Positions 1 through 64,000 of a stretch of DNA of 64,000 bases are shown here, piece after piece. The position numbers and the translations under genes are program-made. Numbering within the stretch: the first letter of the stretch is position 1; every line of letters begins with the position of its first letter. The stretch comes from an uncultured Ignavibacteriaceae bacterium (GTDB lineage Bacteria; Bacteroidota; Ignavibacteria; UBA10030): positions 7,630 through 71,629 of the forward strand of contig CAYYOV010000009.1 of assembly GCA_964473365.1 (NCBI GenBank). Reading direction: 5' to 3'. Under the pieces are notes generated by a model. It saw only the letters and a program-made list of their open reading frames with translations. It ran no database searches and was not told the DNA's origin.

Positions 1-547
1 CACGCGCATACGAGGCGATCTTCCGATCGACACCCGCCCGATCCGGTATGGCAGCGGGGCCGATGGCGATGACGTGGCTCCCGATGAACAGGCCGACATC
101 CTCCAGAAACTTGCGGACGACCGTCGCGCACGCGACACGGACCGCCGTTTCGCGCGCGCTCGCCCGTTCGATGACGTTCCGCAGATCGTCATGACGATAT
201 TTTACCGCGCCTACATAGTCGGCGTGCCCAGGGCGTGGAATAAGAACCGGCTCGACGCCAGCACCGTCGCCTTCAACGGCCAACACGTTGAGCCAATGCT
301 CATGATCGATGTTCTCGATCTGGAGCGCGACCGGGGCTCCCGTTGTCCTGCCAAATCGCACGCCGGCGACGATCTCCACTTTGTCCTTTTCGATGCGCAT
401 GCGTCCGCCTCGACCATACCCCTGCTGTCGCCGATGGAGTTGGTGGTCGATGTAGCTTTTGGCGATCTCGATCCCAGCCGGCAAACCTTCAATGATGCCG
501 GTGAGGAGGCGGCCGTGCGATTCTCCGGCAGTCAAAATGCGTATCAT
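1..547 (-). CDS. aroC: Chorismate synthase (5' part; runs off window start)
   Basis: Not in the ORF track because it has no stop in the window. Manual translation from ATG at 547 gives MIRILTAGESHGRLLTGIIEGLPAG…RRQQGYGRGGRM…PRPGHAD…NVIERASARETAVRVA, the chorismate synthase signature motifs. Confidence 0.96.
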   Translation of the reverse strand, partial: MIRILTAGESHGRLLTGIIEGLPAGIEIAKSYIDHQLHRRQQGYGRGGRMRIEKDKVEIVAGVRFGRTTGAPVALQIENIDHEHWLNVLAVEGDGAGVEPVLIPRPGHADYVGAVKYRHDDLRNVIERASARETAVRVACATVVRKFLEDVGLFIGSHVIAIGPAAIPDRAGVDRKIASYAR

Positions 548-652
548 TCGTCGCGTCTCCTTCACGTCGTCCGACAGCCGTGGGCCCGTCCCACGGTCGT
601 TTCATACGTAACATACCCCGAAATCGAAGCAGTGGCAATATCGCGAAAAATG

Positions 653-684
653 AAAAGGCGCCCCGGTTCTACACCGGAGCGCCT
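653..684 (-). terminator. Rho-independent terminator downstream of htrA/degP
   Basis: Hairpin AGGCGC-C-CCGGT-tctac-ACCGG-A-GCGCCT. The C/A mismatch is a G-U pair on the minus strand, and TTTT follows on that strand. Confidence 0.75.
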
Positions 685-735
685 CTAGTGGATCGATCCT
701 GCCGATCTGCTTCTTCGGCAGTACGTCGAAATGCG

Positions 736-2274
736 TTACCGAGGTTTTTCGACTGCCACGAATCGTACCCGCTTATCAGCACCCTTGACGCGGAGCATGA
801 CAGCATCACCTTCCTTCAGGCGGTCGACCTCCTCCTTGAATTCGCCGGGAGTCTGAACCGCGCGCTCACCCACCGACACGATGACATCCCCCTTCACGAG
901 TCCCCGCGTGTTCGCCGGGCCGAATGGCTCAACCTCATCGATCAGAACTCCACGTTCAACATCGTTCGCCTTCCGTGTCCGTTCGTCCAGCCCCTTGACG
1001 GTCAGACCCAGGGATGCGATCTGCTCCGTCGTCGATTTGCTCGACGAGCGATCAGGCTTGCGTTCCGCCGGCGAGTCGCTCACGGCGACCGTCGACTCTT
1101 CATCGTCACGCGGCTTCAGCGTCACCTTCTTGTCGATCGTCTTCTTGTTCCGGTATACCTTCAGAGCGACCGTCTCTCCCGGATAATGACTGGCAACGAC
1201 ACTTTGGAGCGCATTCGCCGTGTTGACCTCCACCCCGTCGACCGACAGGATGATATCCCCGAGCTGGAGTCCGGACTCCTCCCCTGCGCTGTTCTTGTTG
1301 ATCCCCTGCACGATGACACCTTGCGCCTTGTCGAGACCAGCCGCTTTGGCCGTCACCGCATCGACGTTCTGGATCTGCACGCCGATGAAGCCACGCCGCA
1401 CCTTTCCGAACTTAATGAGGTCCGTCGCCACCTTGCGTGCGAGGTTGATCGGGATCGCAAAACTATATCCCTGGTAGCGCGCGTTGGTGGTGGCAATGGC
1501 GGTATTGATCCCGATCACCGTGCCGTTCACGTCGACGAGCGCACCACCGCTGTTGCCCGGATTGACCGCGGCGTCCGTCTGAATGAAGTTCTCGATGCCG
1601 TAGCCCGTGTTCTGGTCGTCAATGATCCGTATCTGGCGTCCAAGCGCACTCACGATCCCCTGCGTCATGGTGGACGAGAGGCCGAGCGGATTACCGAACG
1701 CGAAGACGATGTGACCAACTTCGACCTGGTCGGAATTGCCGAGCGCTGCGACCGGCAGGTCACGCGCCTCCACCTTGATGACGGCAAGGTCTGTATAGGG
1801 GTCGGTACCCACAAGGCGGGCCTGGAACTCGCGCGTGTCCAGCAATCGGACGGTGATGCCGTTCGAGGCCGCGTTCTCCACGACGTGATTGTTCGTCAGG
1901 ACGTACCCGTCGGGTGTGAGAATGATCCCTGATCCTGCTCCAAGCTCTGGGCCCCGGCGCGGCATACGGAAGTCCGGACCGAAGAACCGATGAAAGAACT
2001 GACCACCGTCATCTTCGCCTTGCTTGGCGTCGGGATCCGTCTTCACGGTAATGTAGACGACGGTCGGGTTAACGTTTCGGGCAACTTCCTGGAAGGCATC
2101 ATTCAGCGCTTTCAACGTCGGGTTGGCCTTTGAAGGCGCCTTCTGGCTGCCGATCGAAACATCCTGCACAGCGAACGAAACCCCGACTCCTTTGAGGCCG
2201 GAGACGAGGATGACACCAAAGACGATCCCGAGCGACACGAGAACGACCGCCAGGATCACAGAGCGGGTCGACAT
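736..2274 (-). CDS. htrA: Do/HtrA (DegP/DegQ) family serine endopeptidase with two PDZ domains
   Basis: N-terminal membrane anchor, GSGIIL, TNNHVV (His), DLAVIK (Asp), IQTDAAVNPGNSGGAL (Ser), and two PDZ-like C-terminal regions. Confidence 0.95.
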   Translation of the reverse strand: MSTRSVILAVVLVSLGIVFGVILVSGLKGVGVSFAVQDVSIGSQKAPSKANPTLKALNDAFQEVARNVNPTVVYITVKTDPDAKQGEDDGGQFFHRFFGPDFRMPRRGPELGAGSGIILTPDGYVLTNNHVVENAASNGITVRLLDTREFQARLVGTDPYTDLAVIKVEARDLPVAALGNSDQVEVGHIVFAFGNPLGLSSTMTQGIVSALGRQIRIIDDQNTGYGIENFIQTDAAVNPGNSGGALVDVNGTVIGINTAIATTNARYQGYSFAIPINLARKVATDLIKFGKVRRGFIGVQIQNVDAVTAKAAGLDKAQGVIVQGINKNSAGEESGLQLGDIILSVDGVEVNTANALQSVVASHYPGETVALKVYRNKKTIDKKVTLKPRDDEESTVAVSDSPAERKPDRSSSKSTTEQIASLGLTVKGLDERTRKANDVERGVLIDEVEPFGPANTRGLVKGDVIVSVGERAVQTPGEFKEEVDRLKEGDAVMLRVKGADKRVRFVAVEKPR

Positions 2275-2284
2275 ACTAACCTCC

Positions 2285-3094
2285 TTAATGAGAGCTGATC
2301 ACTTCACGCACCAGGTCGGACGTCCGAAGGGGCGTCCGTTGTTCCAAGTGGAACCGTTCATATAAACGCAGCACTGTTTCCATTTCGTTCCGCAATTCGC
2401 CAGAGACCGGTCGGTCGGCGGCCGACCCGAGAGGGTCTGCCTGAAGCCGTCGCAATGCAGCGAGCGATTCCGTCGAAATCAGCGTCTCGGACCAGTCCTC
2501 GCGGCCGGTTGACCTAAGCGGCATAATGATCAACTCGTCCTCGCAGGTCGAGCAGAGTGGTCCGCCCTTCCGGACATGGTAGCGGAGACGCGTGGGCTTC
2601 GGCGAAAGCACGGACCGTCCACAGCGGATACACTGGGCAAATGACGGACCGAAGCCAAGGGCTCCGATCGTCTTCCAACGGAATGCGATCAGGAGGTCAG
2701 CCAGACCCTCGTCCTGCCGGTCCGCAGCCCTCAGACCAGCGGCAAGAAGCTCATACAGCTCCGGGTGGGCTTCGCCAGGATGTGTCAGCACGTTGACCAC
2801 CTCGACCATCTGGAGCATCGCTGTAGTCGCCGCCAACGAACCCGAAATCCGTCGGTAGCGTTCGATCAGGTCTGCCTGGGCCAGCGTTTGGACCTCACGA
2901 GACGCTCGTGAGTGGTAGACCGCGACGATGTGCGCACCTGGCTCAAGCGAGGAACCGAAACGAGCCTTTCCTGCCCGGGCCCCCTTTGCCACAACGGCCA
3001 CCTTGCCGTGATCCTTCGTATAGAAGGTGACGATCTTGCTGGTCTCGCCGTACCGTATTGCCCGAAGGACAACTGCCGGAGTTTTGACGATCAT
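2285..3094 (-). CDS. recO: DNA repair protein RecO
   Basis: VLRAIRYGETSKIVTFYTKDHGK N-terminus and a CxxC…CxxC zinc finger (CIRC…CSTC). ATGA overlap with the mtnA stop. Confidence 0.93.
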   Translation of the reverse strand: MIVKTPAVVLRAIRYGETSKIVTFYTKDHGKVAVVAKGARAGKARFGSSLEPGAHIVAVYHSRASREVQTLAQADLIERYRRISGSLAATTAMLQMVEVVNVLTHPGEAHPELYELLAAGLRAADRQDEGLADLLIAFRWKTIGALGFGPSFAQCIRCGRSVLSPKPTRLRYHVRKGGPLCSTCEDELIIMPLRSTGREDWSETLISTESLAALRRLQADPLGSAADRPVSGELRNEMETVLRLYERFHLEQRTPLRTSDLVREVISSH

Positions 3095-4125
3095 ACGCCG
3101 CTTCCGGTTCCCGGTTGCGCCCCGGATGCGCCCTGGAATGGAGCCTTCAGGACGCCCCGATCGGTGACGATGGCGGTCACCAGCTCGTAGGGGGTGACAT
3201 CAAACGCAGGATTGTATGCTTTGGCCCCTGCGGCCGCCGTCGCCGTCCCGGCGATTGTCAAGACTTCCTCGGGTTGGCGTTCTTCTATCGGGATCGATGC
3301 GCCATCCGGGGTTTGCGGGTCAATGGTGGAGCCCGGTGCAGCCACAATGAACGGGATCCTGTGGGCTTTGGCCAGCACTGCAAGCCCATATGTGCCCACC
3401 TTATTGGCGACGTCTCCATTGCGCGCGATCCGGTCGGCCCCGACGACCACAGCCTGGACCTTCTGCTGGCGCATCAGCACGGCAGCGGTCGAATCCGAGA
3501 TCACCGTGAATGGGATCCCGAGCTGCATCAATTCCCACGAGGTCAATCGTGCACCCTGTAACAACGGGCGCGTCTCGTCAACATACACGTGTTGGCACCG
3601 TCCACCTTCCCAAGCTCTTCGAATGATCCCCAGGGCTGTCCCGATGCCGCCGGTCGCAAGACTGCCCGTATTACAATGCGTGAGGATCCCGGATCGAGGG
3701 GCGATCAACGGTTGCCCGAATTCCGCGATGCGCTCACAGGCCATTCGATCTTCGTTGTGGACCGCCAGTGCCGTTGCTTCAAGGAGGTCCGCGTCGGCCC
3801 GCGTCACAAGCCCTTCTGCCCGAACTGCCTGGCGCATTCGTGCGATCGCCCATGCTAAATTGACCGCGGTCGGCCTGGCTTGGGCGATGGCCTCCCACTG
3901 ACGAAGTACAAGGTCCCACGGCTTTCCGACATGCCGTTTGGCCGAGAGCACGGCGGCATATGCCCCCGCGATGCCGATGAGCGGCGCCCCGCGTATTGCG
4001 AGCACCTGGATAGCTCCGATCAACACGGCCGGATCGTCGGTCTCAACCGTCACGACATCCTGCGGGAGTCGCGTCTGGTCGAGAAACACTACACCACCCT
4101 CACGCCATGTGATGGGCTCGGTCAT
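3091..4125 (-). CDS. mtnA: S-methyl-5-thioribose-1-phosphate isomerase
   Basis: LDQTRLP, IRGAPLIG, RPTAVNL, LTHCNTGSLATGG, ETRPLLQGARLT, GADRIARNGDVANKVGTY, YNPAFDVTP. Start uncertain: the ORF track extends to a TTG at 4230. Confidence 0.93.
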   Translation of the reverse strand: MTEPITWREGGVVFLDQTRLPQDVVTVETDDPAVLIGAIQVLAIRGAPLIGIAGAYAAVLSAKRHVGKPWDLVLRQWEAIAQARPTAVNLAWAIARMRQAVRAEGLVTRADADLLEATALAVHNEDRMACERIAEFGQPLIAPRSGILTHCNTGSLATGGIGTALGIIRRAWEGGRCQHVYVDETRPLLQGARLTSWELMQLGIPFTVISDSTAAVLMRQQKVQAVVVGADRIARNGDVANKVGTYGLAVLAKAHRIPFIVAAPGSTIDPQTPDGASIPIEERQPEEVLTIAGTATAAAGAKAYNPAFDVTPYELVTAIVTDRGVLKAPFQGASGAQPGTGSGV

Positions 4126-4226
4126 TGTGACACGTGCCAGGATTGACGTTGAATGTGAAACGGCCATCCCCCGCAGCATCCGGTGAACGGCCGGTTCTGG
4201 AATGACGCCGAGGCGTCGAACGCTGG

Positions 4227-5141
4227 TCAAGCCTCGTCAAATCGCGACAAGTCCATAAAGGCCCGGAATCGGTCCTGGATCTTGAGCGGAGAGAGATCGC
4301 GAAGGCCCTCGACGCTGAAACGCTCAACACAGAACGAAGCGAGCGTACTGCCATAGATGACGGCACGTTTGAGGTTTGCGTCCGACAGGTCCTCAGTCTT
4401 TGCCAACCATCCGATGAAGCCACCCGCAAACGAGTCACCCGCCCCGGTCGGGTCGTACAAGTTCTCGAGCGGATATGCTGGCGCGGAAAAGATCGTCTCT
4501 TCGGTGACGAGGAGCGCACCGTGCTCGCCCTTCTTGATGATGACGATACGAGGACCCATCCCACGGATCACGCGCGCCGCCTTCGTCAAGTTGGGTTCGC
4601 GCGTGAGCAATCGTGCCTCTGAGTCGTTGAGAATCAGAACATCGATCACTTTCAGGGTCTCGACAAGTTCCTTCGGCGTCGATTCGATCCAGTAGTTCAT
4701 CGTATCGCCGACCACGAGGCGAGGCTTGCTGATCTGGTCGAGGACCTTTCTCTGCAGCACCGGATGGATGTTCCCAAGGCACACATAGGCGCTCCGTCGA
4801 TATGCATCGGGGATCTTCGGGTCGAACGCGCTGAAGACGTTCAACTCGGTCAAGAGCGTGTCGCGATTGTTCAGGTCGTAATGGTACCGACCCGCCCAAC
4901 GAAACGTCCGCCCTTCCTTCACCACCTGCAGTCCGTCAAGGTCGATCCCGCGCTCTTCGAGAAAGTCCATGTGTTCCTGCGGAAAATCTCCGCCCACAAC
5001 TCCGACGCACCGGATCGGCTTCGTGAAATAGCTTGCCGCGGTCGAAATGTATACGGCGGATCCGCCGAGCGCATTCTCAACGCGACCGAAGGGGGTCTCG
5101 ACCGAATCCAACGCTACGGAACCGACAACCAGAAGGCTCAC
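4227..5141 (-). CDS. PfkB family carbohydrate/nucleoside kinase
   Basis: GSVALD…LGGSAVY N-terminal motif and C-terminal DPTGAGDSFAGG. Likely GTG start at 5141 after an AAAGGA RBS. Confidence 0.92.
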   Translation of the reverse strand: MSLLVVGSVALDSVETPFGRVENALGGSAVYISTAASYFTKPIRCVGVVGGDFPQEHMDFLEERGIDLDGLQVVKEGRTFRWAGRYHYDLNNRDTLLTELNVFSAFDPKIPDAYRRSAYVCLGNIHPVLQRKVLDQISKPRLVVGDTMNYWIESTPKELVETLKVIDVLILNDSEARLLTREPNLTKAARVIRGMGPRIVIIKKGEHGALLVTEETIFSAPAYPLENLYDPTGAGDSFAGGFIGWLAKTEDLSDANLKRAVIYGSTLASFCVERFSVEGLRDLSPLKIQDRFRAFMDLSRFDEA

Positions 5142-5160
5142 AGGCATTCCTTTCAAATAT

Positions 5161-5631
5161 TCATGCTTCGGGCAGCCGCGTGCGCTCGGCCAGTTCCGGG
5201 TGTCTCAACAATTCCAGTTCGACGTAGTTGACGAGAGTCCGATTCGCAGGCCACAACACGCTGCGACGCGCATCATCCGGAGGCATCCATCGTGCAGCCT
5301 GATGTTCTGAGGAGAGCGCCACTTCCGTCGACGGATCGACCTGAGCAACGAATTGCGGCGTGACAAAGACCGTATCCGTCGATGCTCCATAGAAGGCGTT
5401 GATCCCCGGAACGACCCAAAGAACGCTCGCTTTCAAACCCGTCTCCTCCAGCATCTCACGCCGGGCGGCCTCAAGAGCCGTCTCCCCATCGCGGACCTTG
5501 CCGGTCACGAACTGCCACATCCCCGGGTAGAGCCGCTCCGTCGTCGACCGTTGCAGCACCAGGATCTCGGTTTGGTGACCATGCTGACGGAAGACAATGA
5601 CTTCGACAAATGACGATGCGATCGGGGGCAT
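5161..5631 (-). CDS. NUDIX hydrolase (NudB/dihydroneopterin triphosphate or dATP pyrophosphohydrolase-like)
   Basis: Nudix box GKVRDGETALEAARREMLEETG, plus WQFVTG and LSSEHQAARW. Start trimmed to MPPIAS at 5631. Confidence 0.9.
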   Translation of the reverse strand: MPPIASSFVEVIVFRQHGHQTEILVLQRSTTERLYPGMWQFVTGKVRDGETALEAARREMLEETGLKASVLWVVPGINAFYGASTDTVFVTPQFVAQVDPSTEVALSSEHQAARWMPPDDARRSVLWPANRTLVNYVELELLRHPELAERTRLPEA

Positions 5632-5709
5632 GGGCCAAGGGGCGCACGTTGACACGCGAACGCCGTTGCGCCCAGCGGGATGAGACGGTCTGAGCCAACG
5701 GCGGCCATT

Positions 5710-5739
5710 AAGATAGCACGAAAAACGCGCCGAATCCAA
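5710..5739 (-). promoter_or_regulatory. Putative sigma70 promoter upstream of the NUDIX gene
   Basis: Minus strand TTGGAT-18 nt-TATCTT with an extended -10 TG (TGcTATCTT), in the 120-bp intergenic gap. Confidence 0.45.
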
Positions 5740-5752
5740 TGGGAGAGGACGC

Positions 5753-6700
5753 CTAGACGTCGGCGACTGTCGGGATGCCGAACAGCGGCTCGGCGGAACG
5801 AACGGCATTGCGCACAGCCTCGGCGACCAATTGCGCACCGCACTCGGCGATGAGGTCCAGGTCCGCCTGTTCTGACCCGAACGACGCGGCGAACGTCACG
5901 TCGCCGTCGAACGACGTGTGGACAGGCACGATCGTCCGCGCGAGGCCGTCATGCATCCGCTGTGAGATACGCAGACATTCCACTTTTGTCAGGCGGGCGT
6001 TGGTCATGAGCACAGCGAGCGTGGTATTGGTCCGATCCAGCACTCGACCGCGCGCAAACGGACGGATCGGTGCACGCCGGACTGCCCATGTTCCGTCGGC
6101 CTCACGCGCTCCTGCCAGGATGCTCCCTTGTTCGTCGAGGACGTCTCCGACGGCATTGACCACGGCGATCACGTGCACTACAATGGTGCCGTGACGCCAC
6201 TCGGCTGCGCCGAACCCACCCTTCATCTTTCCTTCGAGACCGTTCCACTTGCCGACCGTCGCACCCGTACCTGCTCCGATGGACCCCTGCATTGTGATGC
6301 TCGGTACGGCAGCATCACACGCCGCTCTTCCCTGCTCCGGCCCGGGCCGGACCTCCCACGACCCGACGTTCAGGTCGAAGATCACGGCAGACGGGACGAT
6401 CGGGACCACTCCCCACGGCGTCCGATAGCCGACCCCCCGCTCTTCGAGCCAGCGCATCACGCCGTCCGCTGCGGCAAGACCGTAGGCACTGCCTCCTGTG
6501 AGCAGGATCGCTTGGACCTGGTCCATCTTCTTGTCCACGGACAGAAGGGCCAATTCGCGGGAACCAGGCGAACTTCCCCGTACTTCGGCGCTAGCCATCG
6601 TACCCTGCGGGCAGAGCACGACGGTGCACCCGGTGCCGTTCACGACATCCGTCCAATGACCCACTCGAAATCCATCGATCAGTCGGATCTCCTCAGGCAT
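5753..6700 (-). CDS. P1 family peptidase (DmpA-like, peptidase S58)
   Basis: GFRVGHWTD…GCTVVLCP, GSSPGSRE, LTGGSAYGLAAADGV, GAGTGAT, NTTLAV, DGDVTFA. Likely start at 6700, overlapping the upstream stop. Confidence 0.9.
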   Translation of the reverse strand: MPEEIRLIDGFRVGHWTDVVNGTGCTVVLCPQGTMASAEVRGSSPGSRELALLSVDKKMDQVQAILLTGGSAYGLAAADGVMRWLEERGVGYRTPWGVVPIVPSAVIFDLNVGSWEVRPGPEQGRAACDAAVPSITMQGSIGAGTGATVGKWNGLEGKMKGGFGAAEWRHGTIVVHVIAVVNAVGDVLDEQGSILAGAREADGTWAVRRAPIRPFARGRVLDRTNTTLAVLMTNARLTKVECLRISQRMHDGLARTIVPVHTSFDGDVTFAASFGSEQADLDLIAECGAQLVAEAVRNAVRSAEPLFGIPTVADV

Positions 6701-7496
6701 GGCGCTGTCCGGCAAGAGATGAGAGAAGGATCGCTCCGGCTGCGGCGACGTTCAAGGACTCGGCGCGGCCCGTGCGAGGGATCGAGACCTGTTCGGTCGC
6801 GACCATGCGAACAGCTGCGGATACTCCGTGGGCCTCGCTGCCGAGCACAATGGCGACTCGACCGCGCGGGACCCAATCAGGCCATGTTCCTCCTTCCACC
6901 TCAGCCGTGACGAGCGTGATCCCTCGGGATGCGATGTTCCGACACGCCGCCGCAAGATCCTCCACTTCGATGGTAAGAAGATGGAAGAGCGAGCCCATGG
7001 TCGAGCGCAGGACCTTGGCATTCTCAACCGAAGCACATCCGGGTCCGAGGATGACTCCCGTGATCCCGAACCAGTCGGCCGTACGGATCAGTGTGCCGAC
7101 ATTGCCGGGGTCGGCAACGCCATCCAGGATCAAGAGGTCCCCCGAGGGCGGGAGTGCGTCCAATCCGACCGATGGGCGACTCGCGATCGCGACGATACCT
7201 TGATCCTCGCGGACGTCACTGACCGCCCGGAGGTCAGCCGCAGTACCCGACCGGACCTCGACCGAGCGTTCGGCACATCGGCGAAGTACGGCTGTGCCAT
7301 GGGGCGGAACGCGCTGAAGATCGACAACCACCGACCCAACGGTCCACGTCGATTGGAGCAGCTCATCCACCGCCTTCCATCCCTCGACCAAGACATGCCC
7401 TGATGCGAGGCGACCCTTGCGGGTCGTCAACGATCGCAATTGCTTCACCTCTCCTTTCGATAGAGGACGAGGTGCAGTGTGGCGTGAGGATGGCAT
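6693..7496 (-). CDS. TrmH/SpoU family RNA methyltransferase
   Basis: LILDGVADPGNVGTLIRTADWFG, VLGSEAHG, ESLNVAAAGAILL (SPOUT motifs). Start trimmed from 7685. Confidence 0.92.
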   Translation of the reverse strand: MPSSRHTAPRPLSKGEVKQLRSLTTRKGRLASGHVLVEGWKAVDELLQSTWTVGSVVVDLQRVPPHGTAVLRRCAERSVEVRSGTAADLRAVSDVREDQGIVAIASRPSVGLDALPPSGDLLILDGVADPGNVGTLIRTADWFGITGVILGPGCASVENAKVLRSTMGSLFHLLTIEVEDLAAACRNIASRGITLVTAEVEGGTWPDWVPRGRVAIVLGSEAHGVSAAVRMVATEQVSIPRTGRAESLNVAAAGAILLSSLAGQRHA

Positions 7497-7527
7497 GGAA
7501 ACTATCCAAGGAATGGAAGTCGTGGAG

Positions 7528-9411
7528 CTACCGAACAAGTACCATCTTCTTCGTGCTGACAAAATCGCGCACCTGCGTGTTGTCGATCGGGTGGGCCTCA
7601 AGCTTGAAAAGATAGACCCCGCTCGCGAGCAAGCCCGCATCGTACGTCGTTTCGTACTGTCCTGGCACGCGTTCGCCATTGACAATCGTGGTCACCCGCT
7701 CGCCCAGCATGGTGTACAACGAGATATCGACATGGCTCCGGTGCGTCAATGCGTATCGTATGATCGTCTGGCCACCGGTGGGATTCGAGGCCGGCTGCTC
7801 CAGTGTGAACATCCGAGGGCCCATCGACACGGCTTCGCGTGCCACGACTGGCACGATCGGAGCCACGAACAGGCGGAAGGATCCTGTGTCCGGACTCCAG
7901 GCCTCTGCGAATCCGTCGCTCACGCTCGTCGTCCACGAATACACTTGATCTAGCTCCAACCGTCCACGGATGAAGACCGCCATGCTTGTATCGAACACTC
8001 CGGCGATGCTCGTGTCGAACTCTCCACCCCATAGTCGGAGGGTGTAGCGCAAGGATTCGTCACCGTCGGGATCACGGGCCCCTCTCCAGTTCAGGTCAAT
8101 CATCCTGCCGAAGGCGATCCTCATGGTATCGCGTTTCCCTGCCAGAGTAGGATAGTACGGATCGCGGTTCCGATCGAGCACCGTGACGCGGAGTACCGCC
8201 TCTGCGCTTTGCACGGCGTCATTGGCCGACACCACGATGATGTAGTTCCCGGCCTGATCATAGGAAGGGACCCACCGGAGCACTCCCGCATCGTCGACCG
8301 ATACTCCCTCTGGCGCCAGCTCGATCTGGTAGCGAACGCCGTCGCCATCAGGGTCTTGGGCCTGGAGATCGACCACGAGGAGTTGCTGTTCGAATACGGC
8401 CGTATCACGCAGTGTCTGTGCAAACGCCGGCGGTCGGTCCGTAGGCTCCACCGTTACGGTGAACGGGTTCGAGGTGTCCGCCAGCGATCCGTCCGAGACG
8501 ACAACGTAGCATGAATACATGCCGGCTGCATCAAAGTCGGGCGTCCATTCGAAGGCCCCGTTCCTCGAAAAGAGACGGAATCGATATGACGTCTCGATCA
8601 GCGAGAAATTCAACGAGTCTCCGTCGGGATCATCAGACGGCAGTGCGATGGTAAGGGGACGACCTTCCGTGGTCTGCAGGTTCGGCGCCGAGCGTGTGAT
8701 GCGCGGCGGCCGGTTCACGTGCTCGACGCGCACCCTCCCCTTCCGCATCACGATCTCCTCCCGCGCGTCGCTGACCGCCACCTCCACGGGGTAGACGCCG
8801 GAGTCGTCGTACGTCGGGACATATGTGACATATCCGGTCAGCGGCTCGATCTGCGCGCCCGGTGGGCTTTGCATCAGCCGATACCGCAGCGTATCGCCAT
8901 CCTGATCGGTCGCCAGCACCCTCCACCGCAATTGTTGACGCTCCTTGATCGTGGTGTCGGGGAACGAACGACGGACCTGCGGGGCATGATTTCGAAACAA
9001 CAGGATGCGGGTCACGCTGGCCTCTTGAGGAGGACTTCCGCGATATACCAATGGCCCGCCGACGATCCTCGCTTCGAACGAATCACGACGCGAGAGGACC
9101 ACACGGAACGAAAGCGGCTCCCCGTCGATCAACGATTCCTCCAATCCGAGGCGGACGCCAAATTGCGACGGATTTGACCGGTAGTGGTTGACCGTTCGCA
9201 CGACCGTGCCGTCGTTGCGGAGCACCCGTACGACCGCTCCGTTCGGGACCGACGCGCCGTCGAGCTGAATGCTCCCTTCGATCACCATCCGCGGTAGCTG
9301 TCCCCGGCCCGAGACCATCACCAGGCAGAGCATGAGCACCGTCCGACGAAGCACGCGCTCGGGGCCGAGCCACCGGTATGGAAGACTGCGTATCACGGTC
9401 TTGACTGCCAT
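7528..9411 (-). CDS. T9SS type-A sorting domain protein with tandem cadherin/putative-Ig repeats
   Basis: Four repeats of the form (N/D)xxP…DT…ATD(Q/P)DGD.L.Y…P.G…G…W.P.(Y/F)D.AG.Y, an FnIII-like region, and C-terminal …SGVYLFKLEA…TKKMVLVR. Confidence 0.8.
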   Translation of the reverse strand: MAVKTVIRSLPYRWLGPERVLRRTVLMLCLVMVSGRGQLPRMVIEGSIQLDGASVPNGAVVRVLRNDGTVVRTVNHYRSNPSQFGVRLGLEESLIDGEPLSFRVVLSRRDSFEARIVGGPLVYRGSPPQEASVTRILLFRNHAPQVRRSFPDTTIKERQQLRWRVLATDQDGDTLRYRLMQSPPGAQIEPLTGYVTYVPTYDDSGVYPVEVAVSDAREEIVMRKGRVRVEHVNRPPRITRSAPNLQTTEGRPLTIALPSDDPDGDSLNFSLIETSYRFRLFSRNGAFEWTPDFDAAGMYSCYVVVSDGSLADTSNPFTVTVEPTDRPPAFAQTLRDTAVFEQQLLVVDLQAQDPDGDGVRYQIELAPEGVSVDDAGVLRWVPSYDQAGNYIIVVSANDAVQSAEAVLRVTVLDRNRDPYYPTLAGKRDTMRIAFGRMIDLNWRGARDPDGDESLRYTLRLWGGEFDTSIAGVFDTSMAVFIRGRLELDQVYSWTTSVSDGFAEAWSPDTGSFRLFVAPIVPVVAREAVSMGPRMFTLEQPASNPTGGQTIIRYALTHRSHVDISLYTMLGERVTTIVNGERVPGQYETTYDAGLLASGVYLFKLEAHPIDNTQVRDFVSTKKMVLVR

Positions 9412-9416
9412 CTGCC

Positions 9417-11072
9417 TCAGCGTGCCTCGTATTCACCCCACACCGACCGCAGCACATCGGAGATCTCTCCAACCGTGGCCATAGCTTGCACGGCGGCGAG
9501 GATCGGTGGCATCAGGTTCGTGGACTCCTTTGCCGCCGTCCGGACCTCGCTCAATGCTCGTTGATGCTCCGTGGTATCGCGGCGACGTTTCATGGCCGAG
9601 AGTGACGCGATCTGACGAGCGCGCACTGCGTCGTCCACCTTCAGCGTCTCGGGCGCGATCGATTCCGGTTCCTGGAACTTGTTCACTCCGACGATGACCT
9701 TGTCGCCACGCTCGATCGCCTGCTGATACTCGTAGGCGCTCGCTGCGATCTCCGTTTGCAGGAATCCCTGCTCAATGGCGCGTACTGCGCCCCCCAACGC
9801 GTCGATCCGTTCCAGGTACTCACTCGCCTTGGCTTCGATCTGGTCTGTCAACGACTCGACGTAGTACGAGCCACCCAAGGGGTCGGGTGTTTCGGTCACT
9901 CCGGACTCATACCCGAGGACCTGTTGCGTGCGCAACGCGAGGCGCGCGGCATCCGCTGTCGGCAACGCCAGCGCTTCGTCCCGGCCGTTCGTGTGGAGCG
10001 ATTGACATCCGCCGATGATCGCGGCCAATGCCTGCACCGTGACGCGCACGACGTTCGTGTCGATCTGTTGGGCCGTGAGCGTCGCCCCTCCCGTTTGGGC
10101 ATGGAAGCGAAGCCGCTGACTTTCGGGAGAAGTTGCTCCGAACCGGTCACGCATCAGTTTCGCCCACAAGCGTCGAGCCGCACGAAACTTTGCGACCTCT
10201 TCGAAGAAGTTATTGTGTGCGTTGAAGAAGAAGGAGATCTGCGGTGCGATGTCGTCGACCGCCAGCCCACGATCCACCGCTGCCTGGACGTATGACACGG
10301 CATTCGCAAGCGTGAACGCCAGTTCCTGCACTGCGGTCGAACCGGCCTCGCGGATGTGATATCCGCTGATCGAAATGGTGTTCCATTTCGGTAGTGTCCC
10401 ACGGCACCACGCCATGACATCGGTGACGAGCCGGATCGACGGACCGGGCGGATAGATGTATGTGCCGCGGGCGGCATATTCCTTGAGGATGTCGTTCTGG
10501 ACGGTTCCCGACAGTCTCCGAAGATCGGCTCCCTGCTCCTGCGCGACCGCGACATACAGCGCCAGCAACGTCGCTGCCGTTGCGTTGATCGTCATCGACG
10601 TCGTCACATCCTGTAGTCGGATCCCGTTGAACAACGTCCGCATGTCGTCGAGCGAATCGATCGCGACCCCGACCTTGCCCACCTCGCCTTCTGCCATCGC
10701 GTGATCCGAATCGTAGCCGATCTGCGTGGGAAGGTCGAACGCCACGGAGAGGCCGGTTGTGCCGCTCTTGATCAGGTAGCGATAGCGTTCGTTCGATTCC
10801 TCGGCCGTCCCAAATCCGGCGTACTGACGCATGGTCCAGAGACGGCTCCGATACATCGAAGGGTAGACGCCGCGGGTGAACGGGAATTCACCGGGGAATC
10901 CGAGCGACGCTCGGTAGGGTGTCTCATTGGGGAGATAGACCGGATCGATCGGGATGCCCGAATCGGTCACGAAGGCGGCCTTCCGCTCGCCGCCTCTCGC
11001 GAGCGATGGACCCCGCGTCTCCCGTTCCCAGCGTTCCAGGTCTTTGGCCGAGATCTTGTCGATACCGCTCAT
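9417..11072 (-). CDS. Methylmalonyl-CoA/acyl-CoA mutase, large (substrate-binding) subunit; no fused B12-binding domain
   Basis: [87 protein letters not shown]. Start 11072 or 11096. Confidence 0.93.
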
Positions 11073-11088
11073 ATCAGAGGATCCTTGA

Positions 11089-13425
11089 TCATTCATTGGA
11101 ACGCCGCCAGATCCTGCGTCTCCAGCTGCGGCCATCAGTAGTGAACCAGCTTGCTCCTTCTTCCATCGTCAACGTGGGAGCGACGTGGCGGGCTCTCAAC
11201 GACGCCATGCGTTCGGGGTCAGGATGCCCGAAAGAATTGCCACGTCCGACCGATATGACCGCGGCGGAGGGCTGAATCGTTTCGAGCCACCGTTCTGTCG
11301 TTCCCGTGTTGCTGCCGTGATGGGCCACCTTCAGGATATCTGACCTCAAGAACCCGCCGTAATGTCTCGAGACCTCGTCTTCGCCGAGTTCTTCCAGATC
11401 TCCGGTCAGAAGCATCGAGCGGTCTCCGGCGAGCAACTTGATGACTACAGATCGGTCATTGGCCCCGCGTCCGATGAACGTGGGCCCCGGGTGAAGGACA
11501 TACAACCGAACTGCCGGATCAATGGAGATCTGTTGCCCTCGACGGACGATCCGCACCGACACGCCGTGGATTGCAGCGCGCCGGAACAGGTCAGGTGCAA
11601 TGGCGCCTGTGTCACCGACGGTCAATGTACGCACCGGAACATGGTCGAGCAACCAGCCCAGTCCACCCGTATGGTCGCGGTGAGCGTGCGTGATCACCAA
11701 GTCATCGATGGTGCGAACTCCCCTTCTTCGCAGGAGCGGAAGGATGGCCCGTTCCGCGGCGAATTCAGAGGGACCGGCGTCGATCAGCACGGTCGCCCCG
11801 GAGAATGTCTGGAGCAGGTGGGCATCCCCCTGGCCAACGTCGATGGTCAGGACCTCGGCCAACGATCGGTGGTCCTCTAGAACGGGCCGCCAGACAGCCA
11901 CGACTGCCAGACAACACGTGGCCATCAGGAGGAATCGGCGAAGACCGGGGATCGATCCGGCCGTGAGTGCCCCCAGTGCTGCATACGCCGCCGCGATCGC
12001 CGCGACGCCCGGCCGACCGACCTCCACGACTGCAACCGGCAACGATGCCGTCACGCGCACGAGCCCGAGCAAGAGATCCATCACAACGTCGTTGACGCCG
12101 GCGTACACCGAAGCCAGCCACATGGAAGCAGGGGCGATCATCAGCTCGATGATGCCGAGCACGAGCGACACGCCTGAGAGCGGGACGACGACCAGATTGG
12201 CCGCGACCGAAACGAGCGACACTTGTCCGAAGATCGACATCGTCAGCGGTAGCGTGCCCACCTGAGCGGCCGCCGAGACGGCGATCAGCTGCACGACGGA
12301 CCGTACAAACGGATGATCGCGAAATTCTTCTGGCAGTCGATCCAGCCTCCGTTCGATCAGGGGCGATCCGATCACGATCGCCAGGACGGAGAGGAAGGAT
12401 AACTGAAACCCGACGTCATCGAGCGTCCGTGGATCGAGCAGAAGCAGGACGATCGCCGCGACAGCCAAGGATTGGAAGACGTCCGAGGTCCTCCCGCTCA
12501 CACCGGCCGTCAGAACGACGATCGCCATGACGCTTGCCCGAACGACCGACGGACTGGAGCCGGTGATCCAGAGATAGCCAAGGACCGCTGCGACTGACAA
12601 CGCGTAGACGGCACGACGCGGAAGACGCAGCAATCCCGCGAGGACGAAGGCCACGAGCGCCACGAGGGCCACATTCCCGCCGGAGACGGCCAGGATGTGC
12701 ACCGTACCCGTGGCAAGGAATGCAGCCTTCAGATCCTCCGCCAACTCCGCACGATAGCCCAGGATCACGCCTTTGAGGAACGCACCCCGTTCACCGGCGT
12801 GTAAGCGATCGATCGTCCCGTAGAGCGTCGATTGCGCACGCCCCAGGAACGTATGGTGATCGATACCGGCAGGAACATCGACGCGGGTCGCCGACGACGC
12901 CCGGATCACCGCCTCGACCCCTGAAAGCGACAGGATCGCTCCATAGTCCATATCCCCAGGATTGCGAGGACGCGGGAACGGTTCGACGGAACCACGTAAC
13001 AACCAGAGGTCACCGGGTCGCGGCTCGGGAACCATTTCCTTCCCTGCCATCGACGGCATTGTGACGCGCGCGCGGACCACACGGCGGGGAGCCTGTCGAG
13101 TGCCCGGCACGTGAACATCGGCAATGTATGCCCACGTGCGCGTGTGGCGCACGGGCGGATCGAGGATACGGGCCGAGAACGGTAGCGCGACGTCCGGATC
13201 CGTCGGCGGAAGACGGTGCGCTACGCCGTCCGATCGGACGATAGCGTGCCACGTCATGCCCGCAAAGGCCAATGCGAGGAGCAACGAAAGGTCGGCAAGG
13301 GACGATCGTCGCCGCAGCGCCGCGAGGGACGCTAGAATGGTGATGACAAGGAGGGCGTACGACACGGACGGCGGCCATCCGAGCGACTCGGAGGCTGCGA
13401 TCCCCAACGCCAACGCCACGGCCAT
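11089..13425 (-). CDS. comEC: DNA internalisation competence protein ComEC/Rec2
   Basis: Competence domain ([28 protein letters not shown]) plus a C-terminal metallo-beta-lactamase ([37 protein letters not shown]). Start uncertain. Confidence 0.92.
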
Positions 13426-13457
13426 CCTTACTGCCGGCCGGGGCGCAAGGCATCCCC

Positions 13458-14369
13458 CTAGGGTGTGATATTCAGTGCGTCGAGGACACACGGTGCCACG
13501 TGTGTCAGTGTGCGAATGCGGTCGGCACACCGCTCACGCCCATGCCCGAGCGCAATGCATGGCACGGGGTTGCGGGTGTGCGTCTTGGTGCCTAGATCTT
13601 CGATATTTCCGTGATCGCTGATCGCCAGGATGAGGGTCGAACGAAGGTCGGTCCCTTCGAGCACGCCCCCGATGAAAGAGTCGAGCCGTTCGAGCGAGGT
13701 GACCGCCTTCGCCATCTCCTGCGCGTGACCCGCATGATCGGTGATCCAGTAATCGAAGACGGTCAGGTCATGGTCTTCGATGATCCTGGCGCAGTGTCGA
13801 CCGGCATCGTGCGACGTCACCGGTTCCACCTGCGGATGCCCCATCTCCTTCCATCGATCACGTACGAAATCGGCTGAGATCGCCCGATCCGCGGCGAGAT
13901 CGTCGGCGGTCTTCAGGGGAATGTCCGCCGTGATCGAGGCCATCGTCGGAACGTTCAGGCGCCGGGTACCTGAAGCGGTATAGTCGAAGAATTTCTGGGG
14001 AAAAGCGTTCGCCAGCACGGCACGCTTGCCGGCATCGCGAACGCGGCGAAAGAGACTCTTTGCAGCAATGATCGGACGAAGGTCGGTAGGAGGATATGGA
14101 CCGAAGTGCCGGCCGAAGGTGCGTGCGCCGTTGACCCCGGTGAAGATCGCCGTCTGCCCCGTCCCGCTTTGCGGGAGGCCGGGCATGCGGAGATTGGCAT
14201 CGACCGGATGGACGCTGGCATGGGCCGTCGATAGCCGTCGCTTGCGAAGGTGCGGCAGCCCACCAAGCAACGAATGAAGGACCGGCAGGCGTGCGGCAAA
14301 GAACGGGTTGCGTTCAGGGTCCGCCGGGCCGATCCCAACGCCGTCCAAGAAGAGCAGAAAGACCTTCAC
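13458..14369 (-). CDS. Alkaline phosphatase superfamily metalloenzyme (phosphoglycerate mutase/phosphopentomutase-like)
   Basis: [24 protein letters not shown] and HTRNPVP metal-binding motifs. Confidence 0.8.
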
Positions 14370-14830
14370 CCTCGTCCCCCACCGGGCAGGATCTCCAGCT
14401 GGACTGTCACTGGGCCGTCGTTGACCAATTCAACCTGCATCATCGCACCGAACACGCCTGATGGAACAGGTCGTCCACCCAGTTCTGCGCTGAGGGAGCG
14501 CTTGAATTGTTCGTAGAGGTGTTCCGCGCGGTCGGGGGGCGCCGCATCCGTGTAGCTTGGACGCGTTCCACGACGCGTGTCGGCATACAGCGTGAATTGC
14601 GAGACAACGAGCGCATCTCCGTTGATGTCGCGCAGAGAACGGTTCATCTTCCCCTCCTCATCGGGGAAGATGCGGAGCACGGCGCAACGGGATGCTAGTT
14701 CACCCGGCGCGGACTCCTCATCGGCACGATGAACGCCCAGGAGGATCAGGAGGCCAGGTCCGATCGATCCCACGACTGCACCATCGACGCGCACCGCTGC
14801 TCGTTGCACTCGTTGCAGCAGCGCCTTCAT
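14366..14830 (-). CDS. dtd: D-aminoacyl-tRNA deacylase
   Basis: [47 protein letters not shown]. Start overlaps the prmC stop. Confidence 0.95.
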
Positions 14831-15732
14831 TGATGGTCTCCTGCCGGATGGAACCACCCGGACACGACGCGTGGAACCTGCTGCATGTCGAGATGTGAGC
14901 GCACGTCGGAACCACCCGAAGCGAGGTACGTCCGCATCACCTCCGTTGCCTGATCATGGCCGACCTCGACCACAAGCGGACCATGCGTTCGCAGCAACTC
15001 GGGCGCGAGTTCGATGATCCGTCGCAGGCACCGATACCCGTCGGCGCCGTCTGTCAGGGCTCGTTGCGGTTCCTGGTTTCTCACGTGAGGTTCGAGTGTC
15101 TCCCATTCCAGGAGAGGAATGTAGGGTGGATTGCTGACCACGACGTCAAAACCGCGTCGCAGCCACTCCGGGGGTTCTTCGAACATGTCCCATTCCAGCA
15201 TGTCGACTCGATCGGCCAAGCCATGGTCGTTGATATTCGCTCGGGCGACCTCGAGCGATCCGGGATGGACATCGACGCCAACGACCTGCAGCTGTTTGAC
15301 ATACTTGGCCGTCGCGATGGCGATATTGCCGCTGCCGGATCCGATATCGAGCATTCGAAGGGGCTGATCCGTCGGTCGATCCTTCGCCCACAGCATGACC
15401 CACTCGACGAGGGATTCCGTCTCAGGTCGTGGTATGAGAACCCGGGGATCAACGCGAAGGGAAAGACCCATAAAGTGCGCTGAACCGACGATATACTGGA
15501 CGGGCTCGCCCCGTAGACGGCGGAGCAGCGCCTGTCGAAAGGCCTCGAGTTCAGTCTGTTGTACGGGCAGTTCGAACCCGGTGTACAGCTCGATGCGGGG
15601 GCGATGGAGAACGTGCGCGAGCAGCAATTCGACCGTCAGTCGGGCCTCATCCAGCCCACGCTGTTGCAGGTGGTCGATCGTCACGCGCATAAGTTCCCGC
15701 ACCGTCCATTGACGGGTGGATGCTTCGAACAT
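14827..15732 (-). CDS. prmC: Peptide chain release factor N(5)-glutamine methyltransferase
   Basis: [46 protein letters not shown]. Confidence 0.95.
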
Positions 15733-15737
15733 GCGGG

Positions 15738-16196
15738 TCAGCGCCTACGTCGCTTGGGAGAGCCGCCTCGCGGCTTCCGTGCAGATGTTGAACCCCTCGA
15801 TGACCGGTCGGTGCTTCCGGGACCCTTCTTCACGAGCATCGAACGTGTCTCCGACAGATGTCGCGTGGAGAGACTCGGCATTTCGTCCTCATCATCCTCC
15901 ACGGGTTTCAGACGCTTACGGAGCGAGACGGTCCACGCGGACCAGATCCCCAGCTTGACCAGGTCCTCTTCCCGTTCCTCGTCCGGCTCTTCGTCAGAAG
16001 CGGCACCATCCGTTCGATCGACGTGGAATCGCGGGTCGCACTCGAGCATGGCGGCAAAGTCGGCAAGGGCGCACATCTCAAAGCCCATTGAGCGTGACTG
16101 CTTCGAGACCGAATCCCAGAGGGACCGGAGCGGAATGGGGGACGCTGACTCCGCAGCCAACACCTGGGCCGCGACATGGAGGGTACGTTCGAACAC
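15738..16196 (-). CDS. Hypothetical protein (folded N-terminus, acidic patches, basic C-terminal tail)
   Basis: Fills the gap between the MFS gene and prmC on the same strand, 5 bp from the prmC start. No family recognised. Confidence 0.6.
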   Translation of the reverse strand: MFERTLHVAAQVLAAESASPIPLRSLWDSVSKQSRSMGFEMCALADFAAMLECDPRFHVDRTDGAASDEEPDEEREEDLVKLGIWSAWTVSLRKRLKPVEDDEDEMPSLSTRHLSETRSMLVKKGPGSTDRSSRGSTSARKPRGGSPKRRRR

Positions 16197-16259
16197 GGTT
16201 GGTCGGTCGGAGAAATGGTCTCGAACCGCATAAAAAGGTAGGTGTTCTGCGAGGCACTG

Positions 16260-17480
16260 TCAAGCGAGATGGACCCGAGGAATGCGACGCAACAGCCACA
16301 GGCCGGCGACGATCGACAAGATCGCTCCACAGAAAATGGCCTCGTATCCGATGCGTGCAACGCTGAGTCCGGCGACGACGCTCAGCAATTGCCACGGTGC
16401 CAGCCAGACGTTCATCAAGCCGACATACAACGCGCGCTCGTCTGGCGGCGCCGCTTCGACGGCAAAGTTGTAGCGGGCCATCATCTCAGCTCCCAGCGGA
16501 ATGCCGAGGCCAACGAAGGCACCCACCAGGTATTCCGGACGATCCGCCAGCGCGGCGATCGCAAGCGCCGTCACCGAACTGATGCCACACACAAGCAACG
16601 GGAGTCGTGTTCCACGGTGGTCGGTGAGCCACCCCAGTACCCCGGCACCCAGCATCTGCGCCGACACCAATACAATCGTATACACGCCAACAGCTGTGGC
16701 ATCCGCGCCAAAACGGGCTGTGGCCGCGGGCAGGATGAAGACGACGGTGCTCGCTCCGGCCGTGACGAACCCCCACGCCACCAGGAATCGGCGCATGCGT
16801 CTGTCACCCTTCAGAATCCGAAGGACATCCGAGAAGCGGTGAGGCTGTTCGTCACCCGACATCCACGACGGCGGGGCCTCGACCACGTTCCGTTGCACGA
16901 GAACGGACGCGAGCTGGTATGCGAAGGCGATGCCGAATCCCGCAGCGACACCCCATGAGAATCCGAAGGTGGCCAGGCAAACCGTGAGGACGAACGAGTT
17001 CAGAAAGGACAGGAGGGCTCCGCTCGCGGCCCGTATTCCCAAGAGCCGACCACGCTGGAGCGGGTCCGTCGTACGCGTCAGAAGATCGAACCAGAGCGGT
17101 GACACGAGTCCGGCCCACATCTGGTTCATCGCGAGAAGGAGCAGGAATGCAGGCAGGATCCAGGGGCTTGGCTCCACGGCAGCGACCGCCAGGAGCAGCG
17201 CCATCGCAAAGACGTGCATCCGCTGCACCATCCCCCATCGCAGTACCCGCGGTTTCAGCACAGGCAGCGATCGTGCTCGAAGTGCCGAGACGATCTGCGG
17301 CAGGTAGAAGGCGACGAAGATGATGAGCGGCAACGTTCCGACGACCGCGCTCGACCCTCCCAGGTTCAGCACGATGGCCGGAATGACGGTTGGTCCGGCA
17401 AGGAAGCCGCCGCTGGCGATGTAGAGCGCACCTTCGATGAAGTGTACGCGGGCGTTACGACGTCTGTTGTCCGGTTCCAT
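16260..17480 (-). CDS. MFS transporter
   Basis: About 12 hydrophobic segments, with RGRLLGIR and GWLTDHRGTR loop motifs. Confidence 0.85.
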   Translation of the reverse strand: MEPDNRRRNARVHFIEGALYIASGGFLAGPTVIPAIVLNLGGSSAVVGTLPLIIFVAFYLPQIVSALRARSLPVLKPRVLRWGMVQRMHVFAMALLLAVAAVEPSPWILPAFLLLLAMNQMWAGLVSPLWFDLLTRTTDPLQRGRLLGIRAASGALLSFLNSFVLTVCLATFGFSWGVAAGFGIAFAYQLASVLVQRNVVEAPPSWMSGDEQPHRFSDVLRILKGDRRMRRFLVAWGFVTAGASTVVFILPAATARFGADATAVGVYTIVLVSAQMLGAGVLGWLTDHRGTRLPLLVCGISSVTALAIAALADRPEYLVGAFVGLGIPLGAEMMARYNFAVEAAPPDERALYVGLMNVWLAPWQLLSVVAGLSVARIGYEAIFCGAILSIVAGLWLLRRIPRVHLA

Positions 17481-17483
17481 TAG

Positions 17484-17513
17484 AAAACAAAAAAGGCCGC
17501 CGAAGGCGACCTT
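17484..17513 (-). terminator. Rho-independent terminator downstream of the response regulator
   Basis: Minus strand AAGGTCGCC-TTC-GGCGGCCTT followed by TTTTGTTTTC. It ends only a few nt before the MFS start codon. Confidence 0.7.
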
Positions 17514-17537
17514 GGGACGACCGTGAACCGTCCACGG

Positions 17538-17948
17538 TCATTTCTTCTTCTTGATCTTGTCCGCGAAGAGCTGCGCAACCTTCTCGATGTCGTAGCCGAC
17601 CTTGGGAAGGTAGAAGCCACCATGTTTTTCGACCATGGACTTCAGCGTGTCGTAAGCATCGGCGCTGCAGAAGAACGTGGGGGTTCCGCGATTGGGTCCT
17701 TCCTTCTTCGCCAGCTGCAACAGCGCGATACCCGGAAGGTGACCCTTCAGGTTCGTGTCCTTGAAATCGTTGTCCAGAATGATCAGGTCAAACTTCTCAG
17801 CCTTGATCTTGGCCCACGTTTCCACGCTCGTCGCCGTCTCGGTGATGGCGATCTCATCCTCAATGATCGCCGTCGCGACTTCGAGCGCAAAGCCGTGCGA
17901 CTTGCGCTGTCCTTCGTCGTCGTCGGCAATGAGAACTTTGTAGGGCAT
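17538..17948 (-). CDS. Single-domain response regulator (CheY-like receiver)
   Basis: VLIADDD acidic pocket, LIILD phosphoacceptor Asp, FCSA (Ser) and LPK (Lys). No output domain. Confidence 0.85.
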   Translation of the reverse strand: MPYKVLIADDDEGQRKSHGFALEVATAIIEDEIAITETATSVETWAKIKAEKFDLIILDNDFKDTNLKGHLPGIALLQLAKKEGPNRGTPTFFCSADAYDTLKSMVEKHGGFYLPKVGYDIEKVAQLFADKIKKKK

Positions 17949-18056
17949 GGTCGCCAGAACGTGGGATTGAACGGAATGAACCTACAATAAAATACCAGCA
18001 AATACAAACACACTGGGGCGGGCGCTGGTGGGTTGCGGTCGGCCGCAGTACCCCGC

Positions 18057-19805
18057 TCACTGTCGGTCGTACACCTTCTCTCCGCCGATATAGGTGGCAT
18101 CCACCTTCGTCGCCAGGATCCCTTCCGGATCGTGCGCATCGACGGGCTGCGACAGCACAATAAAATCGGCGAGTTTCCCGACCGTGAGACTCCCCTTGAA
18201 GTTCTCTTCGAAAGCCGCCGTTGCTGCCCAGATCGTGAATCCCTTCAGCACCTCGGCAAGCGTCATTCGTTCCGTTGCGTACCAACCCCCTTCGAACGCG
18301 GACGGATTGACGATGCCGGCGGCGGAGAGCTCGAAGAGATCTTCCTTCAGATCGGCCGCCGAACGTGGTCTGCCCGATGCGTCTCGACGCGTCACGGCCG
18401 CATACACGCCGAGCAACGGACCAGGCTGCTCAACCGGGAAGTCTGATCCACACGGTATGATCACGCCGGTTTGCAGAAGCGATCGCCAGGCATACGCCCC
18501 CTTGATACGATCCGGTCCGAGTCGAGCCTCCGCCCAATACATGTCAGACGTACAATGCGTCGGTTGCATCGATGGTATTACGCCAAGCTTCGCGAACCGG
18601 CCGATGTCCCCCGGGAACAGCACCTGCGCATGCTCCACGCGCAACCGGTGGTCCCGCACCGCCGTCGCCTGCAATGCTCGTTCGTAGACATTCAGCACGA
18701 TCGAATTCGCTCTGTCTCCGATGGCGTGCGTGCAAACTTGAAATCCGTGCTGCAACGCCTCCGAGACCGACATCGACAGCTCCTGTTCGTTCGTCACCGT
18801 CAGTCCCCGGTTCGACGGATCATCGGAGTAAGGATCGATCAGGGCAGCGCCGCGTGAGCCGAGCGCGCCGTCGGCATACAGCTTGATGGCGCGGACCGTC
18901 AGGTGATCGCGGCCGTAGCCGATCATCGGCCCTTCACGCTTGAATCGTTCCCAGGTCGGGCCTGGACCGCCGATGGCGGCGTAGATCCGCACTTTGAGCC
19001 GCCCCGCTCCAATGAGTCGTTGGTATGCCGCCAGGTCGGACGAATCGACGCCCATGTCATGGATGCCGGTCAAGCCGAGCGACAGGCATTCTTGCTGCGC
19101 CGTGAGGATGGCCTCATCGATCTCCTCCGGTGCCGGCGGAGGCACGTACGGCGCGACGAGGAGTTCAGCATTATCGACCAGCACGCCCGTCGGTTCACCT
19201 TTGGCGTCACGAACGATCTTGCCTCCGTCCGGATCGGGGGTCGAGCGCGTGATCCCGGCGATCTCGAGGACCTTCTTATTCACCCAGAGCGCATGGCCGT
19301 CGACACGGCTGAGCACCACGGGATTTTCGGGGGCGACCTTGTCGAGCGTGTTGTGGTGCGGGAAGGTCTTGGAGGCCCAGAGGTTCTGGTTCCAGCCCCG
19401 ACCACGGATCCACTGGCCAGCAGGCGAGCGCTTCACCCGTTCGGCGACCCGTTCTGCAGCGACCTCCGAACTCGATGCGCCGAGGAGATCGACGGTCATG
19501 CGAGCAATGCCGAGCGACACGACGTGTGCATGCGCGTCGATCAAGCCAGGGAGCACGGTCTTTCCTTGAAAATCGACCTCGACCGGCGCCCGGAACTTGC
19601 GCCGGATCGTCGAGCTGCTGCCGATGCCGACGATGCGGTCATCTTTGACTGCCAAGGCCTCCGCCTCGGGCTGGCCATCATCCATCGTCAACAATCGACC
19701 ATTGACATAAATTGCGTCGGCTTCCGCCGGGAGCCACCACCAGAGCGCAGCAAGAGCGAGGATGAACACGCTTGCTGCAACGACGATCCGAGTGCGTTTG
19801 TCCAT
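18057..19805 (-). CDS. Amidohydrolase family 3 protein (YtcJ-like) with N-terminal anchor
   Basis: LPGLIDAHAH, RVDGHALW, KLYADGALGSRGAAL, HAIGDRAN, RVEHAQ, SMQPTH, GSDFPVE, GKLADFIVL. Confidence 0.9.
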   Translation of the reverse strand: MDKRTRIVVAASVFILALAALWWWLPAEADAIYVNGRLLTMDDGQPEAEALAVKDDRIVGIGSSSTIRRKFRAPVEVDFQGKTVLPGLIDAHAHVVSLGIARMTVDLLGASSSEVAAERVAERVKRSPAGQWIRGRGWNQNLWASKTFPHHNTLDKVAPENPVVLSRVDGHALWVNKKVLEIAGITRSTPDPDGGKIVRDAKGEPTGVLVDNAELLVAPYVPPPAPEEIDEAILTAQQECLSLGLTGIHDMGVDSSDLAAYQRLIGAGRLKVRIYAAIGGPGPTWERFKREGPMIGYGRDHLTVRAIKLYADGALGSRGAALIDPYSDDPSNRGLTVTNEQELSMSVSEALQHGFQVCTHAIGDRANSIVLNVYERALQATAVRDHRLRVEHAQVLFPGDIGRFAKLGVIPSMQPTHCTSDMYWAEARLGPDRIKGAYAWRSLLQTGVIIPCGSDFPVEQPGPLLGVYAAVTRRDASGRPRSAADLKEDLFELSAAGIVNPSAFEGGWYATERMTLAEVLKGFTIWAATAAFEENFKGSLTVGKLADFIVLSQPVDAHDPEGILATKVDATYIGGEKVYDRQ

Positions 19806-19847
19806 GGTCGGCGTGGGATGAATTGCGTGGGAAGTTCAGGTCTGAGG

Positions 19848-21599
<1,752 letters not shown>

Positions 21600-21801
21600 G
21601 GCCGTATGCTATTTCGTCAGACAGCACATGAGGGGGAACGAGCGGTGAGTGCGACTAGCGGCTAAAAAAACGTGGGGAAAATGTACATGTTGGCCCACCA
21701 ACAAGCAATGCGCCATTCGTCTCATGTTCTTTGTTGCCGATCATTCGTGAATTCCTTATCTTCCACACACTTTTTCCAGAAGACCGACTTCCACTGACAA
21801 A

Positions 21802-24800
21802 ATGGCAATCGAACTTCTCGACCAGATTCTCGGCCACGTCCGAAACGCTATTCATCGTCAACGGTATCCGTTGCTCGATTGGCGGATGAAGGAGGGCTTG
21901 ATTCCCGGCGCGGAACGACCCGACTACAAAGAAAAGGGTTGGACCGATATCCGCGTTCCGTTCGACTGGGGCCGGTATGATCGGACCGTCTGGTTCCGAA
22001 GTGTCTGGACCGTTCCCGATGCTTCCGTAGGGAAAGCGGTCGGCGTTCGTCTCTCCTTTCCAGAAGCGCAGCTGTACGTCAATGGTGAGCCGTTCCAGGG
22101 GCTCGACGCCAATCACTGCGAGGTCCTCCTCACGGACAGGGCCCGTCGCAATCAGAAATTCCACCTTGCGGTCGAAGCATACACCGGCCGCACCGACCAT
22201 CGGCATCAGTTCACGGTCGCAGAGTCGGTCGAGATCGACACGACAGCTCGGACGCTCTATTACGGGTTGAAACTGCTCCAGGAGTTGACGAAGACGCTTG
22301 ACCACAACGGCGAAGAGTTTGCAGCCGTCAAGGAACTCATCCGTCGCACGCTCATCTTCCTCAAGTATTTCGCCCCCGACGGCGAAGAATATCCCAATGC
22401 CATCGGACGCGCCCTCGCGTTCCTACGCACGGCGATCGGAACGGAATTCAGCACCTCGATACCCGGGCTCGTGCATCTGATCGGCCAGTCGCATATCGAT
22501 GTCGTCTGGCTTTGGACCCTTGCAGAAACGGAACGAAAGAACGGCCGCACCTTTTCGACGGTCCTGCGACTCCTCGAGCAACATCCATCCTTTGCCTATT
22601 CTCAGAGCCAGCCATTCCTGTATCAACAGGTGAAGCGGCGGCACCCGCGACTGTTCTCCGAGATCAAAACGCACATCGCGTCGGGACGCTGGGAAGCGGT
22701 CGGGCCGTCATGGGTCGAGCCGGACTGCAACATCCCGTCCGGCGAGTCCCTCGTCCGGCAGCTTGTTCACGGAAGTCGTTTCTACCAGCAGGAGTTCGAG
22801 CGTCCGTCCGAGGTCCTTTGGCTTCCCGACACGTTCGGATATACCTGGTCGTTGCCGCAGATCCTGAAAAAGGCGGGCGTGCCGTACTTCTTCACCACCA
22901 AGCTTCGCTGGAACGACACGACGACGTTCCCACATACCTCGTTCTGGTGGCAAGGGATCGATGGATCGCGGGTGCTCGCGCATGTTCCGCCTCTCGGACT
23001 GGAGGCGCTTGTCACTCCCAAAGACCTCCGAAAGACCGCGAAGGAATTCGACGACGAAGCCGAGCCCTTGCCGGTGATGCAGACCTTCGGGTACGGCGAT
23101 GGTGGCGGCGGTCCGACCACCGAGCAGGCCGAAACGGCTACGTTCCTCAGTGCCATGCCTGGGCTGCCCATGTCGCAGATCTCCACGCCGACGACGTTCT
23201 TCAAGGACCTCGAGACTCGGTCGGAAGGATTGCCGGTCTGGACCAAAGAACTCTATCTGGAGAAGCACCGCGGAACGTACACGACACATGGGCGGCTGAA
23301 GAAGCTCCATCGAGGCGCCGAGCGGGCCCTCTACACGGCCGAACTTGCTGCCGTGCTTCGAGCCACGTTGCCCGGTTTCGCCCCCGTTCCGTACCCATCG
23401 AGGGAATTGGATGCGCTCTGGAAGTCGCTTCTCACGAACCAGTTCCACGACATTCTCCCGGGGACAGCGATCAAGGATGCGATGGATGAGGCATATGCCG
23501 ACGTCGATCGTATCCGAAGCTCGGCCGACTCAATGACTGTGAAGACGTTGTCCGGTCTTCTGAAGAAGCCGGCGTCAAAAGATCCAGCGACGTACACCGC
23601 GTTCAATCCCCTCGCATTCACGCGGGATGCCTATGTCGAGGTCGTTGTCGCGGGCACCGCGGCCGATTGGACGGCACACACGACCGAAGGCGGAAGACTG
23701 GACACGCAGATCGTCGAGCGTTCGAAGAATCAAGCGCGTCTCCTCGTCTATCTCCCCCATGTTCCACCGCTCGGTTGCGTCGCGTTCACGGTGACTCCGT
23801 CCGAGAAGGCCCCAGCCACACCCGGAACAGGATGGCGGTTCGCACTTCGGACTGCGGAAACGCCCCGATTGCGGCTGCGCTTCGATAACAAGGGTGGGAT
23901 CAGCTCGATCTACGACAAGACTGTTCGGAAGGAGTTTGTCCAGAAGGGAAAACGCGCAAACGCCCTCATGACGGCGCGAGACCTGCCGAAGGAGTGGGAG
24001 GCATGGGATCTCGAGGGGGACTTTGACCGCAGGCGGACGGACCTTTTTGCCTTCAAGGGGGCAAAAGTGGTTGAGCAAGGGCCCCTGCGTGCCACCATCC
24101 GGCAGGAGTACAAAACGGAGAATGGCTCATCGCTGACACAGCTGATCAAGCTGTATCATCGATCGCCGCGAATGGACGTCGAAACGCATGTGAAATGGAA
24201 GGAACACCACACGCTCTTGAAGGTGGCGTTCCCTGTGGCTGCCCGCGCGTCTGCAGCGACCTACGAGATCCAGTTCGGCGCAGTGGAGCGGGCGTCCCGG
24301 TCGAAAGACCCCGCCGACAAGGCGAAGTTCGAGGTCCCCGCCCAGCAATGGGCTGCCGTGGGCGACAGCAAGCTTGGCGTTGCGATCCTGAATGATTCGA
24401 AATACGGGTACGACTGCCGAGACAATCACCTGCGCCTCACGTTGCTCCGGTCTCCCCGGTATCCACATCCGGTCAGCCCGCAGCTCCAGACGGATACCCA
24501 CTGGACCGACGTTGGCGAACACGATATGACATACGCGTTCCTACCCTACACAGGGGACTGGAGGTCCGCCGGTGTTGTCTCTGAGGCACGATCGCTCAAC
24601 GTCCCGGTCGTGGTCCTCCCTGGAGCCCCCTTCAAGTCGATCCCGTCGTTTGTGACCATCAACAAAGCGAACATCGCCGTCACCGCGGTGAAGCCGGCTG
24701 AGGACGCTGACGGAGTGATCGTACGGATGTACGAATCCTCCGGCACGGCGACCGACGCCACCCTGACATTCGGACGATCCCCGGCCTCGTGCGAAGAGAC

Positions 24801-24921
24801 CGATCTCCTGGAACGGCTCGTCAAGGCCATGCCGGTCAAGAGCGGCAAGCTCCCGCTCCGGTTCAAGCCCTTCGAGATCAAGACGGTGCGGGTGCGATTC
24901 GCCGCCCGCAAGAAGAAGTGA
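21802..24921 (+). CDS. GH38 alpha-mannosidase (cytoplasmic; no signal peptide seen)
   Basis: HLIGQSHIDVVWLW, EPDCNIPSGESLVRQ, WLPDTFGY (nucleophile Asp), YLEKHRGTYTT, NQFHDILPG, LRLTLLRSP, PFEIKT. Confidence 0.93.
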   Translation: MAIELLDQILGHVRNAIHRQRYPLLDWRMKEGLIPGAERPDYKEKGWTDIRVPFDWGRYDRTVWFRSVWTVPDASVGKAVGVRLSFPEAQLYVNGEPFQGLDANHCEVLLTDRARRNQKFHLAVEAYTGRTDHRHQFTVAESVEIDTTARTLYYGLKLLQELTKTLDHNGEEFAAVKELIRRTLIFLKYFAPDGEEYPNAIGRALAFLRTAIGTEFSTSIPGLVHLIGQSHIDVVWLWTLAETERKNGRTFSTVLRLLEQHPSFAYSQSQPFLYQQVKRRHPRLFSEIKTHIASGRWEAVGPSWVEPDCNIPSGESLVRQLVHGSRFYQQEFERPSEVLWLPDTFGYTWSLPQILKKAGVPYFFTTKLRWNDTTTFPHTSFWWQGIDGSRVLAHVPPLGLEALVTPKDLRKTAKEFDDEAEPLPVMQTFGYGDGGGGPTTEQAETATFLSAMPGLPMSQISTPTTFFKDLETRSEGLPVWTKELYLEKHRGTYTTHGRLKKLHRGAERALYTAELAAVLRATLPGFAPVPYPSRELDALWKSLLTNQFHDILPGTAIKDAMDEAYADVDRIRSSADSMTVKTLSGLLKKPASKDPATYTAFNPLAFTRDAYVEVVVAGTAADWTAHTTEGGRLDTQIVERSKNQARLLVYLPHVPPLGCVAFTVTPSEKAPATPGTGWRFALRTAETPRLRLRFDNKGGISSIYDKTVRKEFVQKGKRANALMTARDLPKEWEAWDLEGDFDRRRTDLFAFKGAKVVEQGPLRATIRQEYKTENGSSLTQLIKLYHRSPRMDVETHVKWKEHHTLLKVAFPVAARASAATYEIQFGAVERASRSKDPADKAKFEVPAQQWAAVGDSKLGVAILNDSKYGYDCRDNHLRLTLLRSPRYPHPVSPQLQTDTHWTDVGEHDMTYAFLPYTGDWRSAGVVSEARSLNVPVVVLPGAPFKSIPSFVTINKANIAVTAVKPAEDADGVIVRMYESSGTATDATLTFGRSPASCEETDLLERLVKAMPVKSGKLPLRFKPFEIKTVRVRFAARKKK

Positions 24922-25601
24922 ACGTGGTCTCGCTCATCCCTCGAGGCCTCATCGTTTCCTGTCAGGCCGAAGACGACAGTCCCTTCAACGCACCGCCGTT
25001 CATTGCCGCCTTTGCCCGGTCCGCCGAACTTGGTGGGGCAATCGCCCTTCGTTTGCGCGACATCGACAATGTAGTGGCTGTGCGGAAGCATGTTCGACTT
25101 CCGATCATCGGCATCACGAAGGGCGCGTATGCTGATGGGAGCGTGCTGGTAACGCCGAGCCGGGATGACGTCGCACAATTGTTCGCTTCCGGAGCCGATC
25201 TCGTCGCGGCGGATGTGACCGATCGAACCGGGCCGGACGGCATCCATCGGCTCGAGTGGTTCCGGAGTGTTCGGCGCGAGTTTGCACAACCGTTAATGGC
25301 GGACGTCGCGACCTACGACGAAGGGATCCGCGCCGCTGAGGCGGGCGCTGACCTTGTTGCTACAACGTTGGCGGGCTACACACCCTCGACCGCACGATCT
25401 CGAAGGGATGTGCCTGACTTTGAGCTGATCGAACGGCTCGCGAAAGACCTGCCTGGAAAGGTGGTTGCCGAGGGAAGGGTCTGGACGCCGGAACAGGCCG
25501 CGCTTGCGTTGCGCCTTGGTGCCGTGGCCGTCGTCGTTGGGACAGCGATCACAAGACCGATTGACATCGTAAAGCGATTCGTGTCATCGCTGAACCGCTG
25601 A
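24918..25601 (+). CDS. nanE: N-acetylmannosamine-6-phosphate 2-epimerase
   Basis: GLIVSCQA, PIIGITK (catalytic Lys), LMADVAT, ATTLAGYT, VAEGR, VVVGTAITRP. GTGA overlap with the GH38 stop. Confidence 0.93.
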   Translation: MNVVSLIPRGLIVSCQAEDDSPFNAPPFIAAFARSAELGGAIALRLRDIDNVVAVRKHVRLPIIGITKGAYADGSVLVTPSRDDVAQLFASGADLVAADVTDRTGPDGIHRLEWFRSVRREFAQPLMADVATYDEGIRAAEAGADLVATTLAGYTPSTARSRRDVPDFELIERLAKDLPGKVVAEGRVWTPEQAALALRLGAVAVVVGTAITRPIDIVKRFVSSLNR

Positions 25602-27614
25602 CCGCTCGAAGACCATCGCGGCAGCGCCGAGCAGTCCCGCATCCTCAAGGTCTGAGAACAGGACCTTCGCTCCCCCCCGCTGCACCTTCATGGCGGTCTC
25701 TTCGTATCGCTCCTGCAACGCATCGAAGTAGATCGCTCCGCTCTTCAAGACGCTCCCGCCCAGCACGACCGTATCCGGGTTCAACACGTTCACAAGGCTC
25801 GCCAAGGCCGCCCCGAGCGCAGCGCCACCATCTCGGAGGACCTGTTGCGCCGGTCCGTTCCCGCCCGCCGCTTGCCTCGCGACTTCATCCGCCGACCAGT
25901 CGTAGCCTGCGGCTTTCGCCCGCCTCGCAATTCCAGAACCGGAAGCATACAGTTCAACACAGCCTGCCCCGCCGCAGGAACATCTGGGACCGTCGGCGTC
26001 GACGCTGATGTGACCGATCTCCCCCGCCGCGTTCTCGGCCCCGCGCACGAGTTGGCCATTGACCAGAAGACCACCCCCGATGCCCGTTCCCACGCGAACG
26101 ATCAGCGCGTGCGTTGCACCGCCTGCCTTTCCAAACCGCACTTCAGCCATCGCCGCACAATGTCCATCATTGTCGACCCACGCAGGCAAGCCAATCTCTC
26201 GCTCGATGATCATCGCTAATGGCACGTCTGCCCAGCCGCTCAGCAATGCCGTCGAATCGAGGATGACGCCGTTCTCATGATCGACACGGCCTCCCGTGCT
26301 CACTCCGACACCACGGACGCGACGTTGCCCGGCATTCCTGGCCGCGCGACGGACGAGTGCAAGAAGCGCGACCTCGATCTCTTCGCGTCCGCCGGGAGTC
26401 GGGACCGCTTCGCGTGCCTCGATGGTCCCCTGCATGGTCACTACGCCTGCACGCAGATGCGTGCCCCCAAGATCGACTGCGACTGCCACGTCACCCTGTG
26501 ATTCCTGGACGACATCGGCTCCGGCCGGAGGGATCGAAGGCTTGATCTGATAGTCGCCCTTCACGAAGTGATAAATGTCCTCATAGAATTCCCGTTCGCG
26601 CGGATCGCTGTGCCCGATCATTTTCCGAAGCGAGCCAACCCCTTGGAAGTGTGCACATGCTGCATCGCGCATGTAGCCGTACGTTACGCCACCATTGAGA
26701 TAGTCACGGAATCGAGAGTGCCGTTCTGATGTGATCGCGATCGGCTCGTCCAATTCGAGGTAGTACTCGATCTCGATCCCGGCATAGCGCTGACGCGCCG
26801 CACGGGCTGCTCCCTCGATCGTCTTTCCCGATCGATAGAACATGTAGTTTGGCTGGAGGAAGGCCAGATCGAAATAGTACGCGCGGTAGTCATCGAGCAA
26901 ATGGACGTTGTATGTCGACCAGAACGGGATCCACGAGGTCTTGAGTCCATGGCGATGAACGTGTTCCCGCAACTCTTTCAGGAGCCAATGGTCATCCACC
27001 TCCCAACTCCGGTAGACCGTCTCGAACATCCAATAGACGCCGAGGAGGTGGACGTGCTTCCATGTGCCTTCGTTCCATCGACGCACAATCTCATCCACGA
27101 ACCACTTTTCGGCCGCCAGACGTTGTTGCGTGGCCTTCATCAGGTTCTGTGTCCCGATCCCGAAGTCGAGTTCTGGTCCGTCCGGCACCAGCCGCCCCCA
27201 TCGGCGTTGCGAAATGTGCGGATAGGGCAGCATCAGGATCACATTTCGCTGGTGCTCCGGAAACGAGCCGATCTCTTGTCCACAGCGCTCGATCGTCTGA
27301 TCGAGCGTGGCGACCGCTCCCGTAGGCCCCAGATAGAACTCAAGCAATGCTTCCCAGTCCTGTTTCGACGCCGGATGAGGAGACACCATTGCAAAGAAGT
27401 CCCCTTCCCCCGACATCGAGGTCCCCAGGTTCACATCCGCAGACAGATCTCGACCCGCAGCCGCTTTCACATTCAGGAAGAGAAAAGAATCGAATAACCA
27501 GTCGTCAGATCGACTGTTGGCCCCCTGATGCGCGACGTAGTAGCGAAGGTCGTCTTCTGTCCATGGGCGCTCGACTCCGCCATACATCAACATGAGATGG
27601 CGGAGATGGTTCAT
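25584..27614 (-). CDS. Fusion of DUF4855-like (putative glycoside hydrolase-like TIM barrel) and ROK sugar kinase (ManNAc-kinase-like)
   Basis: The N-terminal ~360 aa has DUF4855-like motifs (LMYGG…RPWT, DWLFDSFLFL, WIPFW, FDLAFLQPNY, GIEIE). The C-terminal ~300 aa is a ROK kinase (AVDLGGT, VDNDG, GTGIGGG, GEIGH…CSCGGAGCVE). One continuous frame. Confidence 0.8.
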   Translation of the reverse strand: MNHLRHLMLMYGGVERPWTEDDLRYYVAHQGANSRSDDWLFDSFLFLNVKAAAGRDLSADVNLGTSMSGEGDFFAMVSPHPASKQDWEALLEFYLGPTGAVATLDQTIERCGQEIGSFPEHQRNVILMLPYPHISQRRWGRLVPDGPELDFGIGTQNLMKATQQRLAAEKWFVDEIVRRWNEGTWKHVHLLGVYWMFETVYRSWEVDDHWLLKELREHVHRHGLKTSWIPFWSTYNVHLLDDYRAYYFDLAFLQPNYMFYRSGKTIEGAARAARQRYAGIEIEYYLELDEPIAITSERHSRFRDYLNGGVTYGYMRDAACAHFQGVGSLRKMIGHSDPREREFYEDIYHFVKGDYQIKPSIPPAGADVVQESQGDVAVAVDLGGTHLRAGVVTMQGTIEAREAVPTPGGREEIEVALLALVRRAARNAGQRRVRGVGVSTGGRVDHENGVILDSTALLSGWADVPLAMIIEREIGLPAWVDNDGHCAAMAEVRFGKAGGATHALIVRVGTGIGGGLLVNGQLVRGAENAAGEIGHISVDADGPRCSCGGAGCVELYASGSGIARRAKAAGYDWSADEVARQAAGGNGPAQQVLRDGGAALGAALASLVNVLNPDTVVLGGSVLKSGAIYFDALQERYEETAMKVQRGGAKVLFSDLEDAGLLGAAAMVFERSAVQR

Positions 27615-27712
27615 TGAAGGCGACGATTGAGGGAAATACGGCATGGACTCCTTCTGGAGCTAACGAATGATCATGAGTCGTGGTTTCGAGCACGGCCGCG
27701 GGGGCCTCCAAG

Positions 27713-29899
27713 CTACTTTGGCGCCACGATGAGCACCGCCGGTTCTGCAGAGGGATGTTCTTCCAACTCCGCCTTCACCAGCGTGAGCATCTGTTCCTTC
27801 GTTGCGACGCCGCTCAGATCGACCACCCTGCCTGAGAGCAAGAGGAAGACGTCTGGCACGAGGCCTCCTGCATCGCCAAACGAGGTCATGGATTCGGCCA
27901 AACTGTCCAATCGGGAGCTCGCAGTTCGAACCGTCACGTGTTCGACCGCGGCATTCGACAGCTTCAGTCGGACCACTCCATCGGTCCCAACGACTCGAAC
28001 CGGTCGACGCTCCGACGCGATCCATCCGAAGAACCGCCGTGTGCGCTGGTATCCTTGAAACACGCGGAGAAATGCCGTCGAACCCACCTGATCGATGGGC
28101 GCGTCCAGAGGTCCCATTGAAACGTTTGCGATGCGCCGGATCTCATCGTCGGGCATGTGACGAGCCATGAGGTCGCGCGTACGAAGTTCGGGCACGCCCG
28201 TCGCCACCGCGATCAGCCGCTTTTGTTTTGGGTCGACCTCGACCCGCACTTCGATCGAGTCGGCCGAGGCCCCCATTGCTGCTACTGACGCTGCCGCATC
28301 CGTACGGATCCGGAGGATATCCGCCTCCGTGGGTGAGATCACACTTCGTTCGATCGTGTCGCGGATCATGCCCAATGCCGCCCCGATCGCAGAGATCACC
28401 TCAGCATGGTTAGAGATCGCATAGGGAAGATCACTCTGCCGAGCTGTCTCCGGGACGACGGCCTCTGCACCTCCGCCCCCCCCGACAAGCGACAAGAGCC
28501 CGCGGTCCAGGTCATATTCGCTGATGAATTGCTCAACGACCCGGGAGACTTTCCTGGACGCGGTCTCAAGAACGGTCTTTGCCCAAAGGGACGGTTCCTG
28601 GCCCACCACGGGGCGCAACAGGTCCGCCAGTCGGTTCACGGTCTCCTTGTTGCCCTTTGCGTAGCCCGAAGGCGTCTCCGACAGGTTCAACGCATCCGTG
28701 GTGGTGATGGCCAGCGCCGGGGCCGAACCGTCTGCCGGGACAAGCGCAGCATAATCATCCGGGTCGCCCGGCCTTGGACGAACGCTTCGGGCCGAAACGT
28801 TGGCGAGCCGCTGTGGAGGGCTGAACGAAGGATACAGCATACCGGCGATATGCGCGCTGCGCGGCCCGACGTCAACGACCTTCCCATGGTGCCACCGAAC
28901 CATCGAGCCTCCGCCGATGCCGACGGTACGAATGTCGAGCGTCTTCACGAACAACCGATGTCCCCCGACCTCCGACGTGCGCACCATCGGACGCCCGTTC
29001 TTGATGATGGAGATATCCGTGCTGGTGCCGCCGACTTCGAGGAAGAGACCGTCGGACACGCGCGCATACATCAACGCGGCTGCCACTCCGGCCGCCGGAC
29101 CCGACAGCATCGTCAGGATCGGACGGCGCCGCATTTCCTGGATGTCCATGATGCCGCCGTCGCTTCGCATGATCATCAGCGGCGTCGTGATGCCCGCCTT
29201 TCGCACGGACCGCTCGGTCATGTTCGCCGCTTCAAGCATCTTTGGTAACATCGACGCATTGATGACCGCGGTTCGGGTCCGAACGCGCAGTCCGTAGAGC
29301 TGCGAGATATCTGCAGCGGCAGTCACAAGAAGTCCCTGTGCCTGAAGGAGCGCTGCCGCCTCGTGCTCACGCGCGGGGTCATCCACCCCGAATGCCTCAC
29401 TGATGACGAAGACCTCGGCACCTTCTGACCGAAGTTCCTGAGCAATTCGTATAACGGCCTCCGCGGGGACTCCTTCCGTCACATCAACGTAGCGATGGCA
29501 GGTCTCGAGATACTTGCCGGGAGCGAGTTCGATGCCTCCCACCCGCGTCTGACGTCGAGCCAACCAGCCGTCTCCCTTTCGGCCGAGGCCTATGATTCCG
29601 ACCCGTGCCACGTCCCCCTCGAGGAGTGCATTGGTCGCTTGAGTCGTGCTATGTGCAATGAGCGAGACCTCTGACGGCCGAACCTTGGCTGTTCTGAGCA
29701 AAGCCTCCATCGCCTCGACGACGCCTCGCGCAACCCCCTCCTTCGCAGCATGCGTCGTTGGAACAACAGCCGTCCCCAAAAGTCTCAAGGACGACGCTTC
29801 GAGGGCCACGGCGTGCGTGAACGTTCCCCCAACGTCAATGCCGATCTTGACCTGGCGCCTCGAGCGCTTCTGTTTCGCTATGGAAGGTCTTTTAGCCAT
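27713..29899 (-). CDS. Hydantoinase/oxoprolinase (subunit A-like, ASKHA fold) family protein
   Basis: IGIDVGGTFTH, HSTTQATNALLE, LMIMRSDGG, TMLSGPAAGV, EVGGTSTDI, IGIGGGS-like (TVGIGGGS), VISAIGAA. Confidence 0.88.
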   Translation of the reverse strand: MAKRPSIAKQKRSRRQVKIGIDVGGTFTHAVALEASSLRLLGTAVVPTTHAAKEGVARGVVEAMEALLRTAKVRPSEVSLIAHSTTQATNALLEGDVARVGIIGLGRKGDGWLARRQTRVGGIELAPGKYLETCHRYVDVTEGVPAEAVIRIAQELRSEGAEVFVISEAFGVDDPAREHEAAALLQAQGLLVTAAADISQLYGLRVRTRTAVINASMLPKMLEAANMTERSVRKAGITTPLMIMRSDGGIMDIQEMRRRPILTMLSGPAAGVAAALMYARVSDGLFLEVGGTSTDISIIKNGRPMVRTSEVGGHRLFVKTLDIRTVGIGGGSMVRWHHGKVVDVGPRSAHIAGMLYPSFSPPQRLANVSARSVRPRPGDPDDYAALVPADGSAPALAITTTDALNLSETPSGYAKGNKETVNRLADLLRPVVGQEPSLWAKTVLETASRKVSRVVEQFISEYDLDRGLLSLVGGGGGAEAVVPETARQSDLPYAISNHAEVISAIGAALGMIRDTIERSVISPTEADILRIRTDAAASVAAMGASADSIEVRVEVDPKQKRLIAVATGVPELRTRDLMARHMPDDEIRRIANVSMGPLDAPIDQVGSTAFLRVFQGYQRTRRFFGWIASERRPVRVVGTDGVVRLKLSNAAVEHVTVRTASSRLDSLAESMTSFGDAGGLVPDVFLLLSGRVVDLSGVATKEQMLTLVKAELEEHPSAEPAVLIVAPK

Positions 29900-29912
29900 G
29901 GGGTACTGTTAG

Positions 29913-29983
29913 CCGCAGAGGCCGCAACGGGGCGTTGAACGATCCGTCACGCTTCGTCCTTGCGCTCTGTGCGTTCTCTGCGG
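29913..29983. repeat. Intergenic REP-like inverted repeat (CCGCAGAG…CTCTGCGG)
   Basis: 8-bp inverted arms at 29913-29920 and 29976-29983, with an internal related GCTCTGTGCG unit. Confidence 0.35.
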
Positions 29984-29994
29984 TTCAGTCCTCG

Positions 29995-31482
29995 TCAATA
30001 GAACAACGCACCTGCAATGCACAGCCCGAGCAGGGCAGCCATCCACGCGTACGGCAGCGTACGCCACATGATCTCGTTCACATCGATGCGGACCTCGTTG
30101 GCCACCCAGACATTCTGCGTATTCGTGGGATCGCTGATGCCCTGGATGATCCCAAGCGACATCAGAATACCCATGACCGCACCGGCGGGGACTCCGGTCG
30201 CCAGCAGGATACCTCCGACGCCATAGCCGAGCCCCCACACATTCAATGGGCCACGATACAAGGCGAGCGGTCCGAGCAACGTGAACAGGACGACGTAATT
30301 CCATCCCGACGTCGGGACGATCAGCGACAACAGGGGCTTCATGTCGCTCATGACAGGCCACTCTGTGACGCCGGCGACTGCCGCATCAGCAAACCAGGAG
30401 CGACCAGGGCCTGTCGTCGTGGGTCCGAGGATGGCGCTCAGCAGCATGCCGATCCCGAGCATGAGGACGACGGCGGGGATCACGCTCGAGCTTCCTTCGA
30501 TCACGGAACGGGTGACCATGTTGACCGACCCCTTGCGCAAAGTCACAAGGATGCCGTAGACGAACGCTGCAATAAACGCTGCGACGTATGGGATCCCGAA
30601 CAGGAGGATCAACAGGAGGGGCACAAGCGGAGTGGCGTATGCCCATGCTGAAACGCGTGTCTCCTGGACAGCTGAACGCGAACGCCAATACCTCCACACG
30701 CGTGAGACCACGCCATAGACGAGGACCGCCGCGAGCAACCAGCGCAACGGTTCGGCAAGCCACGTCCACGCCGTTCCGTCGACCATGAGGGCCAGTATTC
30801 CCACGCCCCCTGCCACCACGGCCATCACGGCCAGCGATCGCCGTATGGTTCGAAACCGGACGGAGCCGCCCCGAAGGAGTTCGATCGTGAGGAACGCGAC
30901 CGCCACCAGCGCCGTCAGCCCGAAGAGCGTTGCAGCGTACGACGACACGACGGAATCCTCCAACCGAAGGACAGATCGATAGACCGCCCAGTTGTTAGCG
31001 TTCAACAATCCGCCCAGGCTGATCCCGACGAGAAGCACGCCGGCTGCCACATGTTCCCGCATTCCCAACGAGAGCAGGATCGGCAGGATCACAGCTCCGA
31101 CCATGATCACGGCCCCGAGTCCGCCGATCGTCGTGAAGAGCAAGGTCACGATCGACAACATCACCAATGCCACAAGCAGCGGATTATCACCGGCGAACTC
31201 AGCTCCGCGCCGGACGATCTGCTCGGCAACGCCTGATCGCTGCAGCAATTGGCTGACCATTCCGCCAAAGAACGAGATCACCATGGGGTCTGCCAGGCGA
31301 AGGGCGCCGTCCGCCAGGATCGCCGAGCTCACGTCCACCCAAGTCAGATGTCCGCTGAAGACCTGGACAACCCCTATCCCGAATGCCATCATCGGAAGGG
31401 CAAGCACCGCCGGCAGCTTCCTGAGGAACATCAGAGCTGCCGCGATGACGAACAGGAGAAGGATCAGGAGCGCATTCACCAT
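29995..31482 (-). CDS. Ion-transporter (IT) superfamily permease (citrate transporter/GntP-like)
   Basis: About 13 TM segments, with LLQRSGVAEQIVRRGAEFAGD, LLFTTIGGLGAVIMVG and ISDPTNTQNVW. Confidence 0.75.
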   Translation of the reverse strand: MVNALLILLLFVIAAALMFLRKLPAVLALPMMAFGIGVVQVFSGHLTWVDVSSAILADGALRLADPMVISFFGGMVSQLLQRSGVAEQIVRRGAEFAGDNPLLVALVMLSIVTLLFTTIGGLGAVIMVGAVILPILLSLGMREHVAAGVLLVGISLGGLLNANNWAVYRSVLRLEDSVVSSYAATLFGLTALVAVAFLTIELLRGGSVRFRTIRRSLAVMAVVAGGVGILALMVDGTAWTWLAEPLRWLLAAVLVYGVVSRVWRYWRSRSAVQETRVSAWAYATPLVPLLLILLFGIPYVAAFIAAFVYGILVTLRKGSVNMVTRSVIEGSSSVIPAVVLMLGIGMLLSAILGPTTTGPGRSWFADAAVAGVTEWPVMSDMKPLLSLIVPTSGWNYVVLFTLLGPLALYRGPLNVWGLGYGVGGILLATGVPAGAVMGILMSLGIIQGISDPTNTQNVWVANEVRIDVNEIMWRTLPYAWMAALLGLCIAGALFY

Positions 31483-31488
31483 GGCAGG

Positions 31489-32880
31489 TCAGAGCCTCGC
31501 CCCGAGTCGTTTGAGCTCCGCACGCAATGCAATGCCATCGACCTTTCTCAACGGGATCTTCGCACTCAGAGACATCGCCGCTGCCACTGCAGCCGCTTCC
31601 CCCATTGCTCGGCAGTTCGACTGGATCCGGATAGAACTTTGCGCCTCGAACGAGGCGGAGAGACACCGACCCGCCACCAATACGCCCTCTACGCCGAGAG
31701 GGACCAGACATCGATACGGCACCTCATGATATTCGCCAGGCGGCAATTTCGTCATGCCGGCCCGATCATCACTCGGGTCCCGATGGACATCCAACGGGTA
31801 GTTGTTCCGGAGTATGGCATCCGGGAATTTCGCCGCTCCCAGCACTTCTTCGGTCGTCAGATAGTATTCTCCCCTGATGCGACGTGATTCCCGCACGCCC
31901 ACCATCGGCGCCGACATCACAAGATACGCCCGCTCGCAGCCCGGCAGGTACTTCCGGCAGAAGGTCACATAGCGCCCGATGATCTCTCGCCCCTTGATCT
32001 GGGCCTGGGTCAAATGCCGCACGTCCGTTCCATCCACATCTTCTCGGATCCGGGGACAATTGAACGCGAGTTCATTCGGCCGGCCCGCCATCGAGAACAC
32101 CTGGAAGTAGTCCCCGTCGCGCTCTTTTAGCACGCCATTCGTCACAGCCTGTCGAAAGATCGGTTCCAACGACCATCCTTTTCCCCATACCATGGCGGTG
32201 TGGACGAGCAACACATCCGAGCCTTCTGCCACCTCCATCACGTCGTGTCGCCCAAGCGAACGGAGGAATTCCGCGAACCGCTTCAGATCGACGTTGCCGA
32301 GATGGAACCTGACCGAGAACGGCTGATTCCGGCCGGTCATCGGATCGCCCTGCTCGACCTTCACACCGGCCCTGTATGCGACATCCGCGTCACCCGAGGC
32401 ATCGATGGTACGCTTCGCCTTGATGAAGCCGCGACCGGACTTGCTCAGCACGACAACGCCTGTGATCGCCCCACTGTCCACGACGGAATCCTCAAACATC
32501 GTGTAGTATTGGATCTCCGAGCCCGCTTCAATGACCATCTGCTCGAGGACGTACTTGAGCGATTCAGGATTGAACCAGCCACGGTTGCCGTCCCTCCACA
32601 CGCCAGACTCCTGGACGGCGTTGAGCTTCCGGTTGATCTCCAGATCGATACCGCCATTCAACGGCTCCCCTCCGATCTGATTTGGCATCATGGGAGTCAC
32701 GAGGGCGCCGGTCTGAGTTCCGCCCAGGGCCCCAAATTGCTCGACAACCAGCGTCCGCAACCCCTGGCGGCCTCCAGCGATCGCCGCTACGGCACCTGAC
32801 GTACCACCGCCCACGACGAGCACGTCGACGTCAGCAATGGTTGGAATGCGTTGATCACGGATGTCTGACAAAGCGAGCAT
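31489..32880 (-). CDS. FAD-dependent oxidoreductase (PF12831-like)
   Basis: DVLVVGGGTSGAVAAIA…LVVEQFGALGG Rossmann motif, IDASGDADVA, GVRESRRIRGEY, YEVP-like HEVPYRCLVP, LVAGRCLSA. Confidence 0.88.
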   Translation of the reverse strand: MLALSDIRDQRIPTIADVDVLVVGGGTSGAVAAIAGGRQGLRTLVVEQFGALGGTQTGALVTPMMPNQIGGEPLNGGIDLEINRKLNAVQESGVWRDGNRGWFNPESLKYVLEQMVIEAGSEIQYYTMFEDSVVDSGAITGVVVLSKSGRGFIKAKRTIDASGDADVAYRAGVKVEQGDPMTGRNQPFSVRFHLGNVDLKRFAEFLRSLGRHDVMEVAEGSDVLLVHTAMVWGKGWSLEPIFRQAVTNGVLKERDGDYFQVFSMAGRPNELAFNCPRIREDVDGTDVRHLTQAQIKGREIIGRYVTFCRKYLPGCERAYLVMSAPMVGVRESRRIRGEYYLTTEEVLGAAKFPDAILRNNYPLDVHRDPSDDRAGMTKLPPGEYHEVPYRCLVPLGVEGVLVAGRCLSASFEAQSSIRIQSNCRAMGEAAAVAAAMSLSAKIPLRKVDGIALRAELKRLGARL

Positions 32881-32896
32881 ATCACCGGACGTGAAA

Positions 32897-32905
32897 ATGG
32901 TACCA
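32897..32905 (-). promoter_or_regulatory. Possible internal extended -10 promoter (TGgTACCAT) upstream of the FAD oxidoreductase
   Basis: TG-N-TACCAT on the minus strand, 16 nt upstream of the ATG, in a 91-bp gap. The -35 is weak. Confidence 0.35.
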
Positions 32906-32971
32906 GATCAGCGAGTTATTCGGGCAAGCCGGAATGGAGCGGAGGCCTTCAGGTGGAGCTCAGACCGTTCG

Positions 32972-33691
32972 TCATAGGCGAGCATGGAGACCGATGCGAA
33001 CATCCACCATCTGCATTCCGCTGACGTTCTCCATGTCGAGGGCGAGCGCCGGCCAGAGCTCGCCGATGATCAGCTTATAGCGGAGCCCGAGCGAGAGCCA
33101 CAGGGGCTCGAACGCCCGGATACGAATGTCCGACCCAACCTCAAACCCACCGCTCCATTCCTGCTGACGATTTTCGGGGACATTCAGGATGGCCAACGGG
33201 ACTGAGGTCCCGGCGGAATCGGCTACGAGCGTCCCTTTGAACGCGCCGCGCAAGCTTGCCCAGCGATAGAACCCGAAGCCGAACGAGCCGTCTGCCTCGA
33301 TGAGGTCGCTGCGGAAAACAGGCACCGTACCGATGGCCAGTACGCCGACAGCCTGGACGTTTACATCGAGACCGGTCAGCGGGAGTTCGAACACACGGTC
33401 AACGCCCGATACCTCCTTCTTCCGCCGCAACACCAACGCCTTCGTGTTCTCCTTCGTAAAGGTAAGCATTTCGAGGCGCGCACCCCAATGTGGTTCATCG
33501 TCTCCCGCTGGCTGGAACAACACGCCCCCACTCCATCCCGCGCTGACACGGTTCGAAAGCGATCCCAGCGGTACGGCGATTCCACCCTCCACACCAACAA
33601 CGGTCGGAGACAGGATCAACTGCCCCAAGCTTCCGTTGGAGATCGCAATGAGGGACAGGGCCGACCATATGACAATTCGGACGGTTTTCAA
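32972..33691 (-). CDS. Outer-membrane beta-barrel protein (hypothetical, ~8-strand type)
   Basis: Signal peptide, alternating amphipathic strands, and a C-terminal strand (VRIGLHARL). Confidence 0.65.
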   Translation of the reverse strand: MKTVRIVIWSALSLIAISNGSLGQLILSPTVVGVEGGIAVPLGSLSNRVSAGWSGGVLFQPAGDDEPHWGARLEMLTFTKENTKALVLRRKKEVSGVDRVFELPLTGLDVNVQAVGVLAIGTVPVFRSDLIEADGSFGFGFYRWASLRGAFKGTLVADSAGTSVPLAILNVPENRQQEWSGGFEVGSDIRIRAFEPLWLSLGLRYKLIIGELWPALALDMENVSGMQMVDVRIGLHARL

Positions 33692-34422
33692 TAGAGGAAC
33701 TCCAACGCAAGCCGACCCGTCACGGAGCGGTCGAATGGCATCTCATCGTAACCCATGGAGCCTGAGGTGGGTATGATCTGCACGAATCGTCCTCCCGCAC
33801 GGAGGCGGAGCAGTTCCGAGATACGGACCGAAACATCGATGGAAGCCATGCCGAACGCGGGATTCCCCTGTTTCGGGTTTGAGAACTGCTCATATGTGTA
33901 TTCAAATGTGTGGTCTGCCGCGGCAAAATATCGAGACCAGTGTTCCTGGAGGTAGAGCTTTCGGGTGAAGAAGATGATCCCGCCGCCCACTGACGGTATG
34001 ATCGAGATGTCCTCTCCGAGCGCGATGGCATAGTGCAACGACACCGAGATCGGAACTGCCTGCATCCGCTGGAATGGAGTCAGCGTAGCGCTGATGATCG
34101 ATGAATCAGGGCCCCGTACGATCGATTGGACCAATCCCGCGTAGCGATCGTTCCAGAATGTCCAATTCCACTTCTGGAGTGCACTGTCCTGATCGATGGA
34201 GTAGCGTTCATATCCCACCCCCACCGAAAGCGAAAGGTCGCCCACCAGACTGATGCGCAGGTCCACGCCAGTCGCAAGCCCATGGGCCTCGTTGACGCGG
34301 ATCCGCTCCGAGATCGAGCGGACAAAACCGCCGTTGACCAAGACCGCTTCAACCTGGGCCGACATCGACGAAATGACGACGGCCATGATCATGCCGACCC
34401 GTATGGCGCGACGGGAGATCAT
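33688..34422 (-). CDS. Outer-membrane beta-barrel protein (hypothetical)
   Basis: Signal peptide, amphipathic strands (LSLSVGVGYERY, IIPSVGGGIIFF) and a C-terminal aromatic (LALEFLY). ATGA overlaps on both sides. Confidence 0.65.
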   Translation of the reverse strand: MISRRAIRVGMIMAVVISSMSAQVEAVLVNGGFVRSISERIRVNEAHGLATGVDLRISLVGDLSLSVGVGYERYSIDQDSALQKWNWTFWNDRYAGLVQSIVRGPDSSIISATLTPFQRMQAVPISVSLHYAIALGEDISIIPSVGGGIIFFTRKLYLQEHWSRYFAAADHTFEYTYEQFSNPKQGNPAFGMASIDVSVRISELLRLRAGGRFVQIIPTSGSMGYDEMPFDRSVTGRLALEFLY

Positions 34423-35351
34423 ATCTGCACCTGCGCCGAGAACCGCAGTACATCTCCCAGTCGCCCGAACAGGACGTATGCAAAGTCGAGATCTACCGGC
34501 AGACCGATATTGGACCTGATCCCGAGCCCGAAGCTATGGTCTTCTTCATCATAGCCGAATTTATGACCGTATCGCAGCGTGATCGATTCCTGCCACGAGA
34601 GCTCGACCCCGGCGTGCACGCGTTCGTCGTTGTCGCTCGGGTGCAAGGCGACTGCCATGACGGTGATCCGGAGCGGATCGCCGTTCTCTCCAAGGAGGTC
34701 CATCGCTGCCCCCAATCGGAGCGTCGAAGGCATCCGGAACTCATCGTTGATGAACTTCGCATTCGTGCCAAAGTTCTGGATGACCGCCGCCAAGCGCAGG
34801 GAGCGGAATCCCGTATGATAGATGATGCCGCCGTCAAGAAGTACGTTGCTGGCGTGGTAGACGTCGATGCGCTCTTCCACATATTTGAGCGACAGACCAA
34901 AAGCGAACTTGTCCGTCAGTTTCCGCCCATACGAAAGTCCCACAGCCATGGAACGCGCGCTGAACGTTCCCATGGAGGAGAATTCACGGGTCCCAAGTTC
35001 ACGTACCGTACGATCCATCGAGCCGTGGTCCATCACGTTCACCGATACACCAACAAGCCCGACGCTGAGCGGCACAGCATAGGCCAGCCCATAATGCGAT
35101 ATCCCCGCGACCCATGGAGAGTACGAGAGCCCGACGGCTTGGGCTTCCATTCCGTACGCAGGTCCGGCCGGATTGAGAAAGAGCCCAAGCGGTCCCGGAT
35201 CAGCCCCCGCCAGGCCCGTCTCACCAAGTGCGGCATCGCGCGCAGACATCGGCACTTCAAGGAACGTGAACCCTGCCGTGGCCGTGCGCTTAAAGGTCTG
35301 GGCCGTGAGCCCAGCCGTGACGGCGATGACCAGGAGGAGGGCCCGTTTCAT
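34419..35351 (-). CDS. PorV/PorQ family (UPF0164-like) outer-membrane protein
   Basis: AGFTFLEVPMSARDAALGE…LFLNPAG, SYSPWVAGI, FGLSLKYVEE, LRLAAVIQNFG, PSTLRLG, LRYGHKFGYDEE, LGDVLRFS. Confidence 0.85.
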   Translation of the reverse strand: MKRALLLVIAVTAGLTAQTFKRTATAGFTFLEVPMSARDAALGETGLAGADPGPLGLFLNPAGPAYGMEAQAVGLSYSPWVAGISHYGLAYAVPLSVGLVGVSVNVMDHGSMDRTVRELGTREFSSMGTFSARSMAVGLSYGRKLTDKFAFGLSLKYVEERIDVYHASNVLLDGGIIYHTGFRSLRLAAVIQNFGTNAKFINDEFRMPSTLRLGAAMDLLGENGDPLRITVMAVALHPSDNDERVHAGVELSWQESITLRYGHKFGYDEEDHSFGLGIRSNIGLPVDLDFAYVLFGRLGDVLRFSAQVQI

Positions 35352-37438
35352 CGCACGATCGCCAATTTGCCGATCTTCGTTCCCATCGGCGATTCAACAT
35401 GGTAGATATAGATGCCGCTCTCCACGAACTGACCGAAGTCGGTCAACTGATCCCAGGGAACGATACCGCCGAACCCATCCGGAACGACAAGCGTCTTGAC
35501 CAGATCTCCCCGGACGGTATAGATGCGGATCGTTGCGGGATTCGGGACATTGACGAACTGGATCTCGTCCCCTTGCGTCGGCTGCGAGAACCCCTCGCCA
35601 ATGACGTACGGATTCGGCACGACGAGGATCCTGTCGATCGACGACGACGCCGGCAACGTCATCTTGAATGGCGAGGTCGTCCGGTTGGCGAAGAGGGACG
35701 ATTCAAGTGGCGGAACACGATTATTACCCGTCTCAGGGAAGACCGCCGACGGATTGACCGGCCATGAGACCTTCCCTGTGTCGTACGCCGTCAAGGCATA
35801 GTAATAGCCCGTGCCGACATCGCCAGTTGAGTCGATATACACGTAGCGTCCTGTCGAGCCGTCGTAGTACCGTGCATCCCCTTTCGTCACGGTGCCGATC
35901 TGCGTCCAGGGCCCGATGGGCAAGTACGACGACCGATACAGTCGGTAACCGGCGAGATCGAACGTGCCGTCGTCCGGGTCAGCAAGCGATTCCGTCTCCG
36001 TGCCCCAGGAAATTGTCGTGGCAGCGAAGCCGGGGCGGTCCCGCAGATAATCGAGCGCAAACACCGGCGCGGCCGGTGGATCCGGATGATTCAGGCCCGG
36101 CTGGCTGGCGATGCGCGACTGATCGTATGTGAATTGGGCCTTGCGCGCGCTTGTTTGGAAGATCGTTGACCCAGCGCCAATGCTCGCCTTCGAGGCCGTA
36201 GGATTCACGACGACGCTGTAGTCGACGCCGTCCACGATCTCGGCCACGGCGACGACGACCGAATCCCCGGGAGCGAGATTCCACGGACCAAGCGACATCA
36301 GCGACCATACACGCGTACGTCGCATTTGGAGCGTGTCGGACGACGATGCGATCGGATTCGTGGCGTTGGCCGGATCGCGAAGGACGTCGTACCGCGATTC
36401 GAACGTCGCCTTGCCGGTGAAGGGCCCGCCCTGATCGATCGAGGGACTTCCGCCTGACCAGGCGATCTTGTTGACGCGTGTCGTTTGACCAAGCTTGTTC
36501 GGACTCGCGTACAGCAGTTTGACGCCAGCGTGTCCAGGGGCCAGCCATTCGCCTGTGGCATCCCCATTCGGTCCAATGGGTCCTTGTGTCCGGGACCGCA
36601 TGTATTCCTCATCCTCGGGAGTGTCGAGATAGTCCCCGGACCGAGCCCACATCATGTTGTATGTCGGATGGGCCGGATTGGCGCTGAGCGGTCCGAAGTG
36701 GTAGGTACCGCGTGAACCCGATGGGAGCGTCGGGAACAAGACCGTCCAGGCCCGAGAGTTGACGTGAAGCCCGTAGACGGCGAGTGCATAGAAGTCGAAC
36801 AGCGTATCCTGAACGGCTCGGGACGTATCGAGCGCCCGGATCTCGGACGAGATGTTCTTGAAGGTGTACTCGTGAATGATGTAGTTCTCGTCGCGCCGGG
36901 AGCCGCTCCACTGATGGGAGAGCCGTGTGACCCGCACCGGCAGCTGCCGCTCGCGATCGTCAGTACGGTTGTAATTCAGATTGTATTCCCACGAGGTCTC
37001 GATGACCTCCTCTCCCACTCGCCCTGTCGTCTTCAAGTAGTGGTTGGCGCCGCCAGGATACCGGTGACGATGCTTTGTCACGATATACTTGGCGCTTGCC
37101 TCGTTGGCGATGCTGCTGGCGTAGATCGCCCAGTCCTCCACGGCGAAGACCGAATCGTTCCCCTTTTTCGCTCCAACGTAGAATCCACCCGTGACCATGT
37201 GAGACGGTGGGCCGCCGATATCGCGCGCGATCCACGTATCGTCGAAGCCTGGCCAGTCGAGTCCGATACCCCGCCGCCCCCAGTTGCTGTAGACGGGTCC
37301 CACTTTCCCAGCCTGTAGCGAATGCCACAACATGCCTCGCCGAAAATTGAGGATCGGAGATTCCACCTGGGCGGACAAATCGACGCCCGCGAGAGCAATG
37401 AGGCACAATGGAAGGATATGACGGAGCGAGGGTCGCAT
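35348..37438 (-). CDS. Secreted TBDR-associated protein with FnIII-like domain and variant T9SS/FlgD-Ig C-terminal domain
   Basis: Signal peptide MRPSLRHILP…SAQ from ATG at 37438 (TGATG overlap with the TBDR). FnIII-like PPAAP…ISW…GYRLYRS…YYYALTAYD, and CTD VVPNPY…ATIRIYTVRGDLVKTL…WD…SGIYIYHVE…GKLAIVR. Confidence 0.75.
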   Translation of the reverse strand: MRPSLRHILPLCLIALAGVDLSAQVESPILNFRRGMLWHSLQAGKVGPVYSNWGRRGIGLDWPGFDDTWIARDIGGPPSHMVTGGFYVGAKKGNDSVFAVEDWAIYASSIANEASAKYIVTKHRHRYPGGANHYLKTTGRVGEEVIETSWEYNLNYNRTDDRERQLPVRVTRLSHQWSGSRRDENYIIHEYTFKNISSEIRALDTSRAVQDTLFDFYALAVYGLHVNSRAWTVLFPTLPSGSRGTYHFGPLSANPAHPTYNMMWARSGDYLDTPEDEEYMRSRTQGPIGPNGDATGEWLAPGHAGVKLLYASPNKLGQTTRVNKIAWSGGSPSIDQGGPFTGKATFESRYDVLRDPANATNPIASSSDTLQMRRTRVWSLMSLGPWNLAPGDSVVVAVAEIVDGVDYSVVVNPTASKASIGAGSTIFQTSARKAQFTYDQSRIASQPGLNHPDPPAAPVFALDYLRDRPGFAATTISWGTETESLADPDDGTFDLAGYRLYRSSYLPIGPWTQIGTVTKGDARYYDGSTGRYVYIDSTGDVGTGYYYALTAYDTGKVSWPVNPSAVFPETGNNRVPPLESSLFANRTTSPFKMTLPASSSIDRILVVPNPYVIGEGFSQPTQGDEIQFVNVPNPATIRIYTVRGDLVKTLVVPDGFGGIVPWDQLTDFGQFVESGIYIYHVESPMGTKIGKLAIVR

Positions 37439-40400
37439 CAGAACGTGAACCCGACGGAGAGGAACATCTGTCGCGGGATGTTCCGGTAGGCTTTGTAGGG
37501 CGCCGCGATGTGGCTGAGGCGCAGCGGATCGTCCCCTGGATCGGCCACCGTGAATCCGCGTTCGACCCAGTTGTTCCGGTCGACCTGGGCGTCCATCGGG
37601 GTCAGCCATTGATTATTGAACAGATTCATGATCCGGGCGCCGAGGATGACGTCCCGACCGAGCATGTGGAGGGTCTTGACGATGTTCAGATCGACGCTCG
37701 TTTCGATAGGATACCGCCTGTTGTAGAGCACGTCCTGGACGTCAAAATCGGTGACGTACGTGAACGGAAGACCCGACTGGGCAGCGTATGTCAGGCTCGC
37801 GGTCGTATTCTCGAACGGCGAGATCCCCGCGATCTCCACACCTTCCCCCTCACCCAACCGGTACTGCACCAGGGCGCGAAGGACATGCGTCCGGTCGGAC
37901 GGAGAGATGAATTCGCCCGTGAAATTGCGGGACGCAAATGCCGTCACCCCTGCAGGGAACTGCTCTTGAGGGCCATAGTTCCCTTCCGTCGTCTGCGACA
38001 GGTTGTAGCTGACACGGTAGTGCCACCGGGCGGGCGCAATACGCTCGAACGTGATCTCGATGCCTCGCGTCGACCCGAACGCATTGTTCGAGAAGGTCGT
38101 ATAGAGATACAACGGAGTATTGTCCGGCAGGACGCCCCTCGGACGATCGGCGCTTCCCGTCAGCGCCGCAACCCGCAGCAGCCCGATCTGGCTCACGCGG
38201 TCGTTGTAGTATACCGCCACGTCGAACCGATGGTTCTCGCCCACCACCTGCTGGATCCCGAACTCGTAGTTGATCGTCTTTTTCGGCTCCAGGTTCGGAT
38301 TTCCCCGACCCGTCCAGCCGCTTTGGGTGCGCTGGGATAGCGCATGCGAGAAGATCGGCATGGAAGCAAAATGTCCATACTGAATGCGGAACGCGGTATT
38401 CTCGCCGATCGGGAACGACAGCCCCAGTCGCGGCATGAGCACGGTGCGCGTCTTGGACGCAACCGTTTGCGGATCGCCGACATAGTTCGGCCGGACATTG
38501 TTGCTCAACGTCCCCTGGTAGAACGGGTCGAAGAGATCGACCGCCACATCCTCCTGGAAATTGTACGCCTCTGCTCTCAAACCAAAATTCGCGACGAGCC
38601 CTTCATACTCCATCTTGTCCTGCGCATACGCCGAGAGAAGCCAGGGGTATGCTTTGTAGTATTCCGCAAAACCCGACCGGAAGAGATACGAATTCGCCTG
38701 GAACGAGGAATTGACGCCGTTGTTGACCATGTCCCAGTAGTAGCCGCGGAGACCGACTTTCAGCAGGTTCGAAGAAGTGATCTGGTTGGTGTAGTCGACG
38801 GAGACGGAGACGTGCTCCGTTCGATTGTACTGGTAGTAGTTCGTGCTGAAGTTGAACGGCTCCCGAAAGTACGATCCGTCCCACCACACTCCTTGGCGCA
38901 GTACGCTGCCCGACGCATCGTTCAGACTGTCGAGCCGGTCGCGTGCCGACTCATATCCTGCCAGATATTCGTACGGCAATTCGTATGTTTCCATCTGGTG
39001 CGACGCCGTCACCTCGACGAACGAATGGGTATCGATGGTATAGACCCAGTTCAGGCTCTGCGTGAACGTCTCCTCCGTCCGGACCGGATCTGTCTTGATG
39101 TAGTATTTCGTCGAAATGCCCGGTGGGCTGAAGGCCAGGCCCGACCAGCGGATATCGTCTGAACCGGACCAGATCCCGCCGCGATATCGCTGGTACATGC
39201 CGAGGAGCTTGAACTTGTGCGCCCGGACCGGCGTGTAGATGATATTCGTCAGGTAGTTCTGGAAGACAAGGTTCTGCTCGGAAGTCGGGAGACGCGTGGG
39301 GGCGGTTCGATACTCTCCCGAGAAGAAGAAGCGAAGCAGGTCCGGATCGCGGGTCAGAGGGCCGCCGAATCCGACGAGGTAGCGGGTGTACATCCCTTTC
39401 CGGTAGTCATAGACGCCGAGCGGATTGTCGTCGCTCGGAGTGTGGTTCTTCAGCCACACGTCGTAGGCCCAGGCGGCCTCGCGGACCACCACATCACGCC
39501 ACGCGGCGGAATCCGCCGACGACGCCGTACCTGTCTGATACATCCTGTTGTAGAGTGCAGACGCCCTCGTATTCAGGCCGAGCTGGTCTGCAATGAGCCG
39601 AAGGTCCCGGATCCAATAATTGAAATCCCCCCAGCGCTGCCATTCGTAGCTGTTCCGGTCGTAGACGTACGGTCCAAAGTGGTATTGGCCCGGCGGGCGG
39701 ACCTCCATCCGAAATTCGCCGTTGAACCGCGGGCCCCCTTCCTTTGAGACCACCTTCACGACACCCGCCTGCGCATTGCCGTACTCTGCCGAGAAACCTC
39801 CAGAGATCAGCTGGACCTGCTGCACCGCGATCGGGTTGATGTCGAACTTCCACGAATTGTCCGCCTTGCTTGTCCCAAACGAACCGGGGGCCGTTGTCGA
39901 CGAATTGATCTGCTGGACTCCGTTGATCTGGTAGTTGACTTCGTACGCACCCGACCCGCGGACGCTGTAGTTCCCCTGTGCGTCCTTCTGAAAACCGGCC
40001 ACCAGATCGAGCGCGCCCCGGATGCCTTCCATGGGAGCCGATTTCAGCTGCGACTCCGTGATGCTCTGCGACGTCGACGTCTGGTCACGGATGACCTTCG
40101 GCCGCTCGGCTGTGACGATCACTTCCTTCTGCTGGATGGTGGCATCCTCAAGGCGGAGTATCAGGTCCGTTGTCCGGTCGATGAGGATCTCCACACCCCG
40201 GACCGTGGTTCGGTTGTATCCCAGCATGGATCCGACGACCTGATATGTGCCCGGCGGAATGTTCAGGATGGTGAACCGACCCTCGAAGTCGGTCGCCGCT
40301 CCAAGGGTCGTTCCCTGGAGGAACACGTTCGCACCGATCAACGGCTCCTGGGTCCGAACGTCCATGACGACGCCGGAAAGCTTTCCCCGCTGTCCCTGCG

Positions 40401-40461
40401 CATGGAGCACCGCCATGCTCAGGAATATGACGATGGTCCCTATGACGACACGAAGCGACAC
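37438..40461 (-). CDS. TonB-dependent receptor (carboxypeptidase-regulatory-like N-domain, plug, barrel)
   Basis: GKLSGVVMD…EPLIGANV…GAATDFEGRF.I.NIPPGTY, VTAERP, VQLISGGFSAEYGNAQAGVV plug, GNPNLEPKKTINYEFG, and C-terminal PRQMFLSVGFTF. Confidence 0.92.
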   Translation of the reverse strand: MSLRVVIGTIVIFLSMAVLHAQGQRGKLSGVVMDVRTQEPLIGANVFLQGTTLGAATDFEGRFTILNIPPGTYQVVGSMLGYNRTTVRGVEILIDRTTDLILRLEDATIQQKEVIVTAERPKVIRDQTSTSQSITESQLKSAPMEGIRGALDLVAGFQKDAQGNYSVRGSGAYEVNYQINGVQQINSSTTAPGSFGTSKADNSWKFDINPIAVQQVQLISGGFSAEYGNAQAGVVKVVSKEGGPRFNGEFRMEVRPPGQYHFGPYVYDRNSYEWQRWGDFNYWIRDLRLIADQLGLNTRASALYNRMYQTGTASSADSAAWRDVVVREAAWAYDVWLKNHTPSDDNPLGVYDYRKGMYTRYLVGFGGPLTRDPDLLRFFFSGEYRTAPTRLPTSEQNLVFQNYLTNIIYTPVRAHKFKLLGMYQRYRGGIWSGSDDIRWSGLAFSPPGISTKYYIKTDPVRTEETFTQSLNWVYTIDTHSFVEVTASHQMETYELPYEYLAGYESARDRLDSLNDASGSVLRQGVWWDGSYFREPFNFSTNYYQYNRTEHVSVSVDYTNQITSSNLLKVGLRGYYWDMVNNGVNSSFQANSYLFRSGFAEYYKAYPWLLSAYAQDKMEYEGLVANFGLRAEAYNFQEDVAVDLFDPFYQGTLSNNVRPNYVGDPQTVASKTRTVLMPRLGLSFPIGENTAFRIQYGHFASMPIFSHALSQRTQSGWTGRGNPNLEPKKTINYEFGIQQVVGENHRFDVAVYYNDRVSQIGLLRVAALTGSADRPRGVLPDNTPLYLYTTFSNNAFGSTRGIEITFERIAPARWHYRVSYNLSQTTEGNYGPQEQFPAGVTAFASRNFTGEFISPSDRTHVLRALVQYRLGEGEGVEIAGISPFENTTASLTYAAQSGLPFTYVTDFDVQDVLYNRRYPIETSVDLNIVKTLHMLGRDVILGARIMNLFNNQWLTPMDAQVDRNNWVERGFTVADPGDDPLRLSHIAAPYKAYRNIPRQMFLSVGFTF

Positions 40462-40468
40462 AGTCAGA

Positions 40469-41890
40469 TCACTTCACGAGCATCATGGTGCGCGACAGCA
40501 CGCCCGACGTCGTCGTCAGGGTGTATGTGTAGAGGCCGCTGGACAGGCCCGTGCCGTCGAAGAAACGATGGTGGATGCCGGCTTCAAGGTCGGCATCGAC
40601 CAGGGTTGCCACTCGCTGCCCCACGAGGTTGAAGACATCGAGCCGAACGGGACCCGTCGACCGAAGTGTGAATGCGATCATGGTCGTCGGATTGAACGGA
40701 TTGGGATAGTTCTGGTATAGTCCGAATTCCAGCGGCTGTCCGTTCGGAAGCTCAGCGGATGTCGCCGTAGTATACTTGAACTGGAAAACCTTCTGCGCGA
40801 CGGCATCAGAGACATACGCCGTCAGGCCGTCCTTCGTCAAGCCGACATCGGTCGGAGCGATCATCGGGGCCCCTTGCGGATCGGCGCTGAAGCCATCCTG
40901 ATTGTTGATCGACGGGAGGTCATACATCTCCGTTGCCAAGATACCGCTGACATCGAACGCCTTGACCCAGCGTTTTGTTGAGTCGATGCCGGCGACCCAG
41001 AGAAGATCGTTCTTGTCGACCGTGATACCGTAGCTGACGGCGCTCGAGAAGCTCAGCAGACCGGTCGCATCCGAAAGTCGTGTGCCGGTATATGTCGACA
41101 TCGCCAACTGCGCCCCGCCGGTCCAGACCGTGATTCCACCCGTCGAAGTCGTTGCCGCCGAATTTCGGGACGTATAGATCGGCGTGGCGTTGTTCGTATA
41201 GTCGCCGTTGGGTCGCAAGGCCACGTCCCGGATGACATCCACGCCACCAGTCTGCTGTCCACCCGGATCCAACGCTGATTCCGACGACCACGCACCCTTG
41301 ACGGGTGATGTGATCGTGTTCGTCAGATTGTACGAGCGAACGCGCGGCCCTGGAACTCCGGCCCCGGCGGACACCCCAGCGAAGGCAATCGTATCGCGCG
41401 TGAGCGTCACCCCGTGGTGATGCGTGCCATGGCCGGGGTTGGAGGGCGGAAAATAGAAGCCGTATTTTTGGACCACCGATGTGTCGCCGTTCGGATAATA
41501 GTACATCGAAGCGACCGTGTTGGGTTTCGTCCGTTGGTACGGGACGGACGCATCGATGACGATGTCATTCCCGATCGAACCGATGCCGCGAAGCTGTCCG
41601 ATGTTGCCCGTCAGCGTGTCCGCATCGCCGTTGAGGGTGAAGTCGACGAGCTTTTTCATCTCAGTGTCCGTCGAGTCGGCATACCAGATGGCGTTCCGTG
41701 CGTTCGCATTGGTCGCCGTCGTCGAGATCATGTAGACGCGTCCGTTCGAGGTCACGGTCAACAGATACGGCTGGACATAGTTCGTGTCCGACACCGGGAA
41801 TGGGATGGCCTTGATGAAACGCCACTGCGGCTGGGACACCGCTGTCACGATCGAGAGCAACGTCAGCGTGATCGTCGCAAAGATCTTCAT
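40469..41890 (-). CDS. T9SS type-A sorting domain protein, unknown function (possible beta-propeller)
   Basis: GGAG RBS, signal peptide MKIFATITLTLLSIVTAVSQ, an NHL-like end (PTDVGLTKDG..AYVSD), and CTD LYQNYPNPFNPTTMIAF…SGLYTYTL…MMLVK. Confidence 0.8.
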   Translation of the reverse strand: MKIFATITLTLLSIVTAVSQPQWRFIKAIPFPVSDTNYVQPYLLTVTSNGRVYMISTTATNANARNAIWYADSTDTEMKKLVDFTLNGDADTLTGNIGQLRGIGSIGNDIVIDASVPYQRTKPNTVASMYYYPNGDTSVVQKYGFYFPPSNPGHGTHHHGVTLTRDTIAFAGVSAGAGVPGPRVRSYNLTNTITSPVKGAWSSESALDPGGQQTGGVDVIRDVALRPNGDYTNNATPIYTSRNSAATTSTGGITVWTGGAQLAMSTYTGTRLSDATGLLSFSSAVSYGITVDKNDLLWVAGIDSTKRWVKAFDVSGILATEMYDLPSINNQDGFSADPQGAPMIAPTDVGLTKDGLTAYVSDAVAQKVFQFKYTTATSAELPNGQPLEFGLYQNYPNPFNPTTMIAFTLRSTGPVRLDVFNLVGQRVATLVDADLEAGIHHRFFDGTGLSSGLYTYTLTTTSGVLSRTMMLVK

Positions 41891-41984
41891 GGCTGTTCTC
41901 CTCTGAATGTCACCATCGCCGACGGATGGTGAGGTCCTGTGAAAAGATAGATCGATTTCGATGGTCCAATGCGACGCCTTATCG

Positions 41985-43982
41985 TTACCGCACGTAGAGT
42001 GCCCGCTGTACCCGGCGGCGCTCCAGTAGTGCACGTCCGGAGACCTCTGTGACGCGAAGTTCGAAGAAGTAGACGCCCGAAGCGAGCGCCCGTGGTTCCC
42101 ACGTCCTCCGATGCGACCCCGCATCCATCCGTCCTTCGACGAGTGTTTCCACCAAACGTCCCACGACGTCATAGACCGTCAGTCGGACATCAGCCGCATC
42201 GCTGAGATCGAACGCAATCGTTGTCATCGGATTGAACGGATTGGGGTACACGGGATGGAGGGTGAATGTTGTCGGTGGCGCGATCGCCATCTCCCTCACG
42301 GCCGTCGTACCTCCCGGAGACAATCGACGATTCCGAAGCAGCATCAATTCGTCGCCGACGACGTTCTTTCCTGCGCCGATGCCCGCGTTCGTGAGGGTCA
42401 CCACGACGCGCGGCCCCCCCGCTGGGAGCATGACGTCCCCCAGTTTCGTCCATCCGGCATTTTCAGCGGCAGCCTGGTCGATGGTCACGGTCCGGAGCGA
42501 GGATGACGTATCATGCAATCGGTACGTTGCTGTCGGCGTGAGCGCATTGAGCCCCGTTGGAATGTACGCATAGAGCTCATAGACGCCCTCCTCCGGAACA
42601 CTTGCCAGGTAGTGCATGGTGTCTGCCCCGGCTGCGTCGGCGTAGAAGACCGAGCCGTTCCAGCCGGAGACGAAATTGACCCCAACAAAACCGGTCCGGG
42701 TGGCGGATGAATCCTTCGCGAAGGTCGGGGCCGAACGCCAGCCCGCCTGTCGGTGAGGAGGTGTGACGTACGTTGGGTAGACCTGGTTGCGCAACGGCAC
42801 CATGTAGCCCGCATCTCGCAGATCGTTGTAGTACCACCACGCGTGGCCCTTCAATCCTGCATTGCGGCTGACCTGGACCAGATTGACGCCTTCGGTGAGC
42901 GAGAACAGGGTGCCGCTCGGTTTGATGGCGATGCCGGCATTCACCCTCTGCTGCGAGGCGCTGCTGAGGCCATAGAGCGCTGACGGGATGTATCCCTGCA
43001 GGACAGAGGAAGGCTGATACATCTGCACTTGCGCCGCGTCTAGTTTCCCCAGTTCTAACCAAGCCTTCCAATCCTGGAGGACATTGTCGTAGGCTGGATA
43101 CGACCCCAGACCGGAGGCGTAATGGCTGGGGGCGTTCGAGACGATCACGTTCGGGTTCACCGCTTTGATCGAGTCGTACACCGCAGCGTGGAACGTGACC
43201 AGTTGGTCCGCCCGCCAACGCTTCCAGGCCGCATTCGTGCCATCGATCGGAGGAGCGCTGCCGGTCGCGGCGGTGTACTTGACCACCGATGCGCTGTCGT
43301 AGCCGAAGTTCACATTGGGATAGCGGATCCGATCCAGCTCGATACCGTCCACATCATACCGACGGGCGATCTCTTCATGCAGTTCGAGCAGAAAGGACCG
43401 GGCATCGTCATTGTTGTGCGCCAGCCAGTAGAAGAAGATCCCGCCTTCTGGATTGCCGATCAAGTCGTTGCCTGAGGCGTCCCTCCCCAGCCACGACGGG
43501 CGACGGTCGAACAATGGGCCTTTCGGAAGACCCGGCAACGAGTAGCCCGACCACCATCCCGCGAAGCCGTATTCCATCCAGGCCTCGATCTCGAGCCCGT
43601 TGCGGTGCGCTTCGGCGATCGCCTCTTGCAGGATGTCCCTATCGCCCGCGGCCGGATCCGTGTAGTAGCCGGTCTCCCGGAAGAAGACATCGCTGCGGAA
43701 GAGCGGGAAGCCTCGGCTCCAGGCATTGAAGTACACGACGTTGAAGTTGGACGCCGCGATCGTGTCCATGGTCCGCGCGATCTCGGCCTTAGTCCAGAAG
43801 CTTCCTCCTGTCCTCGGCGTGACCCAGATCCCACGTAGTTCTTGCGCCGGGAGCGGGAGCGAAACAAGCAGAAGTGCGAGAATCGCGCTCAGACCGGCGC
43901 CTGCGCGCATAGCGCGTGGCATGCGAACGCGTGCACGCATTCGGTGCGTTCGGAGGCCAGTCGAGTGTGCGAGGTTCATCAT
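41985..43982 (-). CDS. Glycoside hydrolase-like family 10 (GHL10/DUF187) protein with golvesin/xanthan-lyase-CBD-like domain and T9SS CTD
   Basis: ELRGIWVT, FNVVYFNAW, EAHRNGLEIEAWMEYG, YDVDGIELDRIRYP, QDWKAW, QVQMY. Accessory domain GVYELYAY…GWTKLG…VVGD. CTD YPNPFNPMT. True start may be downstream (~43909). Confidence 0.85.
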   Translation of the reverse strand: MMNLAHSTGLRTHRMRARVRMPRAMRAGAGLSAILALLLVSLPLPAQELRGIWVTPRTGGSFWTKAEIARTMDTIAASNFNVVYFNAWSRGFPLFRSDVFFRETGYYTDPAAGDRDILQEAIAEAHRNGLEIEAWMEYGFAGWWSGYSLPGLPKGPLFDRRPSWLGRDASGNDLIGNPEGGIFFYWLAHNNDDARSFLLELHEEIARRYDVDGIELDRIRYPNVNFGYDSASVVKYTAATGSAPPIDGTNAAWKRWRADQLVTFHAAVYDSIKAVNPNVIVSNAPSHYASGLGSYPAYDNVLQDWKAWLELGKLDAAQVQMYQPSSVLQGYIPSALYGLSSASQQRVNAGIAIKPSGTLFSLTEGVNLVQVSRNAGLKGHAWWYYNDLRDAGYMVPLRNQVYPTYVTPPHRQAGWRSAPTFAKDSSATRTGFVGVNFVSGWNGSVFYADAAGADTMHYLASVPEEGVYELYAYIPTGLNALTPTATYRLHDTSSSLRTVTIDQAAAENAGWTKLGDVMLPAGGPRVVVTLTNAGIGAGKNVVGDELMLLRNRRLSPGGTTAVREMAIAPPTTFTLHPVYPNPFNPMTTIAFDLSDAADVRLTVYDVVGRLVETLVEGRMDAGSHRRTWEPRALASGVYFFELRVTEVSGRALLERRRVQRALYVR

Positions 43983-45202
43983 TCTTTCATCTCAGACACG
44001 CCGTTGGCGCGTGATGGCTTAAAGAGATCATACAGTACAAGTCCCACGGCACCCAAGACCACTCCGTCACTCTGGAGCTGTGCGGGCCGGACTGATACTG
44101 CTTTGGCCGGTTCCGTCAGCAGATCGCGACCGATCTTGCGTTGAACTGCCTGCGCCACGCGAGGATCTCTGGCGATCGAGCCGCCCAGGACGATCACTTC
44201 CGGATTGAGCATGTTCACTATGCCGATACACACGATCGCGATGATCGTCGTGGCTTCGTCGATGACACGCGCCGCCAACGCATCTCCGTCAGCAGCGGCA
44301 CGGTTGAGTGCGTCAACAGTGATGATCGAGCGATCGCCCCCGGTCCGATAATACGCACCCAGGACAGATGTGTCGCCGAGCAACTCGCCCAGGTCGCGTT
44401 GTCCATCGTAGAGCAGCGGAAAATGGTCAGGCCGCGTCACGGTGTGGCCGACCTCATTGTAGCCGATCTCTCCCGCACTCGATGTCGTGCCGTGAAGAAT
44501 CGTTCCATCGACGATGATGCCGGCCCCGATACCGTCACCGATCCAAAGGAAAACCTGATCGGGAACGTACTTGCCGGCGCCGAACAGATATTCGGCAAGG
44601 GTCATGACCTTGACATCGTTCTCGACGTAGACCGGGAGGCCGAGCCGCGAGCCGAACGCCGCCTTCAGATCTGTCCCTTTCCAACCCTTCAATGTGTCAG
44701 CGACGCGCAAGATCCCGCGGTCGCGGTCGATGATGCCCGGAAGTCCGATACCGATGCCGACGGCGTGCTCGAACAATTCGGGATAGAGTATGCGCCAGGA
44801 TTCCAGCTGCTCAATCGTCCGGCCGATGACAACCTCGGAAGGTTCGCCGGGAGCATAGTCAAAGGAAGCACGATGCAGGATGGTCGGATTCAGATCGCTT
44901 GCGATGAGGTGCACGGACCGCATTCGGATGTCGATCCCGAACACCGTTCCTGCGCGAGGATTGAATCGAAGGAGTTCGCGTTTGCGTCCTCCCCGGTGTG
45001 TGGAGGTCCCTTCCCCAACAAGCTCGAGGAAGCCGAACTCAAGAAAGCGTCCGACGATCTCCGTGACCGTGGTCTTTGAAAGGGAACAACGCTGGGAAAT
45101 CTCCGTGCGGGAGATAAGATCTGAATCCCGAACTAACCGCAGGACGCGGTATTCGTTCGGTTCGTCAAAAGCGTTTCTGCGCTCAGTGAGTGCGCGCCAC
45201 AT
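43979..45202 (-). CDS. ROK family transcriptional regulator (NagC/XylR-like)
   Basis: N-terminal HTH (ISRTEISQRCSLSKTTVTEIVGRFLEFG…GGRK), GIGLPGIID, PVYVENDV, GDGIGAGII, AGEIGY, NPEVIVLGG. Confidence 0.92.
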   Translation of the reverse strand: MWRALTERRNAFDEPNEYRVLRLVRDSDLISRTEISQRCSLSKTTVTEIVGRFLEFGFLELVGEGTSTHRGGRKRELLRFNPRAGTVFGIDIRMRSVHLIASDLNPTILHRASFDYAPGEPSEVVIGRTIEQLESWRILYPELFEHAVGIGIGLPGIIDRDRGILRVADTLKGWKGTDLKAAFGSRLGLPVYVENDVKVMTLAEYLFGAGKYVPDQVFLWIGDGIGAGIIVDGTILHGTTSSAGEIGYNEVGHTVTRPDHFPLLYDGQRDLGELLGDTSVLGAYYRTGGDRSIITVDALNRAAADGDALAARVIDEATTIIAIVCIGIVNMLNPEVIVLGGSIARDPRVAQAVQRKIGRDLLTEPAKAVSVRPAQLQSDGVVLGAVGLVLYDLFKPSRANGVSEMKE

Positions 45203-45223
45203 TGGAGGGCCGCTGTTGGGGAA

Positions 45224-45248
45224 TTAGTTTGTCACCCTGACGAACAAA
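45224..45248. promoter_or_regulatory. Putative ROK-repressor operator (25-bp imperfect palindrome)
   Basis: TTAGTTTGTCA-CCC-TGACGAACAAA, with 9/11 arm symmetry. It resembles Firmicutes XylR operators (TTAGTTTGTT…AACAAACTAA) and overlaps the predicted transcription start. Confidence 0.65.
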
Positions 45249-45251
45249 CCA

Positions 45252-45280
45252 AATATGCCATCCTGAAGCCGTTCTGTCAA
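45252..45280 (-). promoter_or_regulatory. Sigma70-type promoter for the ROK regulator operon
   Basis: Minus strand TTGACA-17 nt-CATATT, with an extended -10 TG. Confidence 0.7.
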
Positions 45281-45392
45281 GTTAATTCCAGGCCGCTCTG
45301 ATCTCACAAATGGGAATCGTAGTGAGACGACTCGATTCGCTTCCCTCCTCCTGACTTGCGCTCACGACTTTGCAAGCGCTCCACCAGGAACT

Positions 45393-45536
45393 CAATCACT
45401 CCAATACCCCACTACTCCACTGCTCCACTACCCCACTACTCCACTACTCCACTACCCCACTACTCCATTACTCCACTACCCATTACCCCATCACTCCACT
45501 ACCCCATTACTCCATTCCTCCACTCCCCCCATTACT
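45393..45536. repeat. Degenerate 8-bp tandem repeat array (~17 units, consensus CCACTAC[T/C])
   Basis: ccaatacc ccactact ccactgct ccactacc ccactact ccactact ccactacc ccactact ccattact ccactacc … It begins at the stop codon of the upstream minus-strand gene. Confidence 0.9.
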
Positions 45537-47754
45537 CATCCACCACAACCATGATCGTGTTCGCCACGGGCCTCTCTCCGGTCCGGTCAGACGGGCTATT
45601 GACGATCTCTCCTCCTACCAACATCGTCGTAGAACCCCCACCGTCGAGATTCACGGCGTTCCAGACACCGATCGACCGAAGAAACCGGCTCATCTCCCGA
45701 AAGTTCATTCCGATGCTCGTTGATTGTCGTCCGTCGACCGTACCGAGGAACAATATGGTCGAATCTCTGTTGATGCCAACGAACGACCGCGGGTGCCGGT
45801 CCGTCGTGAATTGGATCCCGATCCCCTCTCTCCGGTGTTCTTCGGTCGTCACCGTTCTTCCATCCCGCACGATCCGTCCGCCGGCACCGACGACCTCCCG
45901 CAATGTGCCTGGACCCGACCAAAGGGGGAACGACACCGATACCGTGTCACCTTTCTGGACATGCACAGCTGGAGCAGCCATCGATGACAAGATCCAGTCG
46001 GTCCCAGCGATCTTCTGGTCGCCAGTGACTTCAACAGACCTGATGACGAACCGGGCACGTCCGTTTGCTATCGGCGTCTCCATGGGGCGCAACACCGCCT
46101 CCCACGTTCCCGCTTTCGAACGCGTACTGCTCCCCCACCGTGCGTTGTAGAGGACCGACGCTGAAGAGTCCAGAACATCATTCACCGCGTGCACCGAAAG
46201 CCCATCTCCTCGAGACGTAGATACGGCACCCGAAAAGCTCATCGGATCCATGATCGGTCGTCCATCCGAGGTCATGCCGAAATGGCTTCGTCGGGATGGC
46301 ACAGCCAGCACGATCTCTCCTCGCGACGCCTGGCTACCGACAGGCCAATGCGTCTTGAATGAGAAGAAGTCGGCATTGACGGCGGCAACCACACGACCTC
46401 CGGCTGCACCTCGCCGCCTTACCTGCTCTGTGGTTGTCCGAAGGCTATCGGCACGGAAGGTCTCCACGCGCACTCCGGCCCGCCGCAGTTCGACCTCCAC
46501 AACGTCCAGCGAGTATGGTCCCTGGCGTGTGAACGAACGATACCGCACCCCCGGACGCAACACCTTCGACTCCTCGAGGTCACGCCACCCGAGTGGGAAC
46601 GTCGCCTTTTGCTGATATACCTCGCGTCTCAGGACATCGAACAGGCCGCCATCCCGAAGGTCGTTGTAATACCAGAACGAATGCCCCGATGGAGTAAACT
46701 GCCTCGCGATCCTGACCAGTTCGACGACCTCTTTCGCCTCCGTCGCCTCGCCCCCGGGTTTGACTGCGAGACCCGATGTTGTGCGGACGCGCAATGATTC
46801 GGGCAAGGGTGCGACTGCCGCTCGCACATATTTCCGAAAGTCCGCGGGCCGGCCATACATCTGGATCTGAACGAGATCGACCGATCCATCCTTCAGCCAC
46901 TGCCTCCAATCCTGAAGATATTCCTCATACGATCCGTACTCCTCCCCCGTCGTATAATGTCCGGGAGCGTTCGAGACCATAACCCGCGGATTGGCCTTCG
47001 TGATCCGCTGGTACGCCATGCGATGGAATTCAACAATGCGGTCAGCCCTCCACCGCATCCAGGCTGGCTCCGACGCGTTGCTCGGAGGCGCAGCCCCGCC
47101 GTGTGAAGCTGCGTAGATTGCGGTGGTTAGCGAATCGTATCCGCAGTCATGCTTCGGATACCTGACCCGATCCAATTCGATACCGTCAATATCATAGTCC
47201 GCGGCAACCTCGGCGTGAAGGTCGGCAAGGAAAGATTGCACAGCCGGCTGACTGTGTGCCATCCAGTAGAACACCCCGAGGTGGCCGCTCGGGAACTCTG
47301 CGCTCCCTTTCGAGTCGCGCGCCAGCCATTCAGGATGCTTCCTGAATATCGGTCCGAGCGGAAGCGAATCGATCTGATTGCCAGACCACCATCCGACGAA
47401 GCCGTACTCCATCCACGCTTCGACATGCAACCCGACGGCATGAGCCTCTTCGACGGCCTCAGCGAGGATGTCACGGTCGCCTGCAGCCGGATCGGACGCG
47501 AATCCGAATTCCCGACGATAGAGCCGGCTCTGCCAGAGCGGCCAACCGCGGGACCACGCCAGAAAGTAGACCGTATTGAAGTTCGCGGCGGCCGTTTGCT
47601 GCATTGCCGCACGGATCTCTTCGCGCGACCACAGGCGGGGTCCTTCACGCGGCGTCATCCAGAGGCCCCGGAGTTCTCGTTCCTGGGAAATCGATGCCCC
47701 TGCGAGGCTCAGGAGGAGCATGGCTACCAGCGCAGGGCGTTTGAGGGAGTTCAT
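45532..47754 (-). CDS. Fusion of GHL10 glycoside hydrolase-like domain and phosphodiester glycosidase (NAGPA/DUF2233) domain; signal peptide, no T9SS CTD
   Basis: N-terminal ELRGLWMTP…EAWMEYG…DGIELDRVRYP. C-terminal AAVNADFF…RHPRSFVG…VDGRQ…NLDGGGSTTM…ERPVAN. Start at MNSLKRP (47754). Confidence 0.85.
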   Translation of the reverse strand: MNSLKRPALVAMLLLSLAGASISQERELRGLWMTPREGPRLWSREEIRAAMQQTAAANFNTVYFLAWSRGWPLWQSRLYRREFGFASDPAAGDRDILAEAVEEAHAVGLHVEAWMEYGFVGWWSGNQIDSLPLGPIFRKHPEWLARDSKGSAEFPSGHLGVFYWMAHSQPAVQSFLADLHAEVAADYDIDGIELDRVRYPKHDCGYDSLTTAIYAASHGGAAPPSNASEPAWMRWRADRIVEFHRMAYQRITKANPRVMVSNAPGHYTTGEEYGSYEEYLQDWRQWLKDGSVDLVQIQMYGRPADFRKYVRAAVAPLPESLRVRTTSGLAVKPGGEATEAKEVVELVRIARQFTPSGHSFWYYNDLRDGGLFDVLRREVYQQKATFPLGWRDLEESKVLRPGVRYRSFTRQGPYSLDVVEVELRRAGVRVETFRADSLRTTTEQVRRRGAAGGRVVAAVNADFFSFKTHWPVGSQASRGEIVLAVPSRRSHFGMTSDGRPIMDPMSFSGAVSTSRGDGLSVHAVNDVLDSSASVLYNARWGSSTRSKAGTWEAVLRPMETPIANGRARFVIRSVEVTGDQKIAGTDWILSSMAAPAVHVQKGDTVSVSFPLWSGPGTLREVVGAGGRIVRDGRTVTTEEHRREGIGIQFTTDRHPRSFVGINRDSTILFLGTVDGRQSTSIGMNFREMSRFLRSIGVWNAVNLDGGGSTTMLVGGEIVNSPSDRTGERPVANTIMVVVDE

Positions 47755-47947
47755 GATGGGAAGGCCTTGATCGGTGGGTGATGATACGCACTTTTCCGCG
47801 ACCGTGAAAATGGTCCTGTGAAAATCATGAGGAGAACGTACATTGCGATCGCTTCTCTCTTGCCATCGACAGTCGCAGTTGGCGGAATGTCTCACCTCCC
47901 CATCTTCGAAGTCTGCCACTCAGTGCCTCATTACAGCCGAGATGACC

Positions 47948-50227
47948 ATGCGCACCTTCCTCACGATCGTCACGCTCCTTGCATCTACCGCGACCGCCCT
48001 CGTCGCGCAGTCGGAGGTCGTTCAACTCGGCGGACCATGGCGCTTCTCTCCCGTCGACGACCCGTCGTTTGCCGATCCCCGCTTCGATGCATCGTCGTGG
48101 GCGACCATCGCACCGGGCGCAAGCTGGGAGCGCCAGGGATTCGACACGCTGGACGGCCATGTGTGGTATCGTGTAACGTTTGTCCTGCCACATCGCCTTC
48201 GGACCGCAGCAGTCATCAACGAGGGACTACGGCTCGAGCTCGGGCCCGTGGACGACATCGACCAGACATTTCTCAATGGTGCGCTCATCGGCCTGAATGG
48301 AACGACGATCGCCCCCGGTATCGACCCAGACCGAGGTTCATTGGCACCGCTCGGCTCGAAATGGAACACACCGCGGGCCTACGACCTCCCCTTTGACGAT
48401 CCCCGTCTCAGGTGGGACGCCGAGAATGTTCTCGCCATCCGGGTGTATGATGGCGGAGGACCTGGAGGGCTCTGGTCCGGGGTCCCGCGCCTTCGCGCTC
48501 TGACCGTCCGGGATCTGGCCTCCTTCACCTACGATGTGGGGAGTTTCCAGAGCGTCGGCGATTCGTTGGAAAAGTCCCTCACACTCTCGAATCACGCGCG
48601 GCATTTGACGCTCACTGGTACGATCATCATCCGCACGCTCAACGGCACCGACGGAACGGAGCTCCTTCGCAATACGTACGCCTTCTCCCTGGCCCCCGGG
48701 GCCGACACCCGTATCACGTATCGCCTCACCCGTCCTGCTCATTCGACCGAGGTCGAATACGTCGCCGCTTTCGACGGACACGCCGAATCGATCGCAGCGC
48801 GTGACGGTGTCCCATACATCCTGACGCCGCCCCCGCCGCGAACTCCCAGGATCAACGGGCCGTTGGTCGTCGGTGCGAGGCCGGGGCGGCCGTTCGTCTA
48901 CCGCATCCCCGTCAGCGGCGAGCATCCGATGCTGTTCGATATCCAGGGTCTTCCATCCGGACTCAGATTCGACCGGCGATCGGGCATCATTTCGGGCCGC
49001 ACATCCAGACGCGGCGTCCACGCATTGGAGATCCATGTGCAGAATGCGCACGGTCACGACGAGCGCATCGTGACGCTCAACATTGGCGACAAACTGGCGT
49101 TGACGCCGCCGATGGGATGGAACAGCTGGAACGTATGGGGACTAGCGGTGGACCAGGACAAAGTGATCGCATCTGCTCGAGTCTTCGATCAGCAAGGCCT
49201 GGCCGACCATGGGTGGGCCTACATCAACATCGACGACGGTTGGGAGATCGAAGGAAGCGACCCGCGGCCAAAGCGCACACCTGACGGCACGATCGTCGTC
49301 AACGAGAAGTTCCCCGACATGAAGGCACTTGGAGATAGCCTGCACGCACTCGGACTGAAATTCGGGATCTATTCTTCCCCTGGACCTCTGACGTGTGGCG
49401 GCTACACCGCCAGCTACGGGTACGAGCAGAACGATGCCTTGTCGTACGCGGCATGGGGCATCGATTATCTCAAGTATGACTGGTGCTCATACGGTCGGAT
49501 TGCGAAGGACGCCTCGCGCGCTGAGCTGATGAAGCCGTATGCACACATGCGCAGAATGCTGGACGAGGTCGACCGCGATATCGTCTACAGTCTGTGTCAA
49601 TATGGAATGGGGGATGTGTGGGAATGGGGTGCTGAGGTGGGCGGAGACCTGTGGCGCACGACTGGAGATATCACCGATTCATGGGAAAGCATGAGCGGGA
49701 TCGGTTTCGATCAGGTCGCAAATGCGGCATACGCAGGCCCGGGACACTGGAACGATCCAGACATGCTGGTTGTGGGCTGGGTGGGATGGGGACCGCGCCT
49801 GCGTCCGACACGCCTGACCCCCGACGAACAGTACACACATATCAGTCTCTGGTGCCTTCTTTCGGCCCCACTCCTGATCGGCTGCGACCTGACCCGGCTC
49901 GACGCCTTCACCCTCAATCTCTTGACGAACGACGAAGTGCTCGCGATCGATCAAGACCCGCTTGGGCGGCAGGCCACCCCACGACTGGTGCGGGATAGCA
50001 TCCAGATCTGGACCAAGCCACTGGCGAATGGCTCGACTGCCGTCGGCGTCTTCAACCTCTCCTCGGCTGCGCGCCGGGTCCAGTTCGATCTCAACGAGGT
50101 CGGACTTCCGGCGAACGTCGCCTTCCGCGATCTCTGGCGCCAACGGCCAGCCGGCAGCTTTTCGCGGGTGGCCGCCTTCGACGTTCCCCGGCACGGCGTC
50201 GTACTCCTGCGCACCATCGACCGATAG
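47948..50227 (+). CDS. GH27 alpha-galactosidase with N-terminal sugar-binding (GH2_N-like) and putative-Ig domains
   Basis: Signal peptide, TPPMGWNSWN, YINIDDGW, KFGIYSSPG, GIDYLKYDWC (nucleophile), WRTTGDI (acid/base), WNDPDML. Confidence 0.92.
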   Translation: MRTFLTIVTLLASTATALVAQSEVVQLGGPWRFSPVDDPSFADPRFDASSWATIAPGASWERQGFDTLDGHVWYRVTFVLPHRLRTAAVINEGLRLELGPVDDIDQTFLNGALIGLNGTTIAPGIDPDRGSLAPLGSKWNTPRAYDLPFDDPRLRWDAENVLAIRVYDGGGPGGLWSGVPRLRALTVRDLASFTYDVGSFQSVGDSLEKSLTLSNHARHLTLTGTIIIRTLNGTDGTELLRNTYAFSLAPGADTRITYRLTRPAHSTEVEYVAAFDGHAESIAARDGVPYILTPPPPRTPRINGPLVVGARPGRPFVYRIPVSGEHPMLFDIQGLPSGLRFDRRSGIISGRTSRRGVHALEIHVQNAHGHDERIVTLNIGDKLALTPPMGWNSWNVWGLAVDQDKVIASARVFDQQGLADHGWAYINIDDGWEIEGSDPRPKRTPDGTIVVNEKFPDMKALGDSLHALGLKFGIYSSPGPLTCGGYTASYGYEQNDALSYAAWGIDYLKYDWCSYGRIAKDASRAELMKPYAHMRRMLDEVDRDIVYSLCQYGMGDVWEWGAEVGGDLWRTTGDITDSWESMSGIGFDQVANAAYAGPGHWNDPDMLVVGWVGWGPRLRPTRLTPDEQYTHISLWCLLSAPLLIGCDLTRLDAFTLNLLTNDEVLAIDQDPLGRQATPRLVRDSIQIWTKPLANGSTAVGVFNLSSAARRVQFDLNEVGLPANVAFRDLWRQRPAGSFSRVAAFDVPRHGVVLLRTIDR

Positions 50228-50250
50228 CAGGAGAACACCGCCCCGTAGAC

Positions 50251-50284
50251 GCAGAAGCCCCCCGGACCTCCGGAGGGCTTCTGT
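50251..50284. terminator. Hairpin between convergent GH27 and TBDR genes (probable bidirectional terminator)
   Basis: GCAGAAGCCC-C-CCGGA-CC-TCCGG-A-GGGCTTCTGT, followed by GTTT. Confidence 0.7.
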
Positions 50285-50347
50285 GTTTGCAGCCGTCTTC
50301 GACACCACATGTCTGTCGACTTCATACTCCATACTTTCACCTCTCCC

Positions 50348-52606
50348 TCACATCCTCCACCTCAACCCGCCGTAGATCATCCGACCCTGCACCGGGCCCC
50401 AGATGATCGAACTATCGAAGTAGGCGTTCGACGGATCGCTCGCTGAGATGATCGGATCGCCCTGACGGAAATCGAAGAGGTTCTCAACGCCCACGTACAG
50501 GTCCAATCCGGCCCAGAGCATCCGAGTCACCTGGCCGTTCACAAGGAAGAAGTCCGGCGATCGGGTCGGCCGACGGAACGCGAACGGACTGGCGGCGGTT
50601 GCTGGAAGGCGCTTGCTACCGAGCCAGGATACCGTCAGGTCGTAGGTCATCCGCCCTGCACCGTCGTCATCCGGTTGCGTCGTGTAGGCGAGATTGACGA
50701 ACGCCCGGTGCTTCGCCACGTACGGGCGTTCGACCAGCCTACCATCCAGCGATTGCTGAACGTCGAGATAGCGATACGCCGTACGGACCTCGAACCGTTC
50801 CCACGGCTGGACATTGGCCTCGGCTTGAATGCTATTCGAGAACGATGAGCCGGCCAGCGGTTGGAAGACGACCGTCCGCGCATCCCGGTCCAGGTTCACG
50901 ACGAGTTGATCGTCGAACATCGTCCGGTGCAGGTCCACCGTGAAGGTGCCTTCCCGGCCGTTGACGGTCACGTAGCGAGTGGCGCTCAGACCGACGTTCC
51001 ACCCGACCTCTCGGTGGTAGGCGGAGCCGGGTACGAAGCCTTCGATCACCGGAGTGCGCGAACTGGCGAAGGCCGCCACGTTCTCCGCGAACATGTTTGC
51101 GGTGCGTTGGCCCCGGCCTGCCGACAGTCGCAACGTCCAGTCAAGAGTGGGCGCGTACCGCACATGCAGGCGCGGTGTGATGAACGAGCCGAACAGATCA
51201 TGTCGGTCAGCCCGAAGTCCCGCCACGACGGACAGATCCTCGTCCGGAGAATATGTGTACTCGGCGAAGACGCCCGGAACACGCTCCACGCGCGCGTAGT
51301 CGGTGCCGAAGACCCGCTCATCGTAGTCATCGATGACGAAGCTCACGCCACCACGGAGCCGGTGGACATCCGGAACAACCTGGGCATCATAGAGCAGGTT
51401 AAGATAACCCGTCCGCTCGCGGCCCGCGTAGTCGCGGTGCTGCAGGGTCGACGACTGCCGGTAGTCGAGATACGACCACTGGAGGCCGATGCTGTGTCCT
51501 TGATCCTCGAACACGAACCCCGTTTTGCCCGAGATCCGGAGCTGGCTCGCCTTCATGCGATACCGGTACTCCGTCGGAGAAACGCCGAGGGCGGCATGGT
51601 CCATGTCGACCCCGTGCATCGTACCGTTCCGTTTCTCGTCCGAGGTGTACTGAACAAGCACCTGGGCTTCGAACCCGTCGTAGTCGTGCAGCGTGATCCG
51701 CTGGAGCAGATGCCCGGCGGTACCGAGGGGGATGTCCAGAAATCGGTCCCCGTTCCGGTCCATCGAGAACCTCCGCGTGTCGACGTTCACCATCGTCAGC
51801 GACGAGAGATACTCGTTGATGGGCGTCCGGATGTTCCCGTTGAGCTCGAACCGCTGATCGTCCGTGCCGAACATCGTCAGGTACATCCGTTGCTCAGCCT
51901 CGTTCCACGACTTGCGATACTCGACGTTGATCTGTCCCGTGATCGATTCGTAGCCATTGGCCACCGAACCGACCCCCTTCGAAACCTGGATATTGTCGAT
52001 CCAGGAACCGGGGATGTAGGTCAGACCCACGTTCGACGTAAGGCCGCGGACCGCCGGCATGTTTTCGAGCGTGATCTGCGAATACGTACCTGCCAGCCCG
52101 AGCATCTCGATCTGCCGCGTGCCAGTGACGGCGTCGGTGAACGAGACGTCGACTGACGGGTTGGTCTCGAAGCTCTCCGACAGATTGCAGCACGCTGCCT
52201 TGAAGAGCTCCTTCTCCGTCATGACGACCGTGTTCGTCGTCGCCCGGTATTCGATGAAGCTCGGAGCCCGTTGGCCGACGACGTTGACGCCCTCTACTTC
52301 CGACGCTTCCGCCACAAGCGTGACGCGCAGAACGCGAGGCTCGATGATCGTGAGCGTGTCAGGACGGAAGCCCACGCTGCTCACGACCAGGCGACCACCG
52401 CCTTCGGGAAACGCCAGCTGAAACCGTCCCGCCGTATCGGCCGTCGTCCCGGCCCGTGTCCCGAGCCAGTAGACCGATGCGCCGATGACCGGCCGGAACT
52501 GTCCTTCCTCGGTCCGTTCCGCCACTCTTCCCTGCACAACACCTGAAGACTGCGCGAAGAGCAGCGCGGGCACGAGAAGAGTGCTCAACAACCATACGCT
52601 TCTCAT
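50348..52606 (-). CDS. TonB-dependent receptor (heavy-metal-cluster associated, AACCNLSESFET type)
   Basis: Carboxypeptidase-regulatory-like N-domain, plug ELFKAACCNLSESFETNPSVDVSF…IQVSKGVGSVANGYESITGQINVE, and C-terminal WGPVQGRMIYGGLRWRM. Confidence 0.9.
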   Translation of the reverse strand: MRSVWLLSTLLVPALLFAQSSGVVQGRVAERTEEGQFRPVIGASVYWLGTRAGTTADTAGRFQLAFPEGGGRLVVSSVGFRPDTLTIIEPRVLRVTLVAEASEVEGVNVVGQRAPSFIEYRATTNTVVMTEKELFKAACCNLSESFETNPSVDVSFTDAVTGTRQIEMLGLAGTYSQITLENMPAVRGLTSNVGLTYIPGSWIDNIQVSKGVGSVANGYESITGQINVEYRKSWNEAEQRMYLTMFGTDDQRFELNGNIRTPINEYLSSLTMVNVDTRRFSMDRNGDRFLDIPLGTAGHLLQRITLHDYDGFEAQVLVQYTSDEKRNGTMHGVDMDHAALGVSPTEYRYRMKASQLRISGKTGFVFEDQGHSIGLQWSYLDYRQSSTLQHRDYAGRERTGYLNLLYDAQVVPDVHRLRGGVSFVIDDYDERVFGTDYARVERVPGVFAEYTYSPDEDLSVVAGLRADRHDLFGSFITPRLHVRYAPTLDWTLRLSAGRGQRTANMFAENVAAFASSRTPVIEGFVPGSAYHREVGWNVGLSATRYVTVNGREGTFTVDLHRTMFDDQLVVNLDRDARTVVFQPLAGSSFSNSIQAEANVQPWERFEVRTAYRYLDVQQSLDGRLVERPYVAKHRAFVNLAYTTQPDDDGAGRMTYDLTVSWLGSKRLPATAASPFAFRRPTRSPDFFLVNGQVTRMLWAGLDLYVGVENLFDFRQGDPIISASDPSNAYFDSSIIWGPVQGRMIYGGLRWRM

Positions 52607-52618
52607 GACCTGGGTTTC

Positions 52619-52966
52619 CTAGTGGGTGGAATCGTTGTCGCGATAGAGGCAGCAGCCCGGAAGCGCATCATAGACGCTGTCCGGCGCGACGGCCTTGGGC
52701 GTATCGTGGCCCACGGCGGCAAGACGCTGATGCAACGAGTCGACCGAGATCGCTGCCGGACGATACGAGACTGTGAGTATCTTGGTCTGTTTGTTCCAGG
52801 AGGCCTTCTCGACCTCCTTGATCTTCATTGTCTTCTCGATGCGGCTCTTGCACATGTTGCAGTTGCCGAAGACCTTGAAGGAGGTCTCGACGGTCTTGGC
52901 TTCCTGGGCCGCAGCCGGAAGCACAAGGAAAAGAAGGGCCGCGAAGGCAAACAGAGTAGTACGCAT
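52619..52966 (-). CDS. Exported heavy-metal-associated (HMA) domain protein
   Basis: Signal peptide, FKVFGNCNMCKSRIE (CxxC) and C-terminal YDALPGCCLYRD. Confidence 0.88.
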   Translation of the reverse strand: MRTTLFAFAALLFLVLPAAAQEAKTVETSFKVFGNCNMCKSRIEKTMKIKEVEKASWNKQTKILTVSYRPAAISVDSLHQRLAAVGHDTPKAVAPDSVYDALPGCCLYRDNDSTH

Positions 52967-53055
52967 GACATTCCTCATGATGAGTGTGACGAACGGATAG
53001 AGTACATTGCGGCGCCGTGCGGACGCACGTCACCGGTCGATCCGAGCGGGTCGAC

Positions 53056-53436
53056 TCAGATGAGGAACGAGCAGTTGAGGATGGTGGCTGACACCGGCCG
53101 AGGAGGGGAGGTGTCAACGGGAATGCGGGACTCGCTGACGGCCGCCACGACGGGCGCCTCATCAGCAAGCGGATAGACGATGTGTGCGGCGTCCAGCATC
53201 GGCTGGTTCACAAAGGCAGGCGCCACCTGTTCGTCATGGAGCTGGAACGACGTGATCTCGACCGTGCAGCAAAGATCGGCCTGGTCCATGACATCGGCAC
53301 ATCCGCATGGATCTTCCTGCGTGACCGGCGCGAAGTTGGCATCCGTCGTCCCTCCACACGTATGATGGAGGACGTTGACGCCAACGGCGAGACTGACGTA
53401 GACCAGCAGGATCAGTATGGACGGGATGCGCTGCAC
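53056..53436 (-). CDS. HYC_CC_PP-like family protein
   Basis: N-terminal TM, HHTCGG, CGC, CC…EIT, SPP and terminal LNCSFLI, directly upstream of HMA and TBDR genes. Confidence 0.7.
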   Translation of the reverse strand: MQRIPSILILLVYVSLAVGVNVLHHTCGGTTDANFAPVTQEDPCGCADVMDQADLCCTVEITSFQLHDEQVAPAFVNQPMLDAAHIVYPLADEAPVVAAVSESRIPVDTSPPRPVSATILNCSFLI

Positions 53437-53442
53437 AGGTTC

Positions 53443-53471
53443 AAGGTACGCGTCAAAGCCGGAAGAAGCAA
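53443..53471 (-). promoter_or_regulatory. Putative sigma70 promoter, predicted leaderless start at the GTG of the HYC_CC_PP gene
   Basis: Minus strand TTGCTT-17 nt-TACCTT, then 6 nt, then GTG. Confidence 0.45.
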
Positions 53472-53521
53472 TGACGTTACAACAGGTGATCCCTTCTTCG
53501 AGTTCCGATCGGGAGACAAGC

Positions 53522-53549
53522 GAAGCCCCCGGGACCTCCCGAGGGCTTC
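53522..53549 (-). terminator. Hairpin downstream of the cohesin protein gene (terminator/REP-like)
   Basis: GAAGCCC-C-CGGGA-CC-TCCCG-A-GGGCTTC, a near copy of the hairpin at 50254-50281. Confidence 0.6.
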
Positions 53550-53567
53550 AGTCTTACAACGTTCCAC

Positions 53568-56156
53568 CTACTTCATAAGAATCATCTTCCTTGTTCCAAC
53601 GAAGCGCTCGCCCGAAGAGCTGATGGTTTCGATGCGACTGAAGTAGAGTCCTGACGCCATGCTCGACGCGTCCCAACGCGTCTCATGCACTCCCGCCCCC
53701 AGGCGGCCGTCCACCAAGATCGCGACCCGTCGACCGAGCCGGTCGTGAACAGTCAGAACGACACGGCTTTCCGCCGGAAGTGCGAACCGAATCCGCGTCG
53801 AGGGGTTGAACGGATTCGGATAATTGGCCGAGAGCCCGAACTCTTTCGGGATCCCAGTGTCCATGTCGTGAACCGAAGTCCCGGAAGACTGGACTGTCAG
53901 CGTGGCTGAAGTAACGACGGAGAGACCTCCCGCCGTTGCCGTCACCTGGATGGGATGGTTCCCCACATTCGTCGGGGCCGTCGTTGCCGTCAGCGTGCCA
54001 GTGATCGAGTCGATGGAGGCGAACGCGGGACCCGTCGTCATGAAATACCGCACAATGTCCCCGTCCGGATCGTTTGCCAGATACGTAACGGTCAGCGTCG
54101 ATCCGGCGATGATCGTCGTGTCGGGCAAGACCTGAGCGAATGACGGCGCTCGGTCCACGTTCACGACCGTCACGAGCGCGGTCGCGGTGTCGGCGGCCGC
54201 GCCATCCGTGACGCGCACGGTCACTGGATGAATGCCCGAAGCAGCAAAGCCCGGGGAGTACGACAACAGACCGGTCACACTATCAATGGCTGCTCCCGTC
54301 GGCCCAGCGAGAAGTGTGTATCGCAGAGGATCGCCGTTCGCATCTGAGGCCGTGTACATGAAGGTCAACGACTGGCCTTCATTGATGGAGGTATCCGGAA
54401 GGACATTCACGAACACAGGCACCGCATTCGGGACGATGACGCGGATGCGGCCATTGACCGGATACGCAGCAGGCGTCGAAGAGCCTGGCTCGTTGAACAG
54501 AAAATTCGAGAGTGCCAGAATGGTCTGCTCGCCTGTCATCGACGGCGGGTTCGGAGCGAACCGAAGCTTCGCCAAGATCCCTTCCCCCGCCAGCAGGGTC
54601 GCTCCGGCAACGGCCACATGCAGTACCCCAGCTGTGTCCTTGACGACAGGAGTGAATCCGTCGCTAAGCGTTCCCACGAGCGAAACGCCTCTGAAGAACA
54701 CCTTTGAGGTGTCATACGAGAGGCGGAACTGGTACGAAACGATCCCCAGCCCGGTCGTCGACCCAACGGAGACCGACACATCGACCGAGTCACCAGTGAA
54801 CACGGAAGTGTCGGCAACGACAGCCGTGAAATCATACGTCCAAACGGTGTCGCTCTTTCCAGGGAAACCCTGCGCATCCACTGCCTGCACCAGGACAGGC
54901 CCCCGCGTCAGCACCGTCAGGAGTCCCGTTGAAGGATCGACCGACGCCACGGCAGGATTGGAACTCGAGAAAACGAAAGGTGACGTTCCGCCGGTGACCG
55001 ACGGCACTGTGACCGTCTCTCCTTTGAATGCGACTATGCGACTCGTGTTCACTTTGATCAACGGCGCAGGGATCACAGTGAATGTCCCTGGGTCCAACGC
55101 TGGATTGATCGTCTCGTTGAAGACGGCGTTCGCAAGTCCGATCGTGCTGCTGCCAACTGCGGATTGTTTGACCCGAAAGCGGACCCAGAGCAACGTACCG
55201 GCTCCTGACAGCGTGTCGGAACCGGCCAGCGCGAAATCGAGGACACCGGGCGTCAGGTCGTTAATGACGGGCGCGCCCCACGGCTCGACCATCCCTCCGC
55301 CTACGTTCACGCCGAGATACTCAAGGTGGGATGTATTGAACGTGAGTCGGAACTGCGCCGATGTGATCCCGAGCCCTGTGACGGTCGTAACGCGGACGGG
55401 GACGGCCACTTCAAGCGTTTGCGTCCTCGAGGTGTCCGGGATCCAGAGCGTCAGCGATTTGATGACGTTCGGAACGACGTTGAACTGAACCGTCGAGTCC
55501 GACTTCCCTTCCCCGTCCGTCGCGTAGACAGTGACGAAGCCGGGCGCCACGGCCCGGAACTTTCCGCTCACATCGATCGTCCCGACCGGATTCGAAGAGG
55601 TGCTCCATGTCACCGGAAGAACCACGTCACCTGATGCGGTGAACTGCACCGAATCACCGACCGCGACGTTTGCTAGGTAGTTCGGAGCGATGTGCACCAC
55701 GCGCAGCCGCACCGAGCCGGCATCGAGCGTTGGTGTTGGGGTCCCTTCATTCAGGAGGACTGAAGAAAGCCCCAGAGACACCGTCTGGCCCGGGGTACCA
55801 GTCAGCGCCACTTGCAGGTACAACAGAGTACCGTCAGCAGTCACCGGCGTGGTCAAGGCCACGGCAAGCCGGCGGGTGGTCGTAAAGTAGCTTGCGGAGG
55901 ATCCAACGGTCAGCGAACCAGCCGTCGAAATTCCCACGACCTGCGCGTGCGATGAGCCAAGATCGACCGTCGCCTGGATCGAATAGAGGCTGTTCGCCCC
56001 GATGCCGCTGAGCAGCACCGGGACGAGGAGCGTGTCGCCCTTACGACCCGATGTATCCGGGATCGTCAGGGTCGGTTGCGCGATGGCTCCCGTGGCGAAC
56101 GCCGCCACGAGCACCCATAGCAACCGTGTGCGTAGACTGGATGAGATCACGTTCAT
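53568..56156 (-). CDS. T9SS-secreted scaffoldin-like protein: cohesin-BIG2-cohesin-BIG2-cohesin-cadherin x2-CTD
   Basis: Signal peptide. Three cohesin-like domains (L.IPDT…VPV…S.QF.L.(F/Y)(N/D)…L..A.AG…L.G.G.L….F…L….FNE), two BIG2-like domains (W/FSSSNP.VA.VD..G), two cadherin-like repeats (LPDT…A.D.(N/D)GD), and CTD LSANYPNPFNPST. Confidence 0.8.
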   Translation of the reverse strand: MNVISSSLRTRLLWVLVAAFATGAIAQPTLTIPDTSGRKGDTLLVPVLLSGIGANSLYSIQATVDLGSSHAQVVGISTAGSLTVGSSASYFTTTRRLAVALTTPVTADGTLLYLQVALTGTPGQTVSLGLSSVLLNEGTPTPTLDAGSVRLRVVHIAPNYLANVAVGDSVQFTASGDVVLPVTWSTSSNPVGTIDVSGKFRAVAPGFVTVYATDGEGKSDSTVQFNVVPNVIKSLTLWIPDTSRTQTLEVAVPVRVTTVTGLGITSAQFRLTFNTSHLEYLGVNVGGGMVEPWGAPVINDLTPGVLDFALAGSDTLSGAGTLLWVRFRVKQSAVGSSTIGLANAVFNETINPALDPGTFTVIPAPLIKVNTSRIVAFKGETVTVPSVTGGTSPFVFSSSNPAVASVDPSTGLLTVLTRGPVLVQAVDAQGFPGKSDTVWTYDFTAVVADTSVFTGDSVDVSVSVGSTTGLGIVSYQFRLSYDTSKVFFRGVSLVGTLSDGFTPVVKDTAGVLHVAVAGATLLAGEGILAKLRFAPNPPSMTGEQTILALSNFLFNEPGSSTPAAYPVNGRIRVIVPNAVPVFVNVLPDTSINEGQSLTFMYTASDANGDPLRYTLLAGPTGAAIDSVTGLLSYSPGFAASGIHPVTVRVTDGAAADTATALVTVVNVDRAPSFAQVLPDTTIIAGSTLTVTYLANDPDGDIVRYFMTTGPAFASIDSITGTLTATTAPTNVGNHPIQVTATAGGLSVVTSATLTVQSSGTSVHDMDTGIPKEFGLSANYPNPFNPSTRIRFALPAESRVVLTVHDRLGRRVAILVDGRLGAGVHETRWDASSMASGLYFSRIETISSSGERFVGTRKMILMK

Positions 56157-56232
56157 GTCCTTTGGTCAGGTCCTCAACTGGTCGGTGGATCGTGCGGGCG
56201 CATCTTCACACTGAAGGGCCGCGCATCCACCA

Positions 56233-59200
56233 TTACTTCGTGAGGATCATCTTGCGGACCGACCGGAACGGCTGCCCGTTCGCGGGTTCGGCCTGCATGA
56301 CCAGGAGATACATTCCGCTGCTCGCCAGACGGCCGAAAGCGTCCGTACCATTCCATGTCGTCTGGTGGAATCCGGCCGCGAGGTCCCCCGCTACGATCGT
56401 GGCCACTTCACGTCCGAGGATATCGACGACCTTCATGGTCACCCGGCTGTCCACCGGAAGCTGGAAGCGGACGCTGGTCGACGGGTTGAACGGATTCGGG
56501 AAGTTCTGGTCGAGGCCGAAGCTTGTCGGAACTTCGGCGGTCACATCCTCTGCCGAGGTCGCGATCCCGGCCTCGTTGACGAGGAACTCCGTGACCCGGA
56601 TGTCGCTCACCGAAGCGTTCGACCTCAGCGATTCGAATCGCACGATCGCCCACTCGCCGTCGGGCGAGACGGCCTGCGTGCCAGCCATGGCAACACGAAC
56701 CCGCGCACCGTCAGCATGCCACGCCATCTGGAGGCTGTCCGACCCGAGGGTCTTCAGGACCGTTAACGGACGGAAGGCCGCAGAATCGTATGCGACCGTG
56801 AACTGCGTCGCGAAGACACCCGACGCCTTCAGCCGAACGACGGCTTCGATCTCGGTGCTTCCGTCAACGGTCCGGGTCACGAGCGCGTATCCTGGAGCGG
56901 TGGGCGTGGATATGGTGCGGCCAAGCCCAGGGAAGCCTGTGATGATTCCGACAACGTATCGAAGGATGTACGACGCATCGAGCGCGGAGATGACCCCATT
57001 CGCCGTGACATCAGCTGCGGTCTGCTGCGGAGCCGTCAACACAATGGAACCGACCACATGCTGCAGGGTCAACGAAGCATCGAACGCGCTGATCGTTCCG
57101 TTCTGGCTCACATCACCCGCAAGGATACCGCCCCGGGCCGTCAGGAACGGACGGTAGATCACGTAGCCCGACGATGCATTTTGGATCTTGTTCCCAGTGC
57201 CCGTCGGGTTCAGGTCCGGACCGGTCTGCACCAATGGACCCGACGCGGCTCCCCAGTAGTTGTTCGAGGCTGTCACATTCGAGGTCGCCGAATGATAGAA
57301 ACCGTAGCTCGAGTTGTTGTAGATGTTGCTCGTCGAGACGGTGAACGTACCGGTGCCGCCGTTCTGGATACCTGTCGTGTTGCTGTGGATATCCGAACCC
57401 GTGACCGTCATAGTGGGACTCCCCGAAGGCCGGTAGATACCGATCGAGTTGTTCGAGACGAAGCTCGAGTCGACCGTGATACCATTGTTCGCTCCACTCA
57501 CATAGATCCCATACGACGCAAAACGGATGTTCGTGTATTTGAACGACTTCGCGTCGGCGCCGGTCCCGGCGTACAGGTATAACCCTGACCACTCGCCTGA
57601 TGTCGGGGAAGTCGCGGTCGAATCTTTGTTGGTATCGCCACCAAAGGTATCATCCTTCCACGACGTGAAGGTGATGCGCTTCGTGGCGGTTCCTTCCGAG
57701 GTAAACGCTCCCGTAATGCTCAGGCTCTGACTTGCGGTCGCCTTTACGACCGTCCCCGGAGACACGACCAACGATTTCTGCGACGGGACCGTGGGCGATG
57801 ATTCCAGACGATGCACGTATTCAACCGTGTCGACCGGCACCGTTCCGCCCAAAGTGCCCCAGATATTATCATACACTGCAATGACGTTGTTGTACGTGTT
57901 CCCCAGCAGCACGTTCGCGCTGTAGTAGTTGCCGAGCGCCGTACCGGTGCCGGCCTTCGAAAGCTCGCCCGTTACACCAAGCGGATATTTGTTGTTGAGC
58001 AGCGAGTCAGAAACGAAGTATGCACGGGTTGAGAGTACGCCCGTCTCGGTGTTGTTCGAGATGGTGTTCCCGCTCAGCAACAACAGAGTATCGTAGACCG
58101 TGCTCTCGCTGTAGTTCCAGATGCCGTGCCGTCCGTTCCCGGTGATCAGGTTGTCCTGGAACACCTGCGGCTCCTTGCCCAACAAGATCCTGGCGCCGTC
58201 TTGCGTGCTCCATCCGATCGTTGAATTCGTCACCGAGGCGAACCGGCCCGAACCCACGCTCGAGCTCGTATAGTCTCCGTAGAGTCCATAGGTGTTCCAG
58301 CGGATCAAGCCGCTGTCGATCGTGGCTGATCCGTCATTACGGGCCCAGACCCCCACGTAGTTGCTGTCGGCCCTTAAGCCGACGATCGCGAGGTCATAGT
58401 CTCCCCAGACCTGGATGCCCGCCTGCGAATTGCGATATGCGACGACATGCCGCACCGGGTTCGAGAGCTGGGTCGAGATATAGAGGCCGTAGTACGAGAA
58501 CCGGAAATCGACATTCTCGAATCGGCTTCCGGTGACGATGCCCGTGCCGCTGAGCTGGATGTTCGACCAGTCGCCCGGTGCTGCCTTGAGTGTATCGGTC
58601 GGCTCGTTCGTCTTTCCGCCTGCAGCATGGTCGCGGTACGACGTGAAGATGATCCGCTCCGAAGGTGTTCCGAGCGATATGATCCTGCCGTAGACGTCGA
58701 CCGACTGATTCTGCGCAAACTTCAGGATGACTCCCGGCTGGATCACCAGCGTATCGGCGGCTGCGATGGAGAGATACGATTCCGCGACATAGACGCCGGA
58801 GGTGAGACCAGCTGGGAAACCGCGCTGCAGCGTGTCCGAAATGGAGCCGCTCCCCCAACCCTTGCTGTACACGCTGATCGCGTTCCGGCGATTGTTTACA
58901 AAGATGTTGTTGTCCGTGCCAGTGTTGTCGACGTACAGGTTCCCGAGCTTGCCGGCCATTCCCAGCGGATAGCGATTTCCCGAGAATGTGTTATCGACGA
59001 AGCGGGCGCGCGACGACACGATACCGTCGAGGCCGTTGTTCGAGACCGTGTTCCCGATGTACTGGACGTCGGTCTTCCCGACGAGGTGGTTCACGTTCCA
59101 GATGCCGTGCTGGCCGTTGCCGCTGATCGTGTTCCCGACGAACACCTGCGGAACCTGGACCGGCTCCGTGGTCACACCGCGCTGACCGTTATTCGTGATC

Positions 59201-61731
59201 TGGCTGTTCGAGAGCTCCCGCAGCCCGCCGATCGGCGGACTAGAGATGGTGCTGGTGTATTGGATGCCGTGCGTCGTGTTCTGACTGATCAAGCTGCTCC
59301 TGACCGTCAGGTCCGTGGAATTCAACGTGTACAGGCCAATATTGTTGAAGCGCACTGTGGCATTGTCGAACACCACGTTCCCACCGTAAAAATACGTGGC
59401 GTACTGGTTCCCCTCCAACGTCACGTTGGTGATCTGGTTCGTCCAGCTTCCTCCACCGGAATAGATCCCGTACGTGGCATGGAAGATCTTCACATTGTCC
59501 AGCACCGACTTGATCGGACTGGCATTCATCGAGAGCCCGGTCCAGTCGTTCTGCCCCGGAGCCAGCGTGTCTGAGACGAGGTTCGTCTTGCCGCCCGCCG
59601 CATGGTCCCGGTGCGACGTGAACGTGATCGGTTCCGCGGGCGTTCCGTCCGCAACGAGAATTCCATACACGTCGAGATTCGTCCCCTGCCAGCCTTTGAC
59701 GATGACGCCCGGTTCGATGGTCAGCGTGTCGTTCGCCGCGACCGATTCCGATTCAAGAAGCGCGTAGACCGCGCTCGTGAGCGCCGCGGGAGTGGTCTTT
59801 GACAGCGTGCCCTTGAGGCCGGACGGACTGGAGTACATGCTCCGGAGACCGATGACGGCGTTGTAGGCGTTTCCGGTGAAGGTGTTCCCCGAATAGGTGG
59901 AGCCAACGTTCAACTGAAGTGCCAGCGGCACGCGATTGCTTATGAATGCGTTCGATGTGATGGACGCCCTGGAGGTCAAGAGGCCTTCCTGGCCGTTCCC
60001 CTCGAACGTATTCTGGTCGATCGTGATCGTCGCGGAGTTCTGACTGCCGACCGACAGGCCGACCTGACCGTTCTTGACGAACATGCTATGCGTGAAGGCC
60101 TGCGCAGTCGCCGCATTTGACTGCGTTGTGTAGACACCGAACTGGTTGTTGAAGGAAGCGCTCGAGCTGTCGAAGGAAGCGATCGAGCCATTGACCAGGT
60201 AGACACCGTGCGTTCCGTTTCGCAAGAAGTTCGAACGATCGACATTCACGACCGCCCCGTTCGAACCACTCATGTATGCGCCGGTATTCCCATTGCCCGT
60301 GAAGTACGAATCGGTGAACGTCATCGAGGTAGGGGAGCCATCTGCGAACAAGCCATACCCCGATGCAACGCTCGAGTAGACATATGACAGCGAGAAGCTC
60401 GGGCCACTGAAGTACATGTTGTTGCTGCCGTATTTGACGATGACGTTGGCCAGCGAGGCCGCATTCGCGAAGTAGACATACGTCCAGTTGCCCGGCGCCG
60501 GCGATGTCGCATCGTTGTCGCCGTTGCTGTCGCCACCGTAGCTGTCGTCACGCTCCGACGTGAACACCACGAGCGAGTCGTACGTGGATTGGACGCTCAG
60601 CGAGCCCGTAACAGCGATCTGCGTCGAAGGGGCCATCTTGACGATGACGCCCGGAGCCAGCGTGAGCGTGACACCACTGTTGACCGTGATGTTGTTCTTG
60701 ACCCAATACACGCCCGCAGTCCACGTCGTGGGAACCGTGATGTTCGCAGTAATGTTCGTGACCGGGAGTGTACCCGACGAACGCCACGGAGAGACCTCCA
60801 CCTTGACAGAGACTTTGTTCCCGCGTCCCGAGGGGTTGATCTGTTCGCTGAACGGACCATACTCAGAACCCCAGTAGTTGCGGCGGGCGTCCAAAACGAT
60901 AGCGCCCTCAGCATTCACTCCCCAGTCGATGTTTCCGCTGATGACGTTGTCACGGAGCGTCGGCTGCACACCCCCCACCGAACGAAAGTAGAGGCCTGTC
61001 GCATTGGCGACGATCGTATCGCGTGTAATGGTTGGCGAGGCCCCGTTGTCGACGTAGATGCCATACCCGTTGTTCCGGATCACCGTGCTGTCCACGATGG
61101 GGGAGGCGTTGATCGGGATCCGAACGCCGCCGTCGGTGCAGTACTCCACGGTGGAGCGACGCAATTGGAAGTTGGAGAAGAGGTCGCTGAAGACCCCATA
61201 TCCCGTGATCTGTTCGAACCGGGCATCGGTGATCACTGGCGAGGAAGCGCGAAGGTTGACTCCGTTCCCCGAGGACTCGCGAACGTGCAGGTGCTCCAGG
61301 GGAACTCCATAGGCCCCCGTGCCATAATAGACCGCCGCCTGGCTCGCACCAGAACCAGTCCATTCGATCCGCGCATACCGGAGGATGGAACCAACATTGG
61401 TCGTGTTCCGGAACTCGATCCCGCCCCAATCGCCTCTCGCCGGCGAACCAGCCGCTGATGTGAACACGATGGTGTCGGCAACCGTGCCGGCAGCGACCAA
61501 TGTTCCTTCGATCACCAGCCCTTTACCGGCAGCAAACGCAATACGCGTCCCGGCTTCGATCGACAACGTGCGTCCGGACGGGACCGTCACGGTTCCGCTA
61601 ACGACGACGGGGCTGCTTGACGCCGTCCACGTGGTATCGGATGTCACAAATCCGCTGATCTGAGCTAGGCCCGTGGTGGCAATGACCACGACAAGGGTAA
61701 ACGACTGCACGCATGATCGAAGAAGTGACAT
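56233..61731 (-). CDS. Large T9SS-secreted right-handed beta-helix repeat protein with dockerin and cohesin domains
   Basis: GGAGG RBS before MSLLRS (61731). Five TL.I.PG..VK…I.FTS modules with parallel beta-helix repeats. Duplicated dockerin GDVSQNGTISAFDASLTLQHVVG…ADVTANGVISALDASYILRYVVG, a cohesin-like domain, and CTD LDQNFPNPFNPST. Confidence 0.85.
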   Translation of the reverse strand: MSLLRSCVQSFTLVVVIATTGLAQISGFVTSDTTWTASSSPVVVSGTVTVPSGRTLSIEAGTRIAFAAGKGLVIEGTLVAAGTVADTIVFTSAAGSPARGDWGGIEFRNTTNVGSILRYARIEWTGSGASQAAVYYGTGAYGVPLEHLHVRESSGNGVNLRASSPVITDARFEQITGYGVFSDLFSNFQLRRSTVEYCTDGGVRIPINASPIVDSTVIRNNGYGIYVDNGASPTITRDTIVANATGLYFRSVGGVQPTLRDNVISGNIDWGVNAEGAIVLDARRNYWGSEYGPFSEQINPSGRGNKVSVKVEVSPWRSSGTLPVTNITANITVPTTWTAGVYWVKNNITVNSGVTLTLAPGVIVKMAPSTQIAVTGSLSVQSTYDSLVVFTSERDDSYGGDSNGDNDATSPAPGNWTYVYFANAASLANVIVKYGSNNMYFSGPSFSLSYVYSSVASGYGLFADGSPTSMTFTDSYFTGNGNTGAYMSGSNGAVVNVDRSNFLRNGTHGVYLVNGSIASFDSSSASFNNQFGVYTTQSNAATAQAFTHSMFVKNGQVGLSVGSQNSATITIDQNTFEGNGQEGLLTSRASITSNAFISNRVPLALQLNVGSTYSGNTFTGNAYNAVIGLRSMYSSPSGLKGTLSKTTPAALTSAVYALLESESVAANDTLTIEPGVIVKGWQGTNLDVYGILVADGTPAEPITFTSHRDHAAGGKTNLVSDTLAPGQNDWTGLSMNASPIKSVLDNVKIFHATYGIYSGGGSWTNQITNVTLEGNQYATYFYGGNVVFDNATVRFNNIGLYTLNSTDLTVRSSLISQNTTHGIQYTSTISSPPIGGLRELSNSQITNNGQRGVTTEPVQVPQVFVGNTISGNGQHGIWNVNHLVGKTDVQYIGNTVSNNGLDGIVSSRARFVDNTFSGNRYPLGMAGKLGNLYVDNTGTDNNIFVNNRRNAISVYSKGWGSGSISDTLQRGFPAGLTSGVYVAESYLSIAAADTLVIQPGVILKFAQNQSVDVYGRIISLGTPSERIIFTSYRDHAAGGKTNEPTDTLKAAPGDWSNIQLSGTGIVTGSRFENVDFRFSYYGLYISTQLSNPVRHVVAYRNSQAGIQVWGDYDLAIVGLRADSNYVGVWARNDGSATIDSGLIRWNTYGLYGDYTSSSVGSGRFASVTNSTIGWSTQDGARILLGKEPQVFQDNLITGNGRHGIWNYSESTVYDTLLLLSGNTISNNTETGVLSTRAYFVSDSLLNNKYPLGVTGELSKAGTGTALGNYYSANVLLGNTYNNVIAVYDNIWGTLGGTVPVDTVEYVHRLESSPTVPSQKSLVVSPGTVVKATASQSLSITGAFTSEGTATKRITFTSWKDDTFGGDTNKDSTATSPTSGEWSGLYLYAGTGADAKSFKYTNIRFASYGIYVSGANNGITVDSSFVSNNSIGIYRPSGSPTMTVTGSDIHSNTTGIQNGGTGTFTVSTSNIYNNSSYGFYHSATSNVTASNNYWGAASGPLVQTGPDLNPTGTGNKIQNASSGYVIYRPFLTARGGILAGDVSQNGTISAFDASLTLQHVVGSIVLTAPQQTAADVTANGVISALDASYILRYVVGIITGFPGLGRTISTPTAPGYALVTRTVDGSTEIEAVVRLKASGVFATQFTVAYDSAAFRPLTVLKTLGSDSLQMAWHADGARVRVAMAGTQAVSPDGEWAIVRFESLRSNASVSDIRVTEFLVNEAGIATSAEDVTAEVPTSFGLDQNFPNPFNPSTSVRFQLPVDSRVTMKVVDILGREVATIVAGDLAAGFHQTTWNGTDAFGRLASSGMYLLVMQAEPANGQPFRSVRKMILTK

Positions 61732-61974
61732 GGATCCTCCAGAGCGAGCTAGGGAAAAGAGTGAGGGTTCCAAACGCGAAGAAGACGAGACTGCACGTCC
61801 CGTAGAGCGACTACAACATCAACAATAACCGGCGTATTGTCAATCTTGAGAATTGCTCTACATCACAGGGAATCGTGCATCGCATATTGATCCACGTGTG
61901 ACGACGACCTTCATCGTCGTTCCACAGAGGAGGGGCCGAACACCGCTCGAGGGGCGTGGTGACAGAGTCCTGGA

Positions 61975-62352
61975 TCACGAAACGGAGGCAACAGCCTGTA
62001 TCTCGACAAGACATCCCGGCTTGAGTTCGGGGACGGGTATGATCGCTCGTGCCGGTTTGTGGTCGCCGAGCATCCTCTCAAACGTCTGGTTGACGCCGCC
62101 CCAATGCATCCGGCCCGTGACATAGATCGTTACCGATAGCAATCGATTCAGTCCGCTCCCGGCCGCAACCAGGATCGCCTCTACGTTTCGGAGCGTTTGT
62201 TCCGTCTGCATCTCTGCGTTGGTCCCGACCACCTCCCCGCTGCTCGGATTCAGTGGCAATTGGCCTGCCACATACACGAGGCCACTATGGACGATGGCTT
62301 GAGAGTAATGACCCGCCGGCTTGGGTGCGTTCGGCGTCGCGATCGGTTGCAT
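61975..62352 (-). CDS. RidA/YjgF/UK114 family protein
   Basis: APKPAGHYSQAI, VYVAGQLPLNP, QTLRNVEAIL, PARAII, LVEIQAVA. Confidence 0.92.
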   Translation of the reverse strand: MQPIATPNAPKPAGHYSQAIVHSGLVYVAGQLPLNPSSGEVVGTNAEMQTEQTLRNVEAILVAAGSGLNRLLSVTIYVTGRMHWGGVNQTFERMLGDHKPARAIIPVPELKPGCLVEIQAVASVS

Positions 62353-62559
62353 ACGAGACCATAGAGTTGGTGATCGATGGTGCGTGCTGTCGATCGAATA
62401 TAAGAAATCAGAGAAATCTCTGCATATTATCGGACTTCACTTGGAGAAGCAGGGCTGGTCCGATGTTTCGCCTCGGTCCGCCTTCCGAACTCCACGCAGT
62501 TCAAACCTTTGAGCCTCCTGGCGCGTACGCATGTTGAGTTTCGCGGTGCATAGCGTTTC

Positions 62560-64000
62560 ATGATCTCCATCGAAAAACTGTCCGTCGATCTTGGCGTGCG
62601 GACGCTGTTCGAGAACGTTTCGTTCCTCGTGCGTCCACACGACCGGATCGGACTTATCGGTGCGAACGGGAGCGGAAAGACGACCCTGCTACGGGTTCTC
62701 GCCGGCGATCGGGAGCCTTCTCGGGGTGCTGTTCGCAAGGCGAACTACGTCACCGTTGGCTACCTCCCGCAGGAGGGCGTGCCGGTCCAGGGCCGCACGC
62801 TCCTTGACGAAGGAATGACCGCATTCGAAGATGTCCTGGCCCTCGAGGCCCGAGTGGAGCGGGCCATGGTCGACCTCTCAGCGATGGATGGAGAGTCGCC
62901 CGAACATTCGGAACAACTGGAGCTCCTCGGGGAACTCCAGCACCGTCTCGAGGAGAGCGACGTATATCGCATCCAGTCGCAGGTCGAGAAGGTGTTGATG
63001 GGTCTCGGGTTCGCCACGAAGGACCTTCAGCGGTCAACGAACGAGTTCTCCGGCGGCTGGCAGATGCGCATCGCGCTCGCGAAGCTGCTCCTCCGCTCTC
63101 CCTCCTTGCTCATGCTCGACGAACCCACCAATCACCTCGACTCCGAGTCGATCGCGTGGCTGGAAGACTACCTGCGGTCGTATGACGGCGCCGTTATGAC
63201 CGTTTCGCATGATACCGTCTTCCTGGACCGCGTGACCACACGAACGCTGGCCCTCGAACGGGACGAGATCGAGGATTTTCCCGGATCGTTCACGGCCTAC
63301 GTCGAATTCTCCGAAGCGCGACGAGAGCAACTGGAACGGGAATGGAAGAACCAGCAAGCGTCCATCAAGCGTACGGAACGGTTCATTGAGCGATTTCGCT
63401 ACAAGGCCACCAAGGCGCGTCAGGTCCAGAGCCGCGTCAAACAACTGGCCAAGGTCGACCGGATCGAGCTGGAGACAAACGGAGAAGAGATCGCGTTCCG
63501 ATTTCCCGATCCGCTACCGAGCGGCAAGATCCTCGTCAGCCTCCGCGACGTGTCGAAGTCGTATGGACCGTTGCGCGTCCTCGACAAGGTCAACGTTTCG
63601 ATCGAACGCGGCGACCGGATCGCCGTCGTTGGCCCGAATGGCGCCGGCAAGTCGACCCTCATACGGATCATCGCAGGCGTGGAATCATATGACGAGGGAG
63701 AGCGCGCCCCGGGGCATGAGCTGACGACATCCTACTACGCCCAGCACCAAGCTGACGAACTTGCCCCCGACCTCGACGTCCTCGGCGTGATCGACGCTGT
63801 TGCGCAAGGAGACATCCGAAAGCGACTTCGATCGATCCTGGGTTCCTTCCTCTTCCATGGCGACGACGTCTTCAAACCGGTCTCGGTCCTCTCCGGCGGT
63901 GAAAAGAGCCGGCTGGCGCTCGCCCGGATGCTGTTGCGTCCTGCCAATCTCCTCGTGATGGACGAGCCGACGAACCATCTCGACATCCGATCGAAGGCCG
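62560..64000 (+). CDS. ABC-F family ATP-binding protein (partial; runs off window end)
   Basis: Not in the ORF track. Manual translation from ATG 62560 gives MISIEKLSVDLGVRTLFENVSF…GLIGANGSGKTTL…FSGGWQMRIALAKLLL…LDEPTNHLD, then a second NBD GPNGAGKST…LSGGEKSRLALA…MDEPTNHLD. No TM segments. Confidence 0.95.
   Translation, partial: MISIEKLSVDLGVRTLFENVSFLVRPHDRIGLIGANGSGKTTLLRVLAGDREPSRGAVRKANYVTVGYLPQEGVPVQGRTLLDEGMTAFEDVLALEARVERAMVDLSAMDGESPEHSEQLELLGELQHRLEESDVYRIQSQVEKVLMGLGFATKDLQRSTNEFSGGWQMRIALAKLLLRSPSLLMLDEPTNHLDSESIAWLEDYLRSYDGAVMTVSHDTVFLDRVTTRTLALERDEIEDFPGSFTAYVEFSEARREQLEREWKNQQASIKRTERFIERFRYKATKARQVQSRVKQLAKVDRIELETNGEEIAFRFPDPLPSGKILVSLRDVSKSYGPLRVLDKVNVSIERGDRIAVVGPNGAGKSTLIRIIAGVESYDEGERAPGHELTTSYYAQHQADELAPDLDVLGVIDAVAQGDIRKRLRSILGSFLFHGDDVFKPVSVLSGGEKSRLALARMLLRPANLLVMDEPTNHLDIRSKA

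Follow-up and report, generated by a model that had tools for sequence, protein, structure and literature searches.

A SusD-independent, two-module gene cluster probably used for amino-sugar glycan uptake in Ignavibacteriota

The 64,000-nt stretch of DNA analysed here (the window) comes from a high-GC Ignavibacteriota bacterium and contains a genuine, conserved gene cluster, which probably serves the capture, import and digestion of an amino-sugar cell-envelope glycan. Its 13 genes (positions 25584–47754) all lie on the minus strand, and Pfam and NCBIfam models recovered every component that a first-pass annotation, made from the letters alone, had named there (Table 1). Taken jointly, the evidence leads us to favour, with moderate confidence, a polysaccharide-utilisation-type locus made of two modules, one for import and one for cytoplasmic catabolism of an amino-sugar glycan. 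In place of SusD, the locus appears to use a secreted surface protein that docks on a PorQ-like barrel. We found no description of either module in the literature, in which the outer-membrane import module is undescribed.

Table 1. Features of the cluster and its convergent neighbours, in window coordinates
Feature	Position	Strand	Evidence
GHL10+NAGPA fusion, 740 aa	45532..47754	-	PF02638 155 bits, PF09992 121 bits; Sec signal peptide
Intergenic tandem repeat	45390..45537		TRF
Sigma-70-like promoter and palindromic operator	45227..45280	-	Conserved layout upstream of ROK regulator
ROK-family regulator, N-terminal winged HTH (NagC/Mlc type)	43979..45202	-	PF00480 137 bits; HTH_24/MarR
GHL10 + Golvesin_C + T9SS type-A CTD	41985..43982	-	PF02638 143 bits, PF25275, PF18962 30.5 bits
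T9SS cargo, 473 aa	40469..41890	-	TIGR04183 28.9 bits vs cut-off 23
TBDR: CarboxypepD_reg + Plug + barrel	37438..40461	-	Pfam
Partner, 696 aa	35348..37438	-	Signal peptide, novel beta-sandwich region, FN3, PorZ-like CTD
PorV/PorQ-family outer-membrane barrel	34419..35351	-	NF033709 182 bits vs cut-off 90
brl244, small outer-membrane beta-barrel protein	33688..34422	-	Family matches to PF13505 OMP_b-brl; signal peptide
brl239, second small outer-membrane barrel	32972..33691	-	Remote paralogue of brl244 (hhalign)
PF12831 FAD-dependent oxidoreductase (flavoprotein)	31489..32880	-	355 bits
Inner-membrane permease, 495 aa	29995..31482	-	Homologue names from sources
Hydantoinase_A/ASKHA-fold ATPase (HydA-like), 728 aa	27713..29899	-	PF01968 193 bits, PF05378 93 bits
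DUF4855 TIM barrel fused to ROK sugar kinase	25584..27644	-	PF16147 207 bits, PF00480 205 bits
NanE, ManNAc-6-phosphate 2-epimerase	24924..25601	+	PF04131 177 bits; NF002231 241 bits vs cut-off 189
GH38 alpha-mannosidase-family enzyme, cytoplasmic	21802..24921	+	Four GH38 Pfam domains

We infer that the genes are co-transcribed. Of the overlapping stop/start junctions described in the first-pass annotation, four were confirmed, that of the TBDR and Partner genes (1 nt) and those of Partner with the PorV-like gene, the PorV-like gene with brl244 and brl244 with brl239 (4 nt each); a fifth, of 4 nt between the ROK regulator and the secreted GHL10, requires translation to start at the first ATG. 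The GH38 and NanE genes, also claimed as neighbours, converge on the low-coordinate end of the cluster: NanE starts 3 nt past the stop codon of GH38, and its last 18 nt are shared with the 3′ end of the DUF4855–ROK gene.

The ROK regulator aligns over its full length with Mlc and NagC and scores under the equivalog cut-offs. Upstream of it, a promoter (TTGACA, a 17-nt spacer, CATATT) is directly followed by the palindrome GGTTTGTTCG-N6-TGACAAAC, the single site of this kind in the window. The identical layout precedes the ROK regulators of loci L001, L015 and L076 (47–75% regulator identity), and the remaining spacer sequence is not conserved among the upstream regions compared; conservation across these four loci, the window included, supports the operator that had been proposed for the repressor. 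The NagC/Mlc-type repressor would bind this single palindrome, which lies over the promoter of its own gene, and a 19.6-kb transcription unit is probably under its control. The nearby tandem repeat (16 copies of the 8-nt unit ACTCCACT, or six of a 24-nt unit) did not turn up in the 200 nt preceding the L001 regulator and is probably outside the system.

The whole cluster is carried by L001 and L002 (both 89%) and by L003 (72%), and because synteny is conserved in these close relatives we regard it as a functional unit, not a chance adjacency. The outer-membrane half extends much further and keeps its gene order and orientation in some 80 genomes of Ignavibacteriota (80 loci were retained, each from a different assembly; the relatives are all MAGs). 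The first-pass annotation had read the region as a single complete pathway. Its functional unit and its lack of SusD stand, and a route ending in the conversion of ManNAc to GlcNAc-6-P is supported, but the single pathway gives way to two modules, an outer-membrane one found throughout the phylum and a cytoplasmic one that varies between lineages. Of the latter, within 10 kb of the Partner gene, the permease and HydA-like genes occur in 21–25 of the 80 loci and the DUF4855–ROK and regulator genes in 5–6.

By synteny, the first module is a conserved unit, predicted to capture glycan at the outer membrane and import it. It consists of Partner (79–80 of the 80 loci), the TBDR (77), the PorV/PorQ-family barrel (75–77), the two small barrels brl244 (70–74) and brl239 (65–70), GHL10 (58) and the T9SS cargo (46). 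Throughout the 80 loci these genes are adjacent and on the same strand (median gaps, −1 to 50 nt), with block identities of 47–91% over the phylum and a core put at 50–60%. No SusD-family protein was found in the cluster, and the TBDR, which has an intact Plug domain (Pfam) and 49–91% identity across its 77 loci, scores 55 bits against a cut-off of 368 for the SusC/RagA model TIGR04056, with its N-terminus alone covered. A SusC-type assignment was therefore rejected, in line with the SusD-independence claimed at first pass.

Partner follows the TBDR immediately in 68 of 76 loci and has an orthologue in Ignavibacterium album JCM 16511 (AFH48728.1). It has no Pfam match and fails the Pfam and TIGR T9SS CTD models. 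Its CTD, the best-conserved region of the protein (77% column identity), matches the PorZ CTD region at E 2e-5 and 23 bits, far under the equivalog cut-off. Foldseek searches with an AF2 model (pLDDT 78, pTM 0.79) gave no global match, only matches to FN3 and to PorZ/PorU CTDs. We propose that Partner is a surface glycan-capture protein and a functional stand-in for SusD, and that the adjacent barrel, nearer to PorQ (120 bits) than to PorV (74 bits) and under both equivalog cut-offs, anchors its CTD. The two further barrels noted at first pass are borne out by PF13505 matches in 11 of 29 members of the brl244 family, whose window protein ends in ...EFLY, and by the remote paralogy of brl239 (hhalign, A5 against A6: 95.7%, E 8.5e-9, 209 columns).

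Distant Partner homologues (E 1e-33 to 1e-44) also lie after a CarboxypepD_reg TBDR and before a PorV-like gene. One such trio (L147) is in a locus with GHL10+CTD and another (L150) accompanies a GH106 rhamnosidase, a kinase and a mutarotase. Because of this rhamnosidase locus, the TBDR–Partner–PorV trio looks like a general SusD-independent platform.

We identified 127 GHL10 genes spread over the 58 loci, and loci reaching more than 5 kb past brl239 mostly have two or three copies. The secreted GHL10 of the window, for which the start codon is uncertain (signal peptide from about residue 24), has C. difficile Cwp19 (5oq2; E 1e-9) as its sole solved relative. DigH of E. coli presumably belongs to GHL10 too. 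Cwp19 is a peptidoglycan lytic transglycosylase (PMC6016235), DigH breaks down denuded peptidoglycan glycans (PMC12288456) and a third GHL10 member, DogH, has reported starch activity (PMC9967864). The GHL10+NAGPA fusion, conserved in L001–L003, is probably periplasmic, as its Sec signal peptide is not accompanied by a T9SS CTD. Its NAGPA domain is restricted to the high-GC lineage and contains the invariant DGGGS motif (NLDGGGST; PMC13474241). PDB matches of the fusion protein include 6ozd, 3ohg, vertebrate NAGPA and Cwp19. The T9SS cargo usually lies just upstream of the TBDR; its family profile gives weak WD40-propeller matches, so that it is probably a beta-propeller, and a candidate surface binding protein or enzyme.

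The cytoplasmic module varies more. The permease gene is where the first-pass annotation had placed an IT permease; it has no Pfam, NCBIfam or PDB match, and its class rests on homologues that their sources name ‘citrate transporter’ or ‘H+/gluconate symporter-like permease’. It occurs in 25 of the 80 loci, always paired with the HydA-like gene (21 of 80), and permease, HydA and NanE recur divergently beside the outer-membrane block in about 20 loci. The HydA-like ATPase has no HyuB partner and matches N-methylhydantoinase and 5-oxoprolinase structures over residues 18–350 only; we propose that it uses ATP to phosphorylate the imported sugar or to open its ring. Full-length PF12831 flavoproteins are found in 6–7 of the 80 loci (10-kb flanks), and a shorter PF12831-like gene in 17 further Ignavibacteriota loci. 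Only 5–6 loci have DUF4855–ROK and the regulator no more than 10 kb from Partner, and 17 loci carry a DUF5009 (HGSNAT/NagX-like) gene.

The DUF4855 model (AF2, pLDDT 90) is a TIM barrel, for which Foldseek ranks GH20 first, then GH18 and GH84, all generic TIM-barrel matches with a TM of about 0.4. Its fused ROK kinase has the human GNE ManNAc kinase domain as best PDB match (199 bits; glucokinase, 138 bits), so the likely end of the pathway is ManNAc to ManNAc-6-P to GlcNAc-6-P. This endpoint is also supported by fusions that may chain pathway steps, DUF4855–ROK in the window, L001–L003, P0157 and P0202 and NanE–ROK in eight loci. The convergent NanE is conserved in L003 and in L096, where GH38–NanE likewise converges on DUF4855/ROK. 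In another phylum, GHL10, DUF4855, the PF12831 flavoprotein, NanE and the ROK kinase recur with a different transporter, an ABC importer: a Thermotogota-type contig encodes NanE–ROK, PF12831, SBP and ABC permeases, a secreted GHL10, DUF4855 and DUF4127, and this enzyme set was seen in 7–9 metagenome loci.

We hypothesize that Partner is exported by the T9SS and that the neighbouring PorQ-like barrel keeps it at the cell surface by holding on to its unusually conserved PorZ-like CTD, just as PorQ does with PorZ in Porphyromonas. Glycan fragments cut by the surface GHL10 would pass to Partner and on to the TBDR, a hand-over that is the job of SusD in Bacteroidia. In the periplasm, GHL10–NAGPA would trim the imported oligosaccharide, its NAGPA domain taking alpha-GlcNAc off a GlcNAc-1-phosphodiester. 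The trimmed product may enter the cytoplasm through the 495-aa permease and be processed by the hydantoinase-like ATPase, the flavoprotein, GH38 and the DUF4855 TIM barrel. DUF4855 would free an N-acetylmannosamine-type sugar, the fused ROK kinase would phosphorylate it and NanE would yield GlcNAc-6-P.

The most likely substrate, we infer, is an exogenous bacterial cell-envelope amino-sugar glycan. Because characterised GHL10 enzymes cut peptidoglycan, our best guess is that it could be peptidoglycan strands, a peptidoglycan-linked ManNAc/GlcNAc secondary wall polymer, or both. The case for a pure peptidoglycan route is weakened by the absence from the cluster of genes for a MurQ-type etherase, NagZ or an amidase, and ManNAc is a minor constituent of most cell walls. 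Teichoic-acid linkage units, secondary wall polymers and capsules are plausible guesses only.

The strong conservation of the core (80 loci in 80 assemblies) could also mean a housekeeping envelope function, as if the locus turned over or dispersed a self-made exopolysaccharide, the secreted GHL10 remodelling the cell’s own PNAG-like or ManNAc-containing matrix or capsule and the TBDR recycling the fragments. A stand-alone DUF4855 in the cyanobacterium Gloeomargarita lithophora, a photoautotroph, points to such recycling rather than foraging, and a Wza-type polysaccharide export gene adjoins the cluster in L082. The PNAG-processing PgaB is, moreover, the closest reported structural neighbour of the Cwp19 GHL10 domain (PMC5765458). 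We nevertheless consider this unlikely: in none of the 80 loci is the core linked to a glycosyltransferase or polymerase gene, the NagC/Mlc-type repressor with a complete import and catabolic route looks nutritional, and one distant trio lies within a clearly catabolic rhamnoside locus. Quite unlikely, too, is an outer-membrane block that forms an envelope or T9SS-associated structural or attachment complex instead of an importer, with its adjacency to sugar genes secondary. That would fit the high phylum-wide identity (47–91%), the concentration of conservation in the Partner CTD, the role of PorQ/PorZ-type proteins as T9SS attachment components and the variable cytoplasmic genes. Yet GHL10 glycanases belong to the conserved block in 58 loci, permease–HydA–NanE stands divergently beside it in about 20, the distant trios are set among glycosidases and sugar kinases, and the TBDR retains its Plug domain.

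A eukaryote-type or mannose-phosphate target (Man-6-P-GlcNAc ‘covered’ N-glycans, phosphomannans or sialoglycans), on which GH38, GH27 and NAGPA would act as in N-glycan processing and from which ManNAc would derive through sialic acid, seems to us very improbable. It would fit the canonical NAGPA substrate, GlcNAc-1-P-6-Man (PMC13474241), the linkage of GH38 to NanE in the window and L096, a GH27 gene adjoining the cluster, and an Armatimonadota contig in which DUF4855 is accompanied by GH38, GH29 and GH2, with GH38 two genes away and one membrane-protein gene between. However, domain searches of the cluster proteins turned up neither a sialidase nor a NanA-type lyase, the GH27 neighbour is not syntenic (0 of the 80 related loci), GH38 is absent from the 10-kb flanks of these loci, which stop short of its position, and NAGPA is confined to the high-GC lineage. 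What stays constant is GHL10, of which the two well-characterised members target peptidoglycan and a third, DogH, reportedly starch (PMC9967864).

Like SusC/SusD loci, the two-module locus places surface glycanases, a TonB-dependent importer and an adjacent surface partner together under a regulator, encodes periplasmic trimming, an inner-membrane permease and cytoplasmic catabolism, and uses one import trio with varying enzyme sets (GHL10 here, GH106 in L150). Unlike them, it has neither a SusD-family protein nor a TBDR that reaches the SusC/RagA cut-off; Partner is no TPR lipoprotein but a beta-sandwich and FN3 protein with a T9SS-type CTD, the PorV/PorQ-family barrel and two small barrels are fixed in the module, and the surface enzymes are T9SS cargo rather than lipoproteins. 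As in the PorQ–PorZ and PorV–PorU pairs of P. gingivalis, a PorV/PorQ-family barrel lies beside a protein with a PorZ/PorU-like retained CTD, which suggests stable surface anchoring by CTD–barrel contact. Here, however, neither barrel nor Partner reaches the equivalog cut-offs for PorQ, PorV or PorZ, their syntenic partners are a TBDR and glycanases instead of T9SS core genes, and the N-terminal fold of Partner is unrelated to the PorZ beta-propellers.

The cytoplasmic end resembles nan-type ManNAc catabolism in its NanE (over the NCBI family cut-off), its ROK kinase nearest to ManNAc kinase, the NanE–ROK fusions of the ABC-type variant and its regulators, which in nan systems are NagC/Mlc or RpiR and are ROK-type in this cluster and RpiR-type in that variant. 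It differs in having no NanA lyase, sialidase or sialic-acid transporter in the cluster, and we propose that ManNAc would be freed by the kinase-fused DUF4855 TIM barrel. The PF02638 domains (143–155 bits) are shared with Cwp19 and DigH/YddW, but here they are T9SS-secreted with Golvesin_C or fused to NAGPA, and their embedding in an import locus would imply foraging rather than autolysis or cell division. The PF09992 domain, with its invariant DGGGS sugar-phosphate motif, is akin to the NAGPA ‘uncovering enzyme’ and DUF2233 phosphodiester glycosidases, but here it is bacterial and joined to GHL10 in one protein; a candidate substrate for it is the GlcNAc-1-P-6-MurNAc linkage found in wall polymers, a chemical analogue of GlcNAc-1-P-6-Man.

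The cluster comprises 13 consecutive minus-strand genes within 25584-47754, in a window with about 60 % G+C (see the table). Scans with Pfam and NCBIfam recovered every component listed in the first-pass annotation, including the GH38-nanE pair described at one side and the GHL10-NAGPA fusion at the other. The overlapping stop/start junctions that it had described number four, each of 1-4 nt, and run from TBDR/Partner through brl244/brl239; the other gaps are 6-95 nt. Here Partner is the protein encoded after the TBDR, and brl244 and brl239 are two small outer-membrane proteins. We infer a single operon, which a promoter and terminator scan of 25-45 kb, yielding no more sites than shuffled sequence, neither supports nor refutes.

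Features of the cluster and of the neighbouring regions of the window
Feature	Position	Strand	Assignment or remark
Amidohydro_3 (N-terminal hydrophobic segment) and SSF sodium:solute symporter	18057-21599	-	operon divergent from GH38
GH38	21802-24921	+	convergent on cluster
NanE	24924-25601	+	convergent on cluster; start 3 nt past GH38 stop
DUF4855-ROK fusion	25584-27644	-	Pfam/NCBIfam
Hydantoinase_A-like protein (HydA)	27713-29899	-	Pfam/NCBIfam
495-aa membrane protein (permease)	29995-31482	-	
PF12831 flavoprotein	31489-32880	-	Pfam/NCBIfam
brl239 (about 240 aa)	32972-33691	-	
brl244 (about 240 aa)	33688-34422	-	
PorV/PorQ-family barrel	34419-35351	-	Pfam/NCBIfam
Partner (696 aa)	35348-37438	-	without Pfam match
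CarboxypepD_reg/Plug TBDR	37438-40461	-	Pfam/NCBIfam
Unknown T9SS cargo	40469-41890	-	Pfam/NCBIfam
GHL10 + Golvesin_C + T9SS CTD	41985-43982	-	Pfam/NCBIfam
ROK + wHTH regulator	43979-45202	-	Pfam/NCBIfam
Candidate operator GGTTTGTTCG-N6-TGACAAAC	45250-45227		directly after CATATT
Sigma-70-like promoter	TTGACA 45280-45275, 17-nt spacer, CATATT 45257-45252	-	upstream of ROK regulator
Degenerate tandem repeat	45390-45537		8-nt unit ACTCCACT x16 or 24-nt unit x6
GHL10 + NAGPA	45532-47754	-	Pfam/NCBIfam
GH27	47843-50227		
Second CarboxypepD_reg TBDR (752 aa, shorter)	50348-52606	-	
Second TBDR with small HMA-like (heavy-metal-associated) ORF just upstream	50348-52978	-	
862-aa protein	53568-56156	-	three cohesin domains, Big_2/He_PIG, T9SS CTD
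1846-aa right-handed beta-helix protein	56233-61773	-	type I dockerin, FlgD_ig/CTD-like tail

Partner has 177 word-index homologues (48-89 % identity), all annotated as hypothetical and none with a Pfam match; where their taxon names are informative, all are Ignavibacteria or Melioribacteraceae metagenome-assembled genomes. A genome scan with the alignment of these homologues gave 80 loci, all from separate assemblies and almost all with an Ignavibacteriota label, in which genes were counted with a tblastn matrix and by clustering of open reading frames. Because many contigs are truncated, the counts are lower bounds. Partner occurs in 79-80 of the 80 loci, the TBDR in 77, the PorV-like barrel in 75-77, brl244 in 70-74, brl239 in 65-70, GHL10 in 58 (127 genes, mostly two or three copies in loci that reach more than 5 kb past brl239) and the T9SS cargo in 46. 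The genes of this conserved block lie adjacent on one strand, with median gaps of -1 to 50 nt.

The cytoplasmic genes are far more sporadic: the permease was found in 25 of the 80 loci, HydA in 21, NanE in at least 14, the full-length PF12831 flavoprotein in 6-7, the ROK regulator in 5-6 and DUF4855-ROK in 5. Conserved synteny had been named as a check on the first-pass annotation, and it is evident at two scales: the whole window cluster recurs in the same order in three loci (89 % for L001 and L002, 72 % for L003), and the outer-membrane block in about 80 Ignavibacteriota genomes. In most other Ignavibacteriota, a divergent operon upstream of the block encodes the permease, HydA, a short PF12831-like gene, NanE and PF12831. 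From these core and accessory counts, the 20-kb region reads as two modules, an outer-membrane one shared across the phylum and, attached to it, a cytoplasmic one that varies by lineage. The domains behind the earlier interpretation stand, and the interpretation itself is supported in part, its complete pathway giving way to the two modules.

We rejected GH27 and the second TBDR as cluster members, each being syntenic in none of the 80 loci; the second TBDR also lacks Partner or PorV-like neighbours. GH38 was likewise found in none of the 80, but the 10-kb flanks stop short of its position. Some loci carry further genes next to the conserved block. A DUF5009 membrane protein of the HGSNAT/NagX-type acetyltransferase family (heparan-alpha-glucosaminide N-acetyltransferase-like) adjoins it in 17 of the 80 (for example, L030:17804-19195), which hints at de-N-acetylated glucosamine residues in the substrate of the system. 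Distant relatives of the Amidohydro_3 protein (34-38 % identity; 6-7 further Ignavibacteriota loci) and of the SSF symporter (26-31 %; 4-5 further loci) are encoded directly beside the block, and the two may serve the system as alternative accessories. Beyond the second TBDR, the 862-aa and 1846-aa proteins look like a cohesin-dockerin pair carried on T9SS cargo in an Ignavibacteriota genome.

The first-pass annotation described the system as independent of SusD, and the outer-membrane proteins bear this out. At E <= 0.01, neither the cluster proteins nor those flanking them have a SusD-family Pfam match, and the TBDR reaches 55 bits against the SusC/RagA model TIGR04056 (cut-off 368), aligning over residues 27-159 only. 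Partner has no Pfam match even at E <= 10. Its AF2 model (pLDDT 78, pTM 0.79) comprises a large beta-sandwich region, a fibronectin type III (FN3) domain and a C-terminal beta-sandwich; Foldseek returned no global relative (TMq at most 0.27) and partial matches to FN3 domains and to the C-terminal domains of PorZ (5m11) and PorU (6za2). Against the PorZ equivalog NF052228, Partner scores 23 bits (cut-off 260) over its last 100 residues only, and it matches neither T9SS CTD model (PF18962, TIGR04183). No other part of the family is as well conserved as this CTD (77 % column identity, compared with 63-66 % elsewhere), a pattern unusual for a mere export tag.

The adjoining barrel passes the PorV/PorQ family model NF033709 (182 bits, cut-off 90) and falls short of the equivalogs for PorQ (120 bits, cut-off 220) and PorV (74, cut-off 250); on these scores it is a family member orthologous to neither, nearer PorQ than PorV. 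Both brl244 and brl239 are predicted outer-membrane barrels: 11 of 29 brl244 relatives match OMP_b-brl, and brl239 is a remote paralogue of brl244 (hhalign 95.7 %), a relationship seen by profile-profile comparison alone, BLASTP between the two being not significant. Recognizable T9SS signals end the secreted GHL10 (PF18962, 30.5 bits, cut-off 27) and the T9SS cargo (TIGR04183, 28.9 bits, cut-off 23), whose family profile gave WD40 matches below threshold and nothing else. The PorQ-PorZ relationship is established in the attachment complex of P. gingivalis. By analogy with it, we hypothesize that Partner would be exported by the T9SS, kept on the surface through contact of its CTD with the PorQ-like barrel and positioned to present glycan to the TBDR.

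Glutamine occupies the likely signal-peptidase site in all eight predicted exported cluster proteins (genes at 32972-47754; for example, ...LSAQ/VESP, ...LHAQ/GQRG and ...AVSQ/PQWR), so that their predicted signal peptides match the 'Q-rule'. This rule has been described as specific to Bacteroidetes and not common to the whole FCB group (PMC5837995).

The TBDR, Partner and PorV/PorQ-like barrel, here called the trio, also occur beyond close relatives. A Partner profile searched against 1.84 billion representative proteins matched 7,529 at E < 1e-3, 2,492 at E < 1e-10 and 121 at E < 1e-30. These include only about six clusters of full-length orthologs; distant homologues of 650-800 aa make up many of the matches, and none of ten scanned has a Pfam match. 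Four contexts of distant homologues were informative. One (L144) encodes OMP_b-brl, a TBDR and a Partner-like protein, and another (L145) a TBDR, a Partner-like and a PorV-like protein. The third (L147) has MurB, MurA, TBDR, Partner-like protein, PorV, TIG, a DUF4397-like T9SS protein and GHL10+Big_5+CTD, and the fourth (L150) has a substrate-binding protein (SBP) and ABC permeases, a CBM9-like T9SS protein, ADH, TBDR, Partner-like and PorV-like proteins, GH106, a PfkB kinase, RbsD/FucU, an aldo-keto reductase and a GH5-like protein. From these contexts, the trio travels with differing enzyme sets, much like SusC/SusD pairs, which suggests a general design. The murB and murA genes, for UDP-MurNAc synthesis, lie directly upstream of the TBDR, distant Partner, PorV and GHL10+Big_5+CTD genes in L147 (3785-20449) and in L148, and this arrangement is thus seen on two independent contigs.

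The cytoplasmic enzymes recur in other phyla. Stand-alone DUF4855 proteins, 45-68 % identical, occur in Bacillota, Thermotogota, Armatimonadota, Sumerlaeia and Gloeomargarita, among others; the gene context in Gloeomargarita is uninformative, and an exact-sequence look-up of the window DUF4855-ROK protein found nothing on record. A Thermotogota-type contig encodes, in order, a NanE-ROK fusion, a PF12831 flavoprotein, an SBP with two ABC permeases, a 985-aa GHL10 with a signal peptide, DUF4855 and DUF4127. Among 39 loci of at least 6 kb in a metagenome scan, NanE occurred in 14, ROK in 14, PF12831 in 12 and GHL10 in 9; NanE-ROK fusions, RpiR regulators and DUF4127 each occurred in 8 of 61 clustered loci. 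The same enzymes thus accompany a TBDR route in Ignavibacteriota and an ABC route elsewhere, which is strong evidence for one pathway. GH38 is linked to NanE in the window and in one related locus (L096), and lies two genes from DUF4855 on an Armatimonadota contig. One Bacillaceae genome (L083) encodes a longer, 560-aa DUF4855 form (15709-17391) next to an SBP/ABC importer and an AXE1 esterase, as well as a 365-aa form among four GFO/IDH/MocA oxidoreductases; the N terminus of the longer form weakly matches F5/8 type C.

The DUF4855-ROK and ROK-NanE fusions together chain three steps. The best solved relative of the kinase domain is the human GNE ManNAc kinase (199 bits, compared with 138 for glucokinases); the domain fails the NanK equivalogs NF047821 (142 bits, cut-off 450) and PRK05082 (152 bits, cut-off 283). 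NanE passes NF002231 (241 bits, cut-off 189) and scores 177 bits with PF04131. On the basis of the fusions, the GNE-like kinase and NanE, we infer that DUF4855 would release a ManNAc-type sugar, the ROK kinase would convert it to ManNAc-6-P and NanE would convert this to GlcNAc-6-P. No NanA lyase, sialidase or sialate transporter was found among the scanned cluster proteins, and the flanking SSF transporter is generic. DUF4855 is predicted to fold as a TIM barrel (pLDDT 90), and its best Foldseek matches are GH20 and then GH18 and GH84 N-acetylhexosaminidases, at TM scores of only about 0.4. An invariant W-x-x-D-D-H and several glutamates are compatible with a glycosidase, short of proof; DUF4855 may instead be a lyase or epimerase. 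The HydA-like protein has ASKHA A-subunit domains only, with PDB similarity ending at residue 350, and a search of the cluster and related loci gave no Hydantoinase_B; our guess is an ATP-dependent kinase or ring-opening enzyme. We rejected homology of its C-terminal half to DUF4127, the protein in a similar position in ABC-type loci, as there is no similarity. The permease had no PDB match in searches with either its own sequence or a profile of 22 sequences.

GHL10 is the enzyme that every version of the system shares. Its window domains score 143 and 155 bits with PF02638 (gathering score 27.9) and have Cwp19 as their only PDB relative (E 1e-9). We take E. coli DigH also to belong to GHL10. 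The two members that are well characterised both act on the glycan strands of peptidoglycan: Clostridioides difficile Cwp19 is a lytic transglycosylase (PMC6016235; structure, PMC5765458), and DigH degrades denuded glycans (PMC12288456). A third GHL10 member, DogH of D. radiodurans, has reported starch activity (PMC9967864). We give an alpha-glucan substrate, as for DogH, little weight, as nothing else in the locus suggests alpha-glucan use. Absence of MurQ, NagZ and amidase genes from the cluster argues against a classical muropeptide pathway.

The fused NAGPA domain (PF09992, 121 bits, cut-off 25) belongs to a family that cleaves alpha-GlcNAc from a GlcNAc-1-phosphodiester. Its NLDGGGST aligns to the DGGGS motif in 6ozd, 3ohg and 6u11, the invariant sugar-phosphate motif of NAGPA (PMC13474241). 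The GlcNAc-1-P-6-MurNAc bond that joins teichoic acid or secondary wall polymer to peptidoglycan would be chemically analogous to the NAGPA target. At one Bacillaceae locus, DUF4855 is accompanied by an MR_MLE enolase-superfamily protein, Peptidase_M55 and an RpiR/SIS regulator. Genes of these kinds often have links with the catabolism of murein peptides and amino sugars, and these neighbours lend weak support to a cell-wall amino-sugar substrate. On the best-supported reading, the substrate is an exogenous amino-sugar glycan from bacterial cell envelopes, which could be peptidoglycan, a ManNAc/GlcNAc polymer linked to peptidoglycan, or both. The specific polymers proposed in the first-pass annotation (such as teichoic-acid linkage units, secondary wall polymers and ManNAc-phosphate capsules) are possible.

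The regulator combines wHTH and ROK domains of the NagC/Mlc type, below equivalog cut-offs. A ROK repressor with an operator had been proposed, and a palindrome conserved at four loci is consistent with this: in L001, L015 and L076 the regulator also follows this promoter and palindrome (consensus GGTTTGTTCG-N5-7-CGAACAAACC), and the surrounding sequence is not conserved across the four. The candidate operator was found by comparing upstream regions, having been missed by an inverted-repeat tool, and is a single site, with no further copies in the window. Its placement supports autoregulation, with probable control of the downstream unit; the upstream GHL10-NAGPA gene would need its own promoter. 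The tandem repeat fills the spacer between GHL10-NAGPA and the regulator promoter; the 200 bases preceding the L001 regulator show no such repeat.

To our knowledge, what is understood of Gram-negative glycan foraging comes almost wholly from the SusC/SusD paradigm of Bacteroidia, and GHL10, DUF4855, DUF4127 and PF12831 have little or no assigned function at present. Sludge, sediments, hot springs and anammox granules are rich in Ignavibacteriota and related lineages. Our literature searches found no equivalent uptake system described for them, no TBDR-T9SS-PorV-type module in work on Ignavibacteria with TBDR, SusD, PorV or T9SS, and no described function for DUF4855, DUF4127 or PF12831. On balance, we favour the view that the locus serves to capture, import and catabolise an amino-sugar glycan by the mechanism described above. 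We advance more tentatively, as a joint proposal somewhat short of even odds, that the trio is a widespread outer-membrane glycan import architecture and that GHL10, DUF4855, PF12831, NanE and the ManNAc kinase form a cross-phylum catabolic pathway. The architecture may serve SusD-less, T9SS-bearing bacteria, with T9SS anchoring in place of lipoprotein anchoring, and the pathway may yield GlcNAc-6-P from peptidoglycan or from a bacterial wall polymer that contains ManNAc.

If the proposed architecture is real, outer-membrane glycan capture would have evolved in a second way, and nutrient import would be tied directly to the type IX secretion system. The enzyme set gives GHL10, DUF4855, DUF4127 and PF12831 a pathway context that ends at ManNAc-6-P and NanE, and suggests that bacterial cell-wall necromass, a major store of carbon and nitrogen, is recycled by a route so far unrecognised. 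The cultured Ignavibacterium album JCM 16511 encodes a Partner ortholog (AFH48728.1, annotated 'Fibronectin type III domain protein'), which makes the model directly testable.

The locus resembles a canonical SusC/SusD polysaccharide utilization locus in its co-localised two GHL10 genes, GH38, ROK/NagC-type regulator and conserved candidate operator, but has neither of the defining components, a SusC-type TBDR and an adjacent SusD lipoprotein. Its anchoring logic is like that of PorQ-PorZ, although its proteins fail the PorQ and PorZ equivalog models. The end steps, NanE and a ManNAc-type kinase, resemble those of the nan pathway, but without NanA, and compared with the HyuA/HyuB hydantoinases and oxoprolinases, the window protein has the A domains without a B subunit. 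The locus would therefore be a TBDR-based glycan utilisation locus of which the import trio and the enzyme pathway, if confirmed, would be new.

Follow-up and report, generated by a model that had tools for sequence, protein, structure and literature searches.

Does the kinase half of GNE, the rate-limiting enzyme of animal sialic-acid synthesis, have close relatives among bacteria, and what would such kinases do there? Humans have no ROK protein other than GNE (PMC2742894), and published discussion of this enzyme concerns, in the literature that we searched, mainly the epimerase half. The question was raised by a preliminary description of a 64,000-nucleotide stretch of DNA from an uncultured Ignavibacteriaceae bacterium (hereafter the window), which had noted, from the letters alone, a ROK kinase resembling the N-acetylmannosamine (ManNAc) kinase domain of GNE (MNK; hMNK in the human protein).

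The region flagged there, 25584-26495, does encode a kinase but is not a whole gene: it corresponds to amino acids 384-686 of a 686-residue protein whose N-terminal half is a DUF4855 domain (Table 1). The open reading frame has an ATG start codon with a GGAG ribosome-binding site 5' of it. Both domain assignments are well above the Pfam cut-offs, at 205.2 bits for PF00480 (cut-off 22.9) and 206.8 bits for PF16147 (cut-off 27; model positions 2-312 of 313). The fusion protein is cytoplasmic, and inspection of its N-terminal sequence revealed no signal peptide. It derives from a bioreactor metagenome, and a search of the gene index for this exact protein gave no match. In-frame DUF4855::ROK fusions were found in 16 GTDB genomes (Ignavibacteriota, Bacteroidota, Kryptoniota and Gloeomargaritales) and two metagenome contigs (L005 and L006), and contigs from two independent runs read through the domain junction with no indel. 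Because of these 18 other in-frame loci and the junction-spanning contigs, an assembly chimera was ruled out as the origin of the fusion.

Table 1. Features of the DUF4855::ROK locus, in window coordinates, with the basis of each assignment or the residues concerned
Feature	Position	Strand	Basis or remarks
Amidohydro_3 amidohydrolase	18057-19805	-	Pfam
Sodium:solute symporter	19848-21599	-	Pfam
GH38 alpha-mannosidase, 1039 aa, without signal peptide	21802..24921	+	Four GH38 Pfam domains
NanE, ManNAc-6-phosphate 2-epimerase	24918..25601	+	PF04131, E 4e-52; NCBIfam PRK01130 241.8 bits (cut-off 189 bits)
Whole ORF, DUF4855::ROK fusion, 686 aa	25584..27644	-	ORF list, Pfam domains
ROK sugar-kinase domain, GNE-type, aa 388-678	25611..26483	-	Pfam PF00480, E 2e-60; PDB top match; clade placement
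FSDLEDAGLLGAAAMV, aa 663-678	25611-25658	-	Motif location in ORF
DGPRCSCGGAGCVELYASG, aa 551-569	25938-25994	-	Motif location in ORF
ExGH (E542, H545) and zinc motif CxCGxxGCxE (C555, C557, C562, E564)	25938..26027	-	Generic ROK features
PAWVDNDGHCAAMAE, catalytic loop, aa 487-501	26142-26186	-	Asn492, Asp493 (=N516, D517), clade-specific Gly494, Cys496
DSTALLSGW, aa 463-471	26232-26258	-	Motif location in ORF
Clade-specific substrate loop GVGVSTGGRV ... DSTALLSGW	26232..26312	-	= hMNK residues 475-498; Arg453 (=R477), Thr465 (=T489)
GVGVSTGGRV, aa 445-454	26283-26312	-	Motif location in ORF
DxGxT ATP-binding motif, D391-L-G-G-T395	26460..26474	-	Alignment; motif definition PMC5458393
Short interdomain linker, aa 359-387	26484..26570	-	Gap between two Pfam envelopes
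DUF4855 domain, aa 17-358	26571..27596	-	Pfam PF16147, E 5.6e-61
Hydantoinase-A/oxoprolinase-like ASKHA ATPase, 728 aa	27713..29899	-	PF01968, PF05378; conserved synteny
Membrane permease, CitMHS/GntP-like, 495 aa	29995..31482	-	Names of relatives; conserved synteny
FAD-dependent oxidoreductase, first gene of cassette	31489..32880	-	PF12831, E 7.5e-106; conserved synteny

All five motifs quoted in the preliminary description are present in the minus-strand ORF, and the human counterparts that it gave (GVGISTGGRV, HSTKLIQEW, PVWVDNDGNCAALAE, DGPDCSCGSHGCIEAYASG and VSDLVDPALLGAASMV) proved correct throughout upon residue-by-residue alignment to PDB entries 3eo3, 2yhy and 2yhw. As marks of GNE, however, they are of unequal value: the STGGR loop, DST and NDGxC are specific, whereas the zinc motif and the C-terminal LLGAA motif are generic and occur also in ordinary ROK glucokinases. 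The defining elements of the ROK family are complete, namely the DxGxT nucleotide-binding motif, the catalytic N492-D493 and the ExGH motif (E542-I-G-H545), which align with N516-D517, E566 and H569 of hMNK, and the zinc motif CxCGxxGCx(E/D), which reads C555-S-C557-G-G-A-G-C562-V-E564 (ExGH and zinc motifs as defined in PMC5458393 and PMC2742894). In the alignment no catalytic or zinc residue of human MNK is missing from the window kinase, its D391, G394, T395, R398, G452, R453, T465, N492, D493, E542, H545, C555, C557, C562 and E564 matching the hMNK residues from D413 to E588.

In hMNK, ManNAc is bound by N516, D517, R477, E566, H569 and E588 (PMC5458393, PMC2742894), all of which are conserved in the window, the non-generic R477 as R453; T489 of the 475-498 loop is likewise kept, as T465. 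R477 is a ligand that is not conserved in the Fn, Ec and Lm NanK proteins (PMC5458393), and bacterial NanK structures have Gln, Ile or Tyr at this position; the surrounding residues 475-498 form a disordered loop in the apo form of hMNK (PMC2742894). Within the bacterial clade described below, Arg is found at position 477 in 37 of 46 members (Q, P, L or V in other ROKs), Thr at 489 in 44 (A, S, T or P in other ROKs), Gly at 518 in 45 (mostly Ala or Val in other ROKs) and Cys at 520 in all 46, and a one-residue insertion at 488 is common to the clade and GNE and missing from 144 of 227 other ROKs. A motif census of 28 clade genomes found both strict signature patterns in 23 and one of the two in each of the other five; both were absent from all Armatimonadota, Paenibacillus and Cohnella ROKs in the census.

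The gene lies in a conserved locus with the order FAD oxidoreductase, permease, hydantoinase-A-like ATPase and DUF4855::ROK, followed by convergent NanE and GH38 genes. The ATPase gene is directly upstream of the fusion gene in the same operon, and its PDB matches, to N-methylhydantoinase and 5-oxoprolinase, are weak. The 495-residue neighbour is called a permease because of the names given to its homologues ('citrate transporter', 'gluconate symporter-like'), a few of which carry PF03600; it has no Pfam match of its own even at E up to 10. On the opposite strand, nanE overlaps the 3' end of the fusion gene by 18 nt, and its likely GTG start overlaps the stop codon of the GH38 gene, whose synteny extends to nine related loci. 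The symporter and amidohydrolase (18057..21599) are 71-87% identical and syntenic in four loci (L009, L015, L016 and L017). Clade ROK genes adjoin or lie near nanE in more than 20 independent loci, the window included. Of the syntenic relatives in which DUF4855 stands alone, the closest, L009, has neither a ROK nor a NanE gene within 10 kb, and in Gloeomargarita lithophora DUF4855 and ROK are encoded at unlinked sites; the coupling is therefore frequent, not obligatory. Neither the 64-kb window nor any of about 90 related loci yielded a homologue of sialate lyase (NanA); the window also has no NeuB/NANS or CMP-sialate synthetase, and none of its scanned ORFs has a GH33 sialidase domain. A canonical nan (sialic acid) operon, in which nanA and nanT accompany nanE, was ruled out, there being no NanA in the window or those loci and no GH33 domain in the scanned ORFs; the window and the related loci have neither nanA nor nanT partners. 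Neither the DUF4855 fusion nor this conserved catabolic locus figured in the preliminary description.

We consider it probable that the protein is bifunctional, joining a DUF4855 domain that would supply ManNAc to a zinc-containing ROK kinase of the GNE subtype, sharing ancestry with GNE, that would act as a ManNAc kinase feeding NanE. The kinase half probably recycles N-acetylmannosamine: most likely, ManNAc would be phosphorylated at O6 and the resulting ManNAc-6-phosphate passed to the convergently encoded NanE, in a salvage route with no sialate lyase nearby. NanE would then form GlcNAc-6-phosphate for the amino-sugar pathway, and the fused DUF4855 domain may furnish ManNAc to the kinase, drawing on an imported glycan fragment. 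The earlier suggestion of ManNAc specificity thus holds as a prediction, all the listed hMNK ManNAc ligands being kept, Arg477 among them, in a gene that abuts nanE.

Alternatively, the ROK domain could be a glucokinase-like or RokA-like enzyme that phosphorylates hexoses or GlcNAc in general, acting on any sugar released by the locus, in which case its likeness to GNE would say nothing of the substrate. The GH38 mannosidase would indeed release mannose, the five core sugar ligands (N, D, E, H and E) are common to all ROK kinases, PDB matches two to four are glucokinases, and the best NCBIfam model is that of the ROK glucokinase subfamily (ROK_glcA_fam, TIGR00744). The score against this model is 162.5 bits, however, far under its cut-off of 260.35; all the NCBIfam models for the domain score below their cut-offs. 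ROK glucokinases (Thermus 3VOV, Enterococcus 2QM1, Streptomyces 3VGK) share with the window protein the ROK fold, DxGxT, ExGH, CxCGxxGCxE and the C-terminal LLGAA, but differ from it in the 475-498 loop and the ND-G-x-C signature; this loop, Arg477 and Thr489, which distinguish hMNK, are kept in the window and missing from generic ROKs. NanE, moreover, requires ManNAc-6-phosphate and is linked to the clade ROKs in more than 20 loci. Taken together, these observations make a general kinase unlikely.

The predicted ManNAc kinase does not fall with the established bacterial one either. E. coli NanK (PDB 2AA4) is likewise a zinc-containing ROK kinase, its gene linked to nanE, with the same predicted reaction and the same downstream step. 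It is 33% identical to the window kinase and 27% to hMNK, however, carries Ile for R477, Pro for T489, Ala for G518 and Ala for C520, and lacks the insertion at 488. The window protein scores 142.2 bits against one NanK model (NF047821, cut-off 450) and 152 against another (NF003461, cut-off 283).

In a PDB sequence search human GNE MNK was the best match of the window kinase (E 2.2e-58, 201 bits, 295 residues), the next ROK structure scoring 141 bits and E. coli NanK 105; the similarity to GNE is, by sequence comparison, far beyond chance. In the reverse direction, hMNK searched against a set of 281 sequences returned clade members of the window kinase as its best 33 non-GNE matches (202-274 bits), with 196 bits for the window protein itself and 62 for E. 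coli NanK. The GNE-likeness noted in the preliminary description is supported from either side. An HMM built from the bacterial clade without GNE scored GNE at 325-336 bits, about 38 bits above the 284-298 obtained with a generic ROK HMM, whereas E. coli NanK had the reverse preference (159 against 207). The protein closest to hMNK among the bacterial sequences was not the window kinase, at 39% identity, but one from a Bacteroidota MAG, at 46%.

Phylogenetic placement relied on neighbour-joining, a distance method, with three distance corrections and with vertebrate sequences representing GNE. Under all three corrections 86-93% of bootstraps joined vertebrate GNE, as sister, to 42-43 members of the bacterial clade with no foreign sequence among them. 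Support was computed with and without three long-branch Enterococcus sequences, which were treated as rogue taxa; it was 71% when they were retained. The clade was recovered at 80% in a 199-taxon tree, in which GNE lay inside it beside a Bacteroidota protein (52% support). With 281 taxa, the exact clade received 68% in the scoredist tree, and in the Kimura tree the Enterococcus sequences joined GNE, with 17% support. Glucokinases fell outside the clade in all trees. These comparisons show that there is a distinct ROK clade in bacteria, whose affinity is to GNE and not to E. coli NanK or the ROK glucokinases, and the window kinase, closer to the vertebrate GNE kinase than to any other characterised ROK by PDB search, trees and HMM scores, belongs to it. 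The sister clade proposed in the preliminary description is thereby recovered by trees and clade-only HMM alike, at least for vertebrate GNE, and the outcome that was to speak against it, a grouping with glucokinases or NanK far from GNE, was not seen in either. Among the sequences compared, no other group came closer to the animal sugar kinase; since resemblance to the window was the basis on which they were collected, a lineage nearer to GNE but less like the window protein could escape.

We infer from these sequence data that the GNE kinase domain and the bacterial clade go back to a specific ancestor that is common to the two, and any transfer may have run in either direction. It might be supposed instead that two unrelated lineages within the ROK family converged on ManNAc. 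ManNAc kinases have arisen more than once in the family, as E. coli-type NanK, which groups elsewhere, demonstrates; the specific motifs sit in substrate-contact loops, and all the trees are distance trees. The similarity, however, runs the full length of the domain (39-46% identity, 196-274 bits), the insertion is shared, the clade HMM prefers a GNE that it was built without, and bootstrap support stands at 71-93% over the three corrections, so that convergence appears highly improbable. Capture of an animal GNE kinase domain by bacteria, which the uncertain rooting and the position of GNE inside the bacterial clade in the 199-taxon tree would permit, is very unlikely, given that the clade exceeds the vertebrate GNE set in depth and diversity (its members being about 41-50% identical), spans Ignavibacteriota, Bacteroidota, Kryptoniota and Gloeomargaritales from bioreactor, sediment and freshwater and not from animal hosts, is sister and not descendant to GNE in the larger trees, and belongs to an otherwise bacterial family with GNE as its sole human protein.

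Shared ancestry with GNE would concern the kinase domain. The animal kinase is of the same ROK subtype as that of the window (39% identity over about 295 residues, E 2e-58) and shares with it the ATP, catalytic, zinc and ManNAc-contact residues, as well as R477, T489, G518, C520 and the 488 insertion that generic ROKs lack; in both proteins, too, the kinase is the C-terminal of two domains. The N-terminal partner, however, is a DUF4855 TIM barrel in the window and a UDP-GlcNAc 2-epimerase domain (PF02350, Epimerase_2) in GNE. Since the window protein has the former and no match to PF02350, it is no orthologue of GNE, the likeness in type being limited to the kinase domain. Further differences are the roughly 13 residues that GNE, unlike the window protein, has inserted behind the ASG motif, and the catabolic context (NanE, glycosidases, transporters) of the window gene. 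The fusion would resemble GNE by analogous function and not by homology, in that a domain yielding ManNAc would precede a kinase for it. The bacterial clade, which is well populated and carries the GNE-specific substrate loop, offers a concrete outgroup and possible donor lineage for the kinase half; its soluble proteins, homologues at 39-46% identity, could serve structure-function work on the residues mutated in GNE myopathy.

The DUF4855 half folds as a (beta/alpha)8 TIM barrel in an AlphaFold2 model (pLDDT 92.9). A PDB sequence search with it retrieved no relative, and Foldseek gave only generic TIM-barrel matches (GH20, GH18, GH84 and TrpA, TM <=0.41), so no function can be transferred to it; the structural matches being this weak, its chemistry is a guess. 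The family nevertheless has 40 invariant columns over 36 homologues, and the window domain is 81-84% identical to those of L015 and L016. A kinship with the GHL10 protein of the window was rejected (hhalign probability 0.1). The literature that we searched mentions DUF4855 in one incidental table entry, with nothing on function, and has no mention of an N-acetylmannosaminidase. Most other DUF4855 proteins, such as Bacteroides thetaiotaomicron BT0442 and the discoidin-DUF4855-FIMAH protein of Paenibacillus lactis, differ from the cytoplasmic, kinase-fused form of the window in being single-domain proteins of about 370 residues or secreted with carbohydrate-binding modules, and some of these stand-alone or secreted forms are linked to genes of ManNAc salvage (ROK, NanE or GlcNAc 2-epimerase).

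It is possible, though doubtful, that DUF4855 is an unrecognised ManNAc-liberating glycosidase resembling an N-acetylmannosaminidase, which would make the fusion a functional analogue of GNE assembled from the ROK lineage that gave rise to the GNE kinase. Were this so, the bacterial source of half of GNE would have been identified, together with a sialate-lyase-independent pathway of ManNAc salvage in environmental Bacteroidota and Ignavibacteriota. The first functional lead found for DUF4855, for which the literature searched gives no published function, comes from the repeated occurrence of the fusion and from the operon linkage; both point to a ManNAc salvage route that would not start from a sialic-acid lyase. 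Among related loci, DUF4855 is followed by a GlcNAc 2-epimerase in one (L008), and in Paenibacillus lactis an RpiR-ROK-ABC-NanE series is followed by a secreted discoidin-DUF4855 protein with a signal peptide and carbohydrate-binding module. DUF4855 is also present in glycan loci of gut Bacteroides.

The ROK kinase of the window is one half of a longer reading frame. Pfam assigns two domains to a single 686-aa ORF, which has an ATG start with a GGAG ribosome-binding site six bases before it and lacks a signal peptide, so the preliminary description, with its kinase at 25584-26495, had seen only the C-terminal half. The product is a bifunctional cytoplasmic protein. An assembly artefact is ruled out as the cause of the fusion, since two bioreactor-metagenome runs gave contigs that read through the junction with no indel. 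In the Logan contigs of both runs the C-terminal part of the ROK domain (25656-25998) is broken into pieces of 86-160 bases with flanks on long contigs, and this may reflect strain-level variation in the segment.

Features of the window discussed in the text (nucleotide positions in the window unless marked aa)
Feature	Position	Strand	Remarks
DUF4855::ROK fusion ORF	25584-27644	minus	686 aa
DUF4855 domain (PF16147)	aa 17-358 of fusion ORF	minus	Pfam E 5.6e-61
ROK domain (PF00480)	aa 388-678 of fusion ORF	minus	Pfam E 2e-60
Hydantoinase-A-like ATPase	27713-29899	minus	
Permease	29995-31482	minus	495 aa
FAD oxidoreductase	31489-32880	minus	PF12831
NanE	24918-25601	opposite to fusion	
GH38	21802-24921	opposite to fusion	
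SSF symporter	19848-21599		
Amidohydro_3	18057-19805		
GHL10 proteins (PF02638)	45532-47919 and 41985-43982	both minus	
Second ROK protein	43979-45202	minus	
Cohesin/dockerin neighbours	53568-56156 and 56233-61773	both minus	

When the ROK half was compared by phmmer with all PDB sequences, the human GNE ManNAc-kinase domain (hMNK) was the top match (E 2.2e-58, 201 bits, residues 9-303), followed by Thermus glucokinase (141 bits) and E. coli NanK (105 bits); the resemblance to GNE noted in the preliminary description is therefore real. A word-indexed search of 5.8 billion proteins returned as closest relatives stand-alone ROKs, around 317 aa long, of Bacteroidota MAGs and Gloeomargarita (only 43-46% identity) and next vertebrate GNE (37-40% identity, 193-208 bits), with generic ROK kinases ranking below (<=190 bits). 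The ranking was unchanged in an exhaustive HMMER search covering 1.84 billion representative proteins when tandem ROK-ROK proteins were divided into their domains. In the reverse search from human MNK, the 33 best non-GNE matches (202-274 bits) were all members of the bacterial group to which the window kinase belongs (hereafter the clade); the window scored 196 bits and E. coli NanK 62 bits. The bacterial protein nearest to hMNK, P0003 (identical with the ROK of locus L031), is a Bacteroidota MAG ROK with 46% identity, the window kinase having 39%. No curated NCBIfam model reached its cut-off for the kinase domain (ROK glucokinase, 162.5 bits against 260; NanK models, 152 against 283 and 142 against 450), which is thus neither a canonical glucokinase nor a canonical NanK. 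The fusion protein carries all defining motifs of the ROK family and is a member of it, and its kinase domain is, by sequence, of the GNE type; without an Epimerase_2 domain, the protein is not a GNE orthologue.

The five motifs on which the likeness to GNE had originally been based were all found (aa 445-454, 463-471, 487-501, 551-569 and 663-678), and the GNE strings given for comparison match exactly the alignment with PDB 3eo3/2yhy/2yhw. Three of the motifs are diagnostic of the GNE type, but the zinc motif and the C-terminal LLGAA motif are generic, because ordinary ROK glucokinases have both. When residues were counted by column in 281 ROK domains, the window kinase proved to keep all those that serve hMNK in catalysis or in binding ATP, zinc and sugar (D413, G416, T417, R420, G476, R477, T489, N516, D517, E566, H569, C579, C581, C586 and E588, hMNK numbering); it has a complete hMNK-type active site. 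Several residue states in this count are common only to GNE and the bacterial clade. Position 477 is Arg in 37 of 46 clade members, Gln, Pro, Leu or Val in other ROKs and Ile in E. coli NanK; Gly518 (45/46) is replaced by Ala or Val in other ROKs; Gly475, Thr489 and Cys520 are present in 42, 44 and all 46 of the 46 members, respectively; and GNE and the clade share a one-residue insertion at position 488 where 144 of 227 other ROKs have a gap. Arg477 is one of the ManNAc ligands of hMNK, and three NanK structures from bacteria have Gln, Ile or Tyr in its place (PMC5458393). The first two motifs fall within the loop equivalent to hMNK residues 475-498, which is mobile in the apo form (PMC2742894).

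All trees were distance (neighbour-joining) trees only, with GNE sampled from vertebrates only and a data set assembled around the window; on this basis the window kinase, three other fusions, stand-alone bacterial members and GNE formed a clade with 80% bootstrap in a 199-taxon Kimura tree, and the full clade received 68% in a 281-taxon scoredist tree. In the 281-taxon Kimura tree three long-branch Enterococcus sequences were drawn to GNE with 17% support. Once these were removed, the best tree gave GNE a sister group of 42-43 clade members and no other sequence, and a sister group made up of clade members only had bootstraps of 89% (Kimura), 92% (scoredist) and 86-93% (gamma-corrected), as against 71% with the rogue sequences kept. 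Independently of any tree, an HMM trained only on the bacterial clade scored vertebrate GNE at 325-336 bits and a 170-sequence generic ROK HMM at 284-298 bits, E. coli NanK behaving in the opposite way (159 versus 207 bits). The proposed bacterial sister clade is supported by the neighbour-joining trees, with which the HMM comparison and the reverse search agree, and no better candidate for the sister group of the animal GNE kinase domain emerged.

A census of one genome per GTDB species, scanned with the clade alignment, yielded 28 genomes with the clade signatures STGG[RQ]V[DN] and [DE]NDGxC, 23 matching both strict patterns and five only one. The carriers belong to Ignavibacteriota, Bacteroidota including Chitinophagales, Kryptoniota and Gloeomargaritales, with one MAG labelled Brocadiaceae; both signatures were absent from the Armatimonadota, Paenibacillus, Cohnella, Acidobacteriota and Enterococcus ROKs recovered in the same scan. 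In the literature searched, discussion of GNE origin concerns mainly the epimerase half, and Petit et al. proposed that a 'Man-kinase' was already present in the ancestral eukaryote (PMC5811610 and supplement). A bacterial origin of a ROK domain is expected; what is new and testable is the specific clade, the recurrent fusion and a functional lead for DUF4855. The protein is a predicted GNE-type ManNAc kinase whose fusion partner and pathway setting are new.

A tblastn panel with a reading-frame check located DUF4855 and ROK in one open frame in 16 GTDB genomes (loci L015-L018, L020-L023, L025, L028-L030, L034, L036, L040 and L051) and two metagenome loci (L005 and L006). The nearest fusions, L015 from an Ignavibacteriaceae MAG and L016, are 81-84% identical to the window in the DUF4855 half, 63-67% in the ROK half and 75-87% in neighbouring genes; the ROK half is far less conserved than the DUF4855 half of the same protein. 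Both keep the full gene order of the window: FAD oxidoreductase, permease, hydantoinase-A-like ATPase and DUF4855::ROK, followed on the other strand by NanE and GH38, and after these by SSF symporter and Amidohydro_3. The genes are closely packed: the GH38 stop codon overlaps the likely GTG start of NanE (GTGA, 24918-24921), and NanE and the fusion gene, which converge, share 18 nt at their 3' ends (25584-25601). The permease has no Pfam match, and its homologues carry names of citrate or gluconate-type transporters. A cassette of FAD oxidoreductase, CitMHS/GntP-like permease, hydantoinase-A-like ATPase and DUF4855 (27713-32880 plus the fusion gene) is kept across phyla, occurring also in L005, L008, L009, L015-L018, L021, L022, L025, L029, L030 and L036; its ATPase is without a HyuB partner and adjoins an anion-type permease. 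Among the Gloeomargaritales cyanobacteria, a Gloeomargaritaceae MAG (L020) has the in-frame fusion, and in Gloeomargarita lithophora (L001, L007) DUF4855 and ROK are distant genes on separate contigs. The trees intermingle ROKs that are fused with ones that are not, a pattern suggesting that fusion or fission took place more than once, or that genes passed between phyla.

We found no paper on DUF4855 function or on DUF4855::ROK fusions in the literature searched. AlphaFold2 models the DUF4855 half with confidence as a (beta/alpha)8 barrel (pLDDT 92.9), for which Foldseek gave only generic barrel matches (TM <=0.41), headed by N-acetylhexosaminidases and chitinases (GH20, GH18, GH84) and including TrpA and psicose epimerase. 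Invariant acidic residues lie after strand 4 (E208) and in strand 7 (E291, E293), and the triad D217-D218-H219 is also invariant. The modelled barrel, its matches and these acidic residues are compatible with a glycosidase but no proof of one.

Linkage of the kinase to NanE looks obligatory. A stand-alone clade ROK lies directly upstream of NanE in six loci (L003, L019, L024, L026, L027 and L035), and the locus of P0003 also holds NanE, GH38 and two NagB-like genes. In L008 the FAD oxidoreductase, permease, hydantoinase-A-like ATPase and DUF4855 genes are followed by a GlcNAc 2-epimerase (PF07221) that replaces ROK and NanE. ManNAc can enter GlcNAc metabolism in two known ways, through ROK plus NanE or through an AGE-type epimerase, and since either route occurs downstream of DUF4855, we suggest that DUF4855 delivers ManNAc. 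The Paenibacillus lactis DSM 15596 cluster comprises an RpiR regulator, ROK, ABC transporter, NanE and a secreted protein with signal peptide, discoidin domain, DUF4855 and FIMAH domain, the same layout as a Firmicute nan cluster with DUF4855 in the place of the sialidase. No NanA lyase homologue was detectable in the 64-kb window or in about 90 related loci, and no GH33 sialidase domain among the window ORFs scanned. In the proposed pathway, a glycan fragment would be imported by systems encoded in the locus (SusC-like, permease and SSF) and processed by DUF4855 to free ManNAc, which the fused kinase would convert to ManNAc-6-P and NanE to GlcNAc-6-P, GH38 presumably removing alpha-mannose. 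GNE places a ManNAc producer before a ManNAc kinase, and the fusion protein would do the same; the parallel is by analogy only, because their N-terminal domains are unrelated folds.

In L095 (the same locus as L031; 1150-10724), the ROK nearest human MNK is followed by genes for an acyl-carrier protein, an ADP-forming acyl-CoA ligase-like protein, two NagB-like proteins, DUF4954, an HMGL-like protein and NanE, an odd mix for a sugar-salvage locus. The locus of the best stand-alone ROK homologue (L003, L004, L019) comprises a TonB receptor gene, genes for two or three secreted proteins that combine DUF4434 with discoidin and end in a T9SS tail, a gene weakly resembling AGE, an MFS transporter gene, ROK and NanE; DUF4434, another uncharacterised GH-like family, stands where DUF4855 would be.

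Elsewhere in the window, one GHL10 protein has a NAGPA phosphodiester-glycosidase domain ('uncovering enzyme'-like) as fusion partner and the other has a Golvesin_C domain and a T9SS sorting tail; the B. thetaiotaomicron DUF4855 gene BT0442 likewise has two GHL10 genes in its vicinity, along with a gene for DUF5009 (PMC10434189). The second ROK protein, with an N-terminal winged-helix domain and 30% identity to the kinase domain, showed no zinc-motif cysteines in their pairwise alignment and is probably the locus repressor. A two-cohesin protein adjoins a 1846-aa beta-helix protein with a dockerin domain and FlgD-Ig tail (53568-61773) in a host that in other respects, with its T9SS and SusC-like genes, is of the FCB type, and the two may be a cohesin-dockerin pair outside clostridia.
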